Both the position numbers and the translations under genes were made by a program. From NCBI GenBank assembly GCA_963828165.1, contig CAWHDR010000001.1:608001-672000 (forward strand): a DNA stretch of 64,000 nucleotides. The letters run 5' to 3'. This document shows, piece by piece, positions 1-64,000 of the stretch (position 1 is its first letter; each line of letters begins with the position of its first letter). The DNA comes from an uncultured Chloroflexia bacterium (GTDB taxonomy: Bacteria; Chloroflexota; Limnocylindria; Limnocylindrales; CSP1-4). Below the pieces are notes generated by a model. The model was given only the letters and a program-made list of their open reading frames with translations. It was not told the DNA's origin and ran no database searches.

Positions 1-20
1 TGAGCGGGGCTCCGCCGGGC

Positions 21-698
21 ATGCCGCGAACAACGGCGGTCCAGACCGCCGCGATCCGGTTCGACACCATCGACGGGGTCGAGGCCATCTCCGCGATCGC
101 GGCGACGACCGCCGCCATCGGCGGCCGCATCCGGACGCTGGCCACCGTCCGGCCGATCGAGGGGGATCCGCCGCTCGTCGAGATCGAGCTCGAAGTGGAG
201 GGCGTCACCGAGGACGCCCTGGTCGCGGCGCTCGAGGCCATCGAGGAGGTCCGGACCGTCCATCGGACGCAGGCACTGGGTTCCGTGTTCGGGAAGCGGA
301 TCATCGTCGTGGGCGGCGGCGCCCAGGTCGCGCAGGTGGCGCTGGGCGCGGTCAGCGAGGCCGATCGGCACAACCTCCGGGGCGAGCGCATCTCGGTCGA
401 CACGATCCCGCTCGTCGGCGAGCCGGCCATCGCGGCCGCCGTTCGCGCCGTCGCCGACCTGCCGCGGGCGCGGCTGCTCGTCCTGGCCGGATCGATCATG
501 GGCGGGGACATCAGCACGGCCGCCGACGAGCTGCGCGCCGTCGGCATCCCGATCATCGCGCTGAACATGGTCGGGTCCATCACCGAACACGTGGACCTGG
601 TCGTCTCCGACCCGGTCCAGGCCGGCACGATGGCCGTGATGGCCGTCGCCGACACGGCCACGTTCGACCTGGAACGCCAGCGCGGCCGCAGGTACTGA
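21..698 (+). CDS. DUF5612-family protein with N-terminal ACT-like domain
   Basis: C-terminal GKRIIVVGGGAQVAQVALGAVSEADRHNLRGERISVDTIPLVGE motif recalled from the DUF5612 family, which is mostly archaeal. Confidence 0.8.
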   Translation: MPRTTAVQTAAIRFDTIDGVEAISAIAATTAAIGGRIRTLATVRPIEGDPPLVEIELEVEGVTEDALVAALEAIEEVRTVHRTQALGSVFGKRIIVVGGGAQVAQVALGAVSEADRHNLRGERISVDTIPLVGEPAIAAAVRAVADLPRARLLVLAGSIMGGDISTAADELRAVGIPIIALNMVGSITEHVDLVVSDPVQAGTMAVMAVADTATFDLERQRGRRY

Positions 699-713
699 GC
701 GGACGGGCGGCCG

Positions 714-1613
714 ATGCGCATCGCGACCTGGAACGTCAACTCCCTCAAGGCCCGTCAGGAGGCCGTGGAGAACTGGCTGGGACGCGCCGACCCGGACATC
801 CTGCTGATGCAGGAGACCAAGCTGGGCGACGCGGACGCGCCCGTCATGGCATTCGGGATGGCCGGGTACCAGCTCGTGCATCACGGTGAGGGACGCTGGA
901 ATGGGGTCGCGATCGCTGCGCGCAACGGGCTGTCGATCGACGACGTCGTGACCAACTTCGGCGACGGGCCGGTACGGGACTCAGGTCCAGGGGGTACGGC
1001 CGGCTCCGAAGACGACTTCGACCCGTTCGACGAGGCGCGGATGCTGGCCGCGACCGTCGAAGGGCTCCGGATCGTGACGGTCTACGCCCCCAACGGCCGC
1101 GTCGTGGGCTCACCGTTCTACGAGGGCAAGCTCAAGTGGTTCGAACGGCTCGGTCGCTTCCTGGAGAAGGAGCGGAAGGCGGGCCGCGGAGACCAGCTCC
1201 TCGTCGGCGGAGACTTCAACGTCGCCCCGACGGACAAGGACGTCTGGGACCCAGCTGCCGCCCATGGGGGCACGCACGTCAGCGAAGCCGAGCGGGCGGC
1301 CGTCCGCGCGCTGATCGACCGGGGGCTGACGGACACCTATCGCGCCCGTCACGACGAGTCCGGCCGCTTCACCTGGTGGGACTACCGCGCCGGCATGTTC
1401 CACAAGAACTTCGGGATGCGGATCGACCTGCTCCTGGCCGGGTCTGATGTCGCGGGACGGCTGGTGGACGCGGAGATCGATCGCCAGGCGCGCAAGGGCC
1501 CACCCGTGCCGTCCGATCACGCCCCGCTGACCATCGATCTCGACGAGCCCGGCAAGCCATTCGATCCCGATTGGGAGGGCGCGCTCTCGCGCATCGCGAA
1601 GCGGACGCGGTGA
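714..1613 (+). CDS. xth: Exodeoxyribonuclease III
   Basis: MRIATWNVNS, QETK, YAPNG, GDFNVAP, FTWWDYR, RID and SDHAP motifs. Confidence 0.95.
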   Translation: MRIATWNVNSLKARQEAVENWLGRADPDILLMQETKLGDADAPVMAFGMAGYQLVHHGEGRWNGVAIAARNGLSIDDVVTNFGDGPVRDSGPGGTAGSEDDFDPFDEARMLAATVEGLRIVTVYAPNGRVVGSPFYEGKLKWFERLGRFLEKERKAGRGDQLLVGGDFNVAPTDKDVWDPAAAHGGTHVSEAERAAVRALIDRGLTDTYRARHDESGRFTWWDYRAGMFHKNFGMRIDLLLAGSDVAGRLVDAEIDRQARKGPPVPSDHAPLTIDLDEPGKPFDPDWEGALSRIAKRTR

Positions 1614-1677
1614 CGTTGCGGAGGGCGGGACGACCAGCGCTGCGTCCCACGTGCCGAACGTAGGCTCCGGCCGTCCG

Positions 1678-2784
1678 ATGATGGCCCCCAGCGACGTCGC
1701 CGCGGCGGAGATCCGCCTCATCGACCTGGAGAAGCGCTTCGGCGACGTCCGGGCGGTCGATGGGGTATCTCTGGACGTCCGGCCGGGCGAGTTCTTCTCC
1801 CTCCTTGGGCCGTCCGGCTGTGGCAAGACCACGACCCTGCGGATGATCGGTGGGTTCGAGCTCCCGTCGTCCGGGCGGATCCTGCTCCGCGATCGCGACA
1901 TCACCCGGGACCCGCCCGACAAGCGGCCGGTCAACATGGTCTTCCAGCACTACGCCCTCTTCCCGCACCTCGATGTGGCATCGAACATCGCCTTCGGGCT
2001 GCAGCGCCGGAAGGTGGACAAGGCCGAGATCGGGCGGCGGGTCGGGGAGATCCTGGGGCTCGTTCGCCTCGAGGGCTACGACAAGCGCAAGCCGGACCAG
2101 CTGTCGGGCGGCCAGCAGCAACGCGTCGCGCTCGCCCGGGCCCTCGTGAATCGACCGACCGTGCTGCTGCTCGACGAGCCGCTCGGCGCGCTCGACCTCA
2201 AGCTCCGCCGCCAGCTCCAGCTCGAGCTCAAGCGCATCCAGTCCGAGGTCGGGATCACGTTCGTGTACGTCACCCACGACCAGGAAGAGGCCCTGACCAT
2301 GAGCGACCGCATCGCGGTCATGCACGCGGGGCGCGTCGAGCAGGTGGGCACGCCCGAGGAGCTGTACGAACGACCAGCGACGCGCTTCGTCGCCGACTTC
2401 ATCGGCTCGACCAACATCCTGCGCGGCGTGGTCGAAGCCGACGGCTCCGTCCGGTTGTCCTCGGGCGAGCTGACGCGCGCCGTCCATGACGCGCTGGGCC
2501 CGGGGTCGGAGGTCGAGATCAGCATCCGTCCCGAATCGATCGACCTCGTCGCACCCGGATCCCCGGGCGCCATCCGTGGTCAGGTGGAACAGGCCGCCTA
2601 CCTCGGCACGAACCTCAGCTACCAGGTCCGCACGGCGGGCGGCCTGATCCTGTCCGTACTGGTACCGAAGACCGGGCCCCGCCTCCCGGTCGGCAGCGAC
2701 GTGGCCGTCTCCTGGTCCCCGTCCGAGGCCCTGGTCCTCGGCGACCCGGTGGCGCCCACACCCAGCGAGGAGGAACGGTCATGA
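1678..2784 (+). CDS. potA: Polyamine ABC transporter ATP-binding subunit
   Basis: Walker A GPSGCGKT, LSGGQQQR signature, LLLDEP, C-terminal TOBE region; first gene of the ABC operon. Confidence 0.85.
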   Translation: MMAPSDVAAAEIRLIDLEKRFGDVRAVDGVSLDVRPGEFFSLLGPSGCGKTTTLRMIGGFELPSSGRILLRDRDITRDPPDKRPVNMVFQHYALFPHLDVASNIAFGLQRRKVDKAEIGRRVGEILGLVRLEGYDKRKPDQLSGGQQQRVALARALVNRPTVLLLDEPLGALDLKLRRQLQLELKRIQSEVGITFVYVTHDQEEALTMSDRIAVMHAGRVEQVGTPEELYERPATRFVADFIGSTNILRGVVEADGSVRLSSGELTRAVHDALGPGSEVEISIRPESIDLVAPGSPGAIRGQVEQAAYLGTNLSYQVRTAGGLILSVLVPKTGPRLPVGSDVAVSWSPSEALVLGDPVAPTPSEEERS

Positions 2785-4004
2785 CCGAGCGATACGACGG
2801 ATCGACGATCGATCTGGAGAAAGCCCTGGTCCGCTACATGGTCGAGCACCGCCTGTCGCGACGCGACCTGCTCGAGCGGATCGCGCGGGTCGGGGCGGCC
2901 GCGGCCCTGGCGCCGGTCATCGCCGCCTGTACGGGTGGCTCCGGGAGCCCCGCGCCGTCCGTCGCGACCGCGCCATCCAGCGGAGCGCCGCCCTCGACCG
3001 GCCCGTCGGCGACCCCGGCTCCGACGCCCGTCCCCGAGCCCGAGGCGGAGCTCTTCATCTACAACTGGACCGACTACATCGGCGAGACGACGATCCCGTC
3101 GTTCGAGGAGAAGTACAACGTCAAGGTCACGTACGACTTCTTCGCGAATACGGAAGAGGCGTACGCGAAGCTCGGTGAGGACGGTGGCGGCTACGACGTG
3201 TCGTTCCCGATCTCGGTCGACATCCCGGCGTTCGTGGCCAAGAACGCGCTGCTGCCACTGGACAAGTCGCTGATCCCGAACATCGTGAACCTGGGCCAGG
3301 AGTGGGCGGACCCGGGCTACGACAAGGGCAACACGCACTCGGTCCCGTACATGTGGTGGACGACCGGCGTCGGCTACGACTCGACGAAGGTCACCGACAG
3401 CCCGACGAGCAGCAAGGCGCTCTGGGATCCGCGCTACTCGAAGCACATCTCCATGCTCGATGACTACCAGGAAGCGTTCGCGATGGCCCTGATCCAGCTC
3501 GGCCACTCGGCCAACACGACCGACACGGCCCAGATGGACGAGGCGCTCGCCCTGCTCCAGCAGCAGAAGCCGCTCGTCCGCGTGTACAGCACCGACACGA
3601 TCGGGACGCTCAGCTCCGGCGACGTGTGGATCGGCCAGATCTGGGGAGCCGACACGTACGCGATCCAGGCCGAGAACGAGAACGTGCTCTTCTACCTGCC
3701 GGAGGAAGGCGCGGTCCGCGGTTCGGACACGCTCGCGATCTTCTCGGGCGCGAAGCATCCGATCGCCGCCCACCTGTTCATCAACCACATGCTCGACGCC
3801 GAGGTGAGTGCCGCCAACACGAACTACGTCTTCTACATGGGCCCCAATGCCGCGGCCAAGGAGTTCATCGACCCGGCCATCCTCGCGGACCCTGCGGTGA
3901 ATCCAGAGCAGGCGCTCGTCGACAAGCTCGAGGAGCTGCTGGATCTCGGCCAGGACGTCCGCGACGAGTACCTGTCGCGCTGGCAGACGCTGCGTGGCGG
4001 CTGA
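2781..4004 (+). CDS. potD: Polyamine ABC transporter substrate-binding protein (Tat lipoprotein)
   Basis: SRRDLL twin-Arg motif plus IAAC lipobox; YNWTDYI, PYMWWTTG and PEEG motifs of PotD/PotF. Confidence 0.85.
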   Translation: MTERYDGSTIDLEKALVRYMVEHRLSRRDLLERIARVGAAAALAPVIAACTGGSGSPAPSVATAPSSGAPPSTGPSATPAPTPVPEPEAELFIYNWTDYIGETTIPSFEEKYNVKVTYDFFANTEEAYAKLGEDGGGYDVSFPISVDIPAFVAKNALLPLDKSLIPNIVNLGQEWADPGYDKGNTHSVPYMWWTTGVGYDSTKVTDSPTSSKALWDPRYSKHISMLDDYQEAFAMALIQLGHSANTTDTAQMDEALALLQQQKPLVRVYSTDTIGTLSSGDVWIGQIWGADTYAIQAENENVLFYLPEEGAVRGSDTLAIFSGAKHPIAAHLFINHMLDAEVSAANTNYVFYMGPNAAAKEFIDPAILADPAVNPEQALVDKLEELLDLGQDVRDEYLSRWQTLRGG

Positions 4005-4938
4005 ATCGGACGCTGTCGAACGCCCGGGGGTCCCGGGAGCGCCCGGGGCCGGGGCGGCGGCCGCCGCGCGCGCGGAGCCGGGCGCGTCCATCCGAAGCCG
4101 GCTCGTCGGCACGGTCCTGGTCGTGCCGGGGGTCGCCTGGCTGATCCTGTTCTTCGTCGTCCCGCTGCTGATGATCTTCGTCGTGAGCCTCGGCAGCCGC
4201 GACGCGCTGGATCGCGTGGTCCTGGATCAGCTGAGCCTGGACAACTACCGGCGGGCGTTCGATCCGTCCTTCCTGCCGACGTTCCTCAACTCGCTGCGGT
4301 ATGCGGCCGCGGTGACCATCCTGTCGCTCGCCATCGGCTACCCGATCGCGTACTGGATCAGCCGTTATGGCGGTCGCCACAAGGGGCTGCTGCTGGTCCT
4401 CGTGATGCTGCCGTTCTGGACGAGCTACCTCATCAGGACCTACGCCTGGATGATCATCCTGCGCGACAACGGGGTCGCCAACTCGGTCCTGCAGGCGGTC
4501 GGGCTGACGAGCGAACCGCTCATCCTGCTCAACACCGATTTCTCCGTGATCCTGGGGATGACGTACGGGTTCCTGCCCTTCGCGATCCTGCCGTTGTACG
4601 TCTCGATCGACCGGCTGGATCCGGCGCTCGTCGCCGCGGCCCGGGACCTGTACGCCACCGGTCGCGGGGCTTTCCTCAAGGTCACGTTGCCCTTGACGAT
4701 GCCCGGGATCATCGCCGCGACGATCCTGACGTTCATCCCGGCGATCGGCGACTTCGTGACCCCGGACCTTCTCGGTGGCGCCGAGACGACGACCATCGCC
4801 AAGGTCGTGCAGGAGCTGTTCCTCGAGGGGCGGGACTGGCCGTACGGCGCCGCGCTCGGCTTCCTGCTGATGGTCGTGACACTCGCGGGCACGCTGTTCG
4901 CCCTGCGTCCGTTGCGGGCAGAGGTCGTCGGCGCGTGA
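3994..4938 (+). CDS. potB: Polyamine ABC transporter permease
   Basis: LPFWTSYLIRTYAW motif, EAA-like loop, RDWPYGAA. Confidence 0.85.
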   Translation: MAAESDAVERPGVPGAPGAGAAAAARAEPGASIRSRLVGTVLVVPGVAWLILFFVVPLLMIFVVSLGSRDALDRVVLDQLSLDNYRRAFDPSFLPTFLNSLRYAAAVTILSLAIGYPIAYWISRYGGRHKGLLLVLVMLPFWTSYLIRTYAWMIILRDNGVANSVLQAVGLTSEPLILLNTDFSVILGMTYGFLPFAILPLYVSIDRLDPALVAAARDLYATGRGAFLKVTLPLTMPGIIAATILTFIPAIGDFVTPDLLGGAETTTIAKVVQELFLEGRDWPYGAALGFLLMVVTLAGTLFALRPLRAEVVGA

Positions 4939-4948
4939 GGTCGACCGG

Positions 4949-5758
4949 ATGACTGGACGCAACCGCTGGTTGTCGGCCTATGCGTTGGCCGGCTACATCT
5001 TCCTGTTCCTGCCGATCGTCGTGCTGATCGTCTTCTCGTTCAACGACTCGCGACGGAATTTCCAGTGGCGAGGGTTCACCCTCGAGTGGTATCCGCGGCT
5101 GTTCGCCAACGACGAGCTGCTCGACGCGCTGTCCGTGACGCTGCGGGTCGCGACGGTCGCGGTCATCGTCTCGACCGTGCTCGGAACGCTGCTCGGGCTC
5201 GCCCTGGCGCGGAGCCGGTTCCGCGGCCGCGGGGCGACCGAGACGCTCCTGCTCGTCCCGATGATCACGCCCGAGATCGTGATGGGCCTGAGCCTGCTCG
5301 TCTTCTTCTACCAGCTGTTTGGTGTCCGGGGCTCGTTCGCCCAGCTGTCGCTGGCCCACATCACGTTCTGCATCAGCTACGTGGCCATCGTGGTCCGGGC
5401 GCGGGCGGCCGGGATGGACCCGCGTCTCGAGGAGGCCGCGCGCGACCTGGGCGCGTCGGCCCTCGGGGCGTTCCGCTACGTGACGCTGCCGATCATCCTG
5501 CCCGCGGTCGCGTCGGGAGCGCTCCTGGCGTTCGCGCTGTCCTTCGACGACTACGTGGTCAGCACGTTCAACGCGGGTGTGGGGTCGTCGACGTTGCCCC
5601 TGTACATCTACGGCAAGGTCAAGTTCGGCGTCACGCCCGAGATCAACGCCATCTCGACGATCATCGTGGCCGTGACGGCCGTGGCCGTGTTGGCCGCGTG
5701 GCGGCTCGGTCAGCGGCGGGCGAGCCGCGCGACGAGCACGGCCGACGCCACGGCCTGA
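4949..5758 (+). CDS. potC: Polyamine ABC transporter permease
   Basis: FSFN, LEEAARDLGA, SFDD, TLPLYIY and PEINA motifs. Confidence 0.85.
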   Translation: MTGRNRWLSAYALAGYIFLFLPIVVLIVFSFNDSRRNFQWRGFTLEWYPRLFANDELLDALSVTLRVATVAVIVSTVLGTLLGLALARSRFRGRGATETLLLVPMITPEIVMGLSLLVFFYQLFGVRGSFAQLSLAHITFCISYVAIVVRARAAGMDPRLEEAARDLGASALGAFRYVTLPIILPAVASGALLAFALSFDDYVVSTFNAGVGSSTLPLYIYGKVKFGVTPEINAISTIIVAVTAVAVLAAWRLGQRRASRATSTADATA

Positions 5759-5777
5759 CGATCGCGTGCGCCCCTGA

Positions 5778-7076
5778 TCAGCGCTCGGCGGTCGCCTTCG
5801 ACCGACTCGATGCCCGCGAACCATTCGTCGACGCTGCCGTGGGCAACCGGACAGCCGGGACGTCACCGGCGGTCAGGTCACCGTCCTTCGGCGGCGGGAC
5901 GTCGTAGCGCAGGCGGACGGTCCGCTTGGAGTCGATGCCGTCATCCGCATACCGATCGACCAGCATGAGGTCGAAGGCGTGGACGCTCGGCTCCTGGTTC
6001 GAGAAGCGGCCGGCCGTCCAGCTCCGCGACTTCGTCCCGCGCTGCTGGAGCTCGCAGACGTGCCAGTCCTGCCGATTGGTCAGGTCCCAGAACGCGACGG
6101 CGTCCGACGGATCGAAGTCGGGGCGTGCGATCGTCGACGCCTCGAACAGCCACTGGCAGGTGATCCGCGTATGGTCCGCGCCGGACGGCTCGAGCCGGTG
6201 GACGAGCAGGTAGTCGGGGTGGATGGACAGGAACGTCGTCGGCCATAGGAGGTAGTAGTAGATCCGCCGCTCATCGAGCTCCGTGATGCCGGGGATGGAC
6301 GGACGGCCGCCGCGATGCCCGCCGTCGGCCGCCATGGTCTCGGCACCATCGACCAGTTCCATCCAACCGCCTTGCCAGGGCCCATCGGGCGCGTAGTCGC
6401 CACCGACGTCGTACGGCGTCAGGCGATTGAGCTGCGGGTGGATGCCGGGGCAGTGGTAGCACTCGCTGTAGTTCTCGCCGATGAACTTCCAGTTCGCGTC
6501 GACCTCGTAGACCTCCTCGTGGGCGACGCGAAGCAACGAGAAATCGAACCGGGCGAGGTGCGGGACGAGATCGCCGAGCCAGCCGATCAGCTCGGGCGGG
6601 TCCGTCGAGAGGCTGACGAAGACGAAGCCCTGCCAGATGGCCAGGGAGACGGACACGAGCCCATGGCCTTCGAACGAGAAATCCTCGAGATCTTCGGTGT
6701 GCTTGGCGCGGACGAGGCGCCCGTCGAGGTCGTAGATCCAGGCGTGGTACGGACACTGGAAGCGGACGGCCTTGCCGCACTGCTCCTCGACGACCGCGGT
6801 GCCGCGGTGCTGGCAGACGTTGTAGAACGCGCGAAGGATGTCATCGCGGCCCCGGACGACGATGAGCGGCTCGTCGTCGACGTTGGCGAGGAAGTACGTC
6901 CCGGGTTCGGCCGCGTCCTCCTCCCGGCCGACGATCATCCAGTCGCGCCGGAACCACTCACTCCGTTCGAACTCGTGGATGCCCGGGTCGTGGTAGGCCC
7001 GGCCGGGGAGCAAGGAGGCGGCCCGGTACGGCTTGCGGACCGCGCCGATCTCGTCGGGGGTCAGGAGCGACGTCAT
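5778..7076 (-). CDS. Rieske non-heme iron oxygenase alpha subunit (GbcA/stachydrine/choline N-demethylase-like)
   Basis: CQHRG...CPYHAW Rieske ligands; ENYSECYHCPGIH mononuclear iron motif; start overlaps the upstream stop (ATGA). Confidence 0.85.
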   Translation of the reverse strand: MTSLLTPDEIGAVRKPYRAASLLPGRAYHDPGIHEFERSEWFRRDWMIVGREEDAAEPGTYFLANVDDEPLIVVRGRDDILRAFYNVCQHRGTAVVEEQCGKAVRFQCPYHAWIYDLDGRLVRAKHTEDLEDFSFEGHGLVSVSLAIWQGFVFVSLSTDPPELIGWLGDLVPHLARFDFSLLRVAHEEVYEVDANWKFIGENYSECYHCPGIHPQLNRLTPYDVGGDYAPDGPWQGGWMELVDGAETMAADGGHRGGRPSIPGITELDERRIYYYLLWPTTFLSIHPDYLLVHRLEPSGADHTRITCQWLFEASTIARPDFDPSDAVAFWDLTNRQDWHVCELQQRGTKSRSWTAGRFSNQEPSVHAFDLMLVDRYADDGIDSKRTVRLRYDVPPPKDGDLTAGDVPAVRLPTAASTNGSRASSRSKATAER

Positions 7077-8245
7077 GACTTGGGGACGTCCTTCCTGGGG
7101 TCGATGAACGGGATGGCCGCCGTCCGCGCGGGCCAGCGCCCCCCGTCTGGCGCCTCGATCTCGAGCGGCGTCCCGGCGGCCGCGAGCGCGATCGGCACCC
7201 ACACGTAGCCGATGTTGCGCTCGAGGCGTGGCGACCAGATGAGGTCCGTCACCGTCCCGACCGCCTCGCCGTCATGGCGGGCGACGCACTTGCGCGACAG
7301 CTCGAACGGGAGCGCGTCGCCATCGACCTCGATGCCGACCAGCTTGCGATCGACCCCGCGGGCACGGATCTCCTCGAGGGCCGCTTTGCCGATGTAGTCG
7401 GCCGCCTGCGGCTCCACCAGGCGCTCGAGCCCCATGACCTCGAACGGGTTGTTCTCGATCGTGATGTCCGAGCCGTAGTTGAAGATGCCGGCCTCGATGC
7501 GGCGCGCCTCGCAGGGCGCGATCGGACGGATGTCGTGCGGGCGGCCCGCCTCCATGATCCGGTCCCACAGCTCGGCGCCGCGCGACGGATCGCGCAGGTA
7601 GACCTCGTAGCCCACCTCCCCCGTCCAGCCGGTCCGGCTGATGACGACGGGGATGCCGTCGAGCTCGGTCTGGAGCGTCCAGTAGTACTTGATGTCGTGG
7701 ATCTGGGGCCCGAACAGCGTCGCCATGACGTCCTTCGACTTGGGGCCCTGGACCTGGACCGGGTAGACCTCGGGCTCGCGGACCTTGACGTCCATGCCGC
7801 TGTGGATCGCGACGCCCCGTGCCCACAGGCCGGCGTCGCTATCAGCGAGGGCCAGCCACCAGCGATCCGCCTCGACCCGCAGCAGGACCGGATCGTTGAC
7901 GATGCCGCCGTCCTCGGCCGTGATCAGCACGTACTTCCCCTGACCCACTTCGCATTTCGTGAGGTCCCGGCAGGTCAGCGTGTTGACGAACGCCGACGCA
8001 TCCGGCCCCGTGATCTCGACGATGCGCTCGACCGAGACGTCCCATAGGGTCACGCCGTTCAGCAGCGCCCAGTACTCCTCGATCGGGTCCGCGTAGAAAC
8101 CGGGGAGGTACATGTGGTTGTAGATGTCGTAGGCGCTGCAACCAGCCTCCAGGGTCTTCTCGAAGAACGGCGAGCGGCGATACCACGGTCCGAAGTACAG
8201 CGTCGACGAGTCGGTCGTCGCGGGCGTGGTCATCGGGCTGGCCAT
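7073..8245 (-). CDS. GcvT-family THF-dependent demethylase (DmdA-like)
   Basis: YNHMYLP...LWDVSVER, SRTGWTGEVGYE and RRIEAG motifs; GGAGG RBS before ATG 8245. Confidence 0.85.
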   Translation of the reverse strand: MASPMTTPATTDSSTLYFGPWYRRSPFFEKTLEAGCSAYDIYNHMYLPGFYADPIEEYWALLNGVTLWDVSVERIVEITGPDASAFVNTLTCRDLTKCEVGQGKYVLITAEDGGIVNDPVLLRVEADRWWLALADSDAGLWARGVAIHSGMDVKVREPEVYPVQVQGPKSKDVMATLFGPQIHDIKYYWTLQTELDGIPVVISRTGWTGEVGYEVYLRDPSRGAELWDRIMEAGRPHDIRPIAPCEARRIEAGIFNYGSDITIENNPFEVMGLERLVEPQAADYIGKAALEEIRARGVDRKLVGIEVDGDALPFELSRKCVARHDGEAVGTVTDLIWSPRLERNIGYVWVPIALAAAGTPLEIEAPDGGRWPARTAAIPFIDPRKDVPKS

Positions 8246-8365
8246 CGGATCCTCCATCGGCTTGTCGATGGTCGGGATGGTCCGGCATCCAGGTTCTATT
8301 GCCTCTCGCGTTCCGCCAGATGGAGCGCCTGTTTCGAGTGGCGAGACGTCGTCCCGGGGCCGTGC

Positions 8366-10053
8366 CTAGTCCAGGGCCACCCGCTCGTGCCAGTGCGGAA
8401 CGTGCGTGGCCAGGCCGAGTTCCTGCACCTTGGGCTCAAGGGCGACCTGCGCCTCCGGGTCGCCGTGGACGAGGAACACGCGACGCGGGTAGCCGGCGTC
8501 GCCGGGGCGCTTGCCCTTCGTGAAGTCGCGCAGCCAGGCGAGCAGCTCTGTCTCGTCGGCGTGGGCCGAGAACCCGCTGATCGAGCGGACCTGGCAGCGG
8601 ACCTGACGCTGCTGCCCGTCGAGCCGCACTTCCTTGGCGCCGGCCTGGAGGTGCGCCCCGAGCGTCCCCTCGCCCTGGTAGCCGACGAACAGGATCGTCG
8701 CGTCCGGGTCGTCGATGAGCCGGCGCAGATGGCCGACGACGCGACCGCCGGTCAGCATCCCGTTCGAGGCGACGATCATGTACGGGCGCGAGGCCCGCTC
8801 GATCGCCTGGGACGCCTTGACGTCGTTGGTGACGATCTGGTCCGGGTAGTCGAATGGCGTGTCGCCCGTCAGCGGAGCAGCTCGGCGGTCTCCTCGTCGT
8901 AGTAGTCCGGGTGGCGCCGGTAGATGTCCGAGGCCTTCGAAGCCATCGGTGAGTCCAGGTACAGCGGCAGCAGCGGGATCTCGCCACGCTCGATGAGCCG
9001 GTCGAGCTCCCACACGACCTCCTGGGTGCGGCCGATCGCGAACGACGGCACGAGCAGCACACCGTTGGCCTCAGCCACGAGATGGATCGTCTCGACGAGG
9101 ATCCGGATCGCCTCGTCCTGGGGCTCGTGTTCGCGGCCACCGTACGTCGACTCGACGAGGACGTAGTCCGCGGCCGTCATCACGGTCGGGTCGCGCAGGA
9201 TCGGCGTGCCGGGGCGGCCGAGGTCCCCCGAGCAGACGATGACCCGCTCCTCCCCGCCCTCGCGGTCCTGGACTCGCAGCCGGATGATCGCCGACCCGAG
9301 GATGTGGCCCGCATCGAGGAACGTGGCCCAGACGCCGGGCGCGACCTCTCGCTCCTCGTCGTAGCCGATCGGCCGGAAATGCTCCAGCGTCCGTTCGGCG
9401 TCCTTCACGGTGTAGAGGGGCGCATCGAGGTCGATGTCGAGCGCAGGCGGCTGTGCGCGAAGGTCCGCCTCGGGGTCGCGCGGCCACGAAGCCGTTGCCC
9501 CTGGCTCGACGCTCGTCTCGACTTGCTCGCCGATCGACGATGCGACGGCCGTCGCGACGGCCGCGGGCCGCTCGACCGATCCTTCCGGTGCACCGGCCGT
9601 TTCGACCGCGACCTCCTCCTCGGAGCCACCGGCGGACGCCAGGTCGACCGCGGCCTGGTAGGCGTCTGCCTCCTTGCGGTCGTCGGCCTCGACCTCGTCC
9701 GGATGACGCTTCTCCCAGCGGGCCTCGCGCTTGGCGAACTCCTCGTGCAGGTGCCCGGAGTCGAGGAGCACGAGGGTCGCGAGCTCCACGGAGCCCGCCG
9801 TCGCGTGGATCGGCCCGGCGAACCCGCCCTTGACCAGCAGCGGCAGCAGGCCGCAATGGTCCAGATGGGCGTGCGTCAGGACGACCGCATCGAGACCCTT
9901 CGGGTCGAAGCCGAAGGGGATCCGGTTGCGCACGGACTCGTTCGGGCTCCCCTGGAACATGCCGCAGTCGATCAGGACGCGGGCCCGTTCGGTCTCGAGG
10001 AGGAATTGCGAACCGGTGACGGTGGTCGCGCCACCCAGGAAGTGGATCTGCAT
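8366..10053 (-). CDS. MBL-fold beta-CASP ribonuclease (Ysh1/TTHA0252-like); frameshift near 8870
   Basis: THAHLDH, AGHILGS, SGDLG and ESTYG in one frame; GGRVVGHL, GYQGEGT, FSAHAD and VHGD in a second frame. Confidence 0.85.
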
Positions 10054-10101
10054 GGCCGTCATGGTGACAGCCCGCGCGTCCATCGGGGTATCGTCGCGAG
10101 C

Positions 10102-10788
10102 ATGCCGCCTCCCAACGCCGTCACGAGGTCCCGACGGCTGGATCTCCGTGCGGCCGCGCCGCGCCTCCCGGCACTCATGGTCGGCCTGGTCCTGTTCGGC
10201 GTCGGGATCGCGTTGATGGTCGAGGCCGGGCTCGGTCTCGGACCGTGGGAGGCGCTGAACCAGGGCATCGCCCGGCAGACCGGCCAGGAGATCGGCACGA
10301 TCAGCATCCTGCTGGGCATCCCGATCCTGGCGTTGTGGTGGCCACTCGGGGAACGACCGGGTATCGGCACGTTGCTCAACGTGCTCTCGATCGGCACGTC
10401 GACGAACGTCGGCATCGCCCTGCTACCGACACCGCCCGACGACGCCATGGCCCTGCGACTCGTGATGATGCTGGGCGGGGTCGGGGTGATCGCCGTCGGC
10501 AGCGCGATCTACCTCTCGACCGACCTCGGGCCGGGGCCGCGCGACGGGCTGATGACCGGTGCCTCGCAGCGCTTCGGCTGGTCGATCCGGCGAGCGCGCA
10601 CCGTGATCGAGCTGACGGTCCTCGCGATCGGCTGGGCCCTCGGGGGGACCGTCGGGCTGGGCACCGTGGTGTTCGCGCTCGGGATCGGGCCCTTGCTGCA
10701 GATGGCGCTGCGCGTCTTCGATCGGGGCGGGCGGGTGGGACGCGGGCGTCGCGTCGAGCTCGAAGCGGAGGGCGTCGTCGGCGAATGA
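10102..10788 (+). CDS. YczE/YitT-family membrane protein
   Basis: [22 protein letters not shown] and GLGT repeat motifs; hydrophobic. Confidence 0.8.
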
Positions 10789-10826
10789 GCCGGTGGCGAG
10801 GCGACAAGCTACTCGGGGCAGGAGCG

Positions 10827-12695
10827 TCAGGCCGTGAAGACGAGCGCGTCGACCGCGACGGCCAGGAACAGCAGCGACAGGTAGCTGATCGAGTACTTGT
10901 AGAGCTTGATCGCGCCCGCGGTGGAGGCCTCCTCGGAGGCGCCGCGTCGCCACAGCCCGTATGCCTGCCAGATGAAGACCGCGCCGAGACCGACCGCGGC
11001 GCCGAGGTACAGCGGACCCATGCGCGCGACCGGCCAGAGGATCAGCGAGATCGCGACCATGAGGAGCGTGTACAGCGCGATCTGCCGCGTGGTCTCGGGG
11101 ATGCCCCGGACCACGGGGAGCATCGGCACCCCAGCCGCCGCGTAGTCCTTGCGGATCCGCAGCGACAGCGCCCAGAAATGGGGCGGCGTCCAGTAGAAGA
11201 CCAGCGCGAACAGGATCAGCGCCGGAGCCCCCGACGTCGCCCGTCACCGCCGCCCAGCCGATGACCGGTGGCAGCGCTCCGGCGGCACCGCCGATGACGA
11301 TGTTCTGCGTGGTCGAGCGCTTCAGCAGCATCGTGTAGACGACCACGTAGAACCCGATGGCCAGGAGCGTCAGGAAAGCCGCGAGCAGGTTGACGAACCA
11401 GGCCATGACCACGAACGAGATGACGCCGAGGACGATGCCGAAGACGACCGCGCGCTCGGGCTCGACCTGGTGGGCCGGCAGCGGCCGGCGCCGGGTTCGG
11501 GTCATGAGCCCGTCGATGTCCCGGTCGAGGTAGCAGTTGATGGCGTTGGCGCTGCCGGCGGCGAGCGTGCCGCCGATGAGCGTCCAGGCGACCAGCCGGC
11601 CCCACTCGCCCCACTCGAGGCCAGGGACCCAGCGCGTGGCGAGGACCATCGCAGGCACGGTCGTGACGAGCAGCAGCTCGATGATGCGCGGCTTCGTGAG
11701 CGCGATGTACGCGCGGATCGTGTCGCGGGTCGTGTGTGGGGCCGCTCCTTGTGAGCGAGCGTCATCCGGGCCGGCGCCCACGCCCCGACCCGTTCCGGCG
11801 GGCGCCGTCTGCGCCTCGTAGAAGCTGGCCACCGTCAGGCCGACCAGCAACGCGAAGATCACCGCACCGAGCCCGAGGTGGAGGGTCTGCGACCACCCGG
11901 ACAGGCCGGTCAGGACCTGTAGCCCGCCGACGACGACCTGGATCGCGTAGAGCGCGGCGGCGGCCACCGCGACGCGGGCGATCGTCGGGCCGATCGCGCC
12001 GGGTCCGCCAGGCCACGATCGCGAGCACCGCCACGATCAACCCGACGACCGCGGCCACCCAGCGGTGGAGGACGTGCGCCGACGTGGCCTCGGTGAGAGC
12101 CGGGATGAGCGTGCCGCCCATCAGCGGCCAGTCGGGGAACACCAGGGCGGAGTCGGTCGCGGTGACGCGGGAGCCGAAGAGCAGCAGCGCGAACGTGGAG
12201 AGCGTCGTGAAAGCCGCGAGCAGCGTGAAGCGCTGGCTGCGCGCCGCCACCACTGCCGGCGAGGCGGGCCGGGAAGCCGGCACGCACCGTCAGGAACACG
12301 AGCAGGGCGACCAGCAGAAGCGCCGCGGTCAGGTGCGCCGTGACCGACTCCCCGCTGTTGCCGAGACGGACGGTCTCGCGCCCGAGCCAGGCCTGGAACC
12401 CGACGAGACCGACCGACGCGATGGACGGCCAGAGGAGCGACGGCTGGTCGCGATGATCACGGAAGGCCAGGATGGCGAGGCCCAGGATCTCGAATCCGAT
12501 GATCGCCGCGATGGTCCGATGGACCCACTCGATCCACGCCTTGGGGTCATCGATCGGTGGGAGCAGCTGGCCGTGGCAGAACGGCCAGTCGGGGCAGCCG
12601 AGCCCGGAGTCCGTGGCGCGCACGACGACGCCGACGATGACCAGCAGGATCGCGGTCCCGAGCGTGAGCGCGGCAAGCTTCTGGAAGCGGGTCAA
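10827..12695 (-). CDS. ctaB: Fused heme A synthase (CtaA/Cox15) and heme O synthase (CtaB/CyoE); three frameshifts near 12245, 11988 and 11228
   Basis: [15 protein letters not shown] and the second-half HVLHR (CtaA); [21 protein letters not shown] and WTPPHFWAL (CtaB); TTG start with GGAG RBS. Confidence 0.85.
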
Positions 12696-12849
12696 TGGGT
12701 CTCCTGGCACGCCGGACGCCAGTGCGCGCCGGAACGGGGACGGTGGCGGTCAACGGCCACGCGCATTCTAGCGCGGCATCGGTCCGTCCCCCGCCGGCTC
12801 TCGGAGACGTCGGCGGCGGCCTTCAGCGGCCTCGGCTACGCTTGCCGCC

Positions 12850-13848
12850 ATGACCCCTCGATCCTTCCTCGCGCTCGTGGCCGCGCTCGTCCTTGTGGTC
12901 GCCGCGTGCGGGCCTGCCGCTGAGACCACGTCCCCGGCGTCACCGTCACCCGGTGGCTCGCCTGTGGCGGGTGCGTGCCCGATCACACCCCCACCGTCAG
13001 GCACGCCCGAAGGGTGGGACGTTGGGGCGCAGCAACCCTCGGTGTTCCCGCAGATCATCAACCCCGGTGGCTCGATCGCCTGTGGCCAGACCCGGCTGAT
13101 GTTCTCCTTCCTCGACGATCAGAACGTCCCGGTGGCGAATCCCGACCAGACCGTCGAGGTCGCGCTGTTCGACCTCGGGGCGGATCCGGCCACCCCGGCC
13201 CTGACCGGGCTCGCGACCTTCATCTGGGCGATCGAGCCGACCGTGGGCGTCTACGTCTTCGATGCCGACTTCCCGACGGCGGGGACGTGGGGCGCGCAGT
13301 TCACGAGGACCGTCGGCGACAGCCCACCCGAGGTCATCCGTGTCGGCTTCGACGTGCAGCCGGACGCGGCGGGTGTGGCGGTCGGCGACAAGGCGCCCGC
13401 CTCCGACACCCCGACGCTCGCCGACGTCGGGGGCGACGTGACGAAGATCTCGACCGACGACGAGCCCGTCGATGCCTTCTACGAGACGTCCATCGCCGAT
13501 GCCGTCGCCGCCAAGGAGCCATTCGTCGTCGCCTTCGCGACGCCGAAGTTCTGCCAATCCCAGCAGTGCGGGCCAACCCTCGACCGGCTCAAGCCCATCG
13601 CCACCGCCCACCCGGACGTGACCTTCATCAACGTGGAGCCGTACCAGCTCGAGCTCGTCGACGGTCAGCTCCAACCGGTGCTCACTGGGGATCCACCCCA
13701 GCTGACCCCCGCCGCCTCCACCGACGAGTGGAAGCTCCTCAGCGAGCCCTGGGTCTACGTGGTCGACCGCAATGGGAACGTGACCGCGTCGTTCATGCTG
13801 ATCTTCAGCGAGGAGGAGCTCGAGGCCGCGGTCAGCGCCGTCGAATAG
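12850..13848 (+). CDS. Lipoprotein with thioredoxin-like C-terminal domain (CxxxxC)
   Basis: VAAC lipobox; FATPKFCQSQQCGP; EPWVYVVDRNG.V strand typical of the thioredoxin fold. Confidence 0.7.
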   Translation: MTPRSFLALVAALVLVVAACGPAAETTSPASPSPGGSPVAGACPITPPPSGTPEGWDVGAQQPSVFPQIINPGGSIACGQTRLMFSFLDDQNVPVANPDQTVEVALFDLGADPATPALTGLATFIWAIEPTVGVYVFDADFPTAGTWGAQFTRTVGDSPPEVIRVGFDVQPDAAGVAVGDKAPASDTPTLADVGGDVTKISTDDEPVDAFYETSIADAVAAKEPFVVAFATPKFCQSQQCGPTLDRLKPIATAHPDVTFINVEPYQLELVDGQLQPVLTGDPPQLTPAASTDEWKLLSEPWVYVVDRNGNVTASFMLIFSEEELEAAVSAVE

Positions 13849-13851
13849 CGG

Positions 13852-14218
13852 TCACACCCGCGCGTCCTCGAGCCGTACCGCGAAGCGCTCGTTGCCCTCG
13901 ACCCGGTAGTACACGACCACGGGCTCGGCCGTCGCCTGGTGCTCCGCGAGGTGCCCCGGCGGGAACTCGTTCCCGTTCTCGAGCTCCCCGATCCGGAATT
14001 CGAGCATCTCGCCGCCCGGCCGGCGCAGGCGTGAACCCGCGGACGTCGGCGAGGCCCGATCCATCGATCGCGACGATCACGCCCTCGACGGAGGTGGTCT
14101 CCGGCGGCTCGTCCGGATCGAGGACCGAGGTGTTGCTCAACAGGATCGCGGCGCCACCCGTGACCGCGATGACGATGACCAGGACCACGGCGAACAAGTT
14201 CCGCGTCCGCCGATCCAC
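13852..14218 (-). CDS. Small membrane-anchored beta-rich hypothetical protein; frameshift near 14030
   Basis: N-terminal TM helix; removing one C joins GFT to LRRPGGEMLEF...PPGHLAEH. Confidence 0.6.
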
Positions 14219-14224
14219 CCCGGA

Positions 14225-14917
14225 TCAGGCGCTGGCGGGTGCCGCGGCCCCGGTGCTGCCCGGCGCATGGACGGGCTCGCCGGTGGCACAGCGGGGGCAC
14301 GTGGCTTCGCCCGGTTCGTAGGTCGGCAGGTCGAGCTGCCAGAGCGACCGGAACGGATACGTCCGGCCCGTGGCCGGAGACGTGAGCGTCGCGCGTCCAC
14401 CGCTGCGATCCACGAGCACGACGCAGTCGACGATCTCGCCGCCCATCGCCTCCACGGCCGGGATCATGGCCAGCAGCGAGCCGCCGGTCGTGAGGATGTC
14501 GTCGACCAGGAGCACGCGCTCACCGGGCAGGATCACGAATCCACGCCGGAACTCCCGACGGGACGCGCCGTCCGCGTCGCGCACTTCCTCGGCGAAGATG
14601 CTGCGCAGCCCAAGCTGGCGCGCGGTCTCGAACGCCAGGATCACCCCGCCGGTCGTCGGCCCCGCCACGAGGTCGACCAGCGGGCCAGGGGCGTCGTCGG
14701 CGCCACGCATCCGGGCCGCCCAGAACGAGCACAGCTCGCTGGTCGCGGCGGGATCGGACAGGACCGCGAACTTCTCGACGTACGCATCGGCGTGCCGGCC
14801 GCTCTTGAGCTGGAAGTGTCCTTCGCGAAACGCACCGGAGGCCCGGAACAGGGCCTCGGTCCGCTGCGCGATGCCGGCCCGGGCGGCAAGGTCGAGTGCG
14901 GGCTTGATCGTCGTCAC
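14225..14917 (-). CDS. pyrE: Orotate phosphoribosyltransferase
   Basis: GHFQLKSGRH and the VLLVDDILTTGGS PRPP motif; lies in the pyr cluster. Confidence 0.93.
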   Translation of the reverse strand: MTTIKPALDLAARAGIAQRTEALFRASGAFREGHFQLKSGRHADAYVEKFAVLSDPAATSELCSFWAARMRGADDAPGPLVDLVAGPTTGGVILAFETARQLGLRSIFAEEVRDADGASRREFRRGFVILPGERVLLVDDILTTGGSLLAMIPAVEAMGGEIVDCVVLVDRSGGRATLTSPATGRTYPFRSLWQLDLPTYEPGEATCPRCATGEPVHAPGSTGAAAPASA

Positions 14918-14942
14918 GTGTCCAGTCTACGTGGCGGGCTGG

Positions 14943-16076
14943 TCAGGGCCGGTATTCGACGCCCTTCGCCGATGGCGCGCCGGCCCGATTCGGCAGCGCA
15001 CTCCCGACGAGGTCGAGATGGGTCGTCGCGCCCACCCGGCGGCACTCGGCCGACAGCTCGTCCACGAGCCTGACCGGCAGCGTGGGGTCCGCAAAGATCG
15101 CCGTTCCCACCTGGACGGCCACCGCGCCCACCGCCAGGAAGTCGAGCACGTCGGCGAGCTCGGTCACGCCGCCGATCGCGACGATCGGGATCTTCACCGC
15201 CTGGGCCGCCTCGTAGACGATTCGCAGGGCCACGGGCTTCACGGCCGGGCCGCTCAGGCCGCCGTAGATGTTGCCGAGCAACGGTCGCCGACGACCCGGC
15301 GCGACGGCGATGCCAGACAGCGTGTTGATGGCCGTCAGCGCATCGGCGCCGGCGTCGGCGATGGCCCGGGCGATCGGCCGGATGTCGGCGACGTTCGGCG
15401 ACAGCTTCACGAGCAGTGGCAGGTCCGTGGCACGGCGGACCGCGGCCGTCACCTCGCCCGCCGCTCCGGCGTCGATCGCGAACTGGAGCCCGCCCTTGCC
15501 CACGTTCGGGCAGGAGATGTTCAGCTCGATCCCGGCGATCCCGGGCACGCCCTCGAGCCGGCGCGTCACCTCGACGTAGTCGCCCACGGACTCGCCGGCC
15601 ACGTTGACGATCACCGGCACCTTCCAACCCGCCCATGTCCTGGCGTATTTCTCGACGACGGCGTCGACCCCGGGGTTCTGCAGGCCGATCGAGTTGAGCA
15701 TTCCGCCCGGCGTCTCGGTGACCCGCGGCGTAGGGTTGCCGATGCGCGGCTTGAGCGTCGTGCCCTTGCAGCAGATCGCGCCCAGCCGATCGACATCGAC
15801 GACGTCGCCGTACTCGACTCCGTAGCCGAACGTCCCCGAGGCCACCAGGATCGGGTTCGGGAGCACGAGTCCGCGCCCGAGGTCGACGGAGAGGTCGATC
15901 TCGATGTCGCGGTTGGCTTCGGCGGCGGCCTCGTGCGCGGCCGGGGGTGGTCGCCGCTCGGACATGGCATGGGGCACGAACGGGGCCATCGCCGGCCGGC
16001 TCCTCGGCGGCCTGGGAGTCCGGCTGGCGCCTGCCGGCCGGCCCGAGGACGTGATCACCCGCCGCTTGGCCTTCAC
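14943..16076 (-). CDS. pyrD: Dihydroorotate dehydrogenase family 1B, catalytic subunit
   Basis: NPILVASGTFG, MLNSIGLQNPG, ELNISCPN, KLSPN and GGLSGPAVKP motifs. Confidence 0.93.
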   Translation of the reverse strand: MKAKRRVITSSGRPAGASRTPRPPRSRPAMAPFVPHAMSERRPPPAAHEAAAEANRDIEIDLSVDLGRGLVLPNPILVASGTFGYGVEYGDVVDVDRLGAICCKGTTLKPRIGNPTPRVTETPGGMLNSIGLQNPGVDAVVEKYARTWAGWKVPVIVNVAGESVGDYVEVTRRLEGVPGIAGIELNISCPNVGKGGLQFAIDAGAAGEVTAAVRRATDLPLLVKLSPNVADIRPIARAIADAGADALTAINTLSGIAVAPGRRRPLLGNIYGGLSGPAVKPVALRIVYEAAQAVKIPIVAIGGVTELADVLDFLAVGAVAVQVGTAIFADPTLPVRLVDELSAECRRVGATTHLDLVGSALPNRAGAPSAKGVEYRP

Positions 16077-16942
16077 GACCAGGCTCCCTCCCAGACCAGC
16101 TCCTCCGAGGCGAACACGGGCCCCTCACGGCAGACCCGCTGCGGCACCCCGGTCGTGCTCATCACGACGCAACCCAGGCACGCGCCCACCGCACACCCCA
16201 TGTTCTGCTCCATCGACACCTGCAGAAAGGCCTTTCGTCGCGCCGCCGCCGATCCGGCCGGGTCGCCGCGTCCACCACCGCGCTTCCGACCGAGGCTCGC
16301 GACGCCGAGCCGCCCCCGCCGGCCCTCCGCCTGTCTCGCGAGCGCGGCCAGCATCGCCGAAGGACCACAGGCGAACGCCTGGTCGGCCCAAGCCTCGTAC
16401 TCCGGGACGAGGTCGGTGACGAAACCGTGATGACCGAGCGAGCCGTCATCGGTCGCCACGACGTACTCGATCTCATCGGGCAACAGGCTGGACGGGTACA
16501 CCTCGCGGGAGCTCGCCGCGCCGAACAGCAGCGTCACCTGGCGGCCGTCGCGGATCGCCTCGTCGGCGAGCATCCGGACGCCGGCCATGCCCAGACCACC
16601 GGCCACGAGCAGCAGATGGCGGCTGCGCGGGTCCACCTCGAACGGGCGACCGAGGGGGCCCAGGAGGTCGATCTCATCGCCGGCCCGGAGCCTCGTGAAC
16701 CACTCGGTGCCGCGGCCGATGACGCGGAAGTGGATCGTGATGACGCCGGTCGCGACGTCCGCGGTGTTGACCGAGAAGGGGCGGCGCAACACCATGCCGG
16801 AAAAGTCCCCGGTCCGGACATGCACGAACTGGCCGGCGCGCGAACCGCTCGCGATGGTCGGCGCGTGGTACGCCTGGAGCCACTGACCGGGCAGGATCTC
16901 GCGGCTCTCCACGAGCTCTGCCGCGGCGAGCCGCATCGTCAC
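16073..16942 (-). CDS. pyrK: Dihydroorotate dehydrogenase electron transfer subunit
   Basis: LRRPFS, GPLG, AGGLG, CGP and MGCAVGACLGC...VC 2Fe-2S motifs. Confidence 0.9.
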   Translation of the reverse strand: MTMRLAAAELVESREILPGQWLQAYHAPTIASGSRAGQFVHVRTGDFSGMVLRRPFSVNTADVATGVITIHFRVIGRGTEWFTRLRAGDEIDLLGPLGRPFEVDPRSRHLLLVAGGLGMAGVRMLADEAIRDGRQVTLLFGAASSREVYPSSLLPDEIEYVVATDDGSLGHHGFVTDLVPEYEAWADQAFACGPSAMLAALARQAEGRRGRLGVASLGRKRGGGRGDPAGSAAARRKAFLQVSMEQNMGCAVGACLGCVVMSTTGVPQRVCREGPVFASEELVWEGAWS

Positions 16943-17979
16943 GCGGTCGGGCGGTCCTCCGCGTCCTTGGTGTCGTCGGCGACCTCGGCATCCGCCGCGT
17001 CTTCGACGTCCTCGACATCCTCCGCGGCCACGACGTCGTCGACATCGGCCGCGGCGGCTTCGCCGGACCCGGCGCCTGCTGCCGCGATCCCGGCGTCTTC
17101 CGGCGCCACCGCCGGGTAGGCCTCGGCGAGAGCATCGGCGAGATCCCCGAACACGTCGGTCGGGTCGTAGAACTCGACGAGCTCATCCGCGCCGGACAAC
17201 GTCCGCCACGACCCGTCCGCTTCCTCGGGGATGACCTCGGCCCGGAACTCGCCGGCTGCGGTGAGGACCAGGCGCTCGTCGTCGTCGTCGACGATGACCA
17301 GGTCGCCGAGGAGACCGGAGGCGCCCGCCGCCGCGACCTCGAATTCGTCGAGCAGCCGGGATTCGCTGCGTTGGCTGCGCTCCTGGTACTCGAGGGCGAG
17401 GTCGTACAGGCGACGTGCGGCCGCCTCGTCGTCTTCCAGGGCCGGGGCGTCGCCCTGACCGGCCGCCCATGAGTCGGCCGCGGCGGCATACGGATCCTCG
17501 CCGAGCGTGATCGTCTCCTCGGGAGAGATCCCGGCGGAGTCGAGCAGGTCCTCGGCCGCGGTCGGGGCCTCGGCGTAGCCCGCTGCCTCGCGGGCCGCGT
17601 CGCCGAAGGCCGCGTAGATGTCGGCCGGGTTGTACAGCTCGACGAGCTCGGACGCGGACTCGATGACCTCGGTCTCGCTCACCCATTCGCCGCTGGTCTC
17701 GTCCTGGAACCGGCTGCGGCTCCGGAACGAGAGGTCGGGCGCGATCGAGAGGTAGTCGGGCTCTTCGTCGATGAGCGTCAGGCCGCCGTAGGCAGCGAGC
17801 CGCTCCTTGTGGCGATCGAGGAACCGACGAAGCTGGTCCGTGCTCTGCACGAGGAAGTCGGATCGCTCGAGGGCGGCGTCCGCCGCGATCTCCCCGAGCA
17901 GGTCGTTGCGGCCCGTATCCATGGGTTGCCTCCCGTTCGGTTCATCGCCAGGCGGTCGTGCGTCGCGTCGGATGCTCAT
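16939..17979 (-). CDS. Very acidic hypothetical protein with an internal duplicated domain
   Basis: 346-aa ORF with gene-like codon use; ELVELYNPADIY and ELVEFYDPTDVF repeat; stop overlaps the pyrK start. Confidence 0.75.
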   Translation of the reverse strand: MSIRRDARPPGDEPNGRQPMDTGRNDLLGEIAADAALERSDFLVQSTDQLRRFLDRHKERLAAYGGLTLIDEEPDYLSIAPDLSFRSRSRFQDETSGEWVSETEVIESASELVELYNPADIYAAFGDAAREAAGYAEAPTAAEDLLDSAGISPEETITLGEDPYAAAADSWAAGQGDAPALEDDEAAARRLYDLALEYQERSQRSESRLLDEFEVAAAGASGLLGDLVIVDDDDERLVLTAAGEFRAEVIPEEADGSWRTLSGADELVEFYDPTDVFGDLADALAEAYPAVAPEDAGIAAAGAGSGEAAAADVDDVVAAEDVEDVEDAADAEVADDTKDAEDRPTA

Positions 17980-18000
17980 ATCTCACTCATCGGTGGCGGG

Positions 18001-18327
18001 TCAGCGATGGTATTCGAGGTCGGGCCCCATCCGCTCGCGAAGGAACATCGAATGGTGCCGTTCGAAGATCCACTCGCCGGCTCGATGGCCGAGCGCGCGA
18101 GTGCCTTCGTCGGCTTCGAGCTTGTCGAGCGTGGCGTAGTCGGGGAGGTCGAGGAGGATGACGTTGTCGAAGTCCCAGCCGTGGGCGACGTTGTACCAGC
18201 CGATGAATCGGATCCCGAACTGCAGCTCGTACTCCTTCACCGTGCGCGGAAAGATCGTCCTCATGAAGAACTTGAAGAAGGGGTCGCGGCCGCGGCGAAC
18301 GGAGAAGTAAGTCGCGAGCACAGGCAC
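18001..18327 (-). CDS. Hypothetical protein, possibly a dimeric alpha-beta barrel (NIPSNAP/GYD-like)
   Basis: 108 aa with GIRFIGWY...DNVILLDLPD pattern and natural composition. Confidence 0.65.
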   Translation of the reverse strand: MPVLATYFSVRRGRDPFFKFFMRTIFPRTVKEYELQFGIRFIGWYNVAHGWDFDNVILLDLPDYATLDKLEADEGTRALGHRAGEWIFERHHSMFLRERMGPDLEYHR

Positions 18328-18429
18328 GGGCGCTGCGGTCCTCCTGGTGATGCTGGGACGGTCGCCATTGTCGCACGGGGCTCGGCCGCGACGTTCCGTG
18401 GCAGGCGCACGTCACGAGGCGGCTGCCGC

Positions 18430-18832
18430 TCAGGCTGGGCCGTCCCTCTTGTCGGTTCTTGTCGGGCTCCGCGGCCGCCGCGCTCTCGTCTTCCAGCTCC
18501 CCGACCGTCTTCGTGGCACTTCCCATGGGCCGTCGCCGGCCGCGACGGTCGGCTGCCACGAGCCGGAGCAGGAAGATGATCGTCTGGCCCGTGATCAGCA
18601 GCAGCACGATCACGATGATCAGCAGGGCGCCGCTGACGACATCGGGCCACTTCCAGACCACGGTGAGCGGGGTCAGGACGAGCAGCACGCCCAGCACGAT
18701 CAGCTGGAAGCGGAAACACCCGAGGCCCGGGCCGCGCTCCGGGTCGAGCTCCTCGCCCTTGTACTTGACCGGCCCCGGCGCACGGGGCGGCCGGGGCGGT
18801 GTCGGGTCGGCGGCGGGGTCGGCGTCGGTCAC
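18430..18832 (-). CDS. Hypothetical two-TM membrane protein; probable +1 frameshift near 18458
   Basis: Two hydrophobic helices; removing one A gives TGA at 18430 and avoids a long overlap with the downstream gene. Confidence 0.6.
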
Positions 18833-18890
18833 GAGCCGGAACGATACGGGAGGCGGCCCGTCCGCGCCGAGCGGGCCGAACTCGACCGCC

Positions 18891-19415
18891 TCAGGCCGTC
18901 GTCGGCGCCGTCGCCAGTCCCTCGACGACCTCTACTTCCGGTAGCGCGAGCAGGATCGACGGCGAAGCGATGACCTTCCAGGACCGCGAGCCGCCGCCGA
19001 GCACCACGCGCTCCCGCTGCATCACGCGCGCATCGACCCAGACTGGCAGCTCGGGCGGCAGCCCGAACACCGTCACGCCCCCGATCTCCATGCCCGTGAT
19101 CTCGCGCGTGGACTCGGACGGCGCAAACGACGCCTTGCGAGTCCCGAGTCGGTCGCGCACCGTACGGTTGACGTCCAGGCGGTTCGGGGCAAGCACGACG
19201 CACGCCGCGTAGCGCGGCGGATCGCTCTTTCCGATGACGAGGATCGTGTTGGCGGAGTCCTCCGGCGCGAACCCGTAAGCCTCGCAGAAGGCGGCCGTGT
19301 CGGCCAAGGCTGGATCGCATGCGAACAACTCGTACTCGACCCCGAGGGGCTCGAGGGCGGCGACCAAGCGCTCGCGCCCGGCCGGATCGTGGTCGGGGTC
19401 GTGGTCGGGCGTCAT
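18891..19415 (-). CDS. YbaK/EbsC (aminoacyl-tRNA deacylase) family protein
   Basis: ADTAAFC, ANTILV and ITGMEIGGVTVFGLP...GGGSRS motifs. Confidence 0.85.
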   Translation of the reverse strand: MTPDHDPDHDPAGRERLVAALEPLGVEYELFACDPALADTAAFCEAYGFAPEDSANTILVIGKSDPPRYAACVVLAPNRLDVNRTVRDRLGTRKASFAPSESTREITGMEIGGVTVFGLPPELPVWVDARVMQRERVVLGGGSRSWKVIASPSILLALPEVEVVEGLATAPTTA

Positions 19416-19473
19416 GGGCCGAAGGGTACGACGCGGGGCAGCGGACCAACCGCTGCCGCTACCATCGAGCGCG

Positions 19474-21085
19474 ATGACCGGCCGACCGACGATCCAGCAT
19501 CCGACCGCGCCGCCCGACATCGATGCGTACCTCGCGCGATTCGACTGGCACCCGGAACCAGAGCTGATCGGCTACCGCGACGAGGTTGCCTCCAGGGCCG
19601 CATTGACCGCGCTCGGCGAGCAGACCTGGGCTGCCGCGCTCGAATTCCTGTACGGCACCGCGATGGTCCGCGCCATGGGTGACCCCTCGCCGTACGACGG
19701 TGCGCGCCGCCGCTACTACGGCCCGGATGCCTCCGGCCCGGGTCCCGCACCACTCGCGCCGGCCCCGGCGGCCGACGTGATCGCGGAATTCTCCGATCGA
19801 CTGGCGGGCGGACTCATGAACGCACAGCACCCGCGCCAGTTCGGCTACTTCACCCCGCCGCCGCTGCCGATGTCGATCATGGGTGAGCTCCTCGCGCAGG
19901 TCGCCAACCAGGGCGTCGACGTGTGGCACGCCGGCCCATTCGCGGCCTTCGTCGAGGAGGAGGTCGTGCGCTGGCTGTGCGACCTCGTCGGCTACGGCGG
20001 GGATTCGTTCGGCCTGCTCACGAGCGGCGGGGTCATGGCGAATTTCATGGGCATGACCCTGGCCCGTGACCTGCAGCTTCGTCGAGTGCGCGGCCTGGAC
20101 GGGCCGCCGCGTGGGGCGGCCCTCGACGACGCGCGGGTCTACACCAGCGACCAGACCCACTTCTCGATCGCTCGAGCGCTCGATGAGCTCGGGTTCCCGC
20201 CCGGGACCCTGGTCGTCCTGCCCGCCGACGACGACTTCCACCTGCGTGGGGCGCCCGTCGCGGAAGCGGTCCGGCGGGATCGTGCCGCCGGCCTGTTCCC
20301 GTTCGCGGTCGCAGCCGTCGCCGGTTCCACGAACACGGGATCCGTCGACGCCATCGGCGAGCTGGCCGACGTGGCCGCGGCGGAGGACCTGTGGCTCCAC
20401 GTCGACGCGGCCTATGGCGGTGGCGCCCGGTTGTCGGAGCGGGACCGCGACCGCGTCCGGGACCTCGACCGGGCCGATTCGGTCACGGTCGACCCGCACA
20501 AGTGGTTCTTCCAGGCCTACGACATCGGCGGGCTTGCTGGTCCGCGATGGCCGGGCGCTCGGCGCGGTCTTCGGCGGTCGATCGCCCGAGTACTACCGTG
20601 GGGGCGAAACGCCGGCGGCAGGCCACGGACCCGACCGGCATGACCGCGATGACCACGACGACCAGCTCAACTTCTACAAGCTCAGCTTCGAGGGCACCCG
20701 CCGCTGGCGCGCGCTCAAGCTGTGGATGACCTGGAAGCATCTCGGAACGAACGGGTTCGGCCGCCTGATCGAGGCCAACGACGACCTCGCCGCCCACCTT
20801 GCCGCCAGATGCGCTGCATCCGACGACTTCGACGCCCTGCCTGGTGTCCCGGAGCTGTCCGTTGTCTGCTTCCGCCATCAACCCCCGGGCATGGCCGATC
20901 CGGACCTCGATGCCCACCAGGACCGGCTCCAGGCGGCGCTCGAAGCGTCGGGCGACGGCTGGCTGACGACGACTCGACTTCGTGGCTCGACGTGGTTGAG
21001 AGCCGGCATCGTCAACTACCTCGCGACCGAAGACGACATCGACCACCTGCTCGATACACTGCGTCGCCTCGCGGATCCGGCGTGA
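19474..21085 (+). CDS. Group II PLP-dependent decarboxylase; frameshift near 20535
   Basis: TSGG..AN, HFS, GSTNTGSVD, WLHVDAAYGG and DSVTVDPHKW motifs; C-terminal RALKLW...LSVVCFR in another frame. Confidence 0.85.
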
Positions 21086-21525
21086 GACGACGGGTGCTGA
21101 GCGCGATCGTCGGGCTGGCGATGATCTTGCTCGCGGGCTGCGACTCCATCACGTTGCCGCTGCCGTGCGACCTGATGATCGTGGCTCTGCCGGCCGACTC
21201 GGCGCTGCAGCCGGGCGACCCGTTGCCCGCAGATCCCCAGGTGATCGCCGGTCCGAGTGATTTCGACGCGCTGGGCAGCTCGATCAAGCAGACCCTGCCC
21301 GGTGGCGAGGTGTCGCTCGACCTGCAGCTGCGCGGCGCGGCGATCGAACGGGTCGCGCGCCACACCGAGGATCACCTGGGCGAGCCGATGGCACTCATCA
21401 TCAACGGCGAGATCGTCTCCGTCCCGATCATCCAGTCGCCGATCCCTGACGGCGCACTTTCCGTGTCCCCGGCCACGGACGACGCTCAGGCCTTCACCGA
21501 ACAATTCGCCGGCTGCGTCCGCTAG
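21082..21525 (+). CDS. Lipoprotein with SecD P1 head-like subdomain
   Basis: LAGC lipobox; T...LG.PMALIINGEIVSVPIIQSPI.DG pattern; GTGA coupling to the upstream gene. Confidence 0.6.
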   Translation: MRRRVLSAIVGLAMILLAGCDSITLPLPCDLMIVALPADSALQPGDPLPADPQVIAGPSDFDALGSSIKQTLPGGEVSLDLQLRGAAIERVARHTEDHLGEPMALIINGEIVSVPIIQSPIPDGALSVSPATDDAQAFTEQFAGCVR

Positions 21526-21547
21526 CGCCGCGCGATCTGCGCCCAGC

Positions 21548-21952
21548 TCAGCTCTGGGCGTGCAGCATCCCGCCGACGTGCTCCAGCAGCTTCCAGGCGA
21601 CCTCGGCATCGCCCTTCACGAACGCGCGGAAGTCCCACAGCGTCATGACGTAGCAGCGCAGGTCGGTCGTGGCGGTCACGGTGGCGGTCCGGACCCGGTC
21701 GCTGATGAGCGCCACCTCGCCGAAATAGCTCCCCGGGCCGACCTTCCCGACCTCCTTGCCGTCTCTGGTCACCACGCCTTCGCCCTCGGCCACGACGAAG
21801 AAGCCGATCCCCCGCTCATCGCCCTGGCGAACGACCATGGAACCCGCAGGAAATGTCCGCTCCGAGAAATCGCGAGCCAGGCTTTCCAGGTGCTTCCGGT
21901 CCAGGCCCGACAGCAGCGGGACTCCCGCCAACAGGTCCGCGGTGTCGCTCAT
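21548..21952 (-). CDS. Stand-alone cyclic nucleotide-binding domain protein
   Basis: VVRQGD, GSYFGEVALI and RTATV phosphate-binding cassette. Confidence 0.9.
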   Translation of the reverse strand: MSDTADLLAGVPLLSGLDRKHLESLARDFSERTFPAGSMVVRQGDERGIGFFVVAEGEGVVTRDGKEVGKVGPGSYFGEVALISDRVRTATVTATTDLRCYVMTLWDFRAFVKGDAEVAWKLLEHVGGMLHAQS

Positions 21953-21992
21953 GGCGACTCTCCTCTGATGCGAAGGTGCGCTCCATCTCCAA

Positions 21993-23312
21993 CTATGCCT
22001 TGGGACGCGTCCGCGCCGCCAGCCGGTCCTGCAGCCTGAACCACTCCCCGGCGAACGGCAGGAACCACGGTCGGCCTTCGTACGGGGCCGGCACCAGTGG
22101 GAACTTCAGACGCGTGAGGGCCGGCGCCTCCCCACCCGCAAGCCATTGCCCGACCCGCGTCCCGAGGTACGTCATCAACGCCACGCCGGTCCCGCAACAG
22201 CCCATCGCGTACGCGACGCCGTCCTTCGTGCGGCCCACGTGCGGCATCCGGTCGAACGTGAACCCGACGTTCCCACCCCAGGCGTACTCGATGCGATAGT
22301 CGGCCAGCTGCGGGTGGACCTCCAGGAGGCCGCGATGGAGGATCTGCGCGGTCTTCTCGATCGAGGTCGGCAGGAACGACGCGCGCCCGCCGAAGATCAT
22401 CCGGCGGTCGGCCGACACGTGCCAGTAGTACAGGAAGTTCTTCGTATCGAAGAACGCGCGGCCCTTGGGCGAGAGCTCATGCGCGAGCTCGTCGGGCAGC
22501 ACCTCCGACGCGATGATGAACGAGCCGATCGGGATGATCCGGCGTCGAAGCGACGGCACGACACCGTCCGTATAGCCGTTCGTGGCGACGAACACATCCC
22601 TCGCCAGGATCGCGCCGCGTGACGTCTCGACGACGAACCGGCCGTCGGCCTGTCGCCGGATCTTCTCGGCCCGAACGCCCTCGTGCAGGTCCGCCCCGGC
22701 CCGCGCCGCAGCCGCCGCCAGACCCGCGAAGTACCGGCCCGGATGGAGCAACCCGCTGCCCTCGACCGCGAGTGCCCCGAAATAGGCGTCGCTGCCGATC
22801 TCCTCGTGGATGCGATCGCGCGGCACGACCGCGGACGTCACCCCGACGGCGGCCAGGCTCGCCCTTGCATGCTCGAGCTCCGGCACGTGCGACGGCGCGT
22901 ACGCGAGCTCGAGGTGGCCGCCCTCCCGGAAGTCGCAATCGATCGCCTCTTCGGCGATGAGCCGCTTCACCAGGTCGTAGGAATCGAGGGTCTCGCGGTA
23001 GAGGGCCTTGCCGGTCTCCTCGCCGTGGCGCTTGATGAGCTCCCTGGCGCTCCACTTGTAGCCGGCATGGACGATGCCGCCATTGCGGGTCGAGGCGCCC
23101 CAGCCCAGCGTGTGCGCCTCGAGCAGGGTCACGGCGACGCCCCGACGGGCCAGTTCGCGCGCCGCGTTGATCCCGGCGTATCCCCCACCGACCACGACGA
23201 CGTCCGCCGAGTCCGGGAGCTCGCGCCCCGATCGGTCCGGCTGCGGCGTCATCGAGGCGTGCCAGAAGGGCCGGCGCTCGTAGTCGGTGTTGAGGGACGG
23301 TTCTGCAGCCAT
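21993..23312 (-). CDS. FAD-dependent amine oxidoreductase (PuuB/DadA family)
   Basis: GGGYAG, GASTRNGG, ATNGYT, YAWGG..FTFDRMP and GCCGTGV motifs. Confidence 0.88.
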   Translation of the reverse strand: MAAEPSLNTDYERRPFWHASMTPQPDRSGRELPDSADVVVVGGGYAGINAARELARRGVAVTLLEAHTLGWGASTRNGGIVHAGYKWSARELIKRHGEETGKALYRETLDSYDLVKRLIAEEAIDCDFREGGHLELAYAPSHVPELEHARASLAAVGVTSAVVPRDRIHEEIGSDAYFGALAVEGSGLLHPGRYFAGLAAAAARAGADLHEGVRAEKIRRQADGRFVVETSRGAILARDVFVATNGYTDGVVPSLRRRIIPIGSFIIASEVLPDELAHELSPKGRAFFDTKNFLYYWHVSADRRMIFGGRASFLPTSIEKTAQILHRGLLEVHPQLADYRIEYAWGGNVGFTFDRMPHVGRTKDGVAYAMGCCGTGVALMTYLGTRVGQWLAGGEAPALTRLKFPLVPAPYEGRPWFLPFAGEWFRLQDRLAARTRPKA

Positions 23313-23371
23313 CGAGGCGGAGCGTACCGGAGGACCGACGCCTGCGACCCCGTGTTCCGACGCCGAGTCCG

Positions 23372-23390
23372 ATCGGACCGGCGGTCCGAT
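23372..23390. promoter_or_regulatory. Perfect 9-bp inverted repeat in a divergent intergenic region
   Basis: ATCGGACCG-G-CGGTCCGAT between the oxidase gene and parA. Confidence 0.35.
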
Positions 23391-23497
23391 GCTGTGATAA
23401 CTCCCCGCATCGAACGTTCGTCAGGTACGATCGGCGCAGGAGGGGCCGTGGATGGGCGGCTCTGCCCAGACCGACGGCCCGGTCGCTTGGGGGACGC

Positions 23498-24301
23498 GTG
23501 CGCACGATCGCCGTCATCAATCGCAAGGGAGGCAGTGGCAAGACGACGACGGCCGTCAACACGGCCGCGGCGTTGGCCGGCCTCGGCCATCCCGCCCTGC
23601 TGATCGATGTCGATCCCCAGGGCAGCGCCTCGGACTGGCTCGACCGCGAGGGGAACGATCGGGGCCTGCGCGAAGCGTTCACGGTGACCGGGGACCTGGC
23701 GCGCCTGGCCGTCCCGACCGACACGGCAGGGCTCGACATCGTGCCTTCGACGCAATGGCTCGTCACCGCCGAGAAGAACATGCTCGGGGACCTCAGCGTC
23801 GGCATCTCGCGGGCGCTCCAGCGCATCCCAACGCGTTGGGACTTCGTGATCGTCGACTGTCCGCCCTCGCTGTCGTACCTCGCGATCGGGGTGATGATGG
23901 GCGTTCGCGAGCTCGTCATCCCGGTCGAGGCCCACTCGATGGCATTCACGGGCGCGGTCGAGGTGATGGATGAGTTGCCGGCTGTCCGGAAGTTGAACCC
24001 GAATCTGTCGTCGATCCTCCTCCTGCCCTGTCGAGTGACCCGCACTCGCCACGCGCGGGGGGTCGTCGAGGCGCTGGAGACCGACTTTCCGGCAGAAGTC
24101 ACGACGGCGAGGATCCGCGAGAGCATCACCCTCGCGGAGGCTGCCGACGAGCGGCAACCGATCACGGCCTACGCGCCCGGTGGCATCGGCGCCACGGACT
24201 ACCGGGAATTCGCGCGGGAGTTGCTGAACCGTGCCCCGCCCCCGGTCCAGGCCAAGAGTTCATGGTGGCAGTCCCCGGTGTCGTCCCTGTCCAGTCGATG
24301 A
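23498..24301 (+). CDS. ParA/Soj-family ATPase (orphan)
   Basis: KGGSGKTT deviant Walker A, IDVDPQG, IVDCPP and IRES..LAEA motifs. Confidence 0.9.
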   Translation: MRTIAVINRKGGSGKTTTAVNTAAALAGLGHPALLIDVDPQGSASDWLDREGNDRGLREAFTVTGDLARLAVPTDTAGLDIVPSTQWLVTAEKNMLGDLSVGISRALQRIPTRWDFVIVDCPPSLSYLAIGVMMGVRELVIPVEAHSMAFTGAVEVMDELPAVRKLNPNLSSILLLPCRVTRTRHARGVVEALETDFPAEVTTARIRESITLAEAADERQPITAYAPGGIGATDYREFARELLNRAPPPVQAKSSWWQSPVSSLSSR

Positions 24302-25017
24302 CCGAGCCGGCGCCAGACTCTCCCTTGACAGCGGCTGCGGTCGAGGCGCTCGTTCGATCGATCGAGGCGAAGGAGGCTCAGGCCCCTCGACTCGATGCGC
24401 CGGCAGGCCCGGCCACGCCCCCGGATGACGTTCCGGAGACCTCAGCGTCGGCTGTCGTTGCCGATCCGGCGCCAGATCCGCAGGAACCGGTCCTTACCGC
24501 CGAGCCGGCGCCGGCCTCGAACGGTCTCCGCCCCGCGCCGACCGGCTGGGCCTGGTCCCCCACGAGCCGCGGGCCCTTGCCCGGCCTGGTCGACCGCCAA
24601 CTGTGGGAGGCGCTCGTCTTGGAAGAGGCCGAGCGTCAACACCGGTACGGGCGCCCGACCGCCATCGTCCTGGCCGAGCTCGTCGGGCTCGATGAGCTGG
24701 TCGCGCGAATGGGGCCGGCGGCCATGAACCGGTTCGTTCCGCCGTGCGCTGACATGCTCGTGTCGCTGGCACGAGCGTCGGACCGCATCACGCGGTTGAC
24801 CAACTCGCAATTCGGCCTGCTCCTCCTCGAGACGGACGTCGCTGGGGCCGCCAGACTCGCGGCGAGGATCACCGTGGCCGCCGAGCTTCGGCTGGCCGGG
24901 AGCACGTGGCCCGTGCGGATGGTCGTCGGCTGGGCGGGTGCCGCGACTGGAGACGCGCTACGCGAGGCGGTTCGGGCCGCCGAACAGCACCTCAGCGTGC
25001 GGCGCGGCGGAACCTAG
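24298..25017 (+). CDS. Degenerate GGDEF-like domain protein with Pro/Ala-rich N-terminus
   Basis: GLVDR..W...L..E..R..RY.RP..IVL, RASDRITRLTNSQFGLLL.ET (GGDEF replaced by TNSQF); ATGA overlap with parA. Confidence 0.7.
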   Translation: MTEPAPDSPLTAAAVEALVRSIEAKEAQAPRLDAPAGPATPPDDVPETSASAVVADPAPDPQEPVLTAEPAPASNGLRPAPTGWAWSPTSRGPLPGLVDRQLWEALVLEEAERQHRYGRPTAIVLAELVGLDELVARMGPAAMNRFVPPCADMLVSLARASDRITRLTNSQFGLLLLETDVAGAARLAARITVAAELRLAGSTWPVRMVVGWAGAATGDALREAVRAAEQHLSVRRGGT

Positions 25018-25021
25018 GCCG

Positions 25022-25249
25022 CTACGGCCGCGTGACGTCAGCGTCGGAGGACGCCGGGATGGACCAGTCCGCCTCCGCCGGGATGACCCGATCGGCCGTC
25101 TCGCCGCTGACGACCGCGAGATGACTGAAGAATCGGGCGCGTCGGTGCGAGACGATCCGAGCGTCCTGGCAGGGACAGCCGGGCGCCAGGCAGCCCGATG
25201 ATCGTGATGCTCCTGCTTCCGACCTGGGCCGCGTGTCGCTGACGTCCAT
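25022..25249 (-). CDS. Small Cys-motif hypothetical protein (75 aa)
   Basis: AGGAG RBS 7 nt upstream of ATG; CLAPGCPC motif; fills an otherwise empty gap. Confidence 0.5.
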   Translation of the reverse strand: MDVSDTRPRSEAGASRSSGCLAPGCPCQDARIVSHRRARFFSHLAVVSGETADRVIPAEADWSIPASSDADVTRP

Positions 25250-25430
25250 GTCCTGTCTCCTGCGCCGAGTACTGGGCTCGACCACGGATGTTCCGGATGA
25301 AAATCTGAACTGGCCTGGATACGTTGAGTGACGCTGCGCGGACGCATTTCGTTGCATCCGCGAGCCAATGTGTCGGATCGCTGACGCTGAGTCGCCGCTC
25401 CGAGCGGCACCTTCGAGCGGGCGGGCAGAC

Positions 25431-25456
25431 TGAACCTCGCGCCTCCGACCGGCATC
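25431..25456 (+). promoter_or_regulatory. Putative ECF sigma promoter TGAACC-N16-CATC
   Basis: ECF-like -35/-10 spacing just upstream of the sigma gene. Confidence 0.3.
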
Positions 25457-25470
25457 AAGTGGTCGAACGC

Positions 25471-26040
25471 GTGCTCCCTGGAGGCAGCCCGATCCCACCC
25501 GCGACTGACCGGTCGCTCGTCGACCGGGCCCGCCACGGCGACCTCGACGCGTTCGAGGAGATCGTTCGCGCCCGCATGGATGCCGTGTACCGCCTCTCAT
25601 TCGCGATCCTGGCCGACGAGGCCGACGCCCGCGACGCCGCCCAGGACACGTTCGTGACCGCGTGGCGGCAGATCGGGAAGCTGCGCGACCCAGAGCACTT
25701 CGACGCGTGGCTCCAGCGCGTGGCCGTCAACGCCGCCCGGATGACCCATCGAGCACGCCGGCGCCGGGGCTTCCGCGAGATCCCGGCCAGCCGTGTCGGC
25801 GGAATGACGGACCTGCCGGCGACCGCGGCCGTCGAGGCTGACGCTCGGGCGCTCGAGGCGGCGCTTGGCCGCCTGTCGATCGATCAGCGCTCGATCCTGG
25901 CGCTGCACCACCTCGAAGGGCGTTCGCTGGCGGAGCTTGCGGAGATCCTCGACATCCCGTCCGGGACGGTGAAATCGCGGCTGCACACGGCCCGCCAGGC
26001 GCTGCATGCGGCCCTGCTGGCCGAGGCGACCGACCGATGA
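25471..26040 (+). CDS. ECF sigma-70 factor
   Basis: GDLDAFEEIV, DAAQDTF, FDAWL.R.A.N (region 2); S..E.A.IL.IP.GTVKSRL (region 4). Confidence 0.9.
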   Translation: MLPGGSPIPPATDRSLVDRARHGDLDAFEEIVRARMDAVYRLSFAILADEADARDAAQDTFVTAWRQIGKLRDPEHFDAWLQRVAVNAARMTHRARRRRGFREIPASRVGGMTDLPATAAVEADARALEAALGRLSIDQRSILALHHLEGRSLAELAEILDIPSGTVKSRLHTARQALHAALLAEATDR

Positions 26041-27539
26041 CGATAACGGATGACTGGGACGGCGCTCGGCTGTCGACCGCCTATGCGGCGATGACGGCGG
26101 CGCGGCCGACACCTGCAGGACTGGAGGCTCGCGCGCTCGCGGCCCTCCGAACCTCATCGATCCGTCCCCGTCCGGCATCTCCTTTGACAGGCCTGCACCC
26201 GGTCGTCTCGTCGTTCGGCGCCCTTGCGATCGCGCTCATCGTGGTCGTTGCGCTGGGCAGTCTGGCGCGCGACGGCGTCGCCGTGCCGGGTGGACCGCCA
26301 GGCGCATCCGGCGCGCCTTCGACGCCAGGCTCGACAGGAACCGCGCCTTCGGCCACTCCGAGCATCCTGGGCATACCGGTCATCTCGCTGTCTGAACTGA
26401 TCGCTCGGCGAACCAGAAGCGGAGCGCCGTCACCGGAAGAAGTCGCGGTCCGCGGCTGGATGGTGCGCTCGAATGTCGTGTACGACTGTGCCCTGGACCC
26501 CGATCCCCATGTGCTCGTCCCGCACTGCCTTAGCCCGGTATTCCTGATGGAGCGACCGGAACGATCGCCGGGGACCGCGACCGACGGACCATCCGTCGTT
26601 CCGGTGCTGGGCCTCGACAGCCACATCGAGATCGACATCCCGTGGCAGGAGCCCATCGAGGTAATCGCGTTCGGCCACCTGGGTGACCATCGATGGCCGA
26701 CGTGTCTCCTCGCCGAGCAGGACGCCTGCCGGCGGGTGTTCGTCGCGGACCGGATCGTTTCAGCCGAGTCCGTCGCGCGGCTGCCAGATCCCTGGCGGAT
26801 CCCCCCGTCATCTTCGATCGAGCCCAGCAGCGATGCGCTGGAGGCGATCTCGCGGCTCCGGGCGCAGCTCGGCGACATCACGGTGGTGTCGGTCGGGCAT
26901 GTCGGGGCGGGCCTGCTCTCGGAGATCGAGCCGGCCGTCAAGGACCGCGGCGACATCGATTCCGCGACCCAGCTGCACCCCGTCTGGGTCGTTCGCGCGC
27001 TTGTCGCGGCGGACCCCGAGCCCGGCGTGGTCAGGACGTTCATCATCGCGGATCGTCCGGTCGAGGGACCCGCGCTGCCGATCTGGGACGCCAGTGAGGA
27101 CGGCGTGGCACCGCTGCCCGAACGGGAGCAATCACTGCGGTGGCCACCCAGAGGCGCCGACATCGTCGAAATGCTGTTCGACGACAGACCCGGACGACCG
27201 CCGGTTCATGTCGCCGTCATCGACAAGACCGGGCACCTGGTCGAGGCACGCGCCGCCACATCGGCCGAGATCGCCATCCGAAAGTTAACGACAAGCACCG
27301 TCTCGATCGTCGACCTACCCGATGGCCGGGTGCTCGTTCACTGGGGCGGCTCCATGTGCGACGACCTCCTGACCCTGACGATCTCGGCTTCCGATATCGG
27401 GACCCCGGAAAGGGTGACCGTCGACGGCCGCCGCGGATCGCCATGTCGCATGGCTTTGGTCTACTACGCGGTCGTGCTGACCTTCGATCCCCCCGTTGCC
27501 GCTGCCGAGCTGGGTGGCCGCTACCTCATCGGGCCGTGA
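26037..27539 (+). CDS. Putative membrane anti-sigma factor with Cys-containing extracytoplasmic region
   Basis: ATGA coupling to the sigma gene; N-terminal cytoplasmic part, one TM helix, Pro/Ser linker. Confidence 0.6.
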   Translation: MTITDDWDGARLSTAYAAMTAARPTPAGLEARALAALRTSSIRPRPASPLTGLHPVVSSFGALAIALIVVVALGSLARDGVAVPGGPPGASGAPSTPGSTGTAPSATPSILGIPVISLSELIARRTRSGAPSPEEVAVRGWMVRSNVVYDCALDPDPHVLVPHCLSPVFLMERPERSPGTATDGPSVVPVLGLDSHIEIDIPWQEPIEVIAFGHLGDHRWPTCLLAEQDACRRVFVADRIVSAESVARLPDPWRIPPSSSIEPSSDALEAISRLRAQLGDITVVSVGHVGAGLLSEIEPAVKDRGDIDSATQLHPVWVVRALVAADPEPGVVRTFIIADRPVEGPALPIWDASEDGVAPLPEREQSLRWPPRGADIVEMLFDDRPGRPPVHVAVIDKTGHLVEARAATSAEIAIRKLTTSTVSIVDLPDGRVLVHWGGSMCDDLLTLTISASDIGTPERVTVDGRRGSPCRMALVYYAVVLTFDPPVAAAELGGRYLIGP

Positions 27540-28916
27540 TCAGGTCCGCCTCGTAGGCGACTTGCCCGCCGGCGATCGTCAGGAGCACGCGGCCCGGCAG
27601 GTCCATCCCGATCAACGGCGAATTCTTGCCCTTGGACGAGAGCGCATCCGCGCTCACCGGCCAGCGCTCCGATCGATCGAACACGACGAGGTCCGCCGGC
27701 GCCCCCTCGAGCAGCCCCACCGAGCCGTTCCGACGCGACCGACCGCCGAGGATGGCGGCCGGACCGACCGTCAGCGCCGCGATCGCCTGCGCCAGCGTCA
27801 TGTGGCCCGCGTCGACGGCCTCGAGGACCAACCCGAGCGCCGTCTCGATGCCGCTGATCCCGTTGGCAGCCTCCCCGAACTCGACCGCCTTGTCGACCTC
27901 GGTGTGGGGGGCGTGGTCGGTGGCGATCGCATCGGCCGTGCCGTCGGCCAGGGCGGCGAGGCAGGCCAGGGCATCCGCCGGTGTCCGGAGCGGCGGGTTG
28001 ACCCGCAGCGACGAAGCGTAGGGCGCGGCGACCATGGCTTCGTCCCTCCACGGGTCGCCATCGACACCGGCCTCCCAGGCGAAGCGACGAGCGCCCGCGA
28101 CCCACTCGTCGGTCAGCGCGAGATGGTGCGGCGTCACGTCGCAGGTGACGGGCAGGCCGGTCACCTTGGCCCGCCGAACGAGCTCCAGCGCGGCACCGGT
28201 CGAGACGTGCGTGAGATGCAATCGCGCGCCCGGGACGTCCCGGACGACGTCGGCGAGGATCGCCAAGTCACGGCCGACCGCCGCCTCCTCCGCCGCGGCC
28301 GGCCACCCGCGCAGACCCAGGACGGTCGCGATGAACCCGTCGTTCGCCTCCGCGCCATCAGTGAGGATCGCGTCCTCGGGGTGGTCCACGATCGGCAGGC
28401 CGAGCGCGCCCGCGTACGCGAGCGCGTTGCGCAGGATCGACGCCAAGCGTACGGGCGCACCGTCGTCGGAGAAGCCCACCACGCCGGCGTCGGCCAGCTC
28501 TCCGAGGGCCGCGAGCGTCTCGCCGCTCCGCCCGGTCGACACCGCGCCATGGGCGAGCAATTCCACCGGGGAGCCCGACGCCGCGGCGGCCGCCCGGATC
28601 CGGGATAGCACCCCGGGCTCATCCAGGCACGGAATCGTGTTCGGCATCGCGCACACCGTGGTGAACCCGCCGTGCGCGGCCGCCGCAAGCCCGGAGGCGA
28701 CCGTCTCGGCATCCTCGTTGCCGGGCTCGCGCAGGTGGACGTGGAGATCGATGAACCCGGGCGCCACGACGACACCACCGGCGTCGATGCCGTCGGCCTC
28801 CTCGCGTTCTAGCCAGGTCACGGCCTCGAGGATCCCGTCCCGCACGACGATCTCACCGGGGCCCTCGCGACCCGCGGCCGGATCGACCAGCCACGCGCGC
28901 CCGATATCGAGGTCGG

Positions 28917-28920
<4 letters not shown>
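27526..28920 (-). CDS. pyrC: Dihydroorotase
   Basis: PGFIDLHVHLREPG, MPNT, FSDDG, HVST, VTPHHL and ATDHAPH motifs. Confidence 0.95.
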
Positions 28921-31226
<2,306 letters not shown>

Positions 31227-31295
31227 GATAGACGCGGGAACGATACGACGGCGGGCACCCGATTGCACGCCCGCCCCGTCAGGCGGCGTTGCTCG

Positions 31296-33119
31296 TCAGC
31301 GGACGACGACGAGATCCTCGCCCGGGGCGCTCTCGACGGTGCCGACGCCGTCGTCGCTCCACGCGACGATCTGGATCCGGCTCCCCTCGCCGTCCTGGCC
31401 CGGCGGAGTCGCCCAGGCAAGCCGCCCTTCGCCGATCGAGAAGCCGGGAAGTGCCGGCACGCCGGTCGGGGCGTCGCCAGGACGCTCCAGCTCGCCGCTC
31501 GCGCTGACGCGATGGAGTGTGAGCCGGCCGACCTCGGGATCCGCGGCATCGGCCACCCAGACCGCGACCCACTCCCCGGTCTCGTCCCAGCGGACATCGA
31601 ACCCGGCGGAGGCCGAATCGGTCACGACCAGCGCGTCACGCGTAACGCCGGACCCGTCGTCCGTGCGTGTCGCGCCCGTGGCGGTCCAGCGATGCAATCC
31701 GAGGTTGCCCGTGTCGGGCGTCAAGGTCATGCCATCGGCTGACCGCGTGACGGATCCGGTCCAGCCGATCGCGCGCCTGCGCGTCGGGTCGACGACGGGC
31801 CGCCAGACGTCGCCGGCCGGCGATTCTGCGGCGGTCACGGGGTCGATGCGTACGGTGATGGGCGTGACCGGTCCCGCGGTCCCAGTGGTCGGAGCCGGAC
31901 GGCTCGCGACGATCTGATCGCCGTCCCACGATCCGAAGACCGTCGACCCGTCCACCGTGAGGCTGCGGGCGGATTCGTCGCCGACGCGCCAGACGTAGAC
32001 GTCCGGGCCGCGCGATCCGTCGCCGGGTCGCGCGGTGAACGCGAACCAGGAGCCATCCGCCGAGAACGCGGCCGATTCGCCGACGAGCTCGATGTCGCTG
32101 GCGATAGCGAGGCGGATCGCCACGGACGGAGATGGCGAGAGGCTCGGTGACGGCGGGGCCGTCGCCGGGGCGGGCGAACCGGCGCTCGTGTCGGTGCCCG
32201 GGGATTCGGATGGGGACTCGGACGGAGCGACGGTCGGTGGCGGCGTCCCCGAGGCAGGGGGCGTGCTGGCCAGGGCGGCCGTCGCCGTGGGCGCCGTGGA
32301 TGGCACGGTGGGAGTCGTCGGGGTCGGATCAGGCGTCGCGGACTGGATATCCGGCGACCGGGTGCGCTCGGGCAGGTCGACCAGGATGACCTGGTCGCCA
32401 CCGGAACCGTCGTCCGCGATCATCACGGCCTGTCCGTCGTTCGGGGACGAGATGATGGTCCGCGGTTCGGAGTCGAAGGACACACGCTGCTGGTCGGCCT
32501 GCCTCAGCGCCGGGCAGTTCGACGTTCCTTCCGCGGGGCAGACCTCATCGACGGCGGCGTTGTTGTAGGCGAGGCCGTCGGCGGTCTTGTCCACCCACTC
32601 GACGACCCCGGCACCGACCGCGAACGGCGTCGCCTGCGCGACTCCCCCGCCGCTGCCGAAGTCGCCACCAGTCGTCGATCGCTGGTCGGTCTCCTCCGGC
32701 GCGCTCGCTTGCTGGGGCACCAAGAGGTTCGCCGACAGCGTGCTGACACCGATCACGACCGCGATCACGGCGAGACCCGATAGCGCACCGAGGGGGATCC
32801 GGGATCCACGACGCGCGCTCGGCGCGGTGGCCGGGCCCTTGCCGCCCGACTCCTGCTCGATCGCGTACGCCGTCCGAGCCCAGAGATTTCGGGGCGGCTC
32901 GGGCGCGGCATCACGAAGGGCGCGAAGCGCGAGTCGGTCCGCCGCGTACTGCGCCGCGACGTTCGAACAGGCAGGGCAGCCTCCGAGGTGCTCGTCGAGC
33001 CAGGCCGTCTCCTCGGTACCGAGATCGCCGGCCATCCGCTCGGCGAGGCGCGCGCGAGCTCGCTCGTGCGTCGATCTCCAATGGTCGGGCCGGCGGCCGA
33101 CCCGGCTGAAGCGGCTCAC
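31296..33119 (-). CDS. Zinc-finger (zf-HC2) anti-sigma factor with extracytoplasmic beta-propeller-like domain
   Basis: HLGGCPAC, one TM helix, Pro/Thr linker, AFSADGSWFAF TolB-like repeats; coupled to the sigma gene. Confidence 0.8.
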   Translation of the reverse strand: MSRFSRVGRRPDHWRSTHERARARLAERMAGDLGTEETAWLDEHLGGCPACSNVAAQYAADRLALRALRDAAPEPPRNLWARTAYAIEQESGGKGPATAPSARRGSRIPLGALSGLAVIAVVIGVSTLSANLLVPQQASAPEETDQRSTTGGDFGSGGGVAQATPFAVGAGVVEWVDKTADGLAYNNAAVDEVCPAEGTSNCPALRQADQQRVSFDSEPRTIISSPNDGQAVMIADDGSGGDQVILVDLPERTRSPDIQSATPDPTPTTPTVPSTAPTATAALASTPPASGTPPPTVAPSESPSESPGTDTSAGSPAPATAPPSPSLSPSPSVAIRLAIASDIELVGESAAFSADGSWFAFTARPGDGSRGPDVYVWRVGDESARSLTVDGSTVFGSWDGDQIVASRPAPTTGTAGPVTPITVRIDPVTAAESPAGDVWRPVVDPTRRRAIGWTGSVTRSADGMTLTPDTGNLGLHRWTATGATRTDDGSGVTRDALVVTDSASAGFDVRWDETGEWVAVWVADAADPEVGRLTLHRVSASGELERPGDAPTGVPALPGFSIGEGRLAWATPPGQDGEGSRIQIVAWSDDGVGTVESAPGEDLVVVR

Positions 33120-33694
33120 CGGTCCACCCGGGCGGTCGACCCGCTGTCACGGGTCGCCTCAGCGGCGGCCTCGACCTCGCGCTCGGCGGCGAGTGCCTGG
33201 CGGAGGCTCTCGCGAGCGCGGGTAAGGAGCGCGCGGGCGGCCACGTGGCTGACGCCGAGCGCCTCGGCCAGCTCGAGCCCCGTCAGATCGTGCAGCTCGG
33301 CCAGGAGCAGGGCGGCCCGCTGGCGTTCGGGGATCCGAGCGAGGGCCCGCTGCATGTCGCCAGACAGGCGGGCCTCCATGACGAGATGCTCCGCCGACGG
33401 CGCCGAGCCCTTCGATTCACCCGTCCACGGCAGGAACCGGATGATCTTTCGGCGGCGGATCTCGTCGAGCGCGACGCGGTGGGCGATCTGGTACAGCCAC
33501 GCCCGGGCGTTCTCCGGCTTCTCGAGGCTCGCGTAGTTCTTGTACGCCTTGACGAAGGCGTCCTGGGTCATGTCCGCGGCCATCTCCGGGTCGCGCATCA
33601 TCCGCATCAGGTACGCATAGATCTCGCCGTGGTGCTTGGCGAACAGGTTCTCGACGAATGCGCCCGCCTCGTCTCGATCCCATGCGCTACTCAT
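33116..33694 (-). CDS. ECF sigma-70 factor
   Basis: DMTQDAFVKA, AWLYQIA.R.ALD and region 4 (L..IPERQRAALLL...ELAEALG). Confidence 0.9.
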   Translation of the reverse strand: MSSAWDRDEAGAFVENLFAKHHGEIYAYLMRMMRDPEMAADMTQDAFVKAYKNYASLEKPENARAWLYQIAHRVALDEIRRRKIIRFLPWTGESKGSAPSAEHLVMEARLSGDMQRALARIPERQRAALLLAELHDLTGLELAEALGVSHVAARALLTRARESLRQALAAEREVEAAAEATRDSGSTARVDR

Positions 33695-33837
33695 CGCCCG
33701 GCTCCGGTCGGAGGGGGCGATGATCGTGCGGCCGAGCGGGTCGCGAAGTCGGGTGAGAGCGTCGAATACCACAAGGACTCCGTGCGGGCGAGGTCGGGGC
33801 GCACGGCCGACAAGGGGTGCGCGCTCGATGGGCCAAA

Positions 33838-33863
33838 GACGAGGCGCCCACCCCGGATGTGAC
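33838..33863 (-). promoter_or_regulatory. Putative autoregulatory ECF promoter GTCACA-N16-CGTC
   Basis: Exact 16-nt spacing on the minus strand upstream of the sigma gene. Confidence 0.5.
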
Positions 33864-33890
33864 GCCCGGTGCGCTCAGGCTCGGCGCGCA

Positions 33891-34895
33891 TCAACCCGAT
33901 CCACCTCCCTCCGGACCGCTGCGGCCCAGCAACTCCTCCACGGCGTCCTCCGGCGAGACGGGGTTGACCGGCAATCCGGTTCCCAGCTCCAGGCCGGCGA
34001 TCTCGCGGAGACGGGGGTGGATCTCCCAGTGCCAGTGGTACGTGCCATCGACCTGTTCCCGAAGCGGAGCCGTATGCAGGACGAGGTTGTACGGTGGCCC
34101 ATCGAGCGTGGTCGCCAGCCGTCCAAGCACGTTGCGCAACGCCTCGGCCGTGGCCCGGATATCGGTGCTCGTCGCCCGCGCGAAGTCCGCATCGTGGCGC
34201 CGTGGCACGATCCAGATCTCGAACGACGAGCGCGACGCATACGGGGCGAACGCCACGCTGTCGGCGTCCTCCCAGACGAGTCGATCGGGCCGGCGCGACT
34301 CGTCACGGACCAGACGGCAGAACGGGCATTCCCCCTCGCGGATCACGAAGCGCGCCGCACCGCCCAGCTCCTCGGCGATGCGATGCGGGATCTGGGGAAG
34401 GTCGTACAGGTCGAGGCACAGGTGGTTCGTCCGGGCGCCCGCCTGGGCGCCCCAGTTCTGGACGATCGTGAGGTATTCGGTCTGACCGGTGGCCCGTGAT
34501 TCGGCCAAGGCGTCGCGGCCGCCCGTCACGAGCGCCTCGATGAGCTCCGTGCCCACGGCATGCAGCGGCCGGTGCTCACCAGGTGGCGCGATCACGGTGC
34601 GCCAGCTCCCCGTCGCGCGGGCCTGGGCCAGCGAGACCTGGGCCAGGCCGTGGTCTCGATCGAGCTCGCGTGCCTCGACGTCGGTCCCGATGACGTGAAA
34701 CGCGAAATCCTTGAGCATGCGCGTCCGCACGCCCTCCCCCGCTGGGCTGGAGCAGTTGGCACAGCCGAACATCTGGTCGTCGACTTGCTCGGCTGCGCGG
34801 GCGAATCGATCGCGATGGAACGCGCGATCCACGATCGTGGCGACCCACCAGCCCGTGATCGGGTCCTTGCGCAGCTCGAACAGGCCGCTCGCCAC
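33891..34895 (-). CDS. GalT-fold (HIT superfamily) protein with altered active site
   Basis: ELRKDPITG.W, NWG..AGA, CPFC, PYASR..FE and YHWH.EI.PRL...AG.ELG.G..VNP..PE; the HPH motif reads HLC. Confidence 0.8.
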   Translation of the reverse strand: MASGLFELRKDPITGWWVATIVDRAFHRDRFARAAEQVDDQMFGCANCSSPAGEGVRTRMLKDFAFHVIGTDVEARELDRDHGLAQVSLAQARATGSWRTVIAPPGEHRPLHAVGTELIEALVTGGRDALAESRATGQTEYLTIVQNWGAQAGARTNHLCLDLYDLPQIPHRIAEELGGAARFVIREGECPFCRLVRDESRRPDRLVWEDADSVAFAPYASRSSFEIWIVPRRHDADFARATSTDIRATAEALRNVLGRLATTLDGPPYNLVLHTAPLREQVDGTYHWHWEIHPRLREIAGLELGTGLPVNPVSPEDAVEELLGRSGPEGGGSG

Positions 34896-34900
34896 GCGGC

Positions 34901-35647
34901 CTAGTCCGCCATGTGAAGTGGCGCGCCGATCGCGGCTGCGAAGGCTCGGGCGAAGGTCGCGGCAGCGCCCTCGACCGATGTCGTCGTGGGCGGTCCGGCC
35001 GGGTCGCCACGCTCGCGTGCGATCGATGTCGACGGGACGCCAGGCATGCCGCACGGGTCGATGAGCCCGAAGTCCGCGAGGTCGACGGTCACGTTGAGGG
35101 CGATCCCGTGATAGCTGACTCCACGCTCGACGCGCAGGCCCAGCGCCCCGATCTTGCGTGGCACCGGCCCGTCCGGGTCGCACCAGCAGCCGGGATGTCC
35201 GTCGCGCCGCCCGGCGGCCACGCCATCGGCTGCGCAGGTCGCAATGAGCGCCGCCTCCAGCGCGCGGACGAGCGGGCGCACCAGCAGGCCGCGCTCGGGC
35301 AGCCGGATGATCGGATAGGCCACGAGCTGGCCAGGGCCGTGGTACGTGACCTCTCCGCCGCGCTCGGTTCGGGCCACCGTGATGCCGCGAGCGGCCAATT
35401 CCTCGTCGCTCGCGAGGATGTGGGCTGGGTCGGAGTGCCGGCCCAGGGTCAGGACGGGCGGATGCTCCAGGAGCAGGAGCTGGTCCCCGATCGCACCGGC
35501 CACGCGCTCGTCGACGAGCCGCTTCTGCATGGCATGCCCGTCCGCGTACCCCACCCGACCGAGCCACCGAGCACGCAGCGGCGCCACCTCACCGGATGGT
35601 TCCCCGGCGGGCGCTTCCGACCGGGGATCGATCAGTGCGGCCTCCAC
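34901..35647 (-). CDS. lipB: Octanoyltransferase
   Basis: EHPPVLTLG, RGGEVTYHGPGQLV, KIGALG, HGIALN and PCG motifs. Confidence 0.93.
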   Translation of the reverse strand: MEAALIDPRSEAPAGEPSGEVAPLRARWLGRVGYADGHAMQKRLVDERVAGAIGDQLLLLEHPPVLTLGRHSDPAHILASDEELAARGITVARTERGGEVTYHGPGQLVAYPIIRLPERGLLVRPLVRALEAALIATCAADGVAAGRRDGHPGCWCDPDGPVPRKIGALGLRVERGVSYHGIALNVTVDLADFGLIDPCGMPGVPSTSIARERGDPAGPPTTTSVEGAAATFARAFAAAIGAPLHMAD

Positions 35648-35718
35648 CAGGCCACGATAGCAGGGGGCCGCCCGAAGGCCGTCGACGGGGGCTTGGCCTC
35701 GAGCGCACGCATAGCCCT

Positions 35719-35728
35719 TTAGTACTAA
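35719..35728. promoter_or_regulatory. AT-rich perfect palindrome, possible transcription-factor site
   Basis: TTAGTACTAA in a divergent AT-rich intergenic region of a GC-rich genome. Confidence 0.4.
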
Positions 35729-35823
35729 TCCAAAGTGACCCACCGGCCGTAGGCACGAATGCTTCGGGCGGGGTACATTTCAGGTGCATTACAACCACCT
35801 TTTCTCAGGTAGGCACTCGACTG

Positions 35824-36039
35824 ATGACGCCCATCCGCATCCGACCGCGCTCGTCCATCGCCGACCCGGAGCTGGCGCGCGCGGCCGTGGTCGACCTCCC
35901 AGCCGCCCCCGCTCGCCGTAGCCTCCACACTCCCCTCGCACTGGCCCAGGCCGTCGCCTCGCTCCGCCGCTCCGGCGACGTCGAGCCCGAGCGGGTGATC
36001 GTGCTCACCCTCGTCCCGGTGGCCGCGCGCCAGCGCTGA
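35824..36039 (+). CDS. Small hypothetical protein (71 aa)
   Basis: AGGTAGG upstream, GC3-rich codons, followed by a strong hairpin. Confidence 0.55.
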   Translation: MTPIRIRPRSSIADPELARAAVVDLPAAPARRSLHTPLALAQAVASLRRSGDVEPERVIVLTLVPVAARQR

Positions 36040-36082
36040 ACCAGCAAGATCAACTGGGGGACCGCGCCGGGGGGACGCGATG

Positions 36083-36125
36083 AAGCCCCTCGCCGTTTGG
36101 TTTCTGTCCCCGCGGCGAGGGGCTT
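36083..36125 (+). terminator. 13-bp hairpin, terminator-like
   Basis: AAGCCCCTCGCCG-N17-CGGCGAGGGGCTT downstream of the small ORF; weak U tail. Confidence 0.5.
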
Positions 36126-36590
36126 ACCTACCAGATGAGGACTGTCTTCCCGGTGAGGAAGGGCACTCGGTCGACCCACCTGATCTGCCGGCACACGATG
36201 CCGGAGTCGTCCGGCGGTCCGTGAGGATGAAATCACTGTAACCCCTCGGCGGCTGTTGTCCGTGCCGCTTCGAGGGCATGCGTCAGGGCACTGGTCCGTG
36301 CGTGGAAGGGCCCCGAGGGTGCCGGGGATTGGCGTCCTCGGGGCAAGACGAGACGGCCCAGCCCGAGGGTCAGGCCGCTCGTTGGCGATCGAAGGCGAGG
36401 ATCATTCCAGGCGACTGTGGCGGTCCCAGATGTCGCCACAGCCGGGAGAGGAGGAGGAGATCACATTCGCCTTCGCTCGTCGCCTCTCACGGTACGCTCG
36501 CGCGAACGGCGCAACGAGGATGGAAACTCGCGTCTGATCGGCGCTCGCCTTGCCCGCGTGCGACCCGTTACGACCGGGGGTACGCCTAGA

Positions 36591-39500
36591 ATGCGGGGCA
36601 TCGTGGGGACGCAACCGGCGCCCGGATCGCAGCTAGTCGTCATCGGCGCCTCCGCAGGCGGCATCGAGGCGCTCTCCCGCGTCGTTGCCAGCCTCCCCCG
36701 GGACCTTCCGGCTCCGGTCGTCATCGCCCAGCACCTGGACCCGCGCCGACCGAGCCACCTTGGCGAGATCCTGTCCCGCCACGCGACATTACCCATCAAG
36801 GTCGTCGAAGGCACCGCCGCGCTCGAAGACGGCGTCATCTTCGTCGTCCCGTCTAACCGGCTGGTCGAGATCGTCGAGGGCGAACTGCGTCTGCGAGCGG
36901 CCACGCGAGGGAGCGTCGCACCGTCCGTGGACCTCCTGCTAGAGTCGGCCGCGGCCGCGTTCGGGTCCGGCCTCGTCGCGGTCATCCTCACTGGGTCCGG
37001 CAGTGACGGCGCGGCCGGTGCCTGGCATGTCAAGCAGGCCGGGGGCGCCGTGGTCGTCGAGAACCCGGCGACCGCGCTGTTCCCGTCGATGCCCCGTTCG
37101 ATCTCGCCATCGCTCGTTGACGAAACCGCCGACCTCGACTCGATCGCGAAAGTCGTCAGCGGCCTGCTGGACGCCGGGGGAGCCGCCCCGAAGGGTCCCG
37201 ACGGCCGAGACGTCGCGTCCTTGCTCGACCGCATCCGGGAGCGGAGCGGCATCGATTTCAGCACGTACAAGACGGCGACGATCCTCCGACGGCTCCGCGG
37301 CCGGATGGGCGCGACGAAGGTGGCGTCGCTGGCCGCCTACGCCGAGCTGGTCGAGCACGACCCCGAGGAGTACGCGAGGCTCGTCAGCAGCCTGCTCATC
37401 AAGGTGACCGAATTCTTCCGTGATCCGAAAGTGTTCCAGTACCTCCGTGACGACACCTTGCCTGCGCTCATCGACGAGGCTCTGGCCGACGGCCGTCAGC
37501 TTCGCGTCTGGTCGGCCGGCTGCTCGACCGGCGAGGAGGCGTATTCCCTCGCGATCACGCTGGCCGAGGCGCTGGGCACTGAGCGTGCCGCCTTCGACGT
37601 GCGCGTCTTCGCGACCGACATCGACAGCTCGGCGATCGCCTTCGCCCGCCGCGGCGTCTATCCGGCTTCGGCGTTGCAGAAGGTGCCAGCCGCCATCCGC
37701 GAGCGCTATTTCGCGAAGACCGATGGCGGCTACGAGGTGGCCAAGTCGCTCCGAAGCCTGATGACGTTCGGTGAGCACGACCTCGGGGCGCGAGCGCCGT
37801 TCCCCCGGATCGACCTGATCCTGTGCCGCAACGTCCTCATCTACTTCACCGTGCCGATGCAGCGCGCCGCTCTCGAGACCTTCGGGTTCTCACTGCGTGA
37901 CGGGGGTCGGCTGGTGCTGGGGCCGTCCGAGACCGTGGCGGCGATGCCCGGAATTTACGAGGAGGATCACGGTCGGCTGCGGGTCTACCGGCGCGTCCAG
38001 GGCGGACCGCCTCTGCCGCTCGCTCGGTCCTTGCCTACCCGGCCGCCCCAGGAGCATGCGCGGCAGCTCGAGGCTGCCATCCGATCGACCCGCCGGGACG
38101 TCCAGGCCGCGGCCGACTCGAGCGATGCTGCCGAGAAACTGCTGCTCGACCTGGGCCTCGGCGTGGTCGTCGTGGACGCTCGCTACTACATCACCCGGAT
38201 CAACACGGCAGCTCGTCGGATGCTGGGCATCCATGGACTGGCATTCGACCAGGACTTCATCCATCTCGCGGAGTCCCTGCCGTCGACCACGATCCGGACC
38301 GCGATCGATGCGGCGTTCGGCGGAAAGACCACGACAGCCGTCTACGAAGTCGACGCGACGGATGTCTCCGCGAAGGCGTCCCATTTCATCGAGACCGTCA
38401 TCCGCCCCAATGGCGGCAAGGCAGGGCCCGTCGACGGCGCCGTCATCGAGCTCACCAACGTCAGCCGGGCCGAACACGATCGCCGATCGGGGGCCCAGGC
38501 GGAGCGTCGCCTGGATCGGGCGGCGCTCGTCAACCGGCGGCTGCAGGGGGCGAACGAGGAGCTGACCGCACTCGTGGCGGAGCTCAGGAATACGAACCAG
38601 TCGATGCTCCAGGCGAGCGAGGAGGCGCAGTCCGGCCGCGAAGAGGTCGAGACGCTCAACGAGGAATTCCAGGCGACGAACGAGGAGCTCGAGACGCTCA
38701 ACGAGGAGCTGACTGCGAGCGTCGAGGAGCTGCGGATCGCCAACGAGGACCTCGGCGCGCGGACCGAGCAACTCCGCCTGCAATCCGTCGCGCTCGAGGA
38801 ACAGAAGCAGACCCGCGAGGAAGAGCACAGCCGGCTGGAATCGGTCCTCGCGAGCCTCGGCGATGCCGTGGTCGCGGTGGATCATGCCGGCCGTACCGTC
38901 GCCACCAACCCAACCTACGACCGCCTGTTCGGCGGATCTGATGCCAAGATCCGGCCCGAGGATCTCGCCGGGCTTCCGATGCCGAAGGCCGACTGGCCGC
39001 AGCAGCGCGCCGCCCGAGGCGAGCGGTTCCGGATGGAGTTCGCGCTGAGCAACCCCGACGGCTCGCGACGCTGGTTCGAGGCGGTGACCGAGCCGCTCAC
39101 CAGCGAGGACCGGACATGGGGTGGAGTGATCGCCATCCGGGACGTGTCGGAACGCACGATGCGCCTCAGCCTGGAGCGGCTGATGGCCGCAGCGGGCCAC
39201 GAGCTCAAGACGCCCACGGCCGCGCTGCACAATTACCTGCAGCTGGTCGACCGCCATCTGGCCGACGGCGAGGTGGACCAGGCAGCGACCTACGCCACGC
39301 GGGCGCTCACGCAGACCCGACGCCTGGCGGCGCTCATCGAAGGCCTCCTCGACGTCAGCCGGATCCAGAGCGGACAGCTCGAGCTGCATCTCGACGTCGT
39401 CGATCTCACCGCGGTCGTGCGATCGGCGGTCGAGGTCGCCCAGGTCCTGCCCAAGGCTCCACCCATCCGGGTAAAGGCCGCCGACGATGCCGTGACCGTG

Positions 39501-39881
39501 CTCGGGGACGCGGGCCGCCTCGAGCAGGTGTTCCTCAACCTCCTGGCCAACGCCATGGAACACGCGCCGGACTCCAAGACGATCGATGTCACGATCGGCA
39601 GCGCAGACGGGCGGGCCGAGGTCGCGGTCCGCGATCGCGGACCCGGGGTATCAGCCGACGGCATCCGGACGATGTTCGATGCCTACACGCGGCTCGGAGA
39701 TCCCCATCAGACCCCGGGCCTGGGCCTGGGACTCTACGTTGCCCGCGAGATCGTCTCGGCCCACCAGGGCGAGATCGAGGCCAAGTCTCGCGTCGGCAAG
39801 GGCACGGTCATGACCGTTCGGCTGCCGGTGGCAGACCGCCGGAGTCCTCGCGGACGAGCACGGGGTCGGCGCGCCGGCTGA
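36591..39881 (+). CDS. CheB-CheR-PAS-coiled coil-PAS-histidine kinase fusion
   Basis: CheB triad motifs GASAGG, QH and GSDG; CheR motifs WSAGCSTGEEAYS, TDID and CRNVLIYF; kinase boxes HELKTP, NLLANA, DRGPG and GLGLGL. Confidence 0.92.
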   Translation: MRGIVGTQPAPGSQLVVIGASAGGIEALSRVVASLPRDLPAPVVIAQHLDPRRPSHLGEILSRHATLPIKVVEGTAALEDGVIFVVPSNRLVEIVEGELRLRAATRGSVAPSVDLLLESAAAAFGSGLVAVILTGSGSDGAAGAWHVKQAGGAVVVENPATALFPSMPRSISPSLVDETADLDSIAKVVSGLLDAGGAAPKGPDGRDVASLLDRIRERSGIDFSTYKTATILRRLRGRMGATKVASLAAYAELVEHDPEEYARLVSSLLIKVTEFFRDPKVFQYLRDDTLPALIDEALADGRQLRVWSAGCSTGEEAYSLAITLAEALGTERAAFDVRVFATDIDSSAIAFARRGVYPASALQKVPAAIRERYFAKTDGGYEVAKSLRSLMTFGEHDLGARAPFPRIDLILCRNVLIYFTVPMQRAALETFGFSLRDGGRLVLGPSETVAAMPGIYEEDHGRLRVYRRVQGGPPLPLARSLPTRPPQEHARQLEAAIRSTRRDVQAAADSSDAAEKLLLDLGLGVVVVDARYYITRINTAARRMLGIHGLAFDQDFIHLAESLPSTTIRTAIDAAFGGKTTTAVYEVDATDVSAKASHFIETVIRPNGGKAGPVDGAVIELTNVSRAEHDRRSGAQAERRLDRAALVNRRLQGANEELTALVAELRNTNQSMLQASEEAQSGREEVETLNEEFQATNEELETLNEELTASVEELRIANEDLGARTEQLRLQSVALEEQKQTREEEHSRLESVLASLGDAVVAVDHAGRTVATNPTYDRLFGGSDAKIRPEDLAGLPMPKADWPQQRAARGERFRMEFALSNPDGSRRWFEAVTEPLTSEDRTWGGVIAIRDVSERTMRLSLERLMAAAGHELKTPTAALHNYLQLVDRHLADGEVDQAATYATRALTQTRRLAALIEGLLDVSRIQSGQLELHLDVVDLTAVVRSAVEVAQVLPKAPPIRVKAADDAVTVLGDAGRLEQVFLNLLANAMEHAPDSKTIDVTIGSADGRAEVAVRDRGPGVSADGIRTMFDAYTRLGDPHQTPGLGLGLYVAREIVSAHQGEIEAKSRVGKGTVMTVRLPVADRRSPRGRARGRRAG

Positions 39882-40083
39882 CTGGTGGCCACGACCTGCA
39901 ACGAATTCCTCGGGTCCGGTCCGCGGAACAGCCGATGGTCGCAATGCCTACGCGATATCCTCCGGAAGACGGCGAGCAGAGCGCACGCGGGTTGGGTCAC
40001 CCGGCGGGGGTGTCGATGACGAGGATCGACGAGTTGATGGGTGCTCGGCTGGAACACACGTTGACCGTCGCCTGGAGCCTGAG

Positions 40084-40692
40084 GTGATCCGCGTCGCGAT
40101 CGTCGAGGACCACCCCGCCATCGCCGACGGGCTCGCGGCCCTGATCCACGGCTCGCCGGACGTCGCGGTCGTCGGCACAGCCCAGGACGTGCCCTCGGCG
40201 AGCGCCTTGATCGAGCAGGCTTCGCCGGACATCGTCCTGTGCGACCTCCGCCTCGCCGAGGACGGGGACGGCTTCGATCTGATCGGGCGACACCGCCCCG
40301 GACCCGACTTCATCATCCTGAGCGCGTACTGGTACCCGAGCTACCACGTCCGGGCGATCGAGCTGGGTGCGAAGGGCTACCTGTCCAAGATGGCAACCGT
40401 CGACCAGATCCTGAGCGCGGTGAAGACCGTGGCAGAAGGCGGGACGGCGTTTCCGGCGGCAGCGCGCCAGGCCGCCAGCGATGCACTCCGCGTACCGACC
40501 CCACGCGAGCTCGAGATCATCGCGCTCGTGGCCGAGGGGTTGTCGAATGCCGAGATCGCCGCTCGCCTGTCGCTGCGGGTCAAGACGGTCGAGAGCCAGC
40601 TCCGCCGGCTATTCGACCGGTACGACGTCGCGAGCCGGACGGCGCTCGTTCGCCTGGCGAATCGCCAGGGCTGGCACGAAGTGGGCCGCTAG
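40084..40692 (+). CDS. NarL/LuxR-family response regulator
   Basis: VEDH, CDLRL and YLSK receiver motifs; TPRE...GLSNAEIA...TV HTH. Confidence 0.92.
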   Translation: MIRVAIVEDHPAIADGLAALIHGSPDVAVVGTAQDVPSASALIEQASPDIVLCDLRLAEDGDGFDLIGRHRPGPDFIILSAYWYPSYHVRAIELGAKGYLSKMATVDQILSAVKTVAEGGTAFPAAARQAASDALRVPTPRELEIIALVAEGLSNAEIAARLSLRVKTVESQLRRLFDRYDVASRTALVRLANRQGWHEVGR

Positions 40693-40702
40693 GGCGGCGG
40701 GT

Positions 40703-41014
40703 TTACTCGAGGCCGAATTCGGCGGCAAGCTGCTCGTTCGCGAGTTGTTCGATCGTGGGTCGCGGCAGCGACTCGACGAGGTCGTCGAGGCGGGCGATCA
40801 ACGTTTCCATGGCGGCTCGGGTCGCGCTCTCGATCGGCTCCTCGAGCATCCCGCCCGGCGCAGAGCGACCAAGACCGAGGTGACGTGCCGGGTGGATCGC
40901 GTCAACGGCGACTTCCGTCAGCACCGCGGCGACACGCCGGTGCGACTCATCGTCGCGCAGCCGGTCGCGCACCTTGCGTTCGAGAGTCACGCTGGGTCCG
41001 GCGACCATCACCAT
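40703..41014 (-). CDS. Hypothetical helical protein (103 aa)
   Basis: AGGAGG RBS before ATG 41014; amphipathic helices. Confidence 0.55.
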   Translation of the reverse strand: MVMVAGPSVTLERKVRDRLRDDESHRRVAAVLTEVAVDAIHPARHLGLGRSAPGGMLEEPIESATRAAMETLIARLDDLVESLPRPTIEQLANEQLAAEFGLE

Positions 41015-41262
41015 CGTCGTTCCTCCTACGGCCTGCGTCGCGACCACCAGGAGGCCTCGTGCCGGCGTCCCCGGGTCGTCGCCCATTGTCCCAGCGCCGG
41101 CGCCATTCGGCGATGAACGATTGGCCCGTCGCGGACATCCGATGGTCACGACCTGTCACCCGTCCGTCTAGCGTGGCTCGAGGATGACGCTCGGGATGGC
41201 CGCGGCGCGCCCCTTGAGGTAATCTCGTGCACGCACGAACTTAGCGTGGTTCGGCCTCCCGA

Positions 41263-41338
41263 GCGGGAGTAACTCAGCTGGCAGAGTGTCTGCTTCCCAA
41301 GCAGAATGTCGCGGGTTCGAATCCCGTCTCCCGCTCCA
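41263..41338 (+). tRNA. tRNA-Gly(CCC)
   Basis: GCGGGAG/CTCCCGC acceptor stem, TCTGC-TTCCCAA-GCAGA anticodon arm, GGTTCGAATCC T-loop, encoded CCA. Confidence 0.97.
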
Positions 41339-41343
41339 CTTCC

Positions 41344-42177
41344 CTAAGGCGCTGCGCGTGCCGCCGCGTTGATCTCGTGGATCTCGCGGGCGAATTTTGC
41401 CGCTCGGGCCGCCCAGGCGACCGGCCGCTTGTGGTCCTTCGCGACCGGCTGCATCGAGACGTACGTGCCGTCCCAGACCATCGCGAGTGGGGCATATCGC
41501 CACGGTGTGAAGAAGCGGCGCAATTCGCCGGTGCTGAGCTCCGTGTCGGGTGGCATGTCGTAGCCGTTCTTGCTCTGGCGACCGAACAGCGGCCCGACGA
41601 CGCGCACGCTCGTCACCTCGAATGCGTCAGTCAGCAACGGATCGGCAGTGGCCTCGAACCCGGTGAGGATCCAGCCGTGTCCACCGTTGGACACGGTCAG
41701 CGCCGCCGGCAGACCCGTCCTTCGCAGATTCGCCGCCGCCGACCGCAGACCCGCCGAGAACGAGCGGCTGGCGACCAGCCGGTAGCGGTCGTCGACGAAG
41801 TGGCGTAGCCCGGCGGTCCAGCCCTGCGGATCGACGCCAGCTGATTCGGGCAGGTCGTAGCGGTTCCGCTTGCGCATCCAGTCGAAGTAGCGGCGCTGTC
41901 CGCTCGTGGAGTGGTCGTTGTCGCGCTCGACGATGTTGCGGACGATCTGGACGCCGGCAGCGGTGCACCACAGCCAGCTCTTTTGGGTGGTGAAGACGCC
42001 GTCCCGATACAGATCGATGCTGCCGTCCCAGGCCGGCAGTAGGGCCGCGGGCGCGGGCACGGCGGCGCGGCCGGACGAGGGGGCGGCGACCACGGGGGCG
42101 GCGGGCAGGAGGAGCGTGATCGTGAGCGCGAGGATGACCCGGAGTGCCGAACCGGGCCGCCGCGGATGGCCGGTCAT
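41344..42177 (-). CDS. Secreted papain-like (C39-like) hypothetical protein
   Basis: Signal peptide; Q....WCTAA and GHGWILTG, a putative Cys/His dyad. Confidence 0.6.
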   Translation of the reverse strand: MTGHPRRPGSALRVILALTITLLLPAAPVVAAPSSGRAAVPAPAALLPAWDGSIDLYRDGVFTTQKSWLWCTAAGVQIVRNIVERDNDHSTSGQRRYFDWMRKRNRYDLPESAGVDPQGWTAGLRHFVDDRYRLVASRSFSAGLRSAAANLRRTGLPAALTVSNGGHGWILTGFEATADPLLTDAFEVTSVRVVGPLFGRQSKNGYDMPPDTELSTGELRRFFTPWRYAPLAMVWDGTYVSMQPVAKDHKRPVAWAARAAKFAREIHEINAAARAAP

Positions 42178-42380
42178 CGCATCATCCTGCTACGGCCAGC
42201 GGGATCTTGCAGGCGCCAGGAGCGTTCCAACCGGCGAAGGAAGGCCCGTTCGACGGCGTTCTGAACGGCCCGCATCCCCATCCGACGTCCGATCGCTGTC
42301 GTTTGGGCCCTTCGCCGGTCGGTTGGATGCTGGTGGCGCCACGCGGGGCGCTGGCGGCGCCACCGGCTGCCGCGGAGGAC

Positions 42381-44096
42381 CTAGGCGCGCTGCGACAGCT
42401 CCCCGAGGCGCTCGGTCAGCCGCAGGTTCTCTGCGTAGTCGATCGGGACTTCCACGAGCGACGGCCCATCCACCGCGAGCGCCCGTTCGAGCATCGGGTA
42501 CAGCTCAGACGCCGACGCCGGCCGGAAACCCGCGATCCCGAACGACTCTGCATACGCCACGAAGTCCGGATTGCCGAATTCCACCCCGAACGGGCGTCCG
42601 AACTCGTTGCGCTGCTTCCAGTCGATGAGGCCATAGCCGTCGTCGCGCCACACGATCACGCAGATGTTCGCGCCGATCCGCTTCGCGGTCTCGAGCTCCT
42701 GGCTGTTCATGAGGAACCCGCCGTCGCCACACAGCGCAACCACCTTGCGGTCGGGATGGACGAGCTTGGCGGCGATCGCGCCCGGGATGGCGATGCCCAT
42801 GGCGGCGAAGCCGTTCGAGATGATCACGGTATTCGGCTCGTACGCCTGGTACAGACGCGCCACCCAGACCTTGTGCGCCCCGACGTCCGACACGACGATG
42901 TCCGAGGCACCCATCGCGCGGCGCAGATCCCCGATCGCCCGTTGCGGCGTGATCGGCCAGGCATCGGTCGCCTCGTGCGCCGCGAGCTCGTCGAGCAGCT
43001 GGGTACGCAGGTCGGCGTGGACCAGGATCTCGCGCGATGCGTGCCGCTCGGACGCATCGCGCCCGCCGACGCCAAGCGGCAGGACCGCGTCGAGCAGCCG
43101 CCGAAGCGACCCGTCGATGTCGCCGATCAGCTCGACCTCGGGGCGGTAGGCGGCGTCGATCTCCGCCGGCTGGGTGTCGATGTGGATCACCCGCTTGGAA
43201 CCGTCCGGGTCCCACGACGATGGTGCGTACTCCACCAGGTCGTACCCGACGCAGATGACGAGGTCGGCCCGATCGAAGCCCGACAGGACGTGGTCGCGCG
43301 CCTGGAGCCCGACGGCCATCAGCGAGAGGTGCGACCGGTCGTCGATCGCGCCCTTGCCCATGAACGTGGCCGCGACCGGGACATGCAGGCCGCGCGCCAG
43401 CGCCCGGAGTTCCGGCGCGGCGCCCCGGCGCAGGATCCCGTTGCCGGCCAGGATGATCGGTCGTTCCGACGCGGCGATGAGGCTCGCCGCGTGGGCGATG
43501 GCCTCGTCGGTGGGCTCGGGGAAGTAGGCACGCCCCGGCGTCAGCGGCACGGGCCGGGGCCCGTCCGGCGAGAAGGTGGCGGCCGCGATGTCCTCCGGCA
43601 GCTCGATATGGGTCGGCCCGGGCTTCTCCAGGGTCGCGACCCGGAACGCCTTGCGCACGATCTCGGGGATGAGCTCGGCCTGCCCGACCCGCGTGTTCCA
43701 CTTCGTGACGGGCTCGAGCATGCGAACGATGTCGACGACCTGGTGCGCCTCCTTGTGGAGCTTCGAGGACGCGGCCTGGCCGGTGATCGCGACCATCGGC
43801 GCGCGGTCCAGGAACGCGTCCGCCACGCCGGTGATGAGGTTCGTCGCGCCGGGACCGAGTGTCCCCATCGCCACGGCGGCGCGGCCGGTCAGGCGCCCGT
43901 GGACGTCGGCCATGAACGCCGCGCCCTGCTCGTGGCGGGTCGTGACGTGGCGAACACCCTCGTGATGCGACAGCGCATCGAGGACATCCATCGTCTCCTC
44001 GCCGGGCACGGAAAAGACGTACTCGCAGCCCTCGGCCGCAAGGCAGTCCACGAGCAGGTCGGCAGCACGACGGGTCGCGCGCGGAGTGGTCGTCAT
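42381..44096 (-). CDS. Acetolactate synthase-like ThDP enzyme
   Basis: PGEE, RHEQGAAFMA, GPGATN and GDGGFLMN...D.GYG ThDP motif. Confidence 0.9.
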   Translation of the reverse strand: MTTTPRATRRAADLLVDCLAAEGCEYVFSVPGEETMDVLDALSHHEGVRHVTTRHEQGAAFMADVHGRLTGRAAVAMGTLGPGATNLITGVADAFLDRAPMVAITGQAASSKLHKEAHQVVDIVRMLEPVTKWNTRVGQAELIPEIVRKAFRVATLEKPGPTHIELPEDIAAATFSPDGPRPVPLTPGRAYFPEPTDEAIAHAASLIAASERPIILAGNGILRRGAAPELRALARGLHVPVAATFMGKGAIDDRSHLSLMAVGLQARDHVLSGFDRADLVICVGYDLVEYAPSSWDPDGSKRVIHIDTQPAEIDAAYRPEVELIGDIDGSLRRLLDAVLPLGVGGRDASERHASREILVHADLRTQLLDELAAHEATDAWPITPQRAIGDLRRAMGASDIVVSDVGAHKVWVARLYQAYEPNTVIISNGFAAMGIAIPGAIAAKLVHPDRKVVALCGDGGFLMNSQELETAKRIGANICVIVWRDDGYGLIDWKQRNEFGRPFGVEFGNPDFVAYAESFGIAGFRPASASELYPMLERALAVDGPSLVEVPIDYAENLRLTERLGELSQRA

Positions 44097-44195
44097 CGCC
44101 GCCAAGGGTAGGCCATCACCGCGATCATCAGGCGGTCCCGAACACCAAGGCCGGACACGGTGCGCTACGCTCGCGGCCGTTCGCAGGAGGACCAT

Positions 44196-45728
44196 GTGCG
44201 CCCGAGCCTGAACATGCTCGCCCCCGAGCTCATCGAGCGGATCGTCGACGAGGCGAAGCGGGTGCTGGCCGAGGTCGGGATGGAGATCCGCGGGGCGGAG
44301 ATGCGTCGCCGGCTGCTCGAGGCGGGTCTCCCGACGAACGCCACGGGCGAGCGCGTGCTGTTCCCGAGGGCCGTCGTGGAGCGAGCGATCGCGGACGCGC
44401 CGCGCGCGTTCACGCTGTACACACGCGACGGGGAGCCGCATGCCGACCTCGGCGGCGATCGCGTCCATTTCGTCCCGGGCTCGTCAGGCCTCAAGACCCT
44501 GGACCATCGGACCGGAGGGGTCCGCCTCGCGAACTCCACCGACTTCGTCGAGTACGTCCGCCTCGCCGACGGCCTGGAGCACATCGCCTACCTGGCGACG
44601 GCGTTCTCGACGAACGAGGACATCGAGCCCCAGGTGTCCGATGCGTGGCGCCTGTACATGACGCTCACCAACTCCAAGAAGCCGGTCGTGTCGGGCGCCT
44701 TCACGGAGCACGGCGTCGGTCGGATGGTCGAGATGATGCAGCTCTTTCGGACCGACCGCGCCGACCTCATCGCGCGCCCCATGTCGATCTTCACTATCAC
44801 CGCCACCGGCAACTTCCGGTACAGCGAGGACTCCTGCCAGAACCTCATCGACTGCGTCGAGGCGGGCATCCCGGTCGAGATCGTGCCGGTGACGCTCATG
44901 GGCCTGATCGCGCCGGTCACGACCGTCGGCGCGACGGTCTTCCACACGGTGGACGTGCTGGCCGGCATCACCATGGCCCAGGTCATCAAGCCCGGGGCGC
45001 CGGTGCTGTTCGGCGGAGCGCCGGCAACGTTCCACATGAAGGTGGCGAGCTCGCCGATGTCCGCCATCGAGGCGCTCCAGCTGGATGCCGCCTACGTCGC
45101 GGTCGCCAAAACGCTCGAGCTGCCATGCCAGTCGTACATGGCCCTCTCGGACGGGCCGATCCTCGACGCCCAGGCCGGCGCGGAGACGTTCGGGAGCGCG
45201 TTGATCGCAGCGTTGGCTGGCGTGAATTCCGTCAGCGGCCCCGGCATGCTGGACTTCTTGCTGGTCTTCAGCCTGCCCAAGCTTGTCTTCGACAACGAGA
45301 TGTGCGGCCAGGCGCTGCGCTTCGTGCGCGAGATCAAGCCGATCGACGACCTGCCGGTGGGTGCGCTCATCGACCAGCTGATGGCGGATCAGCACTTGAT
45401 CATGGCCGACCACACGACGGCCAACTGGCCGAGCGAGCTGTACCTGCCGTCGACCATCGTCGAGCGGGATAACCGCGAGAACTGGACGAAGGCCGGGGCC
45501 AAGGACACGTACCAGCGCGCGATCGAAGAGGTCGATCGGCGGCTCGCCGCGTACCGGCCGCTCGACACGGATCCGGCGATCGATGCCGAGCTTCGGAGGA
45601 TCATCGCCTCAGGCCTGGAATCGCAGACCGAGCTGCCGTACGTGCCGCCCGCCGCGGAGCCGACGGCGGCGGCCCTTGCGCAGCAGGCCGGACCCGTGCG
45701 CCGTCGCAACCCGCGGCGCGGCGGCTGA
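44196..45728 (+). CDS. Trimethylamine methyltransferase (MttB) superfamily protein, non-pyrrolysine
   Basis: [21 protein letters not shown]...DAQAG.E and GPGML motifs; AGGAGG RBS; no internal TAG. Confidence 0.88.
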
Positions 45729-45735
45729 CCGGACG

Positions 45736-46434
45736 GTGCCGACCGAGCCATCAGCCGACGCGGCCAAGGAAACGCGGACCACGTCGGACGACACGCTTCC
45801 CGAGCAGCCCATCGGTCGCGAAGGGCGCCTGGTCCGTCTCCGCGAGGCCACGCGTCGGGACGCCGCGGTCGTGGATGCGCGGGACGCCGATCCTGCGGTC
45901 CGCGGCGAGTTCAACGACCTGGGCCAGCCGCCGCCCAAGCCACTCGCAGAGCAGCTCGCGGGCGGCAAGCGGATGGTGAGCGCGGAGCGAGGGCGACTCT
46001 TCGTCGAGCGCCTCGAGGATGGGGCGCTCATCGGTGACGTGAGCTGGCATCCGGTCATGTACGGACCGAACGAGCAGTCGCGGGCCCTGAACATCGGGAT
46101 CGCGCTCTACCCCGACGCCCGTGGCCACGGCTTCGGGGCGGAGGCGCAACGGTTGCTGGCGGAACTACTCCTCGAACGGTTCGACGTGCAGCGCGTCGAG
46201 GCCAGCACGGATGTCGACAACGTGGCGGAGCAGCGGTCGCTGGCCAAGGCGGGCTTCACGAGGGAGGGAGTGGTCCGCCGGGCGCAGTTTCGCGCGGGAG
46301 CACACCACGACCTTGTCACCTACTCGTTCGTACGTGACGACCTCGAACACGGCGTTCCGCGGGGCTCGCGGACGAGTGATGGCCGGCGCGGGGACCGCGC
46401 CGGCCATCGTGACTGCGTTCGACGCGGAGACTAG
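45736..46434 (+). CDS. GNAT acetyltransferase (RimJ/RimL-like)
   Basis: IGIAL.P.ARGHGFG, RVEAST...N.A..R.L.KAGF.REG motifs. Confidence 0.88.
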   Translation: MPTEPSADAAKETRTTSDDTLPEQPIGREGRLVRLREATRRDAAVVDARDADPAVRGEFNDLGQPPPKPLAEQLAGGKRMVSAERGRLFVERLEDGALIGDVSWHPVMYGPNEQSRALNIGIALYPDARGHGFGAEAQRLLAELLLERFDVQRVEASTDVDNVAEQRSLAKAGFTREGVVRRAQFRAGAHHDLVTYSFVRDDLEHGVPRGSRTSDGRRGDRAGHRDCVRRGD

Positions 46435-46658
46435 CGGTCGTCCAATAGCTGCGGCTCGCCGGTGCCCGGCAGGAGCAGGTCAGCGTCGAAGGCGGCGTCC
46501 GCCTCCGACCACTCCCGGTTCTCCTCGCGGTGGGCGAGGATGTGGAAGAGGATCCACAGCGCGATCCCGATGATCGCGAGCGGCACCTCCGTGCCCGGGA
46601 ACGGATACAGCGGCCCGATGTCGGCCGGGTTGCTGAACGACGTGAGTCCGGTGTTCAT
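46431..46658 (-). CDS. Small single-TM protein coupled to Amt
   Basis: 75 aa with IGPLYPFPG.E plus a TM helix; ATGA overlap with the amt stop; GGAGG RBS. Confidence 0.75.
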   Translation of the reverse strand: MNTGLTSFSNPADIGPLYPFPGTEVPLAIIGIALWILFHILAHREENREWSEADAAFDADLLLPGTGEPQLLDDR

Positions 46659-48097
46659 GGTGCCTCCCGCGAATCAGGTGACCGGCGCGCCCCGTCGACG
46701 ACGAGTCCCTCCTGCTTCTCGACCTGCTCGAAGCCGGTGTAGGTCCGTGCGAAGTACGGGTACGACGAGTCGGTCGTGTTCGTGTCCAGACCGGCCAGCT
46801 CGACGCGGTACGGGACGCGCAGGATGCCGGCGGCCTTGAGGACGCGGGCAAGGACGTAGAACGGGGCAAAGCCAAGGACGCCGAACATGATGAAGGCGCC
46901 GATGATGTTGCCGATGGGGTTGATGGCGGGGAATCCATCGGCCGTGGTGCCGAAGAACGGGGCGGCGCTGCCCGCGAGCGGCGCTGCAGCCGGGTAGCCC
47001 CAGAGCAGGAACCCGGCGATGATGACGCCGAACGTGCCGGCGTATCCGTGGACGGCAACGGCACCAACGGCGTCGTCGATCCTGAACCGACGCTCCACGT
47101 AGTAGTGCATCCGGTACGCGATGGTGGCGCCGACGCCGCCGACGATCATCGCCTGGATCGGGTGATACAGGTCGTTGCCTGCCGACGCCGAGATGATGCC
47201 GGCCAGGCCGGCGGACAGCGTCCAGTAGGGCTGGCCCTTGCTGAGGATGAACCCTGCCATCATCCCGCCGGACAGGGACATCAGGAAGTTGAACGTGATG
47301 CCCGACAGGGTCGTCGGCATCAGGTAGATGTTCGTGGCCGAGAAGAACGGCTCCCCCTCGGTCCCGATGTTGAAGACCGGGATGTTGCAGGCGGCGTAGA
47401 AGCCCCAGAAGCCCGTGTAGATGAGCAGGAGCCCGACGCACGCCATCCAGACGTTGTGCGGTGGGATGTTCCGGATCTCCCCGTTCGGCCCGAACCTCCC
47501 GATGCGTGGCCCGAGGACGATCAGCACGGCCAGCGCAGCGCCGCCAGCGATGGCGTGGATGACACCGGACGCGTACGCGTCGTGGTAGCCCATGAGCTGG
47601 ACCATCCACCCGTTCGGGGACCAACCCCAGGCGGCATCGATGATCCACGTCACGGAACCGATCATGAAGGCCATGATCAGGAACGCACCCGTCCGGACGC
47701 GCTCGATGATGGCCCCCGAGATGATCGAGGCCGCCGTCCACGAGAACAGCAGGAACGCCGCCCAGAAGACGCCGGTGATCCGGTCGCCCATGTTCACGCC
47801 CATGAGCGGCGACCACGGGTAGAAGCCGTCCGCGAGTGGATCGACGCCCATGCCGTTGTTGATGAACGGCCCGTGGATGAACGCGAAGTAGATCCACCAG
47901 CCGAAGAAGAAGAACGTGACGGTGACGATCGGGATGACCATCACGTTCTTGATCAGCACGTGCTGGAGGTTCTTCCGCCGTGCGATCCCGACCTCGTAGG
48001 CCGCGAAGCCCGCGTGGATCAGGAACATGAAGACGACCGTCACCCAGTAGTAGAACTCGGTGAACAGGACGTTCAGGGAATCGGTCAGATCGGACAT
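46655..48097 (-). CDS. amt: Ammonium/methylammonium transporter (Amt family)
   Basis: ISGAIIER, W.W...GW, LGPRIG, GFWGF and DDAVGAVAVHG motifs; about 11 TM helices. Confidence 0.88.
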   Translation of the reverse strand: MSDLTDSLNVLFTEFYYWVTVVFMFLIHAGFAAYEVGIARRKNLQHVLIKNVMVIPIVTVTFFFFGWWIYFAFIHGPFINNGMGVDPLADGFYPWSPLMGVNMGDRITGVFWAAFLLFSWTAASIISGAIIERVRTGAFLIMAFMIGSVTWIIDAAWGWSPNGWMVQLMGYHDAYASGVIHAIAGGAALAVLIVLGPRIGRFGPNGEIRNIPPHNVWMACVGLLLIYTGFWGFYAACNIPVFNIGTEGEPFFSATNIYLMPTTLSGITFNFLMSLSGGMMAGFILSKGQPYWTLSAGLAGIISASAGNDLYHPIQAMIVGGVGATIAYRMHYYVERRFRIDDAVGAVAVHGYAGTFGVIIAGFLLWGYPAAAPLAGSAAPFFGTTADGFPAINPIGNIIGAFIMFGVLGFAPFYVLARVLKAAGILRVPYRVELAGLDTNTTDSSYPYFARTYTGFEQVEKQEGLVVDGARRSPDSREAP

Positions 48098-48203
48098 ACC
48101 CTCCCTCACCAAATGACGGGACGAGACAGCATGCGGCGACACACTCCGGCCACCGCTCGGTGGGTCGCGGGACTGGGTCGCCTGGGTCGCCCTCCTTCCT
48201 CCC

Positions 48204-48851
48204 CTACCGTTCGCCCGGTCGATCCTCCGGATCGAGCTCGACCGTGATGGACAGGAACCGGGCCGGAAGCACGCTCAGGCGCTCCGGCCCGTGTGGGATC
48301 CGGCCGTCGAACATCAGGGAGTCGCCGGGGTCCATGTCGTAGGTGTGCCGGCCATACCGATACACGAACGAGCCCTCGAGGGCGTACAGGAACTCGACAC
48401 CCTCGTGCTGGAACAGCGGGAACGTCTCCCGCTGCTCGGTCAAGGTGACGAGGAAGGGCTGCACTCGCCGCTGGGCGCCCTTCGCCGCGGCGAGCAGCTC
48501 GTAACGATGCCCGTGGCGCGTCCCCTGACGGATGAGCTCGATGCCGTCGCCCGCGCGCACGTACGACGCGTCGCGTTCTTCCTCGAAGCCTCGGAAGAAG
48601 GTGGTGACCGGGACCTCCAGCGCCTGCGACAGGCGCGCCAGCGTCCGCAGGCTCGGGGAGGTCTGGGCATTCTCGATCTTCGAGATCATGCCGAGCGAGA
48701 GCCCGGCTCTGTCGGCGACATCCTGGAGTGTCAGACCGAGCCGTCGCCGTTCCTCGCGCAGACGGTCACCGATGGCCTGCGTGATGGCGTCCTCGAGAAA
48801 GGCCGCCTCATCCAGGTGCAGGGTCGCGAGGACATCGTCCGGTGCTGCCAT
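48204..48851 (-). CDS. XRE-family HTH regulator with cupin domain
   Basis: LTLQDVA...LS.GMISKIEN..SPSL; HEGVEF.Y...G, PGDSL.F and PHG cupin motifs. Confidence 0.92.
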   Translation of the reverse strand: MAAPDDVLATLHLDEAAFLEDAITQAIGDRLREERRRLGLTLQDVADRAGLSLGMISKIENAQTSPSLRTLARLSQALEVPVTTFFRGFEEERDASYVRAGDGIELIRQGTRHGHRYELLAAAKGAQRRVQPFLVTLTEQRETFPLFQHEGVEFLYALEGSFVYRYGRHTYDMDPGDSLMFDGRIPHGPERLSVLPARFLSITVELDPEDRPGER

Positions 48852-49049
48852 CCACCGCTCCGCGGCACCCTCTACCCTCCGGGGTGCGTCCGCGAGCGTA
48901 CACCATCAGGAAACACGCATGTCGGCAAACCTGCGCGCAAAGTTGCACGCGAGTGGATGCCGTGCCGTATCATCTTCGCCACGAGTGGAGCGACGGCCAC
49001 CGGCACCGGTGGTCCCTCGCGCGGCGCTTAACCGGTGGTGGAGTCGATC

Positions 49050-49979
49050 ATGTGTGGCATCGCTGGCTTCCTGTCCAAGCAAGACGATCCGGCGCCGGTC
49101 GGGCGGATCATGTCGGACATGCTCACGAGTCTTGCCCGGCGCGGCCCCGACTCGGTCGGCATGGCCCTGTACCGGACGGAGCCCTCGCCGCGCAGCGCGT
49201 GCTGGATCAGGCTCCCTGAGAGCGACCCGCAGGCACACGCCCAGCGGATCCTCACCGGCCTCGCCGGCGTCGGCGACGTCACACAGGTCGAGCAGCATGA
49301 GGGCCTGATGCGCGTCGAGCTCGCGACAAGCGCGGATGGTGCCGCCGTTCGTGCCGCTGTCGAGCAGGGTTCGGACGAGATCGAAGTCGTGAGCTACGGC
49401 AATCAGCTCGAGCTCGTCAAACAGGTCGGCCACCCGGACGCCCTGGAGCGGGCCTTCTCGATGGAATCGTTCCGGGGCAGCCATGCCATCGGGCACACCC
49501 GACTCTCGACCGAGAGCCGCGTGGACCTCACCCACTCGCAGCCCTTCTGGACACGCGGCGTGGCCGACGTCGCGACCGTCCACAACGGCCACATCACCAA
49601 CTACCACAAGCTGCGGCGCCTCTACGAGCAGCAGGGCGTCCGCTTCTTTTCCGAGAATGACTCGGAGGTCATCGGCGTCTACCTCGCCGACCAGCTGGGC
49701 CAGGGCCTCAGCCTGGAGCAGGCAGTGGAGCGCTCCCTCGACGACTTCGACGGGTCCTTCACCTACTTCGTCGCGAGCGGCGACGCCATCGGGTTCGCCC
49801 GCGACCCGTTCGCGCTGAAGCCGCTGGTCATCGTCGAAACGGACGACTACGTCGCCATCGCCAACGAGGAGATCGCCATCCGTGCGGCCCTCGGCCCGGC
49901 CGGCGTCGCGCACGAACCCTCCGGCCACGTCTTCAAGCTCTGGCACCGCACTGACGCGGCGACCTCGGTCGCCGCCTGA
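49050..49979 (+). CDS. mgsA: N-methylglutamate synthase subunit A (class II glutamine amidotransferase, GlxB)
   Basis: MCGIAG Ntn start, RGPDS, GHTRLSTES, HNG.I.N and ENDSE motifs; context. Confidence 0.85.
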   Translation: MCGIAGFLSKQDDPAPVGRIMSDMLTSLARRGPDSVGMALYRTEPSPRSACWIRLPESDPQAHAQRILTGLAGVGDVTQVEQHEGLMRVELATSADGAAVRAAVEQGSDEIEVVSYGNQLELVKQVGHPDALERAFSMESFRGSHAIGHTRLSTESRVDLTHSQPFWTRGVADVATVHNGHITNYHKLRRLYEQQGVRFFSENDSEVIGVYLADQLGQGLSLEQAVERSLDDFDGSFTYFVASGDAIGFARDPFALKPLVIVETDDYVAIANEEIAIRAALGPAGVAHEPSGHVFKLWHRTDAATSVAA

Positions 49980-50692
49980 TGACGGCCGTCACCGGCCATC
50001 CGTCGACCCTCGAACTCGACGCCGGCGACCGGGACATCCGGGATATCAACCGGGACATCCGGTCGGCCCTTGCCGAGGGCCGCGAGACCGTCGTCCGGAA
50101 CCCTGGGGCGCGGCACAACCTGGGCGTGGCGCTCCTGTCACCGGGCTTCGTCACGTTCGAGGGCAGCGTCGGCTATTACTGCGCCGGCATGAGCGACGGC
50201 GCGACCGTCCGCATCCGCGGCAGCGCCGGCTGGGGCGTCGCAGAGGGGATGCTGTCGGGCCTGGTCACGGTGGAGGGGAACGCAGGCAACGGTGCCGCCG
50301 CGTCCATCCGCGGGGGCACGGTCGTCGTCCACGGCGATTGCGCCGCCCGGGCGGGCATCACGATGAAGGGCGGCCGCCTGCTCATCGGCGGGAATGCCGG
50401 GTACATGACCGCGTTCATGATGCAGAAGGGATACGTCGCGATCGCCGGCGACGCGGGCGATGCCCTCGCGGACTCGATGTACGCAGGCACGGTCTACGTG
50501 GCCGGCGACATCGCCTCGCTCGGCAACGACACGGTCGTGGAGCCAGCCTCGAAGGAGGACCAGGCCATGCTGGAGGCGACCTTCGCCGAGTTCGGGCTGC
50601 CGAAGCCGCGGCCGTTCAAGCGGATCGTCGCCGGCCGCAAGCTCTGGAACTTCGAGAAGCACGAGCTGGAGACGTGGCGGTCCGCGTTGTGA
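49979..50692 (+). CDS. mgsB: N-methylglutamate synthase subunit B (GXGXG, GlxC)
   Basis: Gly-rich beta-helix repeats (GSVGYYCAGM, GNAG, GDAGDALADSMY). Confidence 0.85.
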   Translation: MTAVTGHPSTLELDAGDRDIRDINRDIRSALAEGRETVVRNPGARHNLGVALLSPGFVTFEGSVGYYCAGMSDGATVRIRGSAGWGVAEGMLSGLVTVEGNAGNGAAASIRGGTVVVHGDCAARAGITMKGGRLLIGGNAGYMTAFMMQKGYVAIAGDAGDALADSMYAGTVYVAGDIASLGNDTVVEPASKEDQAMLEATFAEFGLPKPRPFKRIVAGRKLWNFEKHELETWRSAL

Positions 50693-52041
50693 GCGATCAC
50701 TCGGTGCCGCGCGATCCGCAGGGCCTCCGGACGAGCCCGGTCTACACGCCGTCCGTCATCGGCGAGATCCAGGAGAAGGCGGCGCTCGGGCGCTACCTCA
50801 TCCGTGGGTTCGGGACGCTGCGCAGCCGGCCGCTCCCGTCGCTCGACGACCTCACGTTCCTGCCTGCGTCGCTGACCCGGATCCCCCTGGAGGGATATCG
50901 CGAGAAGTGCGTCACGACGACTGTCCTCGGGACACGCTATGCGGAGCAGCCGATCAGGCTCGACATCCCGATCATGATCACCGGCATGAGCTACGGGGCG
51001 CTGTCGCTCAACGCGAAGACCGCCCTGGCCCGAGGCGCGAGCATGGTCGGCGGCTCGACGACCTCCGGCGACGGCGGGATGCTCCGCGCCGAGCGCGAGA
51101 ACTCGAAGACGATGATCGTCGAGGTCCTTCCCAGCCGTTACGGAGCGAACGTCCACCACCTTCGGGAGGCCGACGGGATCGAGCTCACCATCGGCCAGGG
51201 CGCCAAACCGGGCACGGGCGGGCTGCTGCTCGGCTCCAAGGTGTCCGAGGAGATCGCGGAGATCCGCGACCTCCCGCCGGGTGTCGACCAGCGCTCGCCG
51301 GCACGCCACCCGGACTTCCTCGGCCCGGATGACATGACCCTCAAGATCGAGGAGCTCCGCGAGGCGACCGACCACCGGGTCCCGATCTTCGTCAAGATCG
51401 GGGCGACGCGCACCTTCGACGACGTCAAGCTCGCCGCCAAATGCGGGGCGGACGTCGTCGTCGTCGACGGCATGGAGGGCGGCACCGCCGCCTCCCCCGA
51501 GATCCTCCAGGACCATACCGGGATCCCGACGCTCGCCGCCATCGTCGAGGCGCGTCGGGGACTCGAGGATATCGGGATGTACGGCAAGGTCCAGATCATC
51601 GCGGCGGGCGGCATCCGGTCCGGGGTGGACGTGGCCAAGGCCATCGCGCTCGGTGCGGACGCGTGCTACATCGGCACGGCCGCGCTCATCGCCCTCAACT
51701 GCAACGCGCCCCTCTACGTGGAGGACTACGAGGCGCTCGGCACGCAGCCCGGCGCCTGCCACCACTGTCATACCGGCCGCTGCCCGGTCGGCATCACGAC
51801 GCAGGACCCAGACCTGATGGCCCGCCTGCCCGTCGATGAGGCCGCAGAGCGCGTCGCGAATTTCCTCACGGCCATGACCCTGGAGGTCCAGATGCTGGCG
51901 CGCGCCTGCGGCAAGGCCGACATCCACGACCTTGACCCCGACGATCTCCGCGCGCTGACCATGGAGGCCGCGGCGATCACCGGCATCCCGCTCGTCGGGA
52001 CCCACTGGGTGCCGGGCGCCCCGACCCCGGGCCACGGCTGA
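50689..52041 (+). CDS. mgsC: N-methylglutamate synthase subunit C (FMN-binding, GlxD)
   Basis: GMSYGALS, GQGAKPG.GG, DGMEGGT and CHHCHTGRCPVGI motifs. Confidence 0.88.
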   Translation: MSDHSVPRDPQGLRTSPVYTPSVIGEIQEKAALGRYLIRGFGTLRSRPLPSLDDLTFLPASLTRIPLEGYREKCVTTTVLGTRYAEQPIRLDIPIMITGMSYGALSLNAKTALARGASMVGGSTTSGDGGMLRAERENSKTMIVEVLPSRYGANVHHLREADGIELTIGQGAKPGTGGLLLGSKVSEEIAEIRDLPPGVDQRSPARHPDFLGPDDMTLKIEELREATDHRVPIFVKIGATRTFDDVKLAAKCGADVVVVDGMEGGTAASPEILQDHTGIPTLAAIVEARRGLEDIGMYGKVQIIAAGGIRSGVDVAKAIALGADACYIGTAALIALNCNAPLYVEDYEALGTQPGACHHCHTGRCPVGITTQDPDLMARLPVDEAAERVANFLTAMTLEVQMLARACGKADIHDLDPDDLRALTMEAAAITGIPLVGTHWVPGAPTPGHG

Positions 52042-52053
52042 GCCGGCAGTCGG

Positions 52054-52335
52054 GTGTCCTTCCTCATCGGGTGCCCGCTGTGCGGTCCGCGGGATGTAGC
52101 CGAGTTCCGCTACGGCGGCGAGGTCCAGGCGCGCCCCAGCCCGGGGTCTGAGGTGGCAACGTGGTCGGGGTACCTCTACGGACGGACGAACGTGGCGGGC
52201 GTCGAACGGGCCTGGTGGTTCCATCGGGCCGGGTGCCGGCGCTGGTTCCAGGCCGAGCGCGACACGCGCACGAACCACGTGCTCCGGGTCGGCTGGACAC
52301 TCACGCCCGGTGCGCGCGGGACGCCCGATGGCTGA
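52054..52335 (+). CDS. soxD: Sarcosine oxidase / NMG dehydrogenase delta subunit
   Basis: CPLCGPR..EF.YGG, W.H..GCRRWF..RDT Zn motif. Confidence 0.9.
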   Translation: MSFLIGCPLCGPRDVAEFRYGGEVQARPSPGSEVATWSGYLYGRTNVAGVERAWWFHRAGCRRWFQAERDTRTNHVLRVGWTLTPGARGTPDG

Positions 52336-55249
52336 AGCGCAACGGGTCCGCGAAGGTGGGCAGGACCTCCGCCGCGACGAGACGATGGAGTTTCGCTTCG
52401 ACGGGCGGCGGCACCGGGCCGTCGGCGGGGACACCATCGCGTCGGCGCTCGTGGCGGATGGGGTCGAGGTGCTGTCGAGAAGCTTCAAGTACCACCGGCC
52501 ACGCGGCGTGCTGTGCTGCTCCGGGCGATGCCCGAACTGCCTGGTGGATGTCGATGGCGAGCCGAACGTCCGCGCGTGCGTCACCCCGGTCACCCCGGGG
52601 ATGCGGGTGCGCAGCCAGAACCGGATGCCCTCGCTTCGATTCGACATCCTCAGCCTGACCGACCGGTTCGACCGGTTCTTCCCCATCGGCTTCTACTACA
52701 AGACGTTCATCCGGCCGCGCAGCTTCTGGCCCCTGTACGAGATGGTCCTGCGCCGCATCGCCGGCCTGGGTCGGATCGATCCGTCCGCCCGGCCCGATCT
52801 CCGTCCCCGCAAGCGGCACCTCCACGCCGATGTCGTGGTCGTGGGTGGCGGGCCGGCGGGCTGTCTCGCGGCACTCGAGGCTGCGGACACCGGAGCGCGA
52901 GTGATCCTCATCGATGACGGCACGGCACTGGGCGGCCACCTCCGCCTGCGGACCCGCGCCGTCTCGCGCGACGCCGACCCGCGCATCGGCGGGCTATCCG
53001 GTCAGGAGGCGGCGGTTCGCCTGGCCGCCCTCGTCGCCGGGCAACCCCAGATCGAACACCTTGTTGGTGCGACGGCCATCGGGCTGTATGACGGTGGGCT
53101 GGTCGGGGCCGTGCAGGACCGGACCTTCGCCCGGATCCGCGCCGGCCGGATCGTGCTGGCCACCGGGTCAGCCGAACGGCCGGAGCTGTTCGATGCGAAC
53201 GACCGGCCGGGGATCATGCTCGCGTCGGGCATCCTGCGCCTCGCTCACCTGCATGGCGTACGCGCGGGACCCTCCGCGGTGGTCGTGACCGACGACGATC
53301 ACGGCTGGCGGCAGGCGGCCGAGCTGGTGGCGGCCGGGATCCGAGTGCACGCGGTCGTCGACTCTCGCAGCGACGGTGGGGCGGCGTTGGCGGATGCGGC
53401 CGCCGCGCTCGCCGCGAACGGCACGGAGCTCCTGACCGGCGCGACGATCCTCGGCTCGACTGGTCGGGCCCGGGTGAGCGGGCTGCAGATCCGCACGGCG
53501 GACGGCGCTGAGCGCACCCTGGAGACCGCGCTCGTCGCGATGGCCACCCGGCCCGAACCGGTCGTCACGCTGGCCGCCCAGGCGGGGATCGAGTTGGCCT
53601 TCGAGCCGCGATTGGCCGAATGGATCCCGAGCGGCACCTCCGCCGACGTCCTGGTCACCGGTCACATGACCGGCCTCGTCGATGACGCCCTCATCGGTGC
53701 GGGCGCCGTCCTCGCCGGCAGGCTCGCGGCAGCGGGAGCGTCGTCAGGAGGCTCGCCGGCCGCCCGCTTCCCGGACCTCGAGGCGCATCACGCCTCGGTC
53801 GCGGCCGCCATGGCGTCGCTGCCGGAACCCGCCGCGGCCGCGGTGCCGGTGGGTCGCAAGGCGTTCGTCTGCATCTGCGAGGACGTGACCACCAAGGAGC
53901 TGGCCCAGGGTGTCCGCGAAGGGTTCGACTCCCTGGAGATGCTGAAGCGTTACAGCACGGTCACGATGGGCCCGTGTCAGGGCAAGCAGTGCCATGGCAA
54001 CGCCGCGCGGATCACCGCGGCAGCGACGGGGGCGTCACGCGAGGCGACCGGGCTGACGACCTTCCGGCCACCGGTCCAGCCGGTGCCGATGGCGGTGCTC
54101 GCCGGGCCGCACCTCGACCCTGTCCGGCGAACAGCCCTGCACGATCGTCACGACGCGCTCGGTGCGACGTGGATGGACATGGGCGACTGGAAGCGCCCGC
54201 TGCACTACGGTGACGTCGACGCTGAGGTCCGCTCCGTCCACGAGCGGGTCGGGCTGATCGATGTCTCCACCCTCGGCAAGCTCGACGTGCGCGGCCGCGA
54301 CGCGGCTACCTTTCTCGACTGGCTCCATCCGAACCGCTTCAGCGACCTCAAGGTGGGCCGCATCCGCTACCGGGCGATGACCGACGATGCCGGGATCATC
54401 CTGGACGACGGCACGGTCGCGCGCCTTGGTGACGACCGGTTCTTCGTCACGACCGGCACCGGCAGCCTGGATGCGGTCGACGGCTGGCTGCGCTGGTGGC
54501 TGGCTGCGTCGGACCGGCGGGTCGACGTCACCAACGTGACCGCCCGCTTCGCGGCGATGAACCTCGCCGGGCCACGGGCACGCGAGGTGCTCGCCCGCCT
54601 CACCGACGTGGACGTGTCGGCGGAGGGCCTGCGCTACCTCGACGCCCGCGAAGGTCTCGTGGCCGGGGTCCCAACGACCATCCTGCGCATCGGCTTCGTC
54701 GGCGAGCTGGCGTACGAGCTCCACGTCCCGGCCGACCAGGCCGCGCACCTGTGGGACGCCCTGATGACGGCGGGCGCTGACGCCGGGATCCGGGCGTTCG
54801 GCGTGGAGGCCCAGCGGGTGCTCCGTCTCGAGAAGCAGCACGCCATCGTCGGCCAGGACACGGACGCCCTGTCCGACCCGCGCGGTGCTGCGATGGGCTG
54901 GCTGATCAAGGGCGAGCGCCCCGACTTCATCGGGCGAGACGCATTCGCGGCGTCCGCGGAGCGCGGGTCGCGCGATGTCCTCGCAGGTTTCGAGATGGTC
55001 GGCACGGCCGTGCCCGCCGAGGGTTCGGCCGTCATCCGCGACGGCCGCTACATCGGCCGGGTCACGAGCAGCAAATGGAGCCCGACGCTCGGCAAGGCCA
55101 TCGGGCTCGCCTGGCTCCCGGCGGAGGACGCCGTCGACGATCGGGCGATCACCGTTCGGCTGGGCACCGGCCGGGAAGGGGCCACAGCCCCGGCGGTGGT
55201 GCGGACGTCGCCGTTCTACGACCCGGCCGGAGAGCGGGTTCGCTCATGA
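52328..55249 (+). CDS. soxA: Sarcosine oxidase / NMG dehydrogenase alpha subunit
   Basis: GDTIASAL, RSFKYHRPRG, GGGPAG, KRYSTV.MGPCQG motifs and a C-terminal GcvT domain. Confidence 0.92.
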   Translation: MAEAQRVREGGQDLRRDETMEFRFDGRRHRAVGGDTIASALVADGVEVLSRSFKYHRPRGVLCCSGRCPNCLVDVDGEPNVRACVTPVTPGMRVRSQNRMPSLRFDILSLTDRFDRFFPIGFYYKTFIRPRSFWPLYEMVLRRIAGLGRIDPSARPDLRPRKRHLHADVVVVGGGPAGCLAALEAADTGARVILIDDGTALGGHLRLRTRAVSRDADPRIGGLSGQEAAVRLAALVAGQPQIEHLVGATAIGLYDGGLVGAVQDRTFARIRAGRIVLATGSAERPELFDANDRPGIMLASGILRLAHLHGVRAGPSAVVVTDDDHGWRQAAELVAAGIRVHAVVDSRSDGGAALADAAAALAANGTELLTGATILGSTGRARVSGLQIRTADGAERTLETALVAMATRPEPVVTLAAQAGIELAFEPRLAEWIPSGTSADVLVTGHMTGLVDDALIGAGAVLAGRLAAAGASSGGSPAARFPDLEAHHASVAAAMASLPEPAAAAVPVGRKAFVCICEDVTTKELAQGVREGFDSLEMLKRYSTVTMGPCQGKQCHGNAARITAAATGASREATGLTTFRPPVQPVPMAVLAGPHLDPVRRTALHDRHDALGATWMDMGDWKRPLHYGDVDAEVRSVHERVGLIDVSTLGKLDVRGRDAATFLDWLHPNRFSDLKVGRIRYRAMTDDAGIILDDGTVARLGDDRFFVTTGTGSLDAVDGWLRWWLAASDRRVDVTNVTARFAAMNLAGPRAREVLARLTDVDVSAEGLRYLDAREGLVAGVPTTILRIGFVGELAYELHVPADQAAHLWDALMTAGADAGIRAFGVEAQRVLRLEKQHAIVGQDTDALSDPRGAAMGWLIKGERPDFIGRDAFAASAERGSRDVLAGFEMVGTAVPAEGSAVIRDGRYIGRVTSSKWSPTLGKAIGLAWLPAEDAVDDRAITVRLGTGREGATAPAVVRTSPFYDPAGERVRS

Positions 55250-55986
55250 GTGCCGGCATGGCACCGGCCGTCCGACGCAGCGCCATCGAGGCTGCCCACG
55301 TCGCGCTTGGCGCCGCGTGGCTCGCGGACGACGTCCGCTGGCCCTCTGGCTACGGCGATGCCACGGCGGAGGCTTCCGCGGTGGCCACGGCGGCAGGTCT
55401 TGCCGAGCTCGGACCATTCGCAGAGCTGCTGCTGCGCGGACCAGCGGCCGCGGAGGTGGTCGCCCGCCTGACAGCAGGCGCCGCCACGGCCGGCGGCGCG
55501 ACGGCCGGCGGCGCCACGGCCGGCGGCGCCACGGCGCCCGACCGCCCGGCCGTGGTCCCGGTGCCGCTGGGCGAGGTGGCAGTCGCCGGGTGGTTCCTCG
55601 CGCCGGACGAGGTGCTCCTGGTGGGGCCGCTGAGCGGCTGGGCCGCGAACCTCGCGGCCCGCGTCGCCGGCACCGACGTCTCCGCCATCGAGATGACCGG
55701 GGCCCGCGCCACGCTGCGGCTGGTCGGTCCCGCCGCGCCAGCCATCCTGGCCGAGCTCTGCCCGGCGAACACGACCCCCACCTCGCTCCCCGAGGGTGCG
55801 CTGGTCCAGGCACCGCTCGCGGGACCGCGAGCCTTCCTGACCCGGCGCGACCATGGCGGCCAGCCCGGCTACACGTGGATGGTGGCGCGGGACGAGGCGC
55901 GCTACGTGTGGGAGTCCGTCCTGCACGTCGGCGAGCACCACGGCCTCGTCGCCGTGGGCCCGGCCGCCGTCGGAGGCGATCGATGA
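55246..55986 (+). CDS. soxG: Sarcosine oxidase / NMG dehydrogenase gamma-like subunit
   Basis: LAPDEVL, L.GP.A..ILAELC and A.YVW motifs; coupled to both neighbours. Confidence 0.7.
   Translation: MSAGMAPAVRRSAIEAAHVALGAAWLADDVRWPSGYGDATAEASAVATAAGLAELGPFAELLLRGPAAAEVVARLTAGAATAGGATAGGATAGGATAPDRPAVVPVPLGEVAVAGWFLAPDEVLLVGPLSGWAANLAARVAGTDVSAIEMTGARATLRLVGPAAPAILAELCPANTTPTSLPEGALVQAPLAGPRAFLTRRDHGGQPGYTWMVARDEARYVWESVLHVGEHHGLVAVGPAAVGGDR
55483..55535 (+). repeat. In-frame 15-bp tandem repeat, about 3.5 copies (ATAGG)
   Basis: GCCACGGCCGGCGGC / GCGACGGCCGGCGGC / GCCACGGCCGGCGGC / GCCACGGC. Confidence 0.85.
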
Positions 55987-57194
55987 TCGGGCCGCTTCGT
56001 CGCTGGCGCGTCACCCGCCCGCGCGAGCTGCGGACGAGCTACGACGTCGTCATCATCGGCGGCGGCGTCCACGGCCTCGCCATCGCCTACGAGCTCGCCA
56101 GGCGCGGCGTTCGGAACGTGGCCGTCCTCGAGAAGTGGTACATCGGCGCCGGTGGCAGCGGCCGGAACACCGCCATCGTGCGCTCCAACTACCGCACCCC
56201 GGAGGGCGTCGCGTTCTATGACGAATCGGTGCGCATCTACGAGCGGCTCTCGGTCGAGCTCGGATTCAACGTCCTGTTCAGCCAGCACGGGCACCTGACC
56301 CTCGCCCATACCGACTCGGCCGTCGCCGGCCTGCGCGTTCGGGCCGAGGTCAACCAGCTGCTCGGTGTCGACTCCGTGGTCCTCGACCGGGAGGAGATCC
56401 GGGACCTCGCGCCCGCCCTCGACCTCACGGACCGGCCGCGCTACCCCATCCATGCGGCGCTGTACCATCCCCCGGGCGGGATCATCCGGCATGACGCGGT
56501 GGTGTGGGGCTATGCCCGGCGGGCGGCCGAGATGGGCGTCGATATCCACCAGGGCGTCGAGGTCACCGGTATCGACCTCGCCGACGGCCGGATCGCCGGC
56601 GTCCAGACGAACCAGGGGCCGATCCGTGCCGGGACGGTCGTGAATGCCACGGCCGGCTGGGCCACCACCATCGCGGACATGGCCGGCGTGCGCCTGCCGA
56701 TCGTCACGCATCCGCTCCAGGCGCTCGTCACGGAGCCGCTCAAGCCGTTCTTGAACCCTGTCCTCGTGTCGGCCACGTTGCACGTGTACGTGAGCCAGAC
56801 CGACCGCGGCGAACTGGTGATCGGGGCGGAGATCGATCCGTACGCGTCGTACAGTCATCGCTCGACACTCGCCTTCATGGAGACCTCCGCCGCGCATGTC
56901 CTCGAGCTGCTGCCGTCCGTCGCCGGCGTCCGCGTCCTGCGCCAGTGGGCCGGGATCTGCGACATGACACCCGACTTCAGTCCGATCATCGGGACGGTCC
57001 CCGACGTACCCGGGTTCATCCTGGACGTCGGCTGGGGGACCTACGGGTTCAAGGCGGGCCCGGTCTCCGGCCGGCGTGTCGCGGAACTCATCGCGACCGG
57101 GCGCACGCCCGAGGTGCTGGCGCCCTTCACCATCGAACAATTCTCCACGGGGACGCTCATCGGCGAGAAGGCAGCGGCGGCGGTGTCGCACTAG
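55983..57194 (+). CDS. soxB: Sarcosine oxidase / NMG dehydrogenase beta subunit
   Basis: GGGVHGLA, GRNTAIVRSNY, RHDAVVWGYAR, HPLQA.VTEP, GWGTYGFKA and AAAVSH motifs. Confidence 0.92.
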   Translation: MIGPLRRWRVTRPRELRTSYDVVIIGGGVHGLAIAYELARRGVRNVAVLEKWYIGAGGSGRNTAIVRSNYRTPEGVAFYDESVRIYERLSVELGFNVLFSQHGHLTLAHTDSAVAGLRVRAEVNQLLGVDSVVLDREEIRDLAPALDLTDRPRYPIHAALYHPPGGIIRHDAVVWGYARRAAEMGVDIHQGVEVTGIDLADGRIAGVQTNQGPIRAGTVVNATAGWATTIADMAGVRLPIVTHPLQALVTEPLKPFLNPVLVSATLHVYVSQTDRGELVIGAEIDPYASYSHRSTLAFMETSAAHVLELLPSVAGVRVLRQWAGICDMTPDFSPIIGTVPDVPGFILDVGWGTYGFKAGPVSGRRVAELIATGRTPEVLAPFTIEQFSTGTLIGEKAAAAVSH

Positions 57195-57226
57195 CGGCGA
57201 AGCTCCAGGCAGGCAAGGAGGCGGAC

Positions 57227-58612
57227 ATGGTCGAGGCCACGGCGGACGCTGAGCCCAATCAGGGCGACATCGAGCGGCGGCTCAAGGATGACGGCGTCAC
57301 CTACATGCTCGCCCAGTGGGTCGACATCCACGGCACGCCGCGCTGCAAGGGCGTCCCGGCCAGCGCCTTCGACCAGTTCGTCGGCGGGAGCGCGGGCTTC
57401 GCCGGCGCGGCCACGGTCGGCATGGGGCAGGGACCACATGACCACGACCTCATCGGCATGCCGGATCTCGCGACCTACACCCCCGTGCCCTGGGAGGAGG
57501 GGGTCGCCCGCTTCGCCTGCGACATCCAGGTCGATGGCCAACCGTGGCCGTACTGCTCGCGAACCGCCCTGAAGCGACAGATCGAGCGTCTGGCCGGGAT
57601 CGGCTACGTGATCAAGATCGGCGTCGAGGCCGAGCACATGCTGGTGACGCGCCGCCCGGACGGCACGATCGCGCCGTTCGATCCGTCCGGCTTCGACACC
57701 CTCGAGAAGCCCTGCTACGACTTCAAGAGCCTGGCTGCGAGTCTCCCCTACCTGCGCACCCTGGTCACCTACATGGAGGACCTTGGCTGGGAACCGTATG
57801 CCTCGGACCACGAGGATGGGACCGGCCAGTTCGAGCTCAACTGGAAGTACGCCGACGCGCTGACCACGGCCGACCGCTACACCTTCTTCAAGATGATGAC
57901 CAACCAGGTCGCCCAGCGGTACGGAGCCATCGCGACGCACATGCCGAAGCCGTTCAGCAAGCTGACCGGCAACGGCAGCCATTTCCACTTCTCGCTGTGG
58001 GACGAAGACGGGCAGAACGCCTTCATCGGCGAGGATGACGCTCGTGGTCTCGGGCAGTCGAAGCTCGCCTACCACTTCCTGGCCGGGCTGCTGACCCACG
58101 CCCGGGCGCTGTCGGCGATCATCGCGCCGACCGTCAACTGCTACAAGCGGCTGTCGATGGGCGCCTACCTGACCGGGGCGCGCTCCGGGTTCACCTGGAC
58201 GCCGGCATTCATCACGTACGGCGACAACAACCGGACCCAGATGTTCCGGGTCCCCGACCCCGGTCGATTCGAATGCCGGGTCGTGTCCGGCGCGGTCAAC
58301 CCGTACCTTGGGACCGCGGCGTTCATCGCGGCGGGGATGGACGGCATCGAGCGCGAGCTGGACCCGGGCGATCCACTCACCGGCCGGAACATGTACGAGA
58401 CACCCCTCGAGGATGCTCGCCGCGAGGGCCTCCGCTTCCTGCCGCAGAGCCTGTCCGAGGCCATCGACGAGCTCGAGGCGGATGAGGTCGTCCAAGCCGG
58501 GCTCGGGCCAGAGCTTGCCGCCGAGTTCATCCGGGTGAAACGCCAGGAGTGGGTGCGCTACCACAGCGACGTGAGCCGCTGGGAGATCGACCAGTACCTG
58601 ACGCTGTTCTGA
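57227..58612 (+). CDS. gmaS: Gamma-glutamylmethylamide synthetase (glutamine synthetase-like, GlnT)
   Basis: AGFAG, PCYD, DHED..GQFE.N, MPKPF...GNG.H and GDNNRT motifs; lies between mgd and dmm. Confidence 0.85.
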   Translation: MVEATADAEPNQGDIERRLKDDGVTYMLAQWVDIHGTPRCKGVPASAFDQFVGGSAGFAGAATVGMGQGPHDHDLIGMPDLATYTPVPWEEGVARFACDIQVDGQPWPYCSRTALKRQIERLAGIGYVIKIGVEAEHMLVTRRPDGTIAPFDPSGFDTLEKPCYDFKSLAASLPYLRTLVTYMEDLGWEPYASDHEDGTGQFELNWKYADALTTADRYTFFKMMTNQVAQRYGAIATHMPKPFSKLTGNGSHFHFSLWDEDGQNAFIGEDDARGLGQSKLAYHFLAGLLTHARALSAIIAPTVNCYKRLSMGAYLTGARSGFTWTPAFITYGDNNRTQMFRVPDPGRFECRVVSGAVNPYLGTAAFIAAGMDGIERELDPGDPLTGRNMYETPLEDARREGLRFLPQSLSEAIDELEADEVVQAGLGPELAAEFIRVKRQEWVRYHSDVSRWEIDQYLTLF

Positions 58613-58643
58613 TGCCCGTTCGATGCGGGCGTGAGGTGGAGAG

Positions 58644-59777
58644 ATGACCGCATCCTGGCGTTTCTCGGCGATCGCCGACCGGCACCGCGCACTTGGCTCT
58701 GCGCTCGAGGACTGGAACGGCATGGGCACGGCGTGGACGTACGACAAGGACATTCACGAGGAGCACCGGGCCATCCGGACGAAGGCCGGGCTGATGGACG
58801 TCTCGGGGTTGAAGAAGGTCCACCTCGTCGGGCCGCACGCGGCGCACGTCCTGGACCGAGCCACCACGCGCGACGTGCACCGGATCTACCCGGGGCGCTC
58901 GGCCTACGCGTGCATGCTCGACGAGCGAGGGATGTTCGTGGAGGATTGCATCGTGTACCGGACGGGCCCCACGGCATGGATGGTCGTCCACGGCTCGGGC
59001 ACGGGCCACGAGGAGCTGCAGCGCGCAGCCGTGGGCAAGAACGTCGCCATGCTGTTCGACGATGACCTGCACGACCTGTCCCTCCAGGGGCCCCTCGCGG
59101 TGGACTTCCTGCAACGCCACGTGCCGGACATCCGGGAGCTGCCCTACTTCCACCACGTGCAGACCCGTCTGTTCGACGCACCGGTGATGCTGTCGCGGAC
59201 CGGCTACACGGGCGAGCGCGGCTACGAGATCTTCTGCCGCGCCCAGGACGCGCCGATGCTCTGGGACACGATCCTGTCCGAGGGCGCGGACATGGGCATC
59301 ATCCCGTGCCGGTTCACGGTGCTCGACATGCTCCGGGTCGAGAGCTACCTGCTGTTCTACCCGTACGACAATTCGCAGATGTACCCGTTCGAGGACGAGC
59401 CGCCAGGCGACACGCTCTGGGAGCTCGGCCTGCAGTTCACGGTGACCCCCGGCAAGACCGGGTTCCGCGGCGCGGAGGAGCACGCCAGGCTGAAGGACCG
59501 GGAGCGGTTCAGGATCTTCGGCGTGCTCGTGGACGGCGACACCGCGACGGCCGAAGGCGACGAGCTGTGGGCCGATGGCCGCAAGGTCGGGGTCATCACC
59601 TGCGGGATGTACTCGACGCTCACCGACCGGTCCATGGCCATCGCCCGGATGGACGTGGACCGGGCCGTGCAGGGCAGCCCCCTGGAAGTGCGCGGTGCCA
59701 GCGTCAACGGACCCGCCACCGCGCACGCGCTGCCGTTCGACGACCCGCAGAAGACGAAGCGGAACGCGGTGGGCTGA
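58644..59777 (+). CDS. dmmD: GcvT-family THF-binding protein, dimethylamine monooxygenase-associated
   Basis: MDVSGL, LQGP, SRTGYTGERGYE and LRVES motifs; precedes dmmABC. Confidence 0.78.
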   Translation: MTASWRFSAIADRHRALGSALEDWNGMGTAWTYDKDIHEEHRAIRTKAGLMDVSGLKKVHLVGPHAAHVLDRATTRDVHRIYPGRSAYACMLDERGMFVEDCIVYRTGPTAWMVVHGSGTGHEELQRAAVGKNVAMLFDDDLHDLSLQGPLAVDFLQRHVPDIRELPYFHHVQTRLFDAPVMLSRTGYTGERGYEIFCRAQDAPMLWDTILSEGADMGIIPCRFTVLDMLRVESYLLFYPYDNSQMYPFEDEPPGDTLWELGLQFTVTPGKTGFRGAEEHARLKDRERFRIFGVLVDGDTATAEGDELWADGRKVGVITCGMYSTLTDRSMAIARMDVDRAVQGSPLEVRGASVNGPATAHALPFDDPQKTKRNAVG

Positions 59778-59825
59778 TCGTGCGGCAAGCCCGGCGACCG
59801 GCGACTCGGGTGGAGGCCTGACCCG

Positions 59826-60437
59826 ATGCTGGTCGACGGCATCAAGAGCCGCCCGGTCTACACGACCCTCGCAGCTCGCCGCGGGCGGCTGCACCTGATC
59901 CTCACCGACGATGGGGGCACGCCAGCCGTCCTGGGCATGATCGGCGCCGCGTCCGACGAGTTCCTCGCCCGCGCCGTCCTGATCCACGCACCGTCGCCCC
60001 ACGGACGCGACGAGGGCGGCGCCCTTGGCCGCAGCCTCGCGGGGGCCGGGACGGGCACGGTCCTCCTGGCAGGCGACGAGGACGAGGCGGTCGCCGCGCT
60101 CGACAGCGCGCTCGCCGACGCGCGCATGGGCACGCAGGTCTATGTGGCGGGCACGGAGAACCTCATCGCACGCGTCGTCGAGACCGCGGTGGCGGCCGGC
60201 CTCGAGCTCGGTGCCATCATGGCCGAGCACCGCGGTTCCCACGAGCGTCGGGTCCAGTGCGTCCACTGCAAGGCGATCACCGATCACGTCACGACGCAGC
60301 CGGTCCGGTGCGCAGGGTGCGGGCTCGCGCTGCTCGTTCGGGACCACTACTCGCGACGGATCGGCGCGTTCCAGGGCGTGTCTATCGACGCCGAGGAACC
60401 CGGCACGGCTCCGGACCCGACGGCGCTGTTCGCGTGA
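59826..60437 (+). CDS. dmmA: Dimethylamine monooxygenase subunit A
   Basis: IKSRPVY, YVAGTE and RVQCVHCK...C..CG..L.VRDHYSRR motifs. Confidence 0.85.
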   Translation: MLVDGIKSRPVYTTLAARRGRLHLILTDDGGTPAVLGMIGAASDEFLARAVLIHAPSPHGRDEGGALGRSLAGAGTGTVLLAGDEDEAVAALDSALADARMGTQVYVAGTENLIARVVETAVAAGLELGAIMAEHRGSHERRVQCVHCKAITDHVTTQPVRCAGCGLALLVRDHYSRRIGAFQGVSIDAEEPGTAPDPTALFA

Positions 60438-61492
60438 GCGAGACCACGGTGACGGCGCCCGCGGTACCGGCGCCCACGGACACCACCGCCGGGGCGGGCA
60501 CGACCGGCGGCGCGGGCACGACCGCCAAGCGTGTCCAGGCGACCAAGTTGACCGTGATCGTCACCGAGGTAGCGGACGTCACCGCGCAGATCCGCCGCTT
60601 CCGGTTCGCGGCGCCCGACGGCCGTCCGCTCCCCTCCTTCTCGGGTGGCGCGCACGTCATCGTCGAGCTCCAGGATGGTCAGACGCTGCGGCGCAACCCG
60701 TACTCGCTCATGAGTTCGCCGACCGACACGTCGAGTTACGCCATCAGCGTGCGACGCGACGATGCCGGGCGGGGCGGCTCCCTCTTCCTGCATCGCGAGG
60801 TCCGCGTCGGCCAGGCCCTGACCATCAGCCGGCCGGTCAACCTCTTCCCCATCGACTGGCGGGCGCGTCGACACCTGCTCATCGCCGGGGGGATCGGGAT
60901 CACCCCGTTCCTTGCGCAGCTCGTGCAGCACGAGGCCGCCGGGAGCGACATGGAGCTGCACCTCGCCGTCCGCGGCCGAGAGCACGGCGCGTATCTCGAC
61001 GACCTGGAGCGCCGCTACGGCGACCGCGTCCATGTCCACTGCGACGACATCGGCGACCGCATCCCCCTCGACCGGCTGCTCGACGACCAGCCGCTGGGGA
61101 CCCATCTCTACGTGTGTGGCCCCGCCCCGATGATGGCGTGGGTGCTGGACACCGCGGCCGCGGCGGGCTGGCCGGCGCAGGCGCTCCATAGCGAGCGCTT
61201 CCTGGCCCCGGCCTCCGGAACGCCGTACGACATCACGCTCGCCCTGACCGGTCGGACCGTCCGCGTGGGCGAGCACCAGAGCATGCTCGAGGCGATCGAG
61301 GCCGCCGGCGTCGATGCCCCCTACATGTGCCGGGGCGGTGCCTGCGGGGAGTGCGAGACGCCCGTGATCTCGTACGAGGGAGGCATCCTGCACAACGACC
61401 ACTTTCTCTCGCCGGAGGACAAGGCCTCCGGGCGCAAGATCATGCCCTGCGTCTCGCGCTTCGAAGGCGCGTCCATCGTGCTGCAGCGATGA
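60434..61492 (+). CDS. dmmB: Dimethylamine monooxygenase reductase (PDR/VanB-type FMN/2Fe-2S)
   Basis: GGAH, NPYSL, GRGGS, AGGIGITP, YVCGP and CRGGACGEC...C motifs. Confidence 0.85.
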   Translation: MSETTVTAPAVPAPTDTTAGAGTTGGAGTTAKRVQATKLTVIVTEVADVTAQIRRFRFAAPDGRPLPSFSGGAHVIVELQDGQTLRRNPYSLMSSPTDTSSYAISVRRDDAGRGGSLFLHREVRVGQALTISRPVNLFPIDWRARRHLLIAGGIGITPFLAQLVQHEAAGSDMELHLAVRGREHGAYLDDLERRYGDRVHVHCDDIGDRIPLDRLLDDQPLGTHLYVCGPAPMMAWVLDTAAAAGWPAQALHSERFLAPASGTPYDITLALTGRTVRVGEHQSMLEAIEAAGVDAPYMCRGGACGECETPVISYEGGILHNDHFLSPEDKASGRKIMPCVSRFEGASIVLQR

Positions 61493-61517
61493 CCCGGCGT
61501 CGGGCGGAGGATGGGCC

Positions 61518-62567
61518 ATGACCGCGATCGAGTTCCGTGACGAGACGTTCCGCGACGACTTCTCATTCCGCAACAGCGCGGCCGGGATCCGGCGCTTCCC
61601 ATTCCCGTTCCACGAGGACCGCTATATGTACGCGGTCAATATCGAGCCGCACACGCCCGGGCCCGTCGGCACGGCGTACGAACACCCGATCGATGTCGAC
61701 GAGCACTACGTCGCGGAGATGCGCGATCGGGCGCTGGTGCTGGCCGAGGACCCGCTGCGCTGCCAGTCGCTACCGCACATGACGCTGGCCGGCTGGGATC
61801 TGCTCGAGCTGCTCATGGAATGCCAGGCCACGTCGTACCCGGAGCATTTCACGCTGGAGCGGGACGGGGACCGATGGCATTGGATCAATCGCCCGCTCGG
61901 GATCGACGACACCTTCACCTTCGGCGACGAGTCGACCCTGCCGTACGGCCCGATGGAGTACGTCACGCGGCAGAGCCAGGGCGATTTCGTCCTCGTCGAC
62001 CAGCGCGACGGCAACCTGTGGATGGATGCCGGGATGGTGACGACGCAAGCCGACTGGTCGCTCGACTTCGACCTCGGGATGAACTTCATGGAGTGGCACG
62101 GCCCGGTACCGCTCGCGCACGAGCTCGGCGTCTTCGACCGGGCGCTGAAGTTCCTGCTCAACCTCCGCCCCGGCCAGCCTGTCCGCCGCCTGAACTGGAC
62201 GATGACCATCAACCCGAGGCTCGACACGAGTCCCGAGCGCTACCCCCACTGGGGCACGGACCGCGCCACGGTCACGATGGACAACGTCGGCGAGAAGGTG
62301 CATCTGCGCGTCGAATTGCAGAGCTTCTGGCGGCTCCCCCGCTCCAACGCCATCGTGTTCCCGATCCGCTGCTACCTCATCAGCATGGCCGAGCTCGTGA
62401 CGATCCCCAAGTGGGCGCGCCGGCTCCATCGGGTCCTCGAGACGCTGCCGCCGGAGCTCGCCGACTACAAGGGGCTGACCCGCTATCGCCAGACGACCGT
62501 CGACTGGCTGGCGCGGCACGACGACGGCGCACCGACCTCACCTGGGTTCTTCCCGGACCCGGAGTAG
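61518..62567 (+). CDS. dmmC: Dimethylamine monooxygenase heme subunit (DUF3445)
   Basis: FPFPF..D.Y.Y.VN.EPH, WHGPVP, RRLNW and RVELQ..RLPRSN motifs. Confidence 0.85.
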   Translation: MTAIEFRDETFRDDFSFRNSAAGIRRFPFPFHEDRYMYAVNIEPHTPGPVGTAYEHPIDVDEHYVAEMRDRALVLAEDPLRCQSLPHMTLAGWDLLELLMECQATSYPEHFTLERDGDRWHWINRPLGIDDTFTFGDESTLPYGPMEYVTRQSQGDFVLVDQRDGNLWMDAGMVTTQADWSLDFDLGMNFMEWHGPVPLAHELGVFDRALKFLLNLRPGQPVRRLNWTMTINPRLDTSPERYPHWGTDRATVTMDNVGEKVHLRVELQSFWRLPRSNAIVFPIRCYLISMAELVTIPKWARRLHRVLETLPPELADYKGLTRYRQTTVDWLARHDDGAPTSPGFFPDPE

Positions 62568-62572
62568 CGAGC

Positions 62573-63160
62573 TCAGCGCTCGCTGTCGGCCTGGGGGTCG
62601 GCCTCCGGCCGGCCGGTGAACGTGGTCGCCGGTGTGCCGACGACGTGGTCCGGGCGCGGCCCTGGGTCGCGGCGGATGTCCTCGATCGGCTCGGGGACGA
62701 GCTCACCGCCACGGACGGTCGCGCCCAGGACGATGGCCGCGGACACCAGCACCACGTTCTTGATGATGTACTGGCCTTCGAGCGTCGGAGCGAACGGGAA
62801 GATGCCGAACGTCTCGGTCGGGAACAGGAACAGCGGCGTGATCGTTCCCAGCATCTGGACGAACAGGATGAGCAGGGTGAACCGCATCCAGCGTCCGATG
62901 AACAGGCCGATCCCGATGGCCATCTCCCAGACCGCCAGGATCGGGAGCGCCACCGCGGTGGGGATCGCGCCCAGGGTGAGGGCCTCGATGGTCCGCCCGG
63001 CCAGGGTCTCGGCAGGACTGAGGCCCGGGAACAGCTTGAGGGCCCCGAACCAGAAGAAGACGATGCCCAGGGCGAAGCGCAGGAGGGTCAGCCCGTGGGC
63101 GGCCATCCATTCCGTGATGCGCCGATCGAGATGCTCGAACCAGCGCGGCGCTCTCGTCAT
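62573..63160 (-). CDS. DoxX-like membrane protein
   Basis: LRFALG.VF.WFG.LK.FP..SPAE and GQYIIKN motifs. Confidence 0.8.
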
Positions 63161-63231
63161 GGTCCGCATCGCCTCCGTTGTGTGGTCGTCGGTTGTACCA
63201 CGGAACGGCGGGCGGGGCGGTGCCTGGTCAC

Positions 63232-64000
63232 CTAGGCCGTTCCGGCCTCGATCTGGCGTTTCCGACGAGCCACGAATGCATCGAGCGCCTCCGCGACAGA
63301 AGGGTCCAGCGGTGGCGGGACCGCGTCGGCCAGCAGGCGTTTCCAGATGCCGTTGGCCCGTTCCGTGGCGGTATGCGAGCCGTCCGCCTGCCACGTCTCG
63401 AAGTTGCGCCAGTCGGACACCATCGGCTCGTAGAAGGCGGTCTCGTAGCGCTCCAGCGTATGGGCCGTCCCGAAGAAATGGCCACCCGGCCCGACGTCAA
63501 CCATCGCATCGAACCCCAGGGATCCCTCGTCGACGACCATCGGCTGGAGGACCTCCGAGATCATCTGCAGGATCTCGGCGTCGACGATGAGCTTCTCGTA
63601 CGAGGCCGTCAGGCCGCCCTCGAGCCAGCCGGCTCCCTGGTACAGCAGGTTCACGCCGCCCATCACGGCGCCCCAGACCGCCATCTCGGCCTCGTACGCG
63701 GCTTGCGCGTCGACCACGTTCGAGGCGGTCGCGTTCGACGATCGCCACGGCAGCCCGTAGCGCCGCGCCATCTGGCCGCTCGCGAACTGGGATTTGACCG
63801 ACTCGGGCGTCCCGAACGCCGGTGCTCCGGTGCGCATGTCGACGTTCGAGGTGAACGCGCCGTAGACCATGGGCGCCCCCGGCCGCACGATCTGGGCCAG
63901 GGCCACGAGAAACAGCGCCTCGGCGTTCTGCTGGGCGATCGCACCAGCAAGCGAGACCGGGCTCATCGCCCCGGCCAGCGTGAATGGCGTCGCGACGACC
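63232..64000 (-). CDS. Second MttB-superfamily methyltransferase (5' end beyond the window)
   Basis: [46 protein letters not shown] and VGPGGHF motifs. Confidence 0.88.

Follow-up and report, generated by a model that had tools for sequence, protein, structure and literature searches.

The N-methylglutamate (NMG) pathway, with the enzymes GmaS, MgsABC and MgdABCD, is known from Methylocella, Methyloversatilis and Methylobacterium. Characterised non-Pyl members of the MttB superfamily form products such as dimethylglycine, not dimethylamine (DMA). In the account of Lidbury et al. (2017; PMC5520151) the dimethylamine monooxygenase DmmDABC is that of Ruegeria pomeroyi, Methylocella silvestris, Paracoccus and Aminobacter. 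The master regulator in R. pomeroyi, as presented in PMC13390433, is the AraC-type TmaR and not a protein of the XRE type. Aerobes that pair corrinoid-dependent with O2-dependent demethylation have already been published, as Mausz et al. report (2025; PMC12478193).

The window analysed here, a stretch of 64,000 nucleotides, lies on contig C1 (2.9 Mb) of the genome under study (G000; completeness 87.7%). The GC content along the contig is even (0.67–0.74), so the window is not a mis-binned fragment. An earlier note on this DNA had suspected a Chloroflexota host, which proved correct: the host is an uncultured soil bacterium of the class Ca. Limnocylindria, and sister loci are labelled Candidatus Limnocylindrales or Limnocylindria. 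G257 and G041 belong to the same genus by GTDB. For the gene map, open reading frames were chosen by GC3 and then matched to Pfam and NCBIfam profiles. The gene content and order given earlier (mgsABC, soxDAGB, gmaS, dmmDABC, a divergent XRE-cupin regulator, amt and two outer MttB genes) were exact, and the family profiles bear out that the block holds the genes of a DMA monooxygenase and of the NMG pathway; left out had been three genes that stand between the block and the MttB genes, namely a GNAT gene, a small ORF and a DoxX gene.

We propose, with a probability of roughly 0.7, that the block is a 16.2-kb catabolic island (46375..62585) that moves laterally among Ca. Limnocylindria, that it is chimeric, and that the MttB genes are older residents flanking the insertion.

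From mgsA to dmmC, 12 genes follow each other on the plus strand with gaps or overlaps of at most 48 nt. The first three encode the subunits of N-methylglutamate synthase: the glutamine-amidotransferase-like MgsA (49050..49979; GATase_6/7, starting with MCGIAG), the GXGXG subunit MgsB (49979..50692; PF01493, 49.9 bits) and MgsC with the FMN glutamate-synthase domain (50689..52041; PF01645, 344 bits). The next four encode N-methylglutamate dehydrogenase (Mgd), namely a SoxD-like delta subunit (52054..52335; PF04267, 92.7 bits; TIGR01374, 78.7 bits, cut-off 116.5), a SoxA-like alpha subunit with a folate-binding GCV_T domain among its Pfam domains (52328..55249; TIGR01372, 780.8 bits, cut-off 1164), a SoxG-like gamma subunit (55246..55986; GCV_T, 70.5 bits; TIGR01375, 35.7 bits) and a SoxB-like, FAD-dependent beta subunit (55983..57194; DAO, 253 bits; TIGR01373, 450 bits, cut-off 529).

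The glutamine synthetase-like protein (57227..58612) is the gamma-glutamylmethylamide synthetase GmaS, as first thought, and not an ordinary glutamine synthetase: it passes the equivalog cut-off (TIGR03105, 573.7 bits; cut-off 469.6), and its best PDB matches are structures titled 'Glutamate--methylamine ligase' (9qur, 444 bits; 7cql, 386 bits), ordinary glutamine synthetases reaching at most 242 bits. G000 has its own GlnA elsewhere in the genome (373 bits). Among 59 GmaS loci examined, the order mgsABC-soxDAGB-gmaS recurs in several phyla, and dmmDABC stands directly behind gmaS in 12, of which 11 are labelled Chloroflexota; the remaining one (L114), titled Actinomycetes, is probably mis-binned.

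The last four genes are dmmD (58644..59777; GCV_T, GCV_T_C), for a tetrahydrofolate-binding subunit of the GcvT family, 70–76% identical to the product of the gene preceding dmmABC in alphaproteobacterial clusters; dmmA (59826..60437; PF22290, PF22289; NF041259, 114.1 bits, cut-off 60); dmmB (60434..61492; FAD_binding_6, NAD_binding_1, Fer2), for an FNR-type reductase with a 2Fe-2S domain; and dmmC (61518..62567; PF11927, 234 bits), for a subunit resembling the alpha subunit of haem-dependent oxidative N-demethylase (DUF3445).

Divergent from mgsA, on the minus strand, lies the gene for a PuuR-like regulator with XRE-type helix-turn-helix and cupin domains (48204..48851; HTH_3, Cupin_2), which scores 64 bits with the NCBIfam PuuR model (cut-off 211) and is 97% identical to its counterpart in G301. 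It is followed on the same strand by an Amt-family transporter gene (46655..48097; PF00909, 190.9 bits), with 190.7 bits under the TIGR00836 cut-off of 343.3, and by an ORF of 75 amino acids with one hydrophobic helix (46431..46658), whose start overlaps the amt stop and which forms the left end of the island. The small ORF had no Pfam match; it is kept beside amt in G301 (87% identity), G257 (57%) and G303 (52%). The intergenic region between regulator and mgsA (48852..49049) is a candidate promoter and operator. An alignment of four genomes revealed the invariant blocks GTACACCATC.GGAAA, GTTGCA, AGTGGA, TATCATCTTC and GAGTG.A as well as a GGTGGAG ribosome-binding site; a consensus scan of the region found no promoter, so that its function is one we infer.

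Substrates, transporter cargo and regulator ligand we likewise infer, the enzymatic steps by homology to the proteobacterial enzymes as set out by Lidbury et al. (2017; PMC5520151). From the divergent control region, regulator, Amt-type transporter and 75-amino-acid membrane protein would be expressed leftward and the 12-gene operon rightward. External DMA would be imported and oxidised by DmmABC (haem, flavin and iron–sulfur) to methylamine and formaldehyde, the latter probably being captured on tetrahydrofolate by DmmD. GmaS is predicted to join methylamine to glutamate at the expense of ATP, MgsABC to form N-methylglutamate, and the Sox-like Mgd to convert this to glutamate and 5,10-methylene-tetrahydrofolate. 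Through the Mgd and DmmD steps the folate pool would therefore receive both methyl groups, with the nitrogen ending up in glutamate or ammonium. Amt may serve the uptake of methylammonium or DMA, or the handling of ammonium.

The left flank of the island consists of MttB1 (44196..45728, plus strand; PF06253, 267 bits), a divergent member of the MttB superfamily, and a GNAT acetyltransferase gene downstream of it (45736..46434, plus strand; PF13302, 58.7 bits). The right flank consists of the MtgB-related paralog MttB2 (63232..64000, minus strand, running past the window; PF06253, 392.8 bits in the window) and, downstream of it, a gene for a DoxX-family membrane protein (62573..63169, minus strand; PF07681, 26.6 bits). 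The window holds the 3' 255 codons of MttB2; the full gene (G000:C1:671250-672740) scores 636 bits with PF06253. Both proteins are non-Pyl because their frames are free of in-frame stops, which agrees with the earlier description of two such genes outside the block.

The island sits exactly between these two gene pairs. Its limits were taken from blastn to G301, to which the DNA is 91–92% identical over 46375-62585, and from homology breaks with congeners that lack the island: homology to G059 breaks off at 46354 and is found again from 62687, homology to G089 ends at 46346, and on the right side all of G059, G089 and G149 become homologous from 62683–62687 onward. In G059 and G089 the empty site reads MttB1>GNAT> <DoxX<MttB2, with about 0.4 kb from GNAT to DoxX. 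At the junctions in G000 the final ~27 codons of GNAT are unlike those of the island-less congeners, the 3' end of the DoxX gene is replaced, and there are GC-rich hairpins at both island ends. Parsimony and the identity contrasts given below argue for an insertion between the MttB pairs and not for a precise loss.

Could the cluster instead be old, inherited vertically in Limnocylindria with many losses, and neither recently mobile nor partly derived from Proteobacteria? The nearest relatives of the NMG half are within Chloroflexota (GmaS 73–97% identity; Rokubacteria/Methylomirabilota 69–72%), the 11 Chloroflexota rows of the DmmC tree form one clade (100/99), a root on their branch is not rejected by the AU test (p = 0.344), which leaves the tree compatible with an old dmm lineage of this phylum, and G000 has no mobility gene in or beside the island. 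Yet when 301 genomes of the class were sampled, DmmC was found in only 3, which belong to one genus (1 of 57 genera), and GmaS above cut-off in 7. Between G000 and G301 the island is far more alike than the core genes are: its proteins are 80–98% identical, most of them 90–98% (SoxG 80%), as compared with 82% for MttB1 and 77% for a PyrC-like core protein; with the island-less G059, G000 shares 90% in MttB1 and 86% in the PyrC-like protein. Unbroken from the 75-amino-acid ORF to dmmC, the block occurs at other places in relatives, its surroundings being of at least four different kinds, and the gene for a tyrosine recombinase begins some 90 bp past dmmC in G301. Finally, against the same Mesorhizobium loci the two halves differ: identities are 80–82% for DmmC, 70–74% for DmmD, 52–55% for the regulator (there encoded directly after dmmC) and 56–61% for Amt (beside dmmD in two of the loci), versus 41–42% for GmaS, 34–38% for MgsA and 45–47% for SoxB. 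DmmC is 77–82% identical to proteins of Hyphomicrobiales and 65–70% to plasmid copies of Paracoccaceae, and occurs on 149 plasmid records. Vertical descent is therefore unlikely; judged by sequence, the island is a chimera of a Chloroflexota/Rokubacteria-type NMG operon with dmmDABC, regulator and amt closest to Hyphomicrobiales.

The earlier note had regarded the MttB genes bracketing the cluster as a possible source of DMA. If they belonged to the cluster, one or both MttB proteins would demethylate TMA or a quaternary amine via a corrinoid protein and pass DMA on to DmmABC, the 20 kb being one functional unit in which corrinoid-dependent and O2-dependent demethylation are mixed. The genes are indeed adjacent in G000, G304 and L212, and in G257 and G306 the island is again beside MttB1, on its other side. 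In two island lineages, G000/G304 (with L212) and G257/G306, less than 4 kb separate island and MttB1, a repeated closeness for which selection, and not a recombination hot spot, could be responsible.

Genome-wide searches found neither tmm nor tdm: the Tdm N-domain was found in neither G000 nor any of five dmm-bearing relatives, the sole FMO match in G000 has 25 bits, and tblastn with rhizobial Tmm gave no match; at 87.7% completeness of G000 the two genes cannot be called absent. G041 holds an FMO-like gene (93.6 bits). PurU was not found in G000 with a rhizobial query, which gave a partial-domain match only. The carboxylate-binding Arg that is conserved among the characterised acidic-betaine enzymes treated in PMC13080624 is missing from MttB1, and therefore a non-acidic substrate is conceivable. 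Elsewhere, G000 does encode a corrinoid protein, an activase and a pterin methyltransferase: 350 kb from the island (G000:C1:~1021-1028 kb) lies a complete MtgBCD-like system of an MttB (734.7 bits versus the 4yyc chain), RACo, pterin methyltransferase and MtgC-like corrinoid protein, near genes for MetH, OpuAC and DMG/sarcosine oxidation. The orphan MttB paralogs could share this system.

Against such a unit stands the distribution of the MttB genes. The pair is kept without dmm or gmaS in G059, G089 and G149. Among MttB1 orthologs at 80 species loci (at least 79% identity; neighbours counted within 10 kb), MttB2 is nearby in 28, with a gap of 1.3–8.3 kb, and island genes in only two, the near-identical sibling L185 and L212; the other 78 have none. 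MttB1 is 78 kb off or on another contig in G301 (78 kb), G303, G305 and G308 (different contig) and G041. In G000, GNAT, DoxX and convergent transcription part the MttB genes from the operon, and no corrinoid genes adjoin MttB1 or MttB2. The Pyl-type TMA methyltransferase model (cut-off 525 bits) scores MttB1 at 278 bits and the 255 in-window codons of MttB2 at 196 bits, both far too low. The characterised non-Pyl members act on quaternary amines, and none of those covered in PMC13080624 yields DMA. We thus consider a joint function quite improbable and do not regard MttB genes and block as a unity: the pair is ancestral and occurs widely in the absence of dmm, the block is probably a recent insertion and is found elsewhere in other relatives. 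Since the island landed between older MttB pairs, the bracketing would be an accident of insertion and not pathway design.

That the sox-like gene products form a genuine sarcosine oxidase, the block serving glycine betaine, sarcosine or another N-methyl amino acid (e.g. of the homarine type), is very unlikely, for although the best NCBIfam matches are the SoxA/B/D/G models and Mgd has, according to PMC13390433, recently been tied to another N-methyl compound, all four subunits are under the sarcosine-oxidase family cut-offs, their genes sit between mgsABC and gmaS in the recurrent order, and another set of sox-like genes is present at G000:C1:~1031-1045 kb, next to genes for betaine, DMG and OpuAC.

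How does the mobile island we propose compare with the known systems? The best PDB match of both MttB1 (174 bits; Pyl-MttB 146 bits) and MttB2 (342 bits; 4yyc 331, Pyl-MttB 147 bits) is MtgB of Desulfitobacterium hafniense (PDB 2qne/9yce; PMC13080624), a member of the same superfamily. Of the glycine betaine-binding residues of MtgB, Y97/R312/H348/F356, MttB2 keeps one of four (G/R/Q/G) and MttB1 none (gap/Q/S/L). G000 has a set like the aerobic MtgBCD(E) glycine-betaine demethylase, or split methionine synthase, described by Mausz et al. (2025; PMC12478193), whereas MttB1 and MttB2 are without corrinoid neighbours and most betaine-binding residues.

All eight gene products of the NMG pathway are encoded in the island, the difference being the order mgsABC-mgd(D,A,G,B)-gmaS in one operon; its NMG proteins are of the Chloroflexota/Rokubacteria type and only 34–57% identical to those of Mesorhizobium. 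An XRE-type regulator adjoins dmmDABC in rhizobial clusters (Mesorhizobium L034-L051; Sinorhizobium meliloti pSymB, L173) as it does here, but in the island it is divergent from mgsA and not located after dmmC as in Mesorhizobium. In contrast to S. meliloti pSymB and a Rhizobium plasmid, the dmm genes of the island have neither tmm, tdm, purU nor folD next to them. With DmmDABC as described by Lidbury et al. (2017; PMC5520151) the island shares the D-A-B-C order and the domain set; unlike the proteobacterial genes, dmmDABC is joined to the 3' end of an NMG operon behind gmaS, and the host belongs to Chloroflexota. The pathway itself was already known; here it is encoded on what appears to be a mobile island in this phylum.

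The G000 assembly (3.31 Mb in 6 contigs; completeness 87.7%, contamination 2.1%) carries the window on a 2.9-Mb contig, C1. Because the GC content is about 70% all along the window, reading frames were picked by third-position GC. Pfam and NCBIfam assignments reproduced exactly the gene list and order read from the sequence in the earlier note, mgsA-mgsB-mgsC-soxD-soxA-soxG-soxB-gmaS-dmmD-dmmA-dmmB-dmmC; all of these genes are on the plus strand, and neighbours either overlap at stop and start or are separated by no more than 48 nt. Divergent from them and upstream of mgsA are genes for an XRE-HTH/cupin regulator, an Amt-family transporter and, on the minus strand with its start overlapping the amt stop, a 75-aa ORF (46431-46658) with one hydrophobic helix and no Pfam family, which is kept at the left end of the whole 16.2-kb island (46375-62585) in the related genomes G301, G257 and G303 and in the contig L212. 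The earlier inventory was right about the island genes and did not mention this small ORF, the GNAT gene that follows MttB1 (44196-45728, plus strand) or the DoxX gene beside MttB2 (minus strand, from 63232 past the window end).

The genes dmmDABC are predicted from their subunits to encode a dimethylamine (DMA) monooxygenase, DmmDABC, which would convert DMA to methylamine. DmmA reaches 114.1 bits with NF041259 (cut-off 60) and has both PF22290 and PF22289, DmmB has FAD/NAD and 2Fe-2S domains, DmmC matches PF11927 (DUF3445/HODM-alpha-like) with 234 bits and is 77-82% identical to the dmm-cluster copies of Aminobacter, Mesorhizobium and Sinorhizobium, and DmmD is a GcvT-family folate (THF)-binding protein; the gene order is D-A-B-C. 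The glutamine synthetase-like protein is GmaS, as had been read from the sequence, and does not group with the ordinary glutamine synthetases: it scores 573.7 bits with TIGR03105 (cut-off 469.6), and in the PDB it matches "Glutamate--methylamine ligase" (9qur, 444 bits; 7cql, 386 bits), whereas no glutamine synthetase there scores above 242 bits. The ordinary GlnA of G000 is encoded separately (C1:1686750) and stays under the TIGR03105 cut-off with 373 bits.

Three Mgs subunits (amidotransferase, GXGXG and FMN domain) and four Sox-like subunits are encoded in the same cluster as gmaS. There being no dedicated model in the library, the MgsABC and Mgd (N-methylglutamate dehydrogenase) call rests on gene context: the sox-like genes lie between mgsABC and gmaS, and the same order recurs across the examined GmaS loci, which number 59 and belong to several phyla. 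A heterotetrameric sarcosine oxidase SoxABDG was considered and rejected, all four subunits scoring below the family cut-offs (TIGR01372, 780.8 bits against 1164; TIGR01373, 450 against 529.45; TIGR01374, 78.7 against 116.5; TIGR01375, 35.7 against 143.95). Because of these low sarcosine oxidase scores and the position between mgsABC and gmaS, the sox-like genes appear compatible with N-methylglutamate dehydrogenase. The predicted pathway is thus an ordinary one, and its assignment is well supported by homology.

How the island came to stand between two MttB-family genes can be read from relatives that lack it. An MttB1 ortholog is present in 5 of 5 congeners (84-91% identity) and an MttB2 ortholog in 4 of 5 (80-94% identity; split in G149), and in three of these congeners, G059, G089 and G149, neither DmmC nor GmaS was found. 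In G059 and G089 the locus runs from hyp-TPP through MttB1 and GNAT, which point towards DoxX and MttB2, to HlyD, GNAT and DoxX being some 0.4 kb apart; DNA homology with G000 ends at window position 46354 and picks up again at 62687. In a survey of 80 species loci with an MttB1 ortholog (79-97% identity, out of 566 relatives found), MttB2 lies within 10 kb in at least 28, with gaps of 1.3-8.3 kb; the number is a lower bound because many of the 80 loci are on short contigs. In one genome, L184, whose MttB1 is 97% identical, the two MttB genes are 1.8 kb apart. Any island gene is found in only 2 of the 80 loci, namely in L185, which is the near-identical sibling genome G304, and in L212. Judged by this comparison, the MttB bracket would be the scar of an insertion, and the MttB genes would flank the island by its site of insertion. 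The proposal that they supply DMA to the monooxygenase is therefore not supported, since the pair predates the island and is present without dmm in relatives. Gene adjacency is a poor guide here, as the bracket dissolves on comparison with island-less relatives.

What the two MttB proteins do is a separate question. They are not pyrrolysine-type trimethylamine (TMA) methyltransferases, their frames having no internal stop, hence no amber (Pyl) codon, and their scores with TIGR02369 (278.5 bits for MttB1 and 195.8 bits for the partial MttB2) falling below the cut-off of 525. Glycine-betaine methyltransferases of the MtgB type were the next candidate. In the PDB, MttB2 is closest to MtgB of D. 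hafniense (342 bits) and a 4yyc chain (331 bits), with 147 bits for Pyl-MttB, and MttB1 is roughly equidistant from the three (174, 119 and 146 bits, respectively) and only 26-29% identical to the other MttB paralogs of G000. The betaine-binding residues of MtgB are Y97, R312, H348 and F356 according to PMC13080624. An MtgB-like paralog of G000 at C1:1022 kb, used as control, has Y, R, H and G at these positions; MttB2 has G, R, Q and G, and MttB1 has a gap, Q, S and L. This candidate was rejected because of these residues and because the cognate partners are not encoded alongside: no gene for a corrinoid protein, a methyl-corrinoid:THF methyltransferase or an activase was found beside MttB1 or MttB2, in the window or 18 kb beyond. 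Having no such neighbours, the two proteins, if active, would have to borrow the MtgBCD-like corrinoid system encoded elsewhere in the genome (below).

It has also been considered that MttB1 is a Pyl-free corrinoid methyltransferase for a non-acidic methylamine (TMA, tetramethylammonium or choline) and that selection for a hybrid route, B12-dependent and then O2-dependent demethylation replacing Tmm and Tdm (the upstream enzymes of TMA oxidation), has kept the island near MttB1. MttB1 does lack all four betaine-binding residues and the carboxylate-binding arginine, and two separate island lineages (G000/G304/L212 and G257/G306) have the island no more than 4 kb away from MttB1. In G257 and G306 the island is on the opposite side of MttB1; in G301 the two are 78 kb apart and in G303, G305 and G308 on different contigs, G309 has only a C-terminal fragment of MttB1, and in G307 MttB1 was not found. 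We consider the hybrid route very improbable.

Corrinoid proteins, on which the MttB family was said to depend, are indeed encoded elsewhere in G000, in sets at C1:~1021-1028 kb and C1:~246-250 kb. The region of the first (C1:1021000-1048000; L104, L105) contains the MtgB-like MttB paralog (734.7 bits with 4yyc), the activase RACo, a pterin methyltransferase (NF005719, 346 bits), a small protein with a "Virulence_fact" domain and an MtgC-like corrinoid protein, and near them MetH, an MTHFR-fused homocysteine methyltransferase, OpuAC, an aldehyde dehydrogenase, a DMGDH-like gene and Sox-like genes. The arrangement of this set is the same as that of the aerobic MtgBCD system reported in 2025 (PMC12478193). 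The second set (C1:246000-250800; L108) has no MttB and comprises a URO-D-family methyltransferase, a corrinoid protein, a pterin-binding protein, RACo and a LacI-type regulator. In the accessible part of PMC11264602, corrinoid methyltransferase genes of Limnocylindria MAGs are merely listed. In two contigs of Desulfobacter/Desulfobacterales MAGs, which are anaerobes (L163, L169), an MttB-family gene (28-31% identity), an XRE-cupin regulator (50-52%) and a GmaS-like gene of the GS family (43-47%) are side by side; this trio possibly represents a link between corrinoid proteins and gamma-glutamylation that is unrelated to the G000 island.

The island seems to have moved as a unit. G301, G303 and G257 have the complete block from the 75-aa ORF to dmmC, but in different surroundings, and GC-rich hairpins at both ends are common to G000 and G301. 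In G301 the gene of a 449-aa tyrosine recombinase (L024:11139-12488) starts about 90 bp past dmmC, and a recombinase fragment follows 6 kb farther on (L024:16988-17254). This is the only mobility gene seen adjoining any island copy, none being seen inside or adjoining the island in G000. Between G000 and G301 the island DNA is 91-92% identical over 46375-62585 and the island proteins 80-98% (most 90-98%; SoxG 80%), whereas outside the island the identity is 82% for MttB1 and 77% for a PyrC-like core protein; the island-less G059 and G089 are closer to G000 on these two proteins (90-91% and 86%, respectively). The island in G000 would thus be much younger than the surrounding genome.

The operon offers what looks like a clean example of assembly from two phylogenetic sources, the lineage's own N-methylglutamate (NMG) operon and a Hyphomicrobiales-like module of dmm, regulator and transporter. 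In Mesorhizobium-type loci the dmm side is similar to that of G000 (DmmC 80-82%, DmmD 70-74%, DmmB 59-64%, DmmA 41-53%, XRE regulator 52-55%, and Amt 56-61% in 2 loci), as against GmaS 41-42%, MgsA 34-38%, MgsB 38-40%, MgsC 56-57% and SoxB 45-47% on the NMG side. For the latter the closest counterparts are in other Chloroflexota (GmaS 73-97%) and in Rokubacteria/Methylomirabilota (GmaS 69-72%, MgsC 77-79%, SoxB 70-74%); among the 59 GmaS loci there are no proteobacteria except a few labelled Desulfobacterales, with 31-52% identity. The gene dmmD directly follows gmaS in 12 of these 59 loci, 11 labelled Chloroflexota and one, L114, titled Actinomycetes, which is probably a mis-binned contig. 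The same probably holds for L200, L201 and L259, which like L114 carry Limnocylindria genes (GmaS or MttB1, 82-97% identical) in MAGs titled, in all, Actinomycetes, Saccharimonadales, Patescibacteria and Steroidobacteraceae.

Among 301 evenly sampled genomes of the class (57 genera, G000 included), DmmC was found in 3, all of one genus, and GmaS above the cut-off in 7; six of the sampled genomes that are flagged as unpublished (G296, G159, G123, G087, G249 and G096) had only sub-cut-off, GlnA-type matches and count as non-carriers. A DmmC tree of 41 rows was built from the window, 10 Chloroflexota loci, 23 picked from 73 non-Chloroflexota loci and 7 plasmid loci; the remaining 50 of the 73 are, with few exceptions, also Mesorhizobium and did not enter the tree, and L153 had no full-length DmmC match. 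The 11 Chloroflexota rows form one clade (support 100/99) that, when the tree is rooted on a 45%-identical Agrobacterium paralog, lies among the Alphaproteobacteria (forks 91/73 and 94/93). Since rooting on the Chloroflexota branch was not rejected by an AU test (p = 0.344), the tree does not settle the direction of the transfer; it is rather the rarity and the identity contrasts that suggest acquisition of dmm from a Hyphomicrobiales-like donor. Single DmmC/DmmD copies in a Mycobacteriaceae MAG (L098, 79% identical) and a Terriglobia MAG (L081, 71-75%) are nested among alphaproteobacterial rows and are either further transfers or binning errors.

The host had been taken for a member of the Chloroflexota, and a proteobacterial host is refuted by the nearest relatives in DmmC and GmaS, which among one-genome-per-species contigs are MAGs titled Candidatus Limnocylindrales/Limnocylindria, "uncultured Chloroflexia" and "uncultured Anaerolineaceae", by the GTDB records, which place two of them (G257 = L028 and G041 = L027) in the same genus as G000, and by the NCBI taxonomy, in which Limnocylindrales are within Chloroflexota. 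The earlier note had seen no TMA-oxidizing enzyme in the window, and neither tmm nor tdm was found in the genome at 87.7% completeness. All 13 matches to the Tdm model cover only the C-terminal GcvT half (model position 372 onward), none above the cut-off, and a rhizobial Tdm query matched only from residue 403 onward; the sole FMO match has 25 bits, and a rhizobial Tmm query gave no tblastn match. The DUF1989 domain of Tdm was found in none of five dmm-bearing relatives, and an FMO-like gene of note occurs in one (G041, 93.6 bits), with 20-32-bit matches in two others. The island-bearing organisms, in these incomplete genomes, thus appear to start at DMA. Tandem ureohydrolases resembling dimethylguanidine hydrolase, in connection with which Limnocylindrales are mentioned in PMC11399263, were rejected as a source of DMA, the two arginase-family genes of G000 being at separate loci. 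With rhizobial queries FolD was found in G000 (39% identity) and PurU matched only in a partial domain.

Elsewhere in the window (1651-8257), a PotA/PotD-like ABC transporter (1651-5758) adjoins genes for a Rieske oxygenase, best matched by glycine-betaine monooxygenase GbcA (209.7 bits, cut-off 670), and a GcvT-family protein, best matched by DMSP demethylase DmdA (325.8 bits, cut-off 410). Together they possibly form a further O2-dependent module for N- or S-demethylation. A metallo-beta-lactamase/beta-CASP/RMMBL gene (8366-10083, minus strand) appears split over the overlapping frames 8869-10083 and 8366-9013, with a break in the Beta-Casp domain at profile position 49/50, as would result from a frameshift or from an error in the assembly.

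Limnocylindria are common, uncultured Chloroflexota of soil and freshwater. Some of them would have, on a transferable island, a complete predicted route that takes DMA and methylamine into the folate pool; for methylated amines in soils this would be an additional sink outside the Proteobacteria. Library searches found no description of dmm or the NMG pathway in Chloroflexota. What is new is the host, together with the mobility and the chimeric make-up of the island; the pathway itself is known.

Compared across four genomes, the 198-bp spacer between regulator and mgsA shows invariant blocks, among them hexamers resembling TTGCA and TATCAT and a pair of GAGTGGA repeats; these blocks are candidate control elements. 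A scan of 44000-63999, of little value in a genome of 70% GC, gave no promoter-like site and two terminator-like sites; these are on the minus strand, and shuffled sequence gave more. In RNA-library run X1 (share 0.07), assembled contigs from relatives, 90-99% alike, lie on the island, strand, level and transcription units not being readable from contigs; two of them, each from a relative, cross the soxB/gmaS (56951-57309) and gmaS/dmmD (58430-58792) junctions.

DmmC is also found on 149 plasmid records, mostly Rhizobium megaplasmids (75-79% identity) and Paracoccus (65-66%), where tmm, tdm, purU or folD are its neighbours. The characterised pathway regulator of R. pomeroyi is the AraC-type TmaR (PMC13390433); the XRE-cupin regulator shared by G000 and Mesorhizobium is a different solution.
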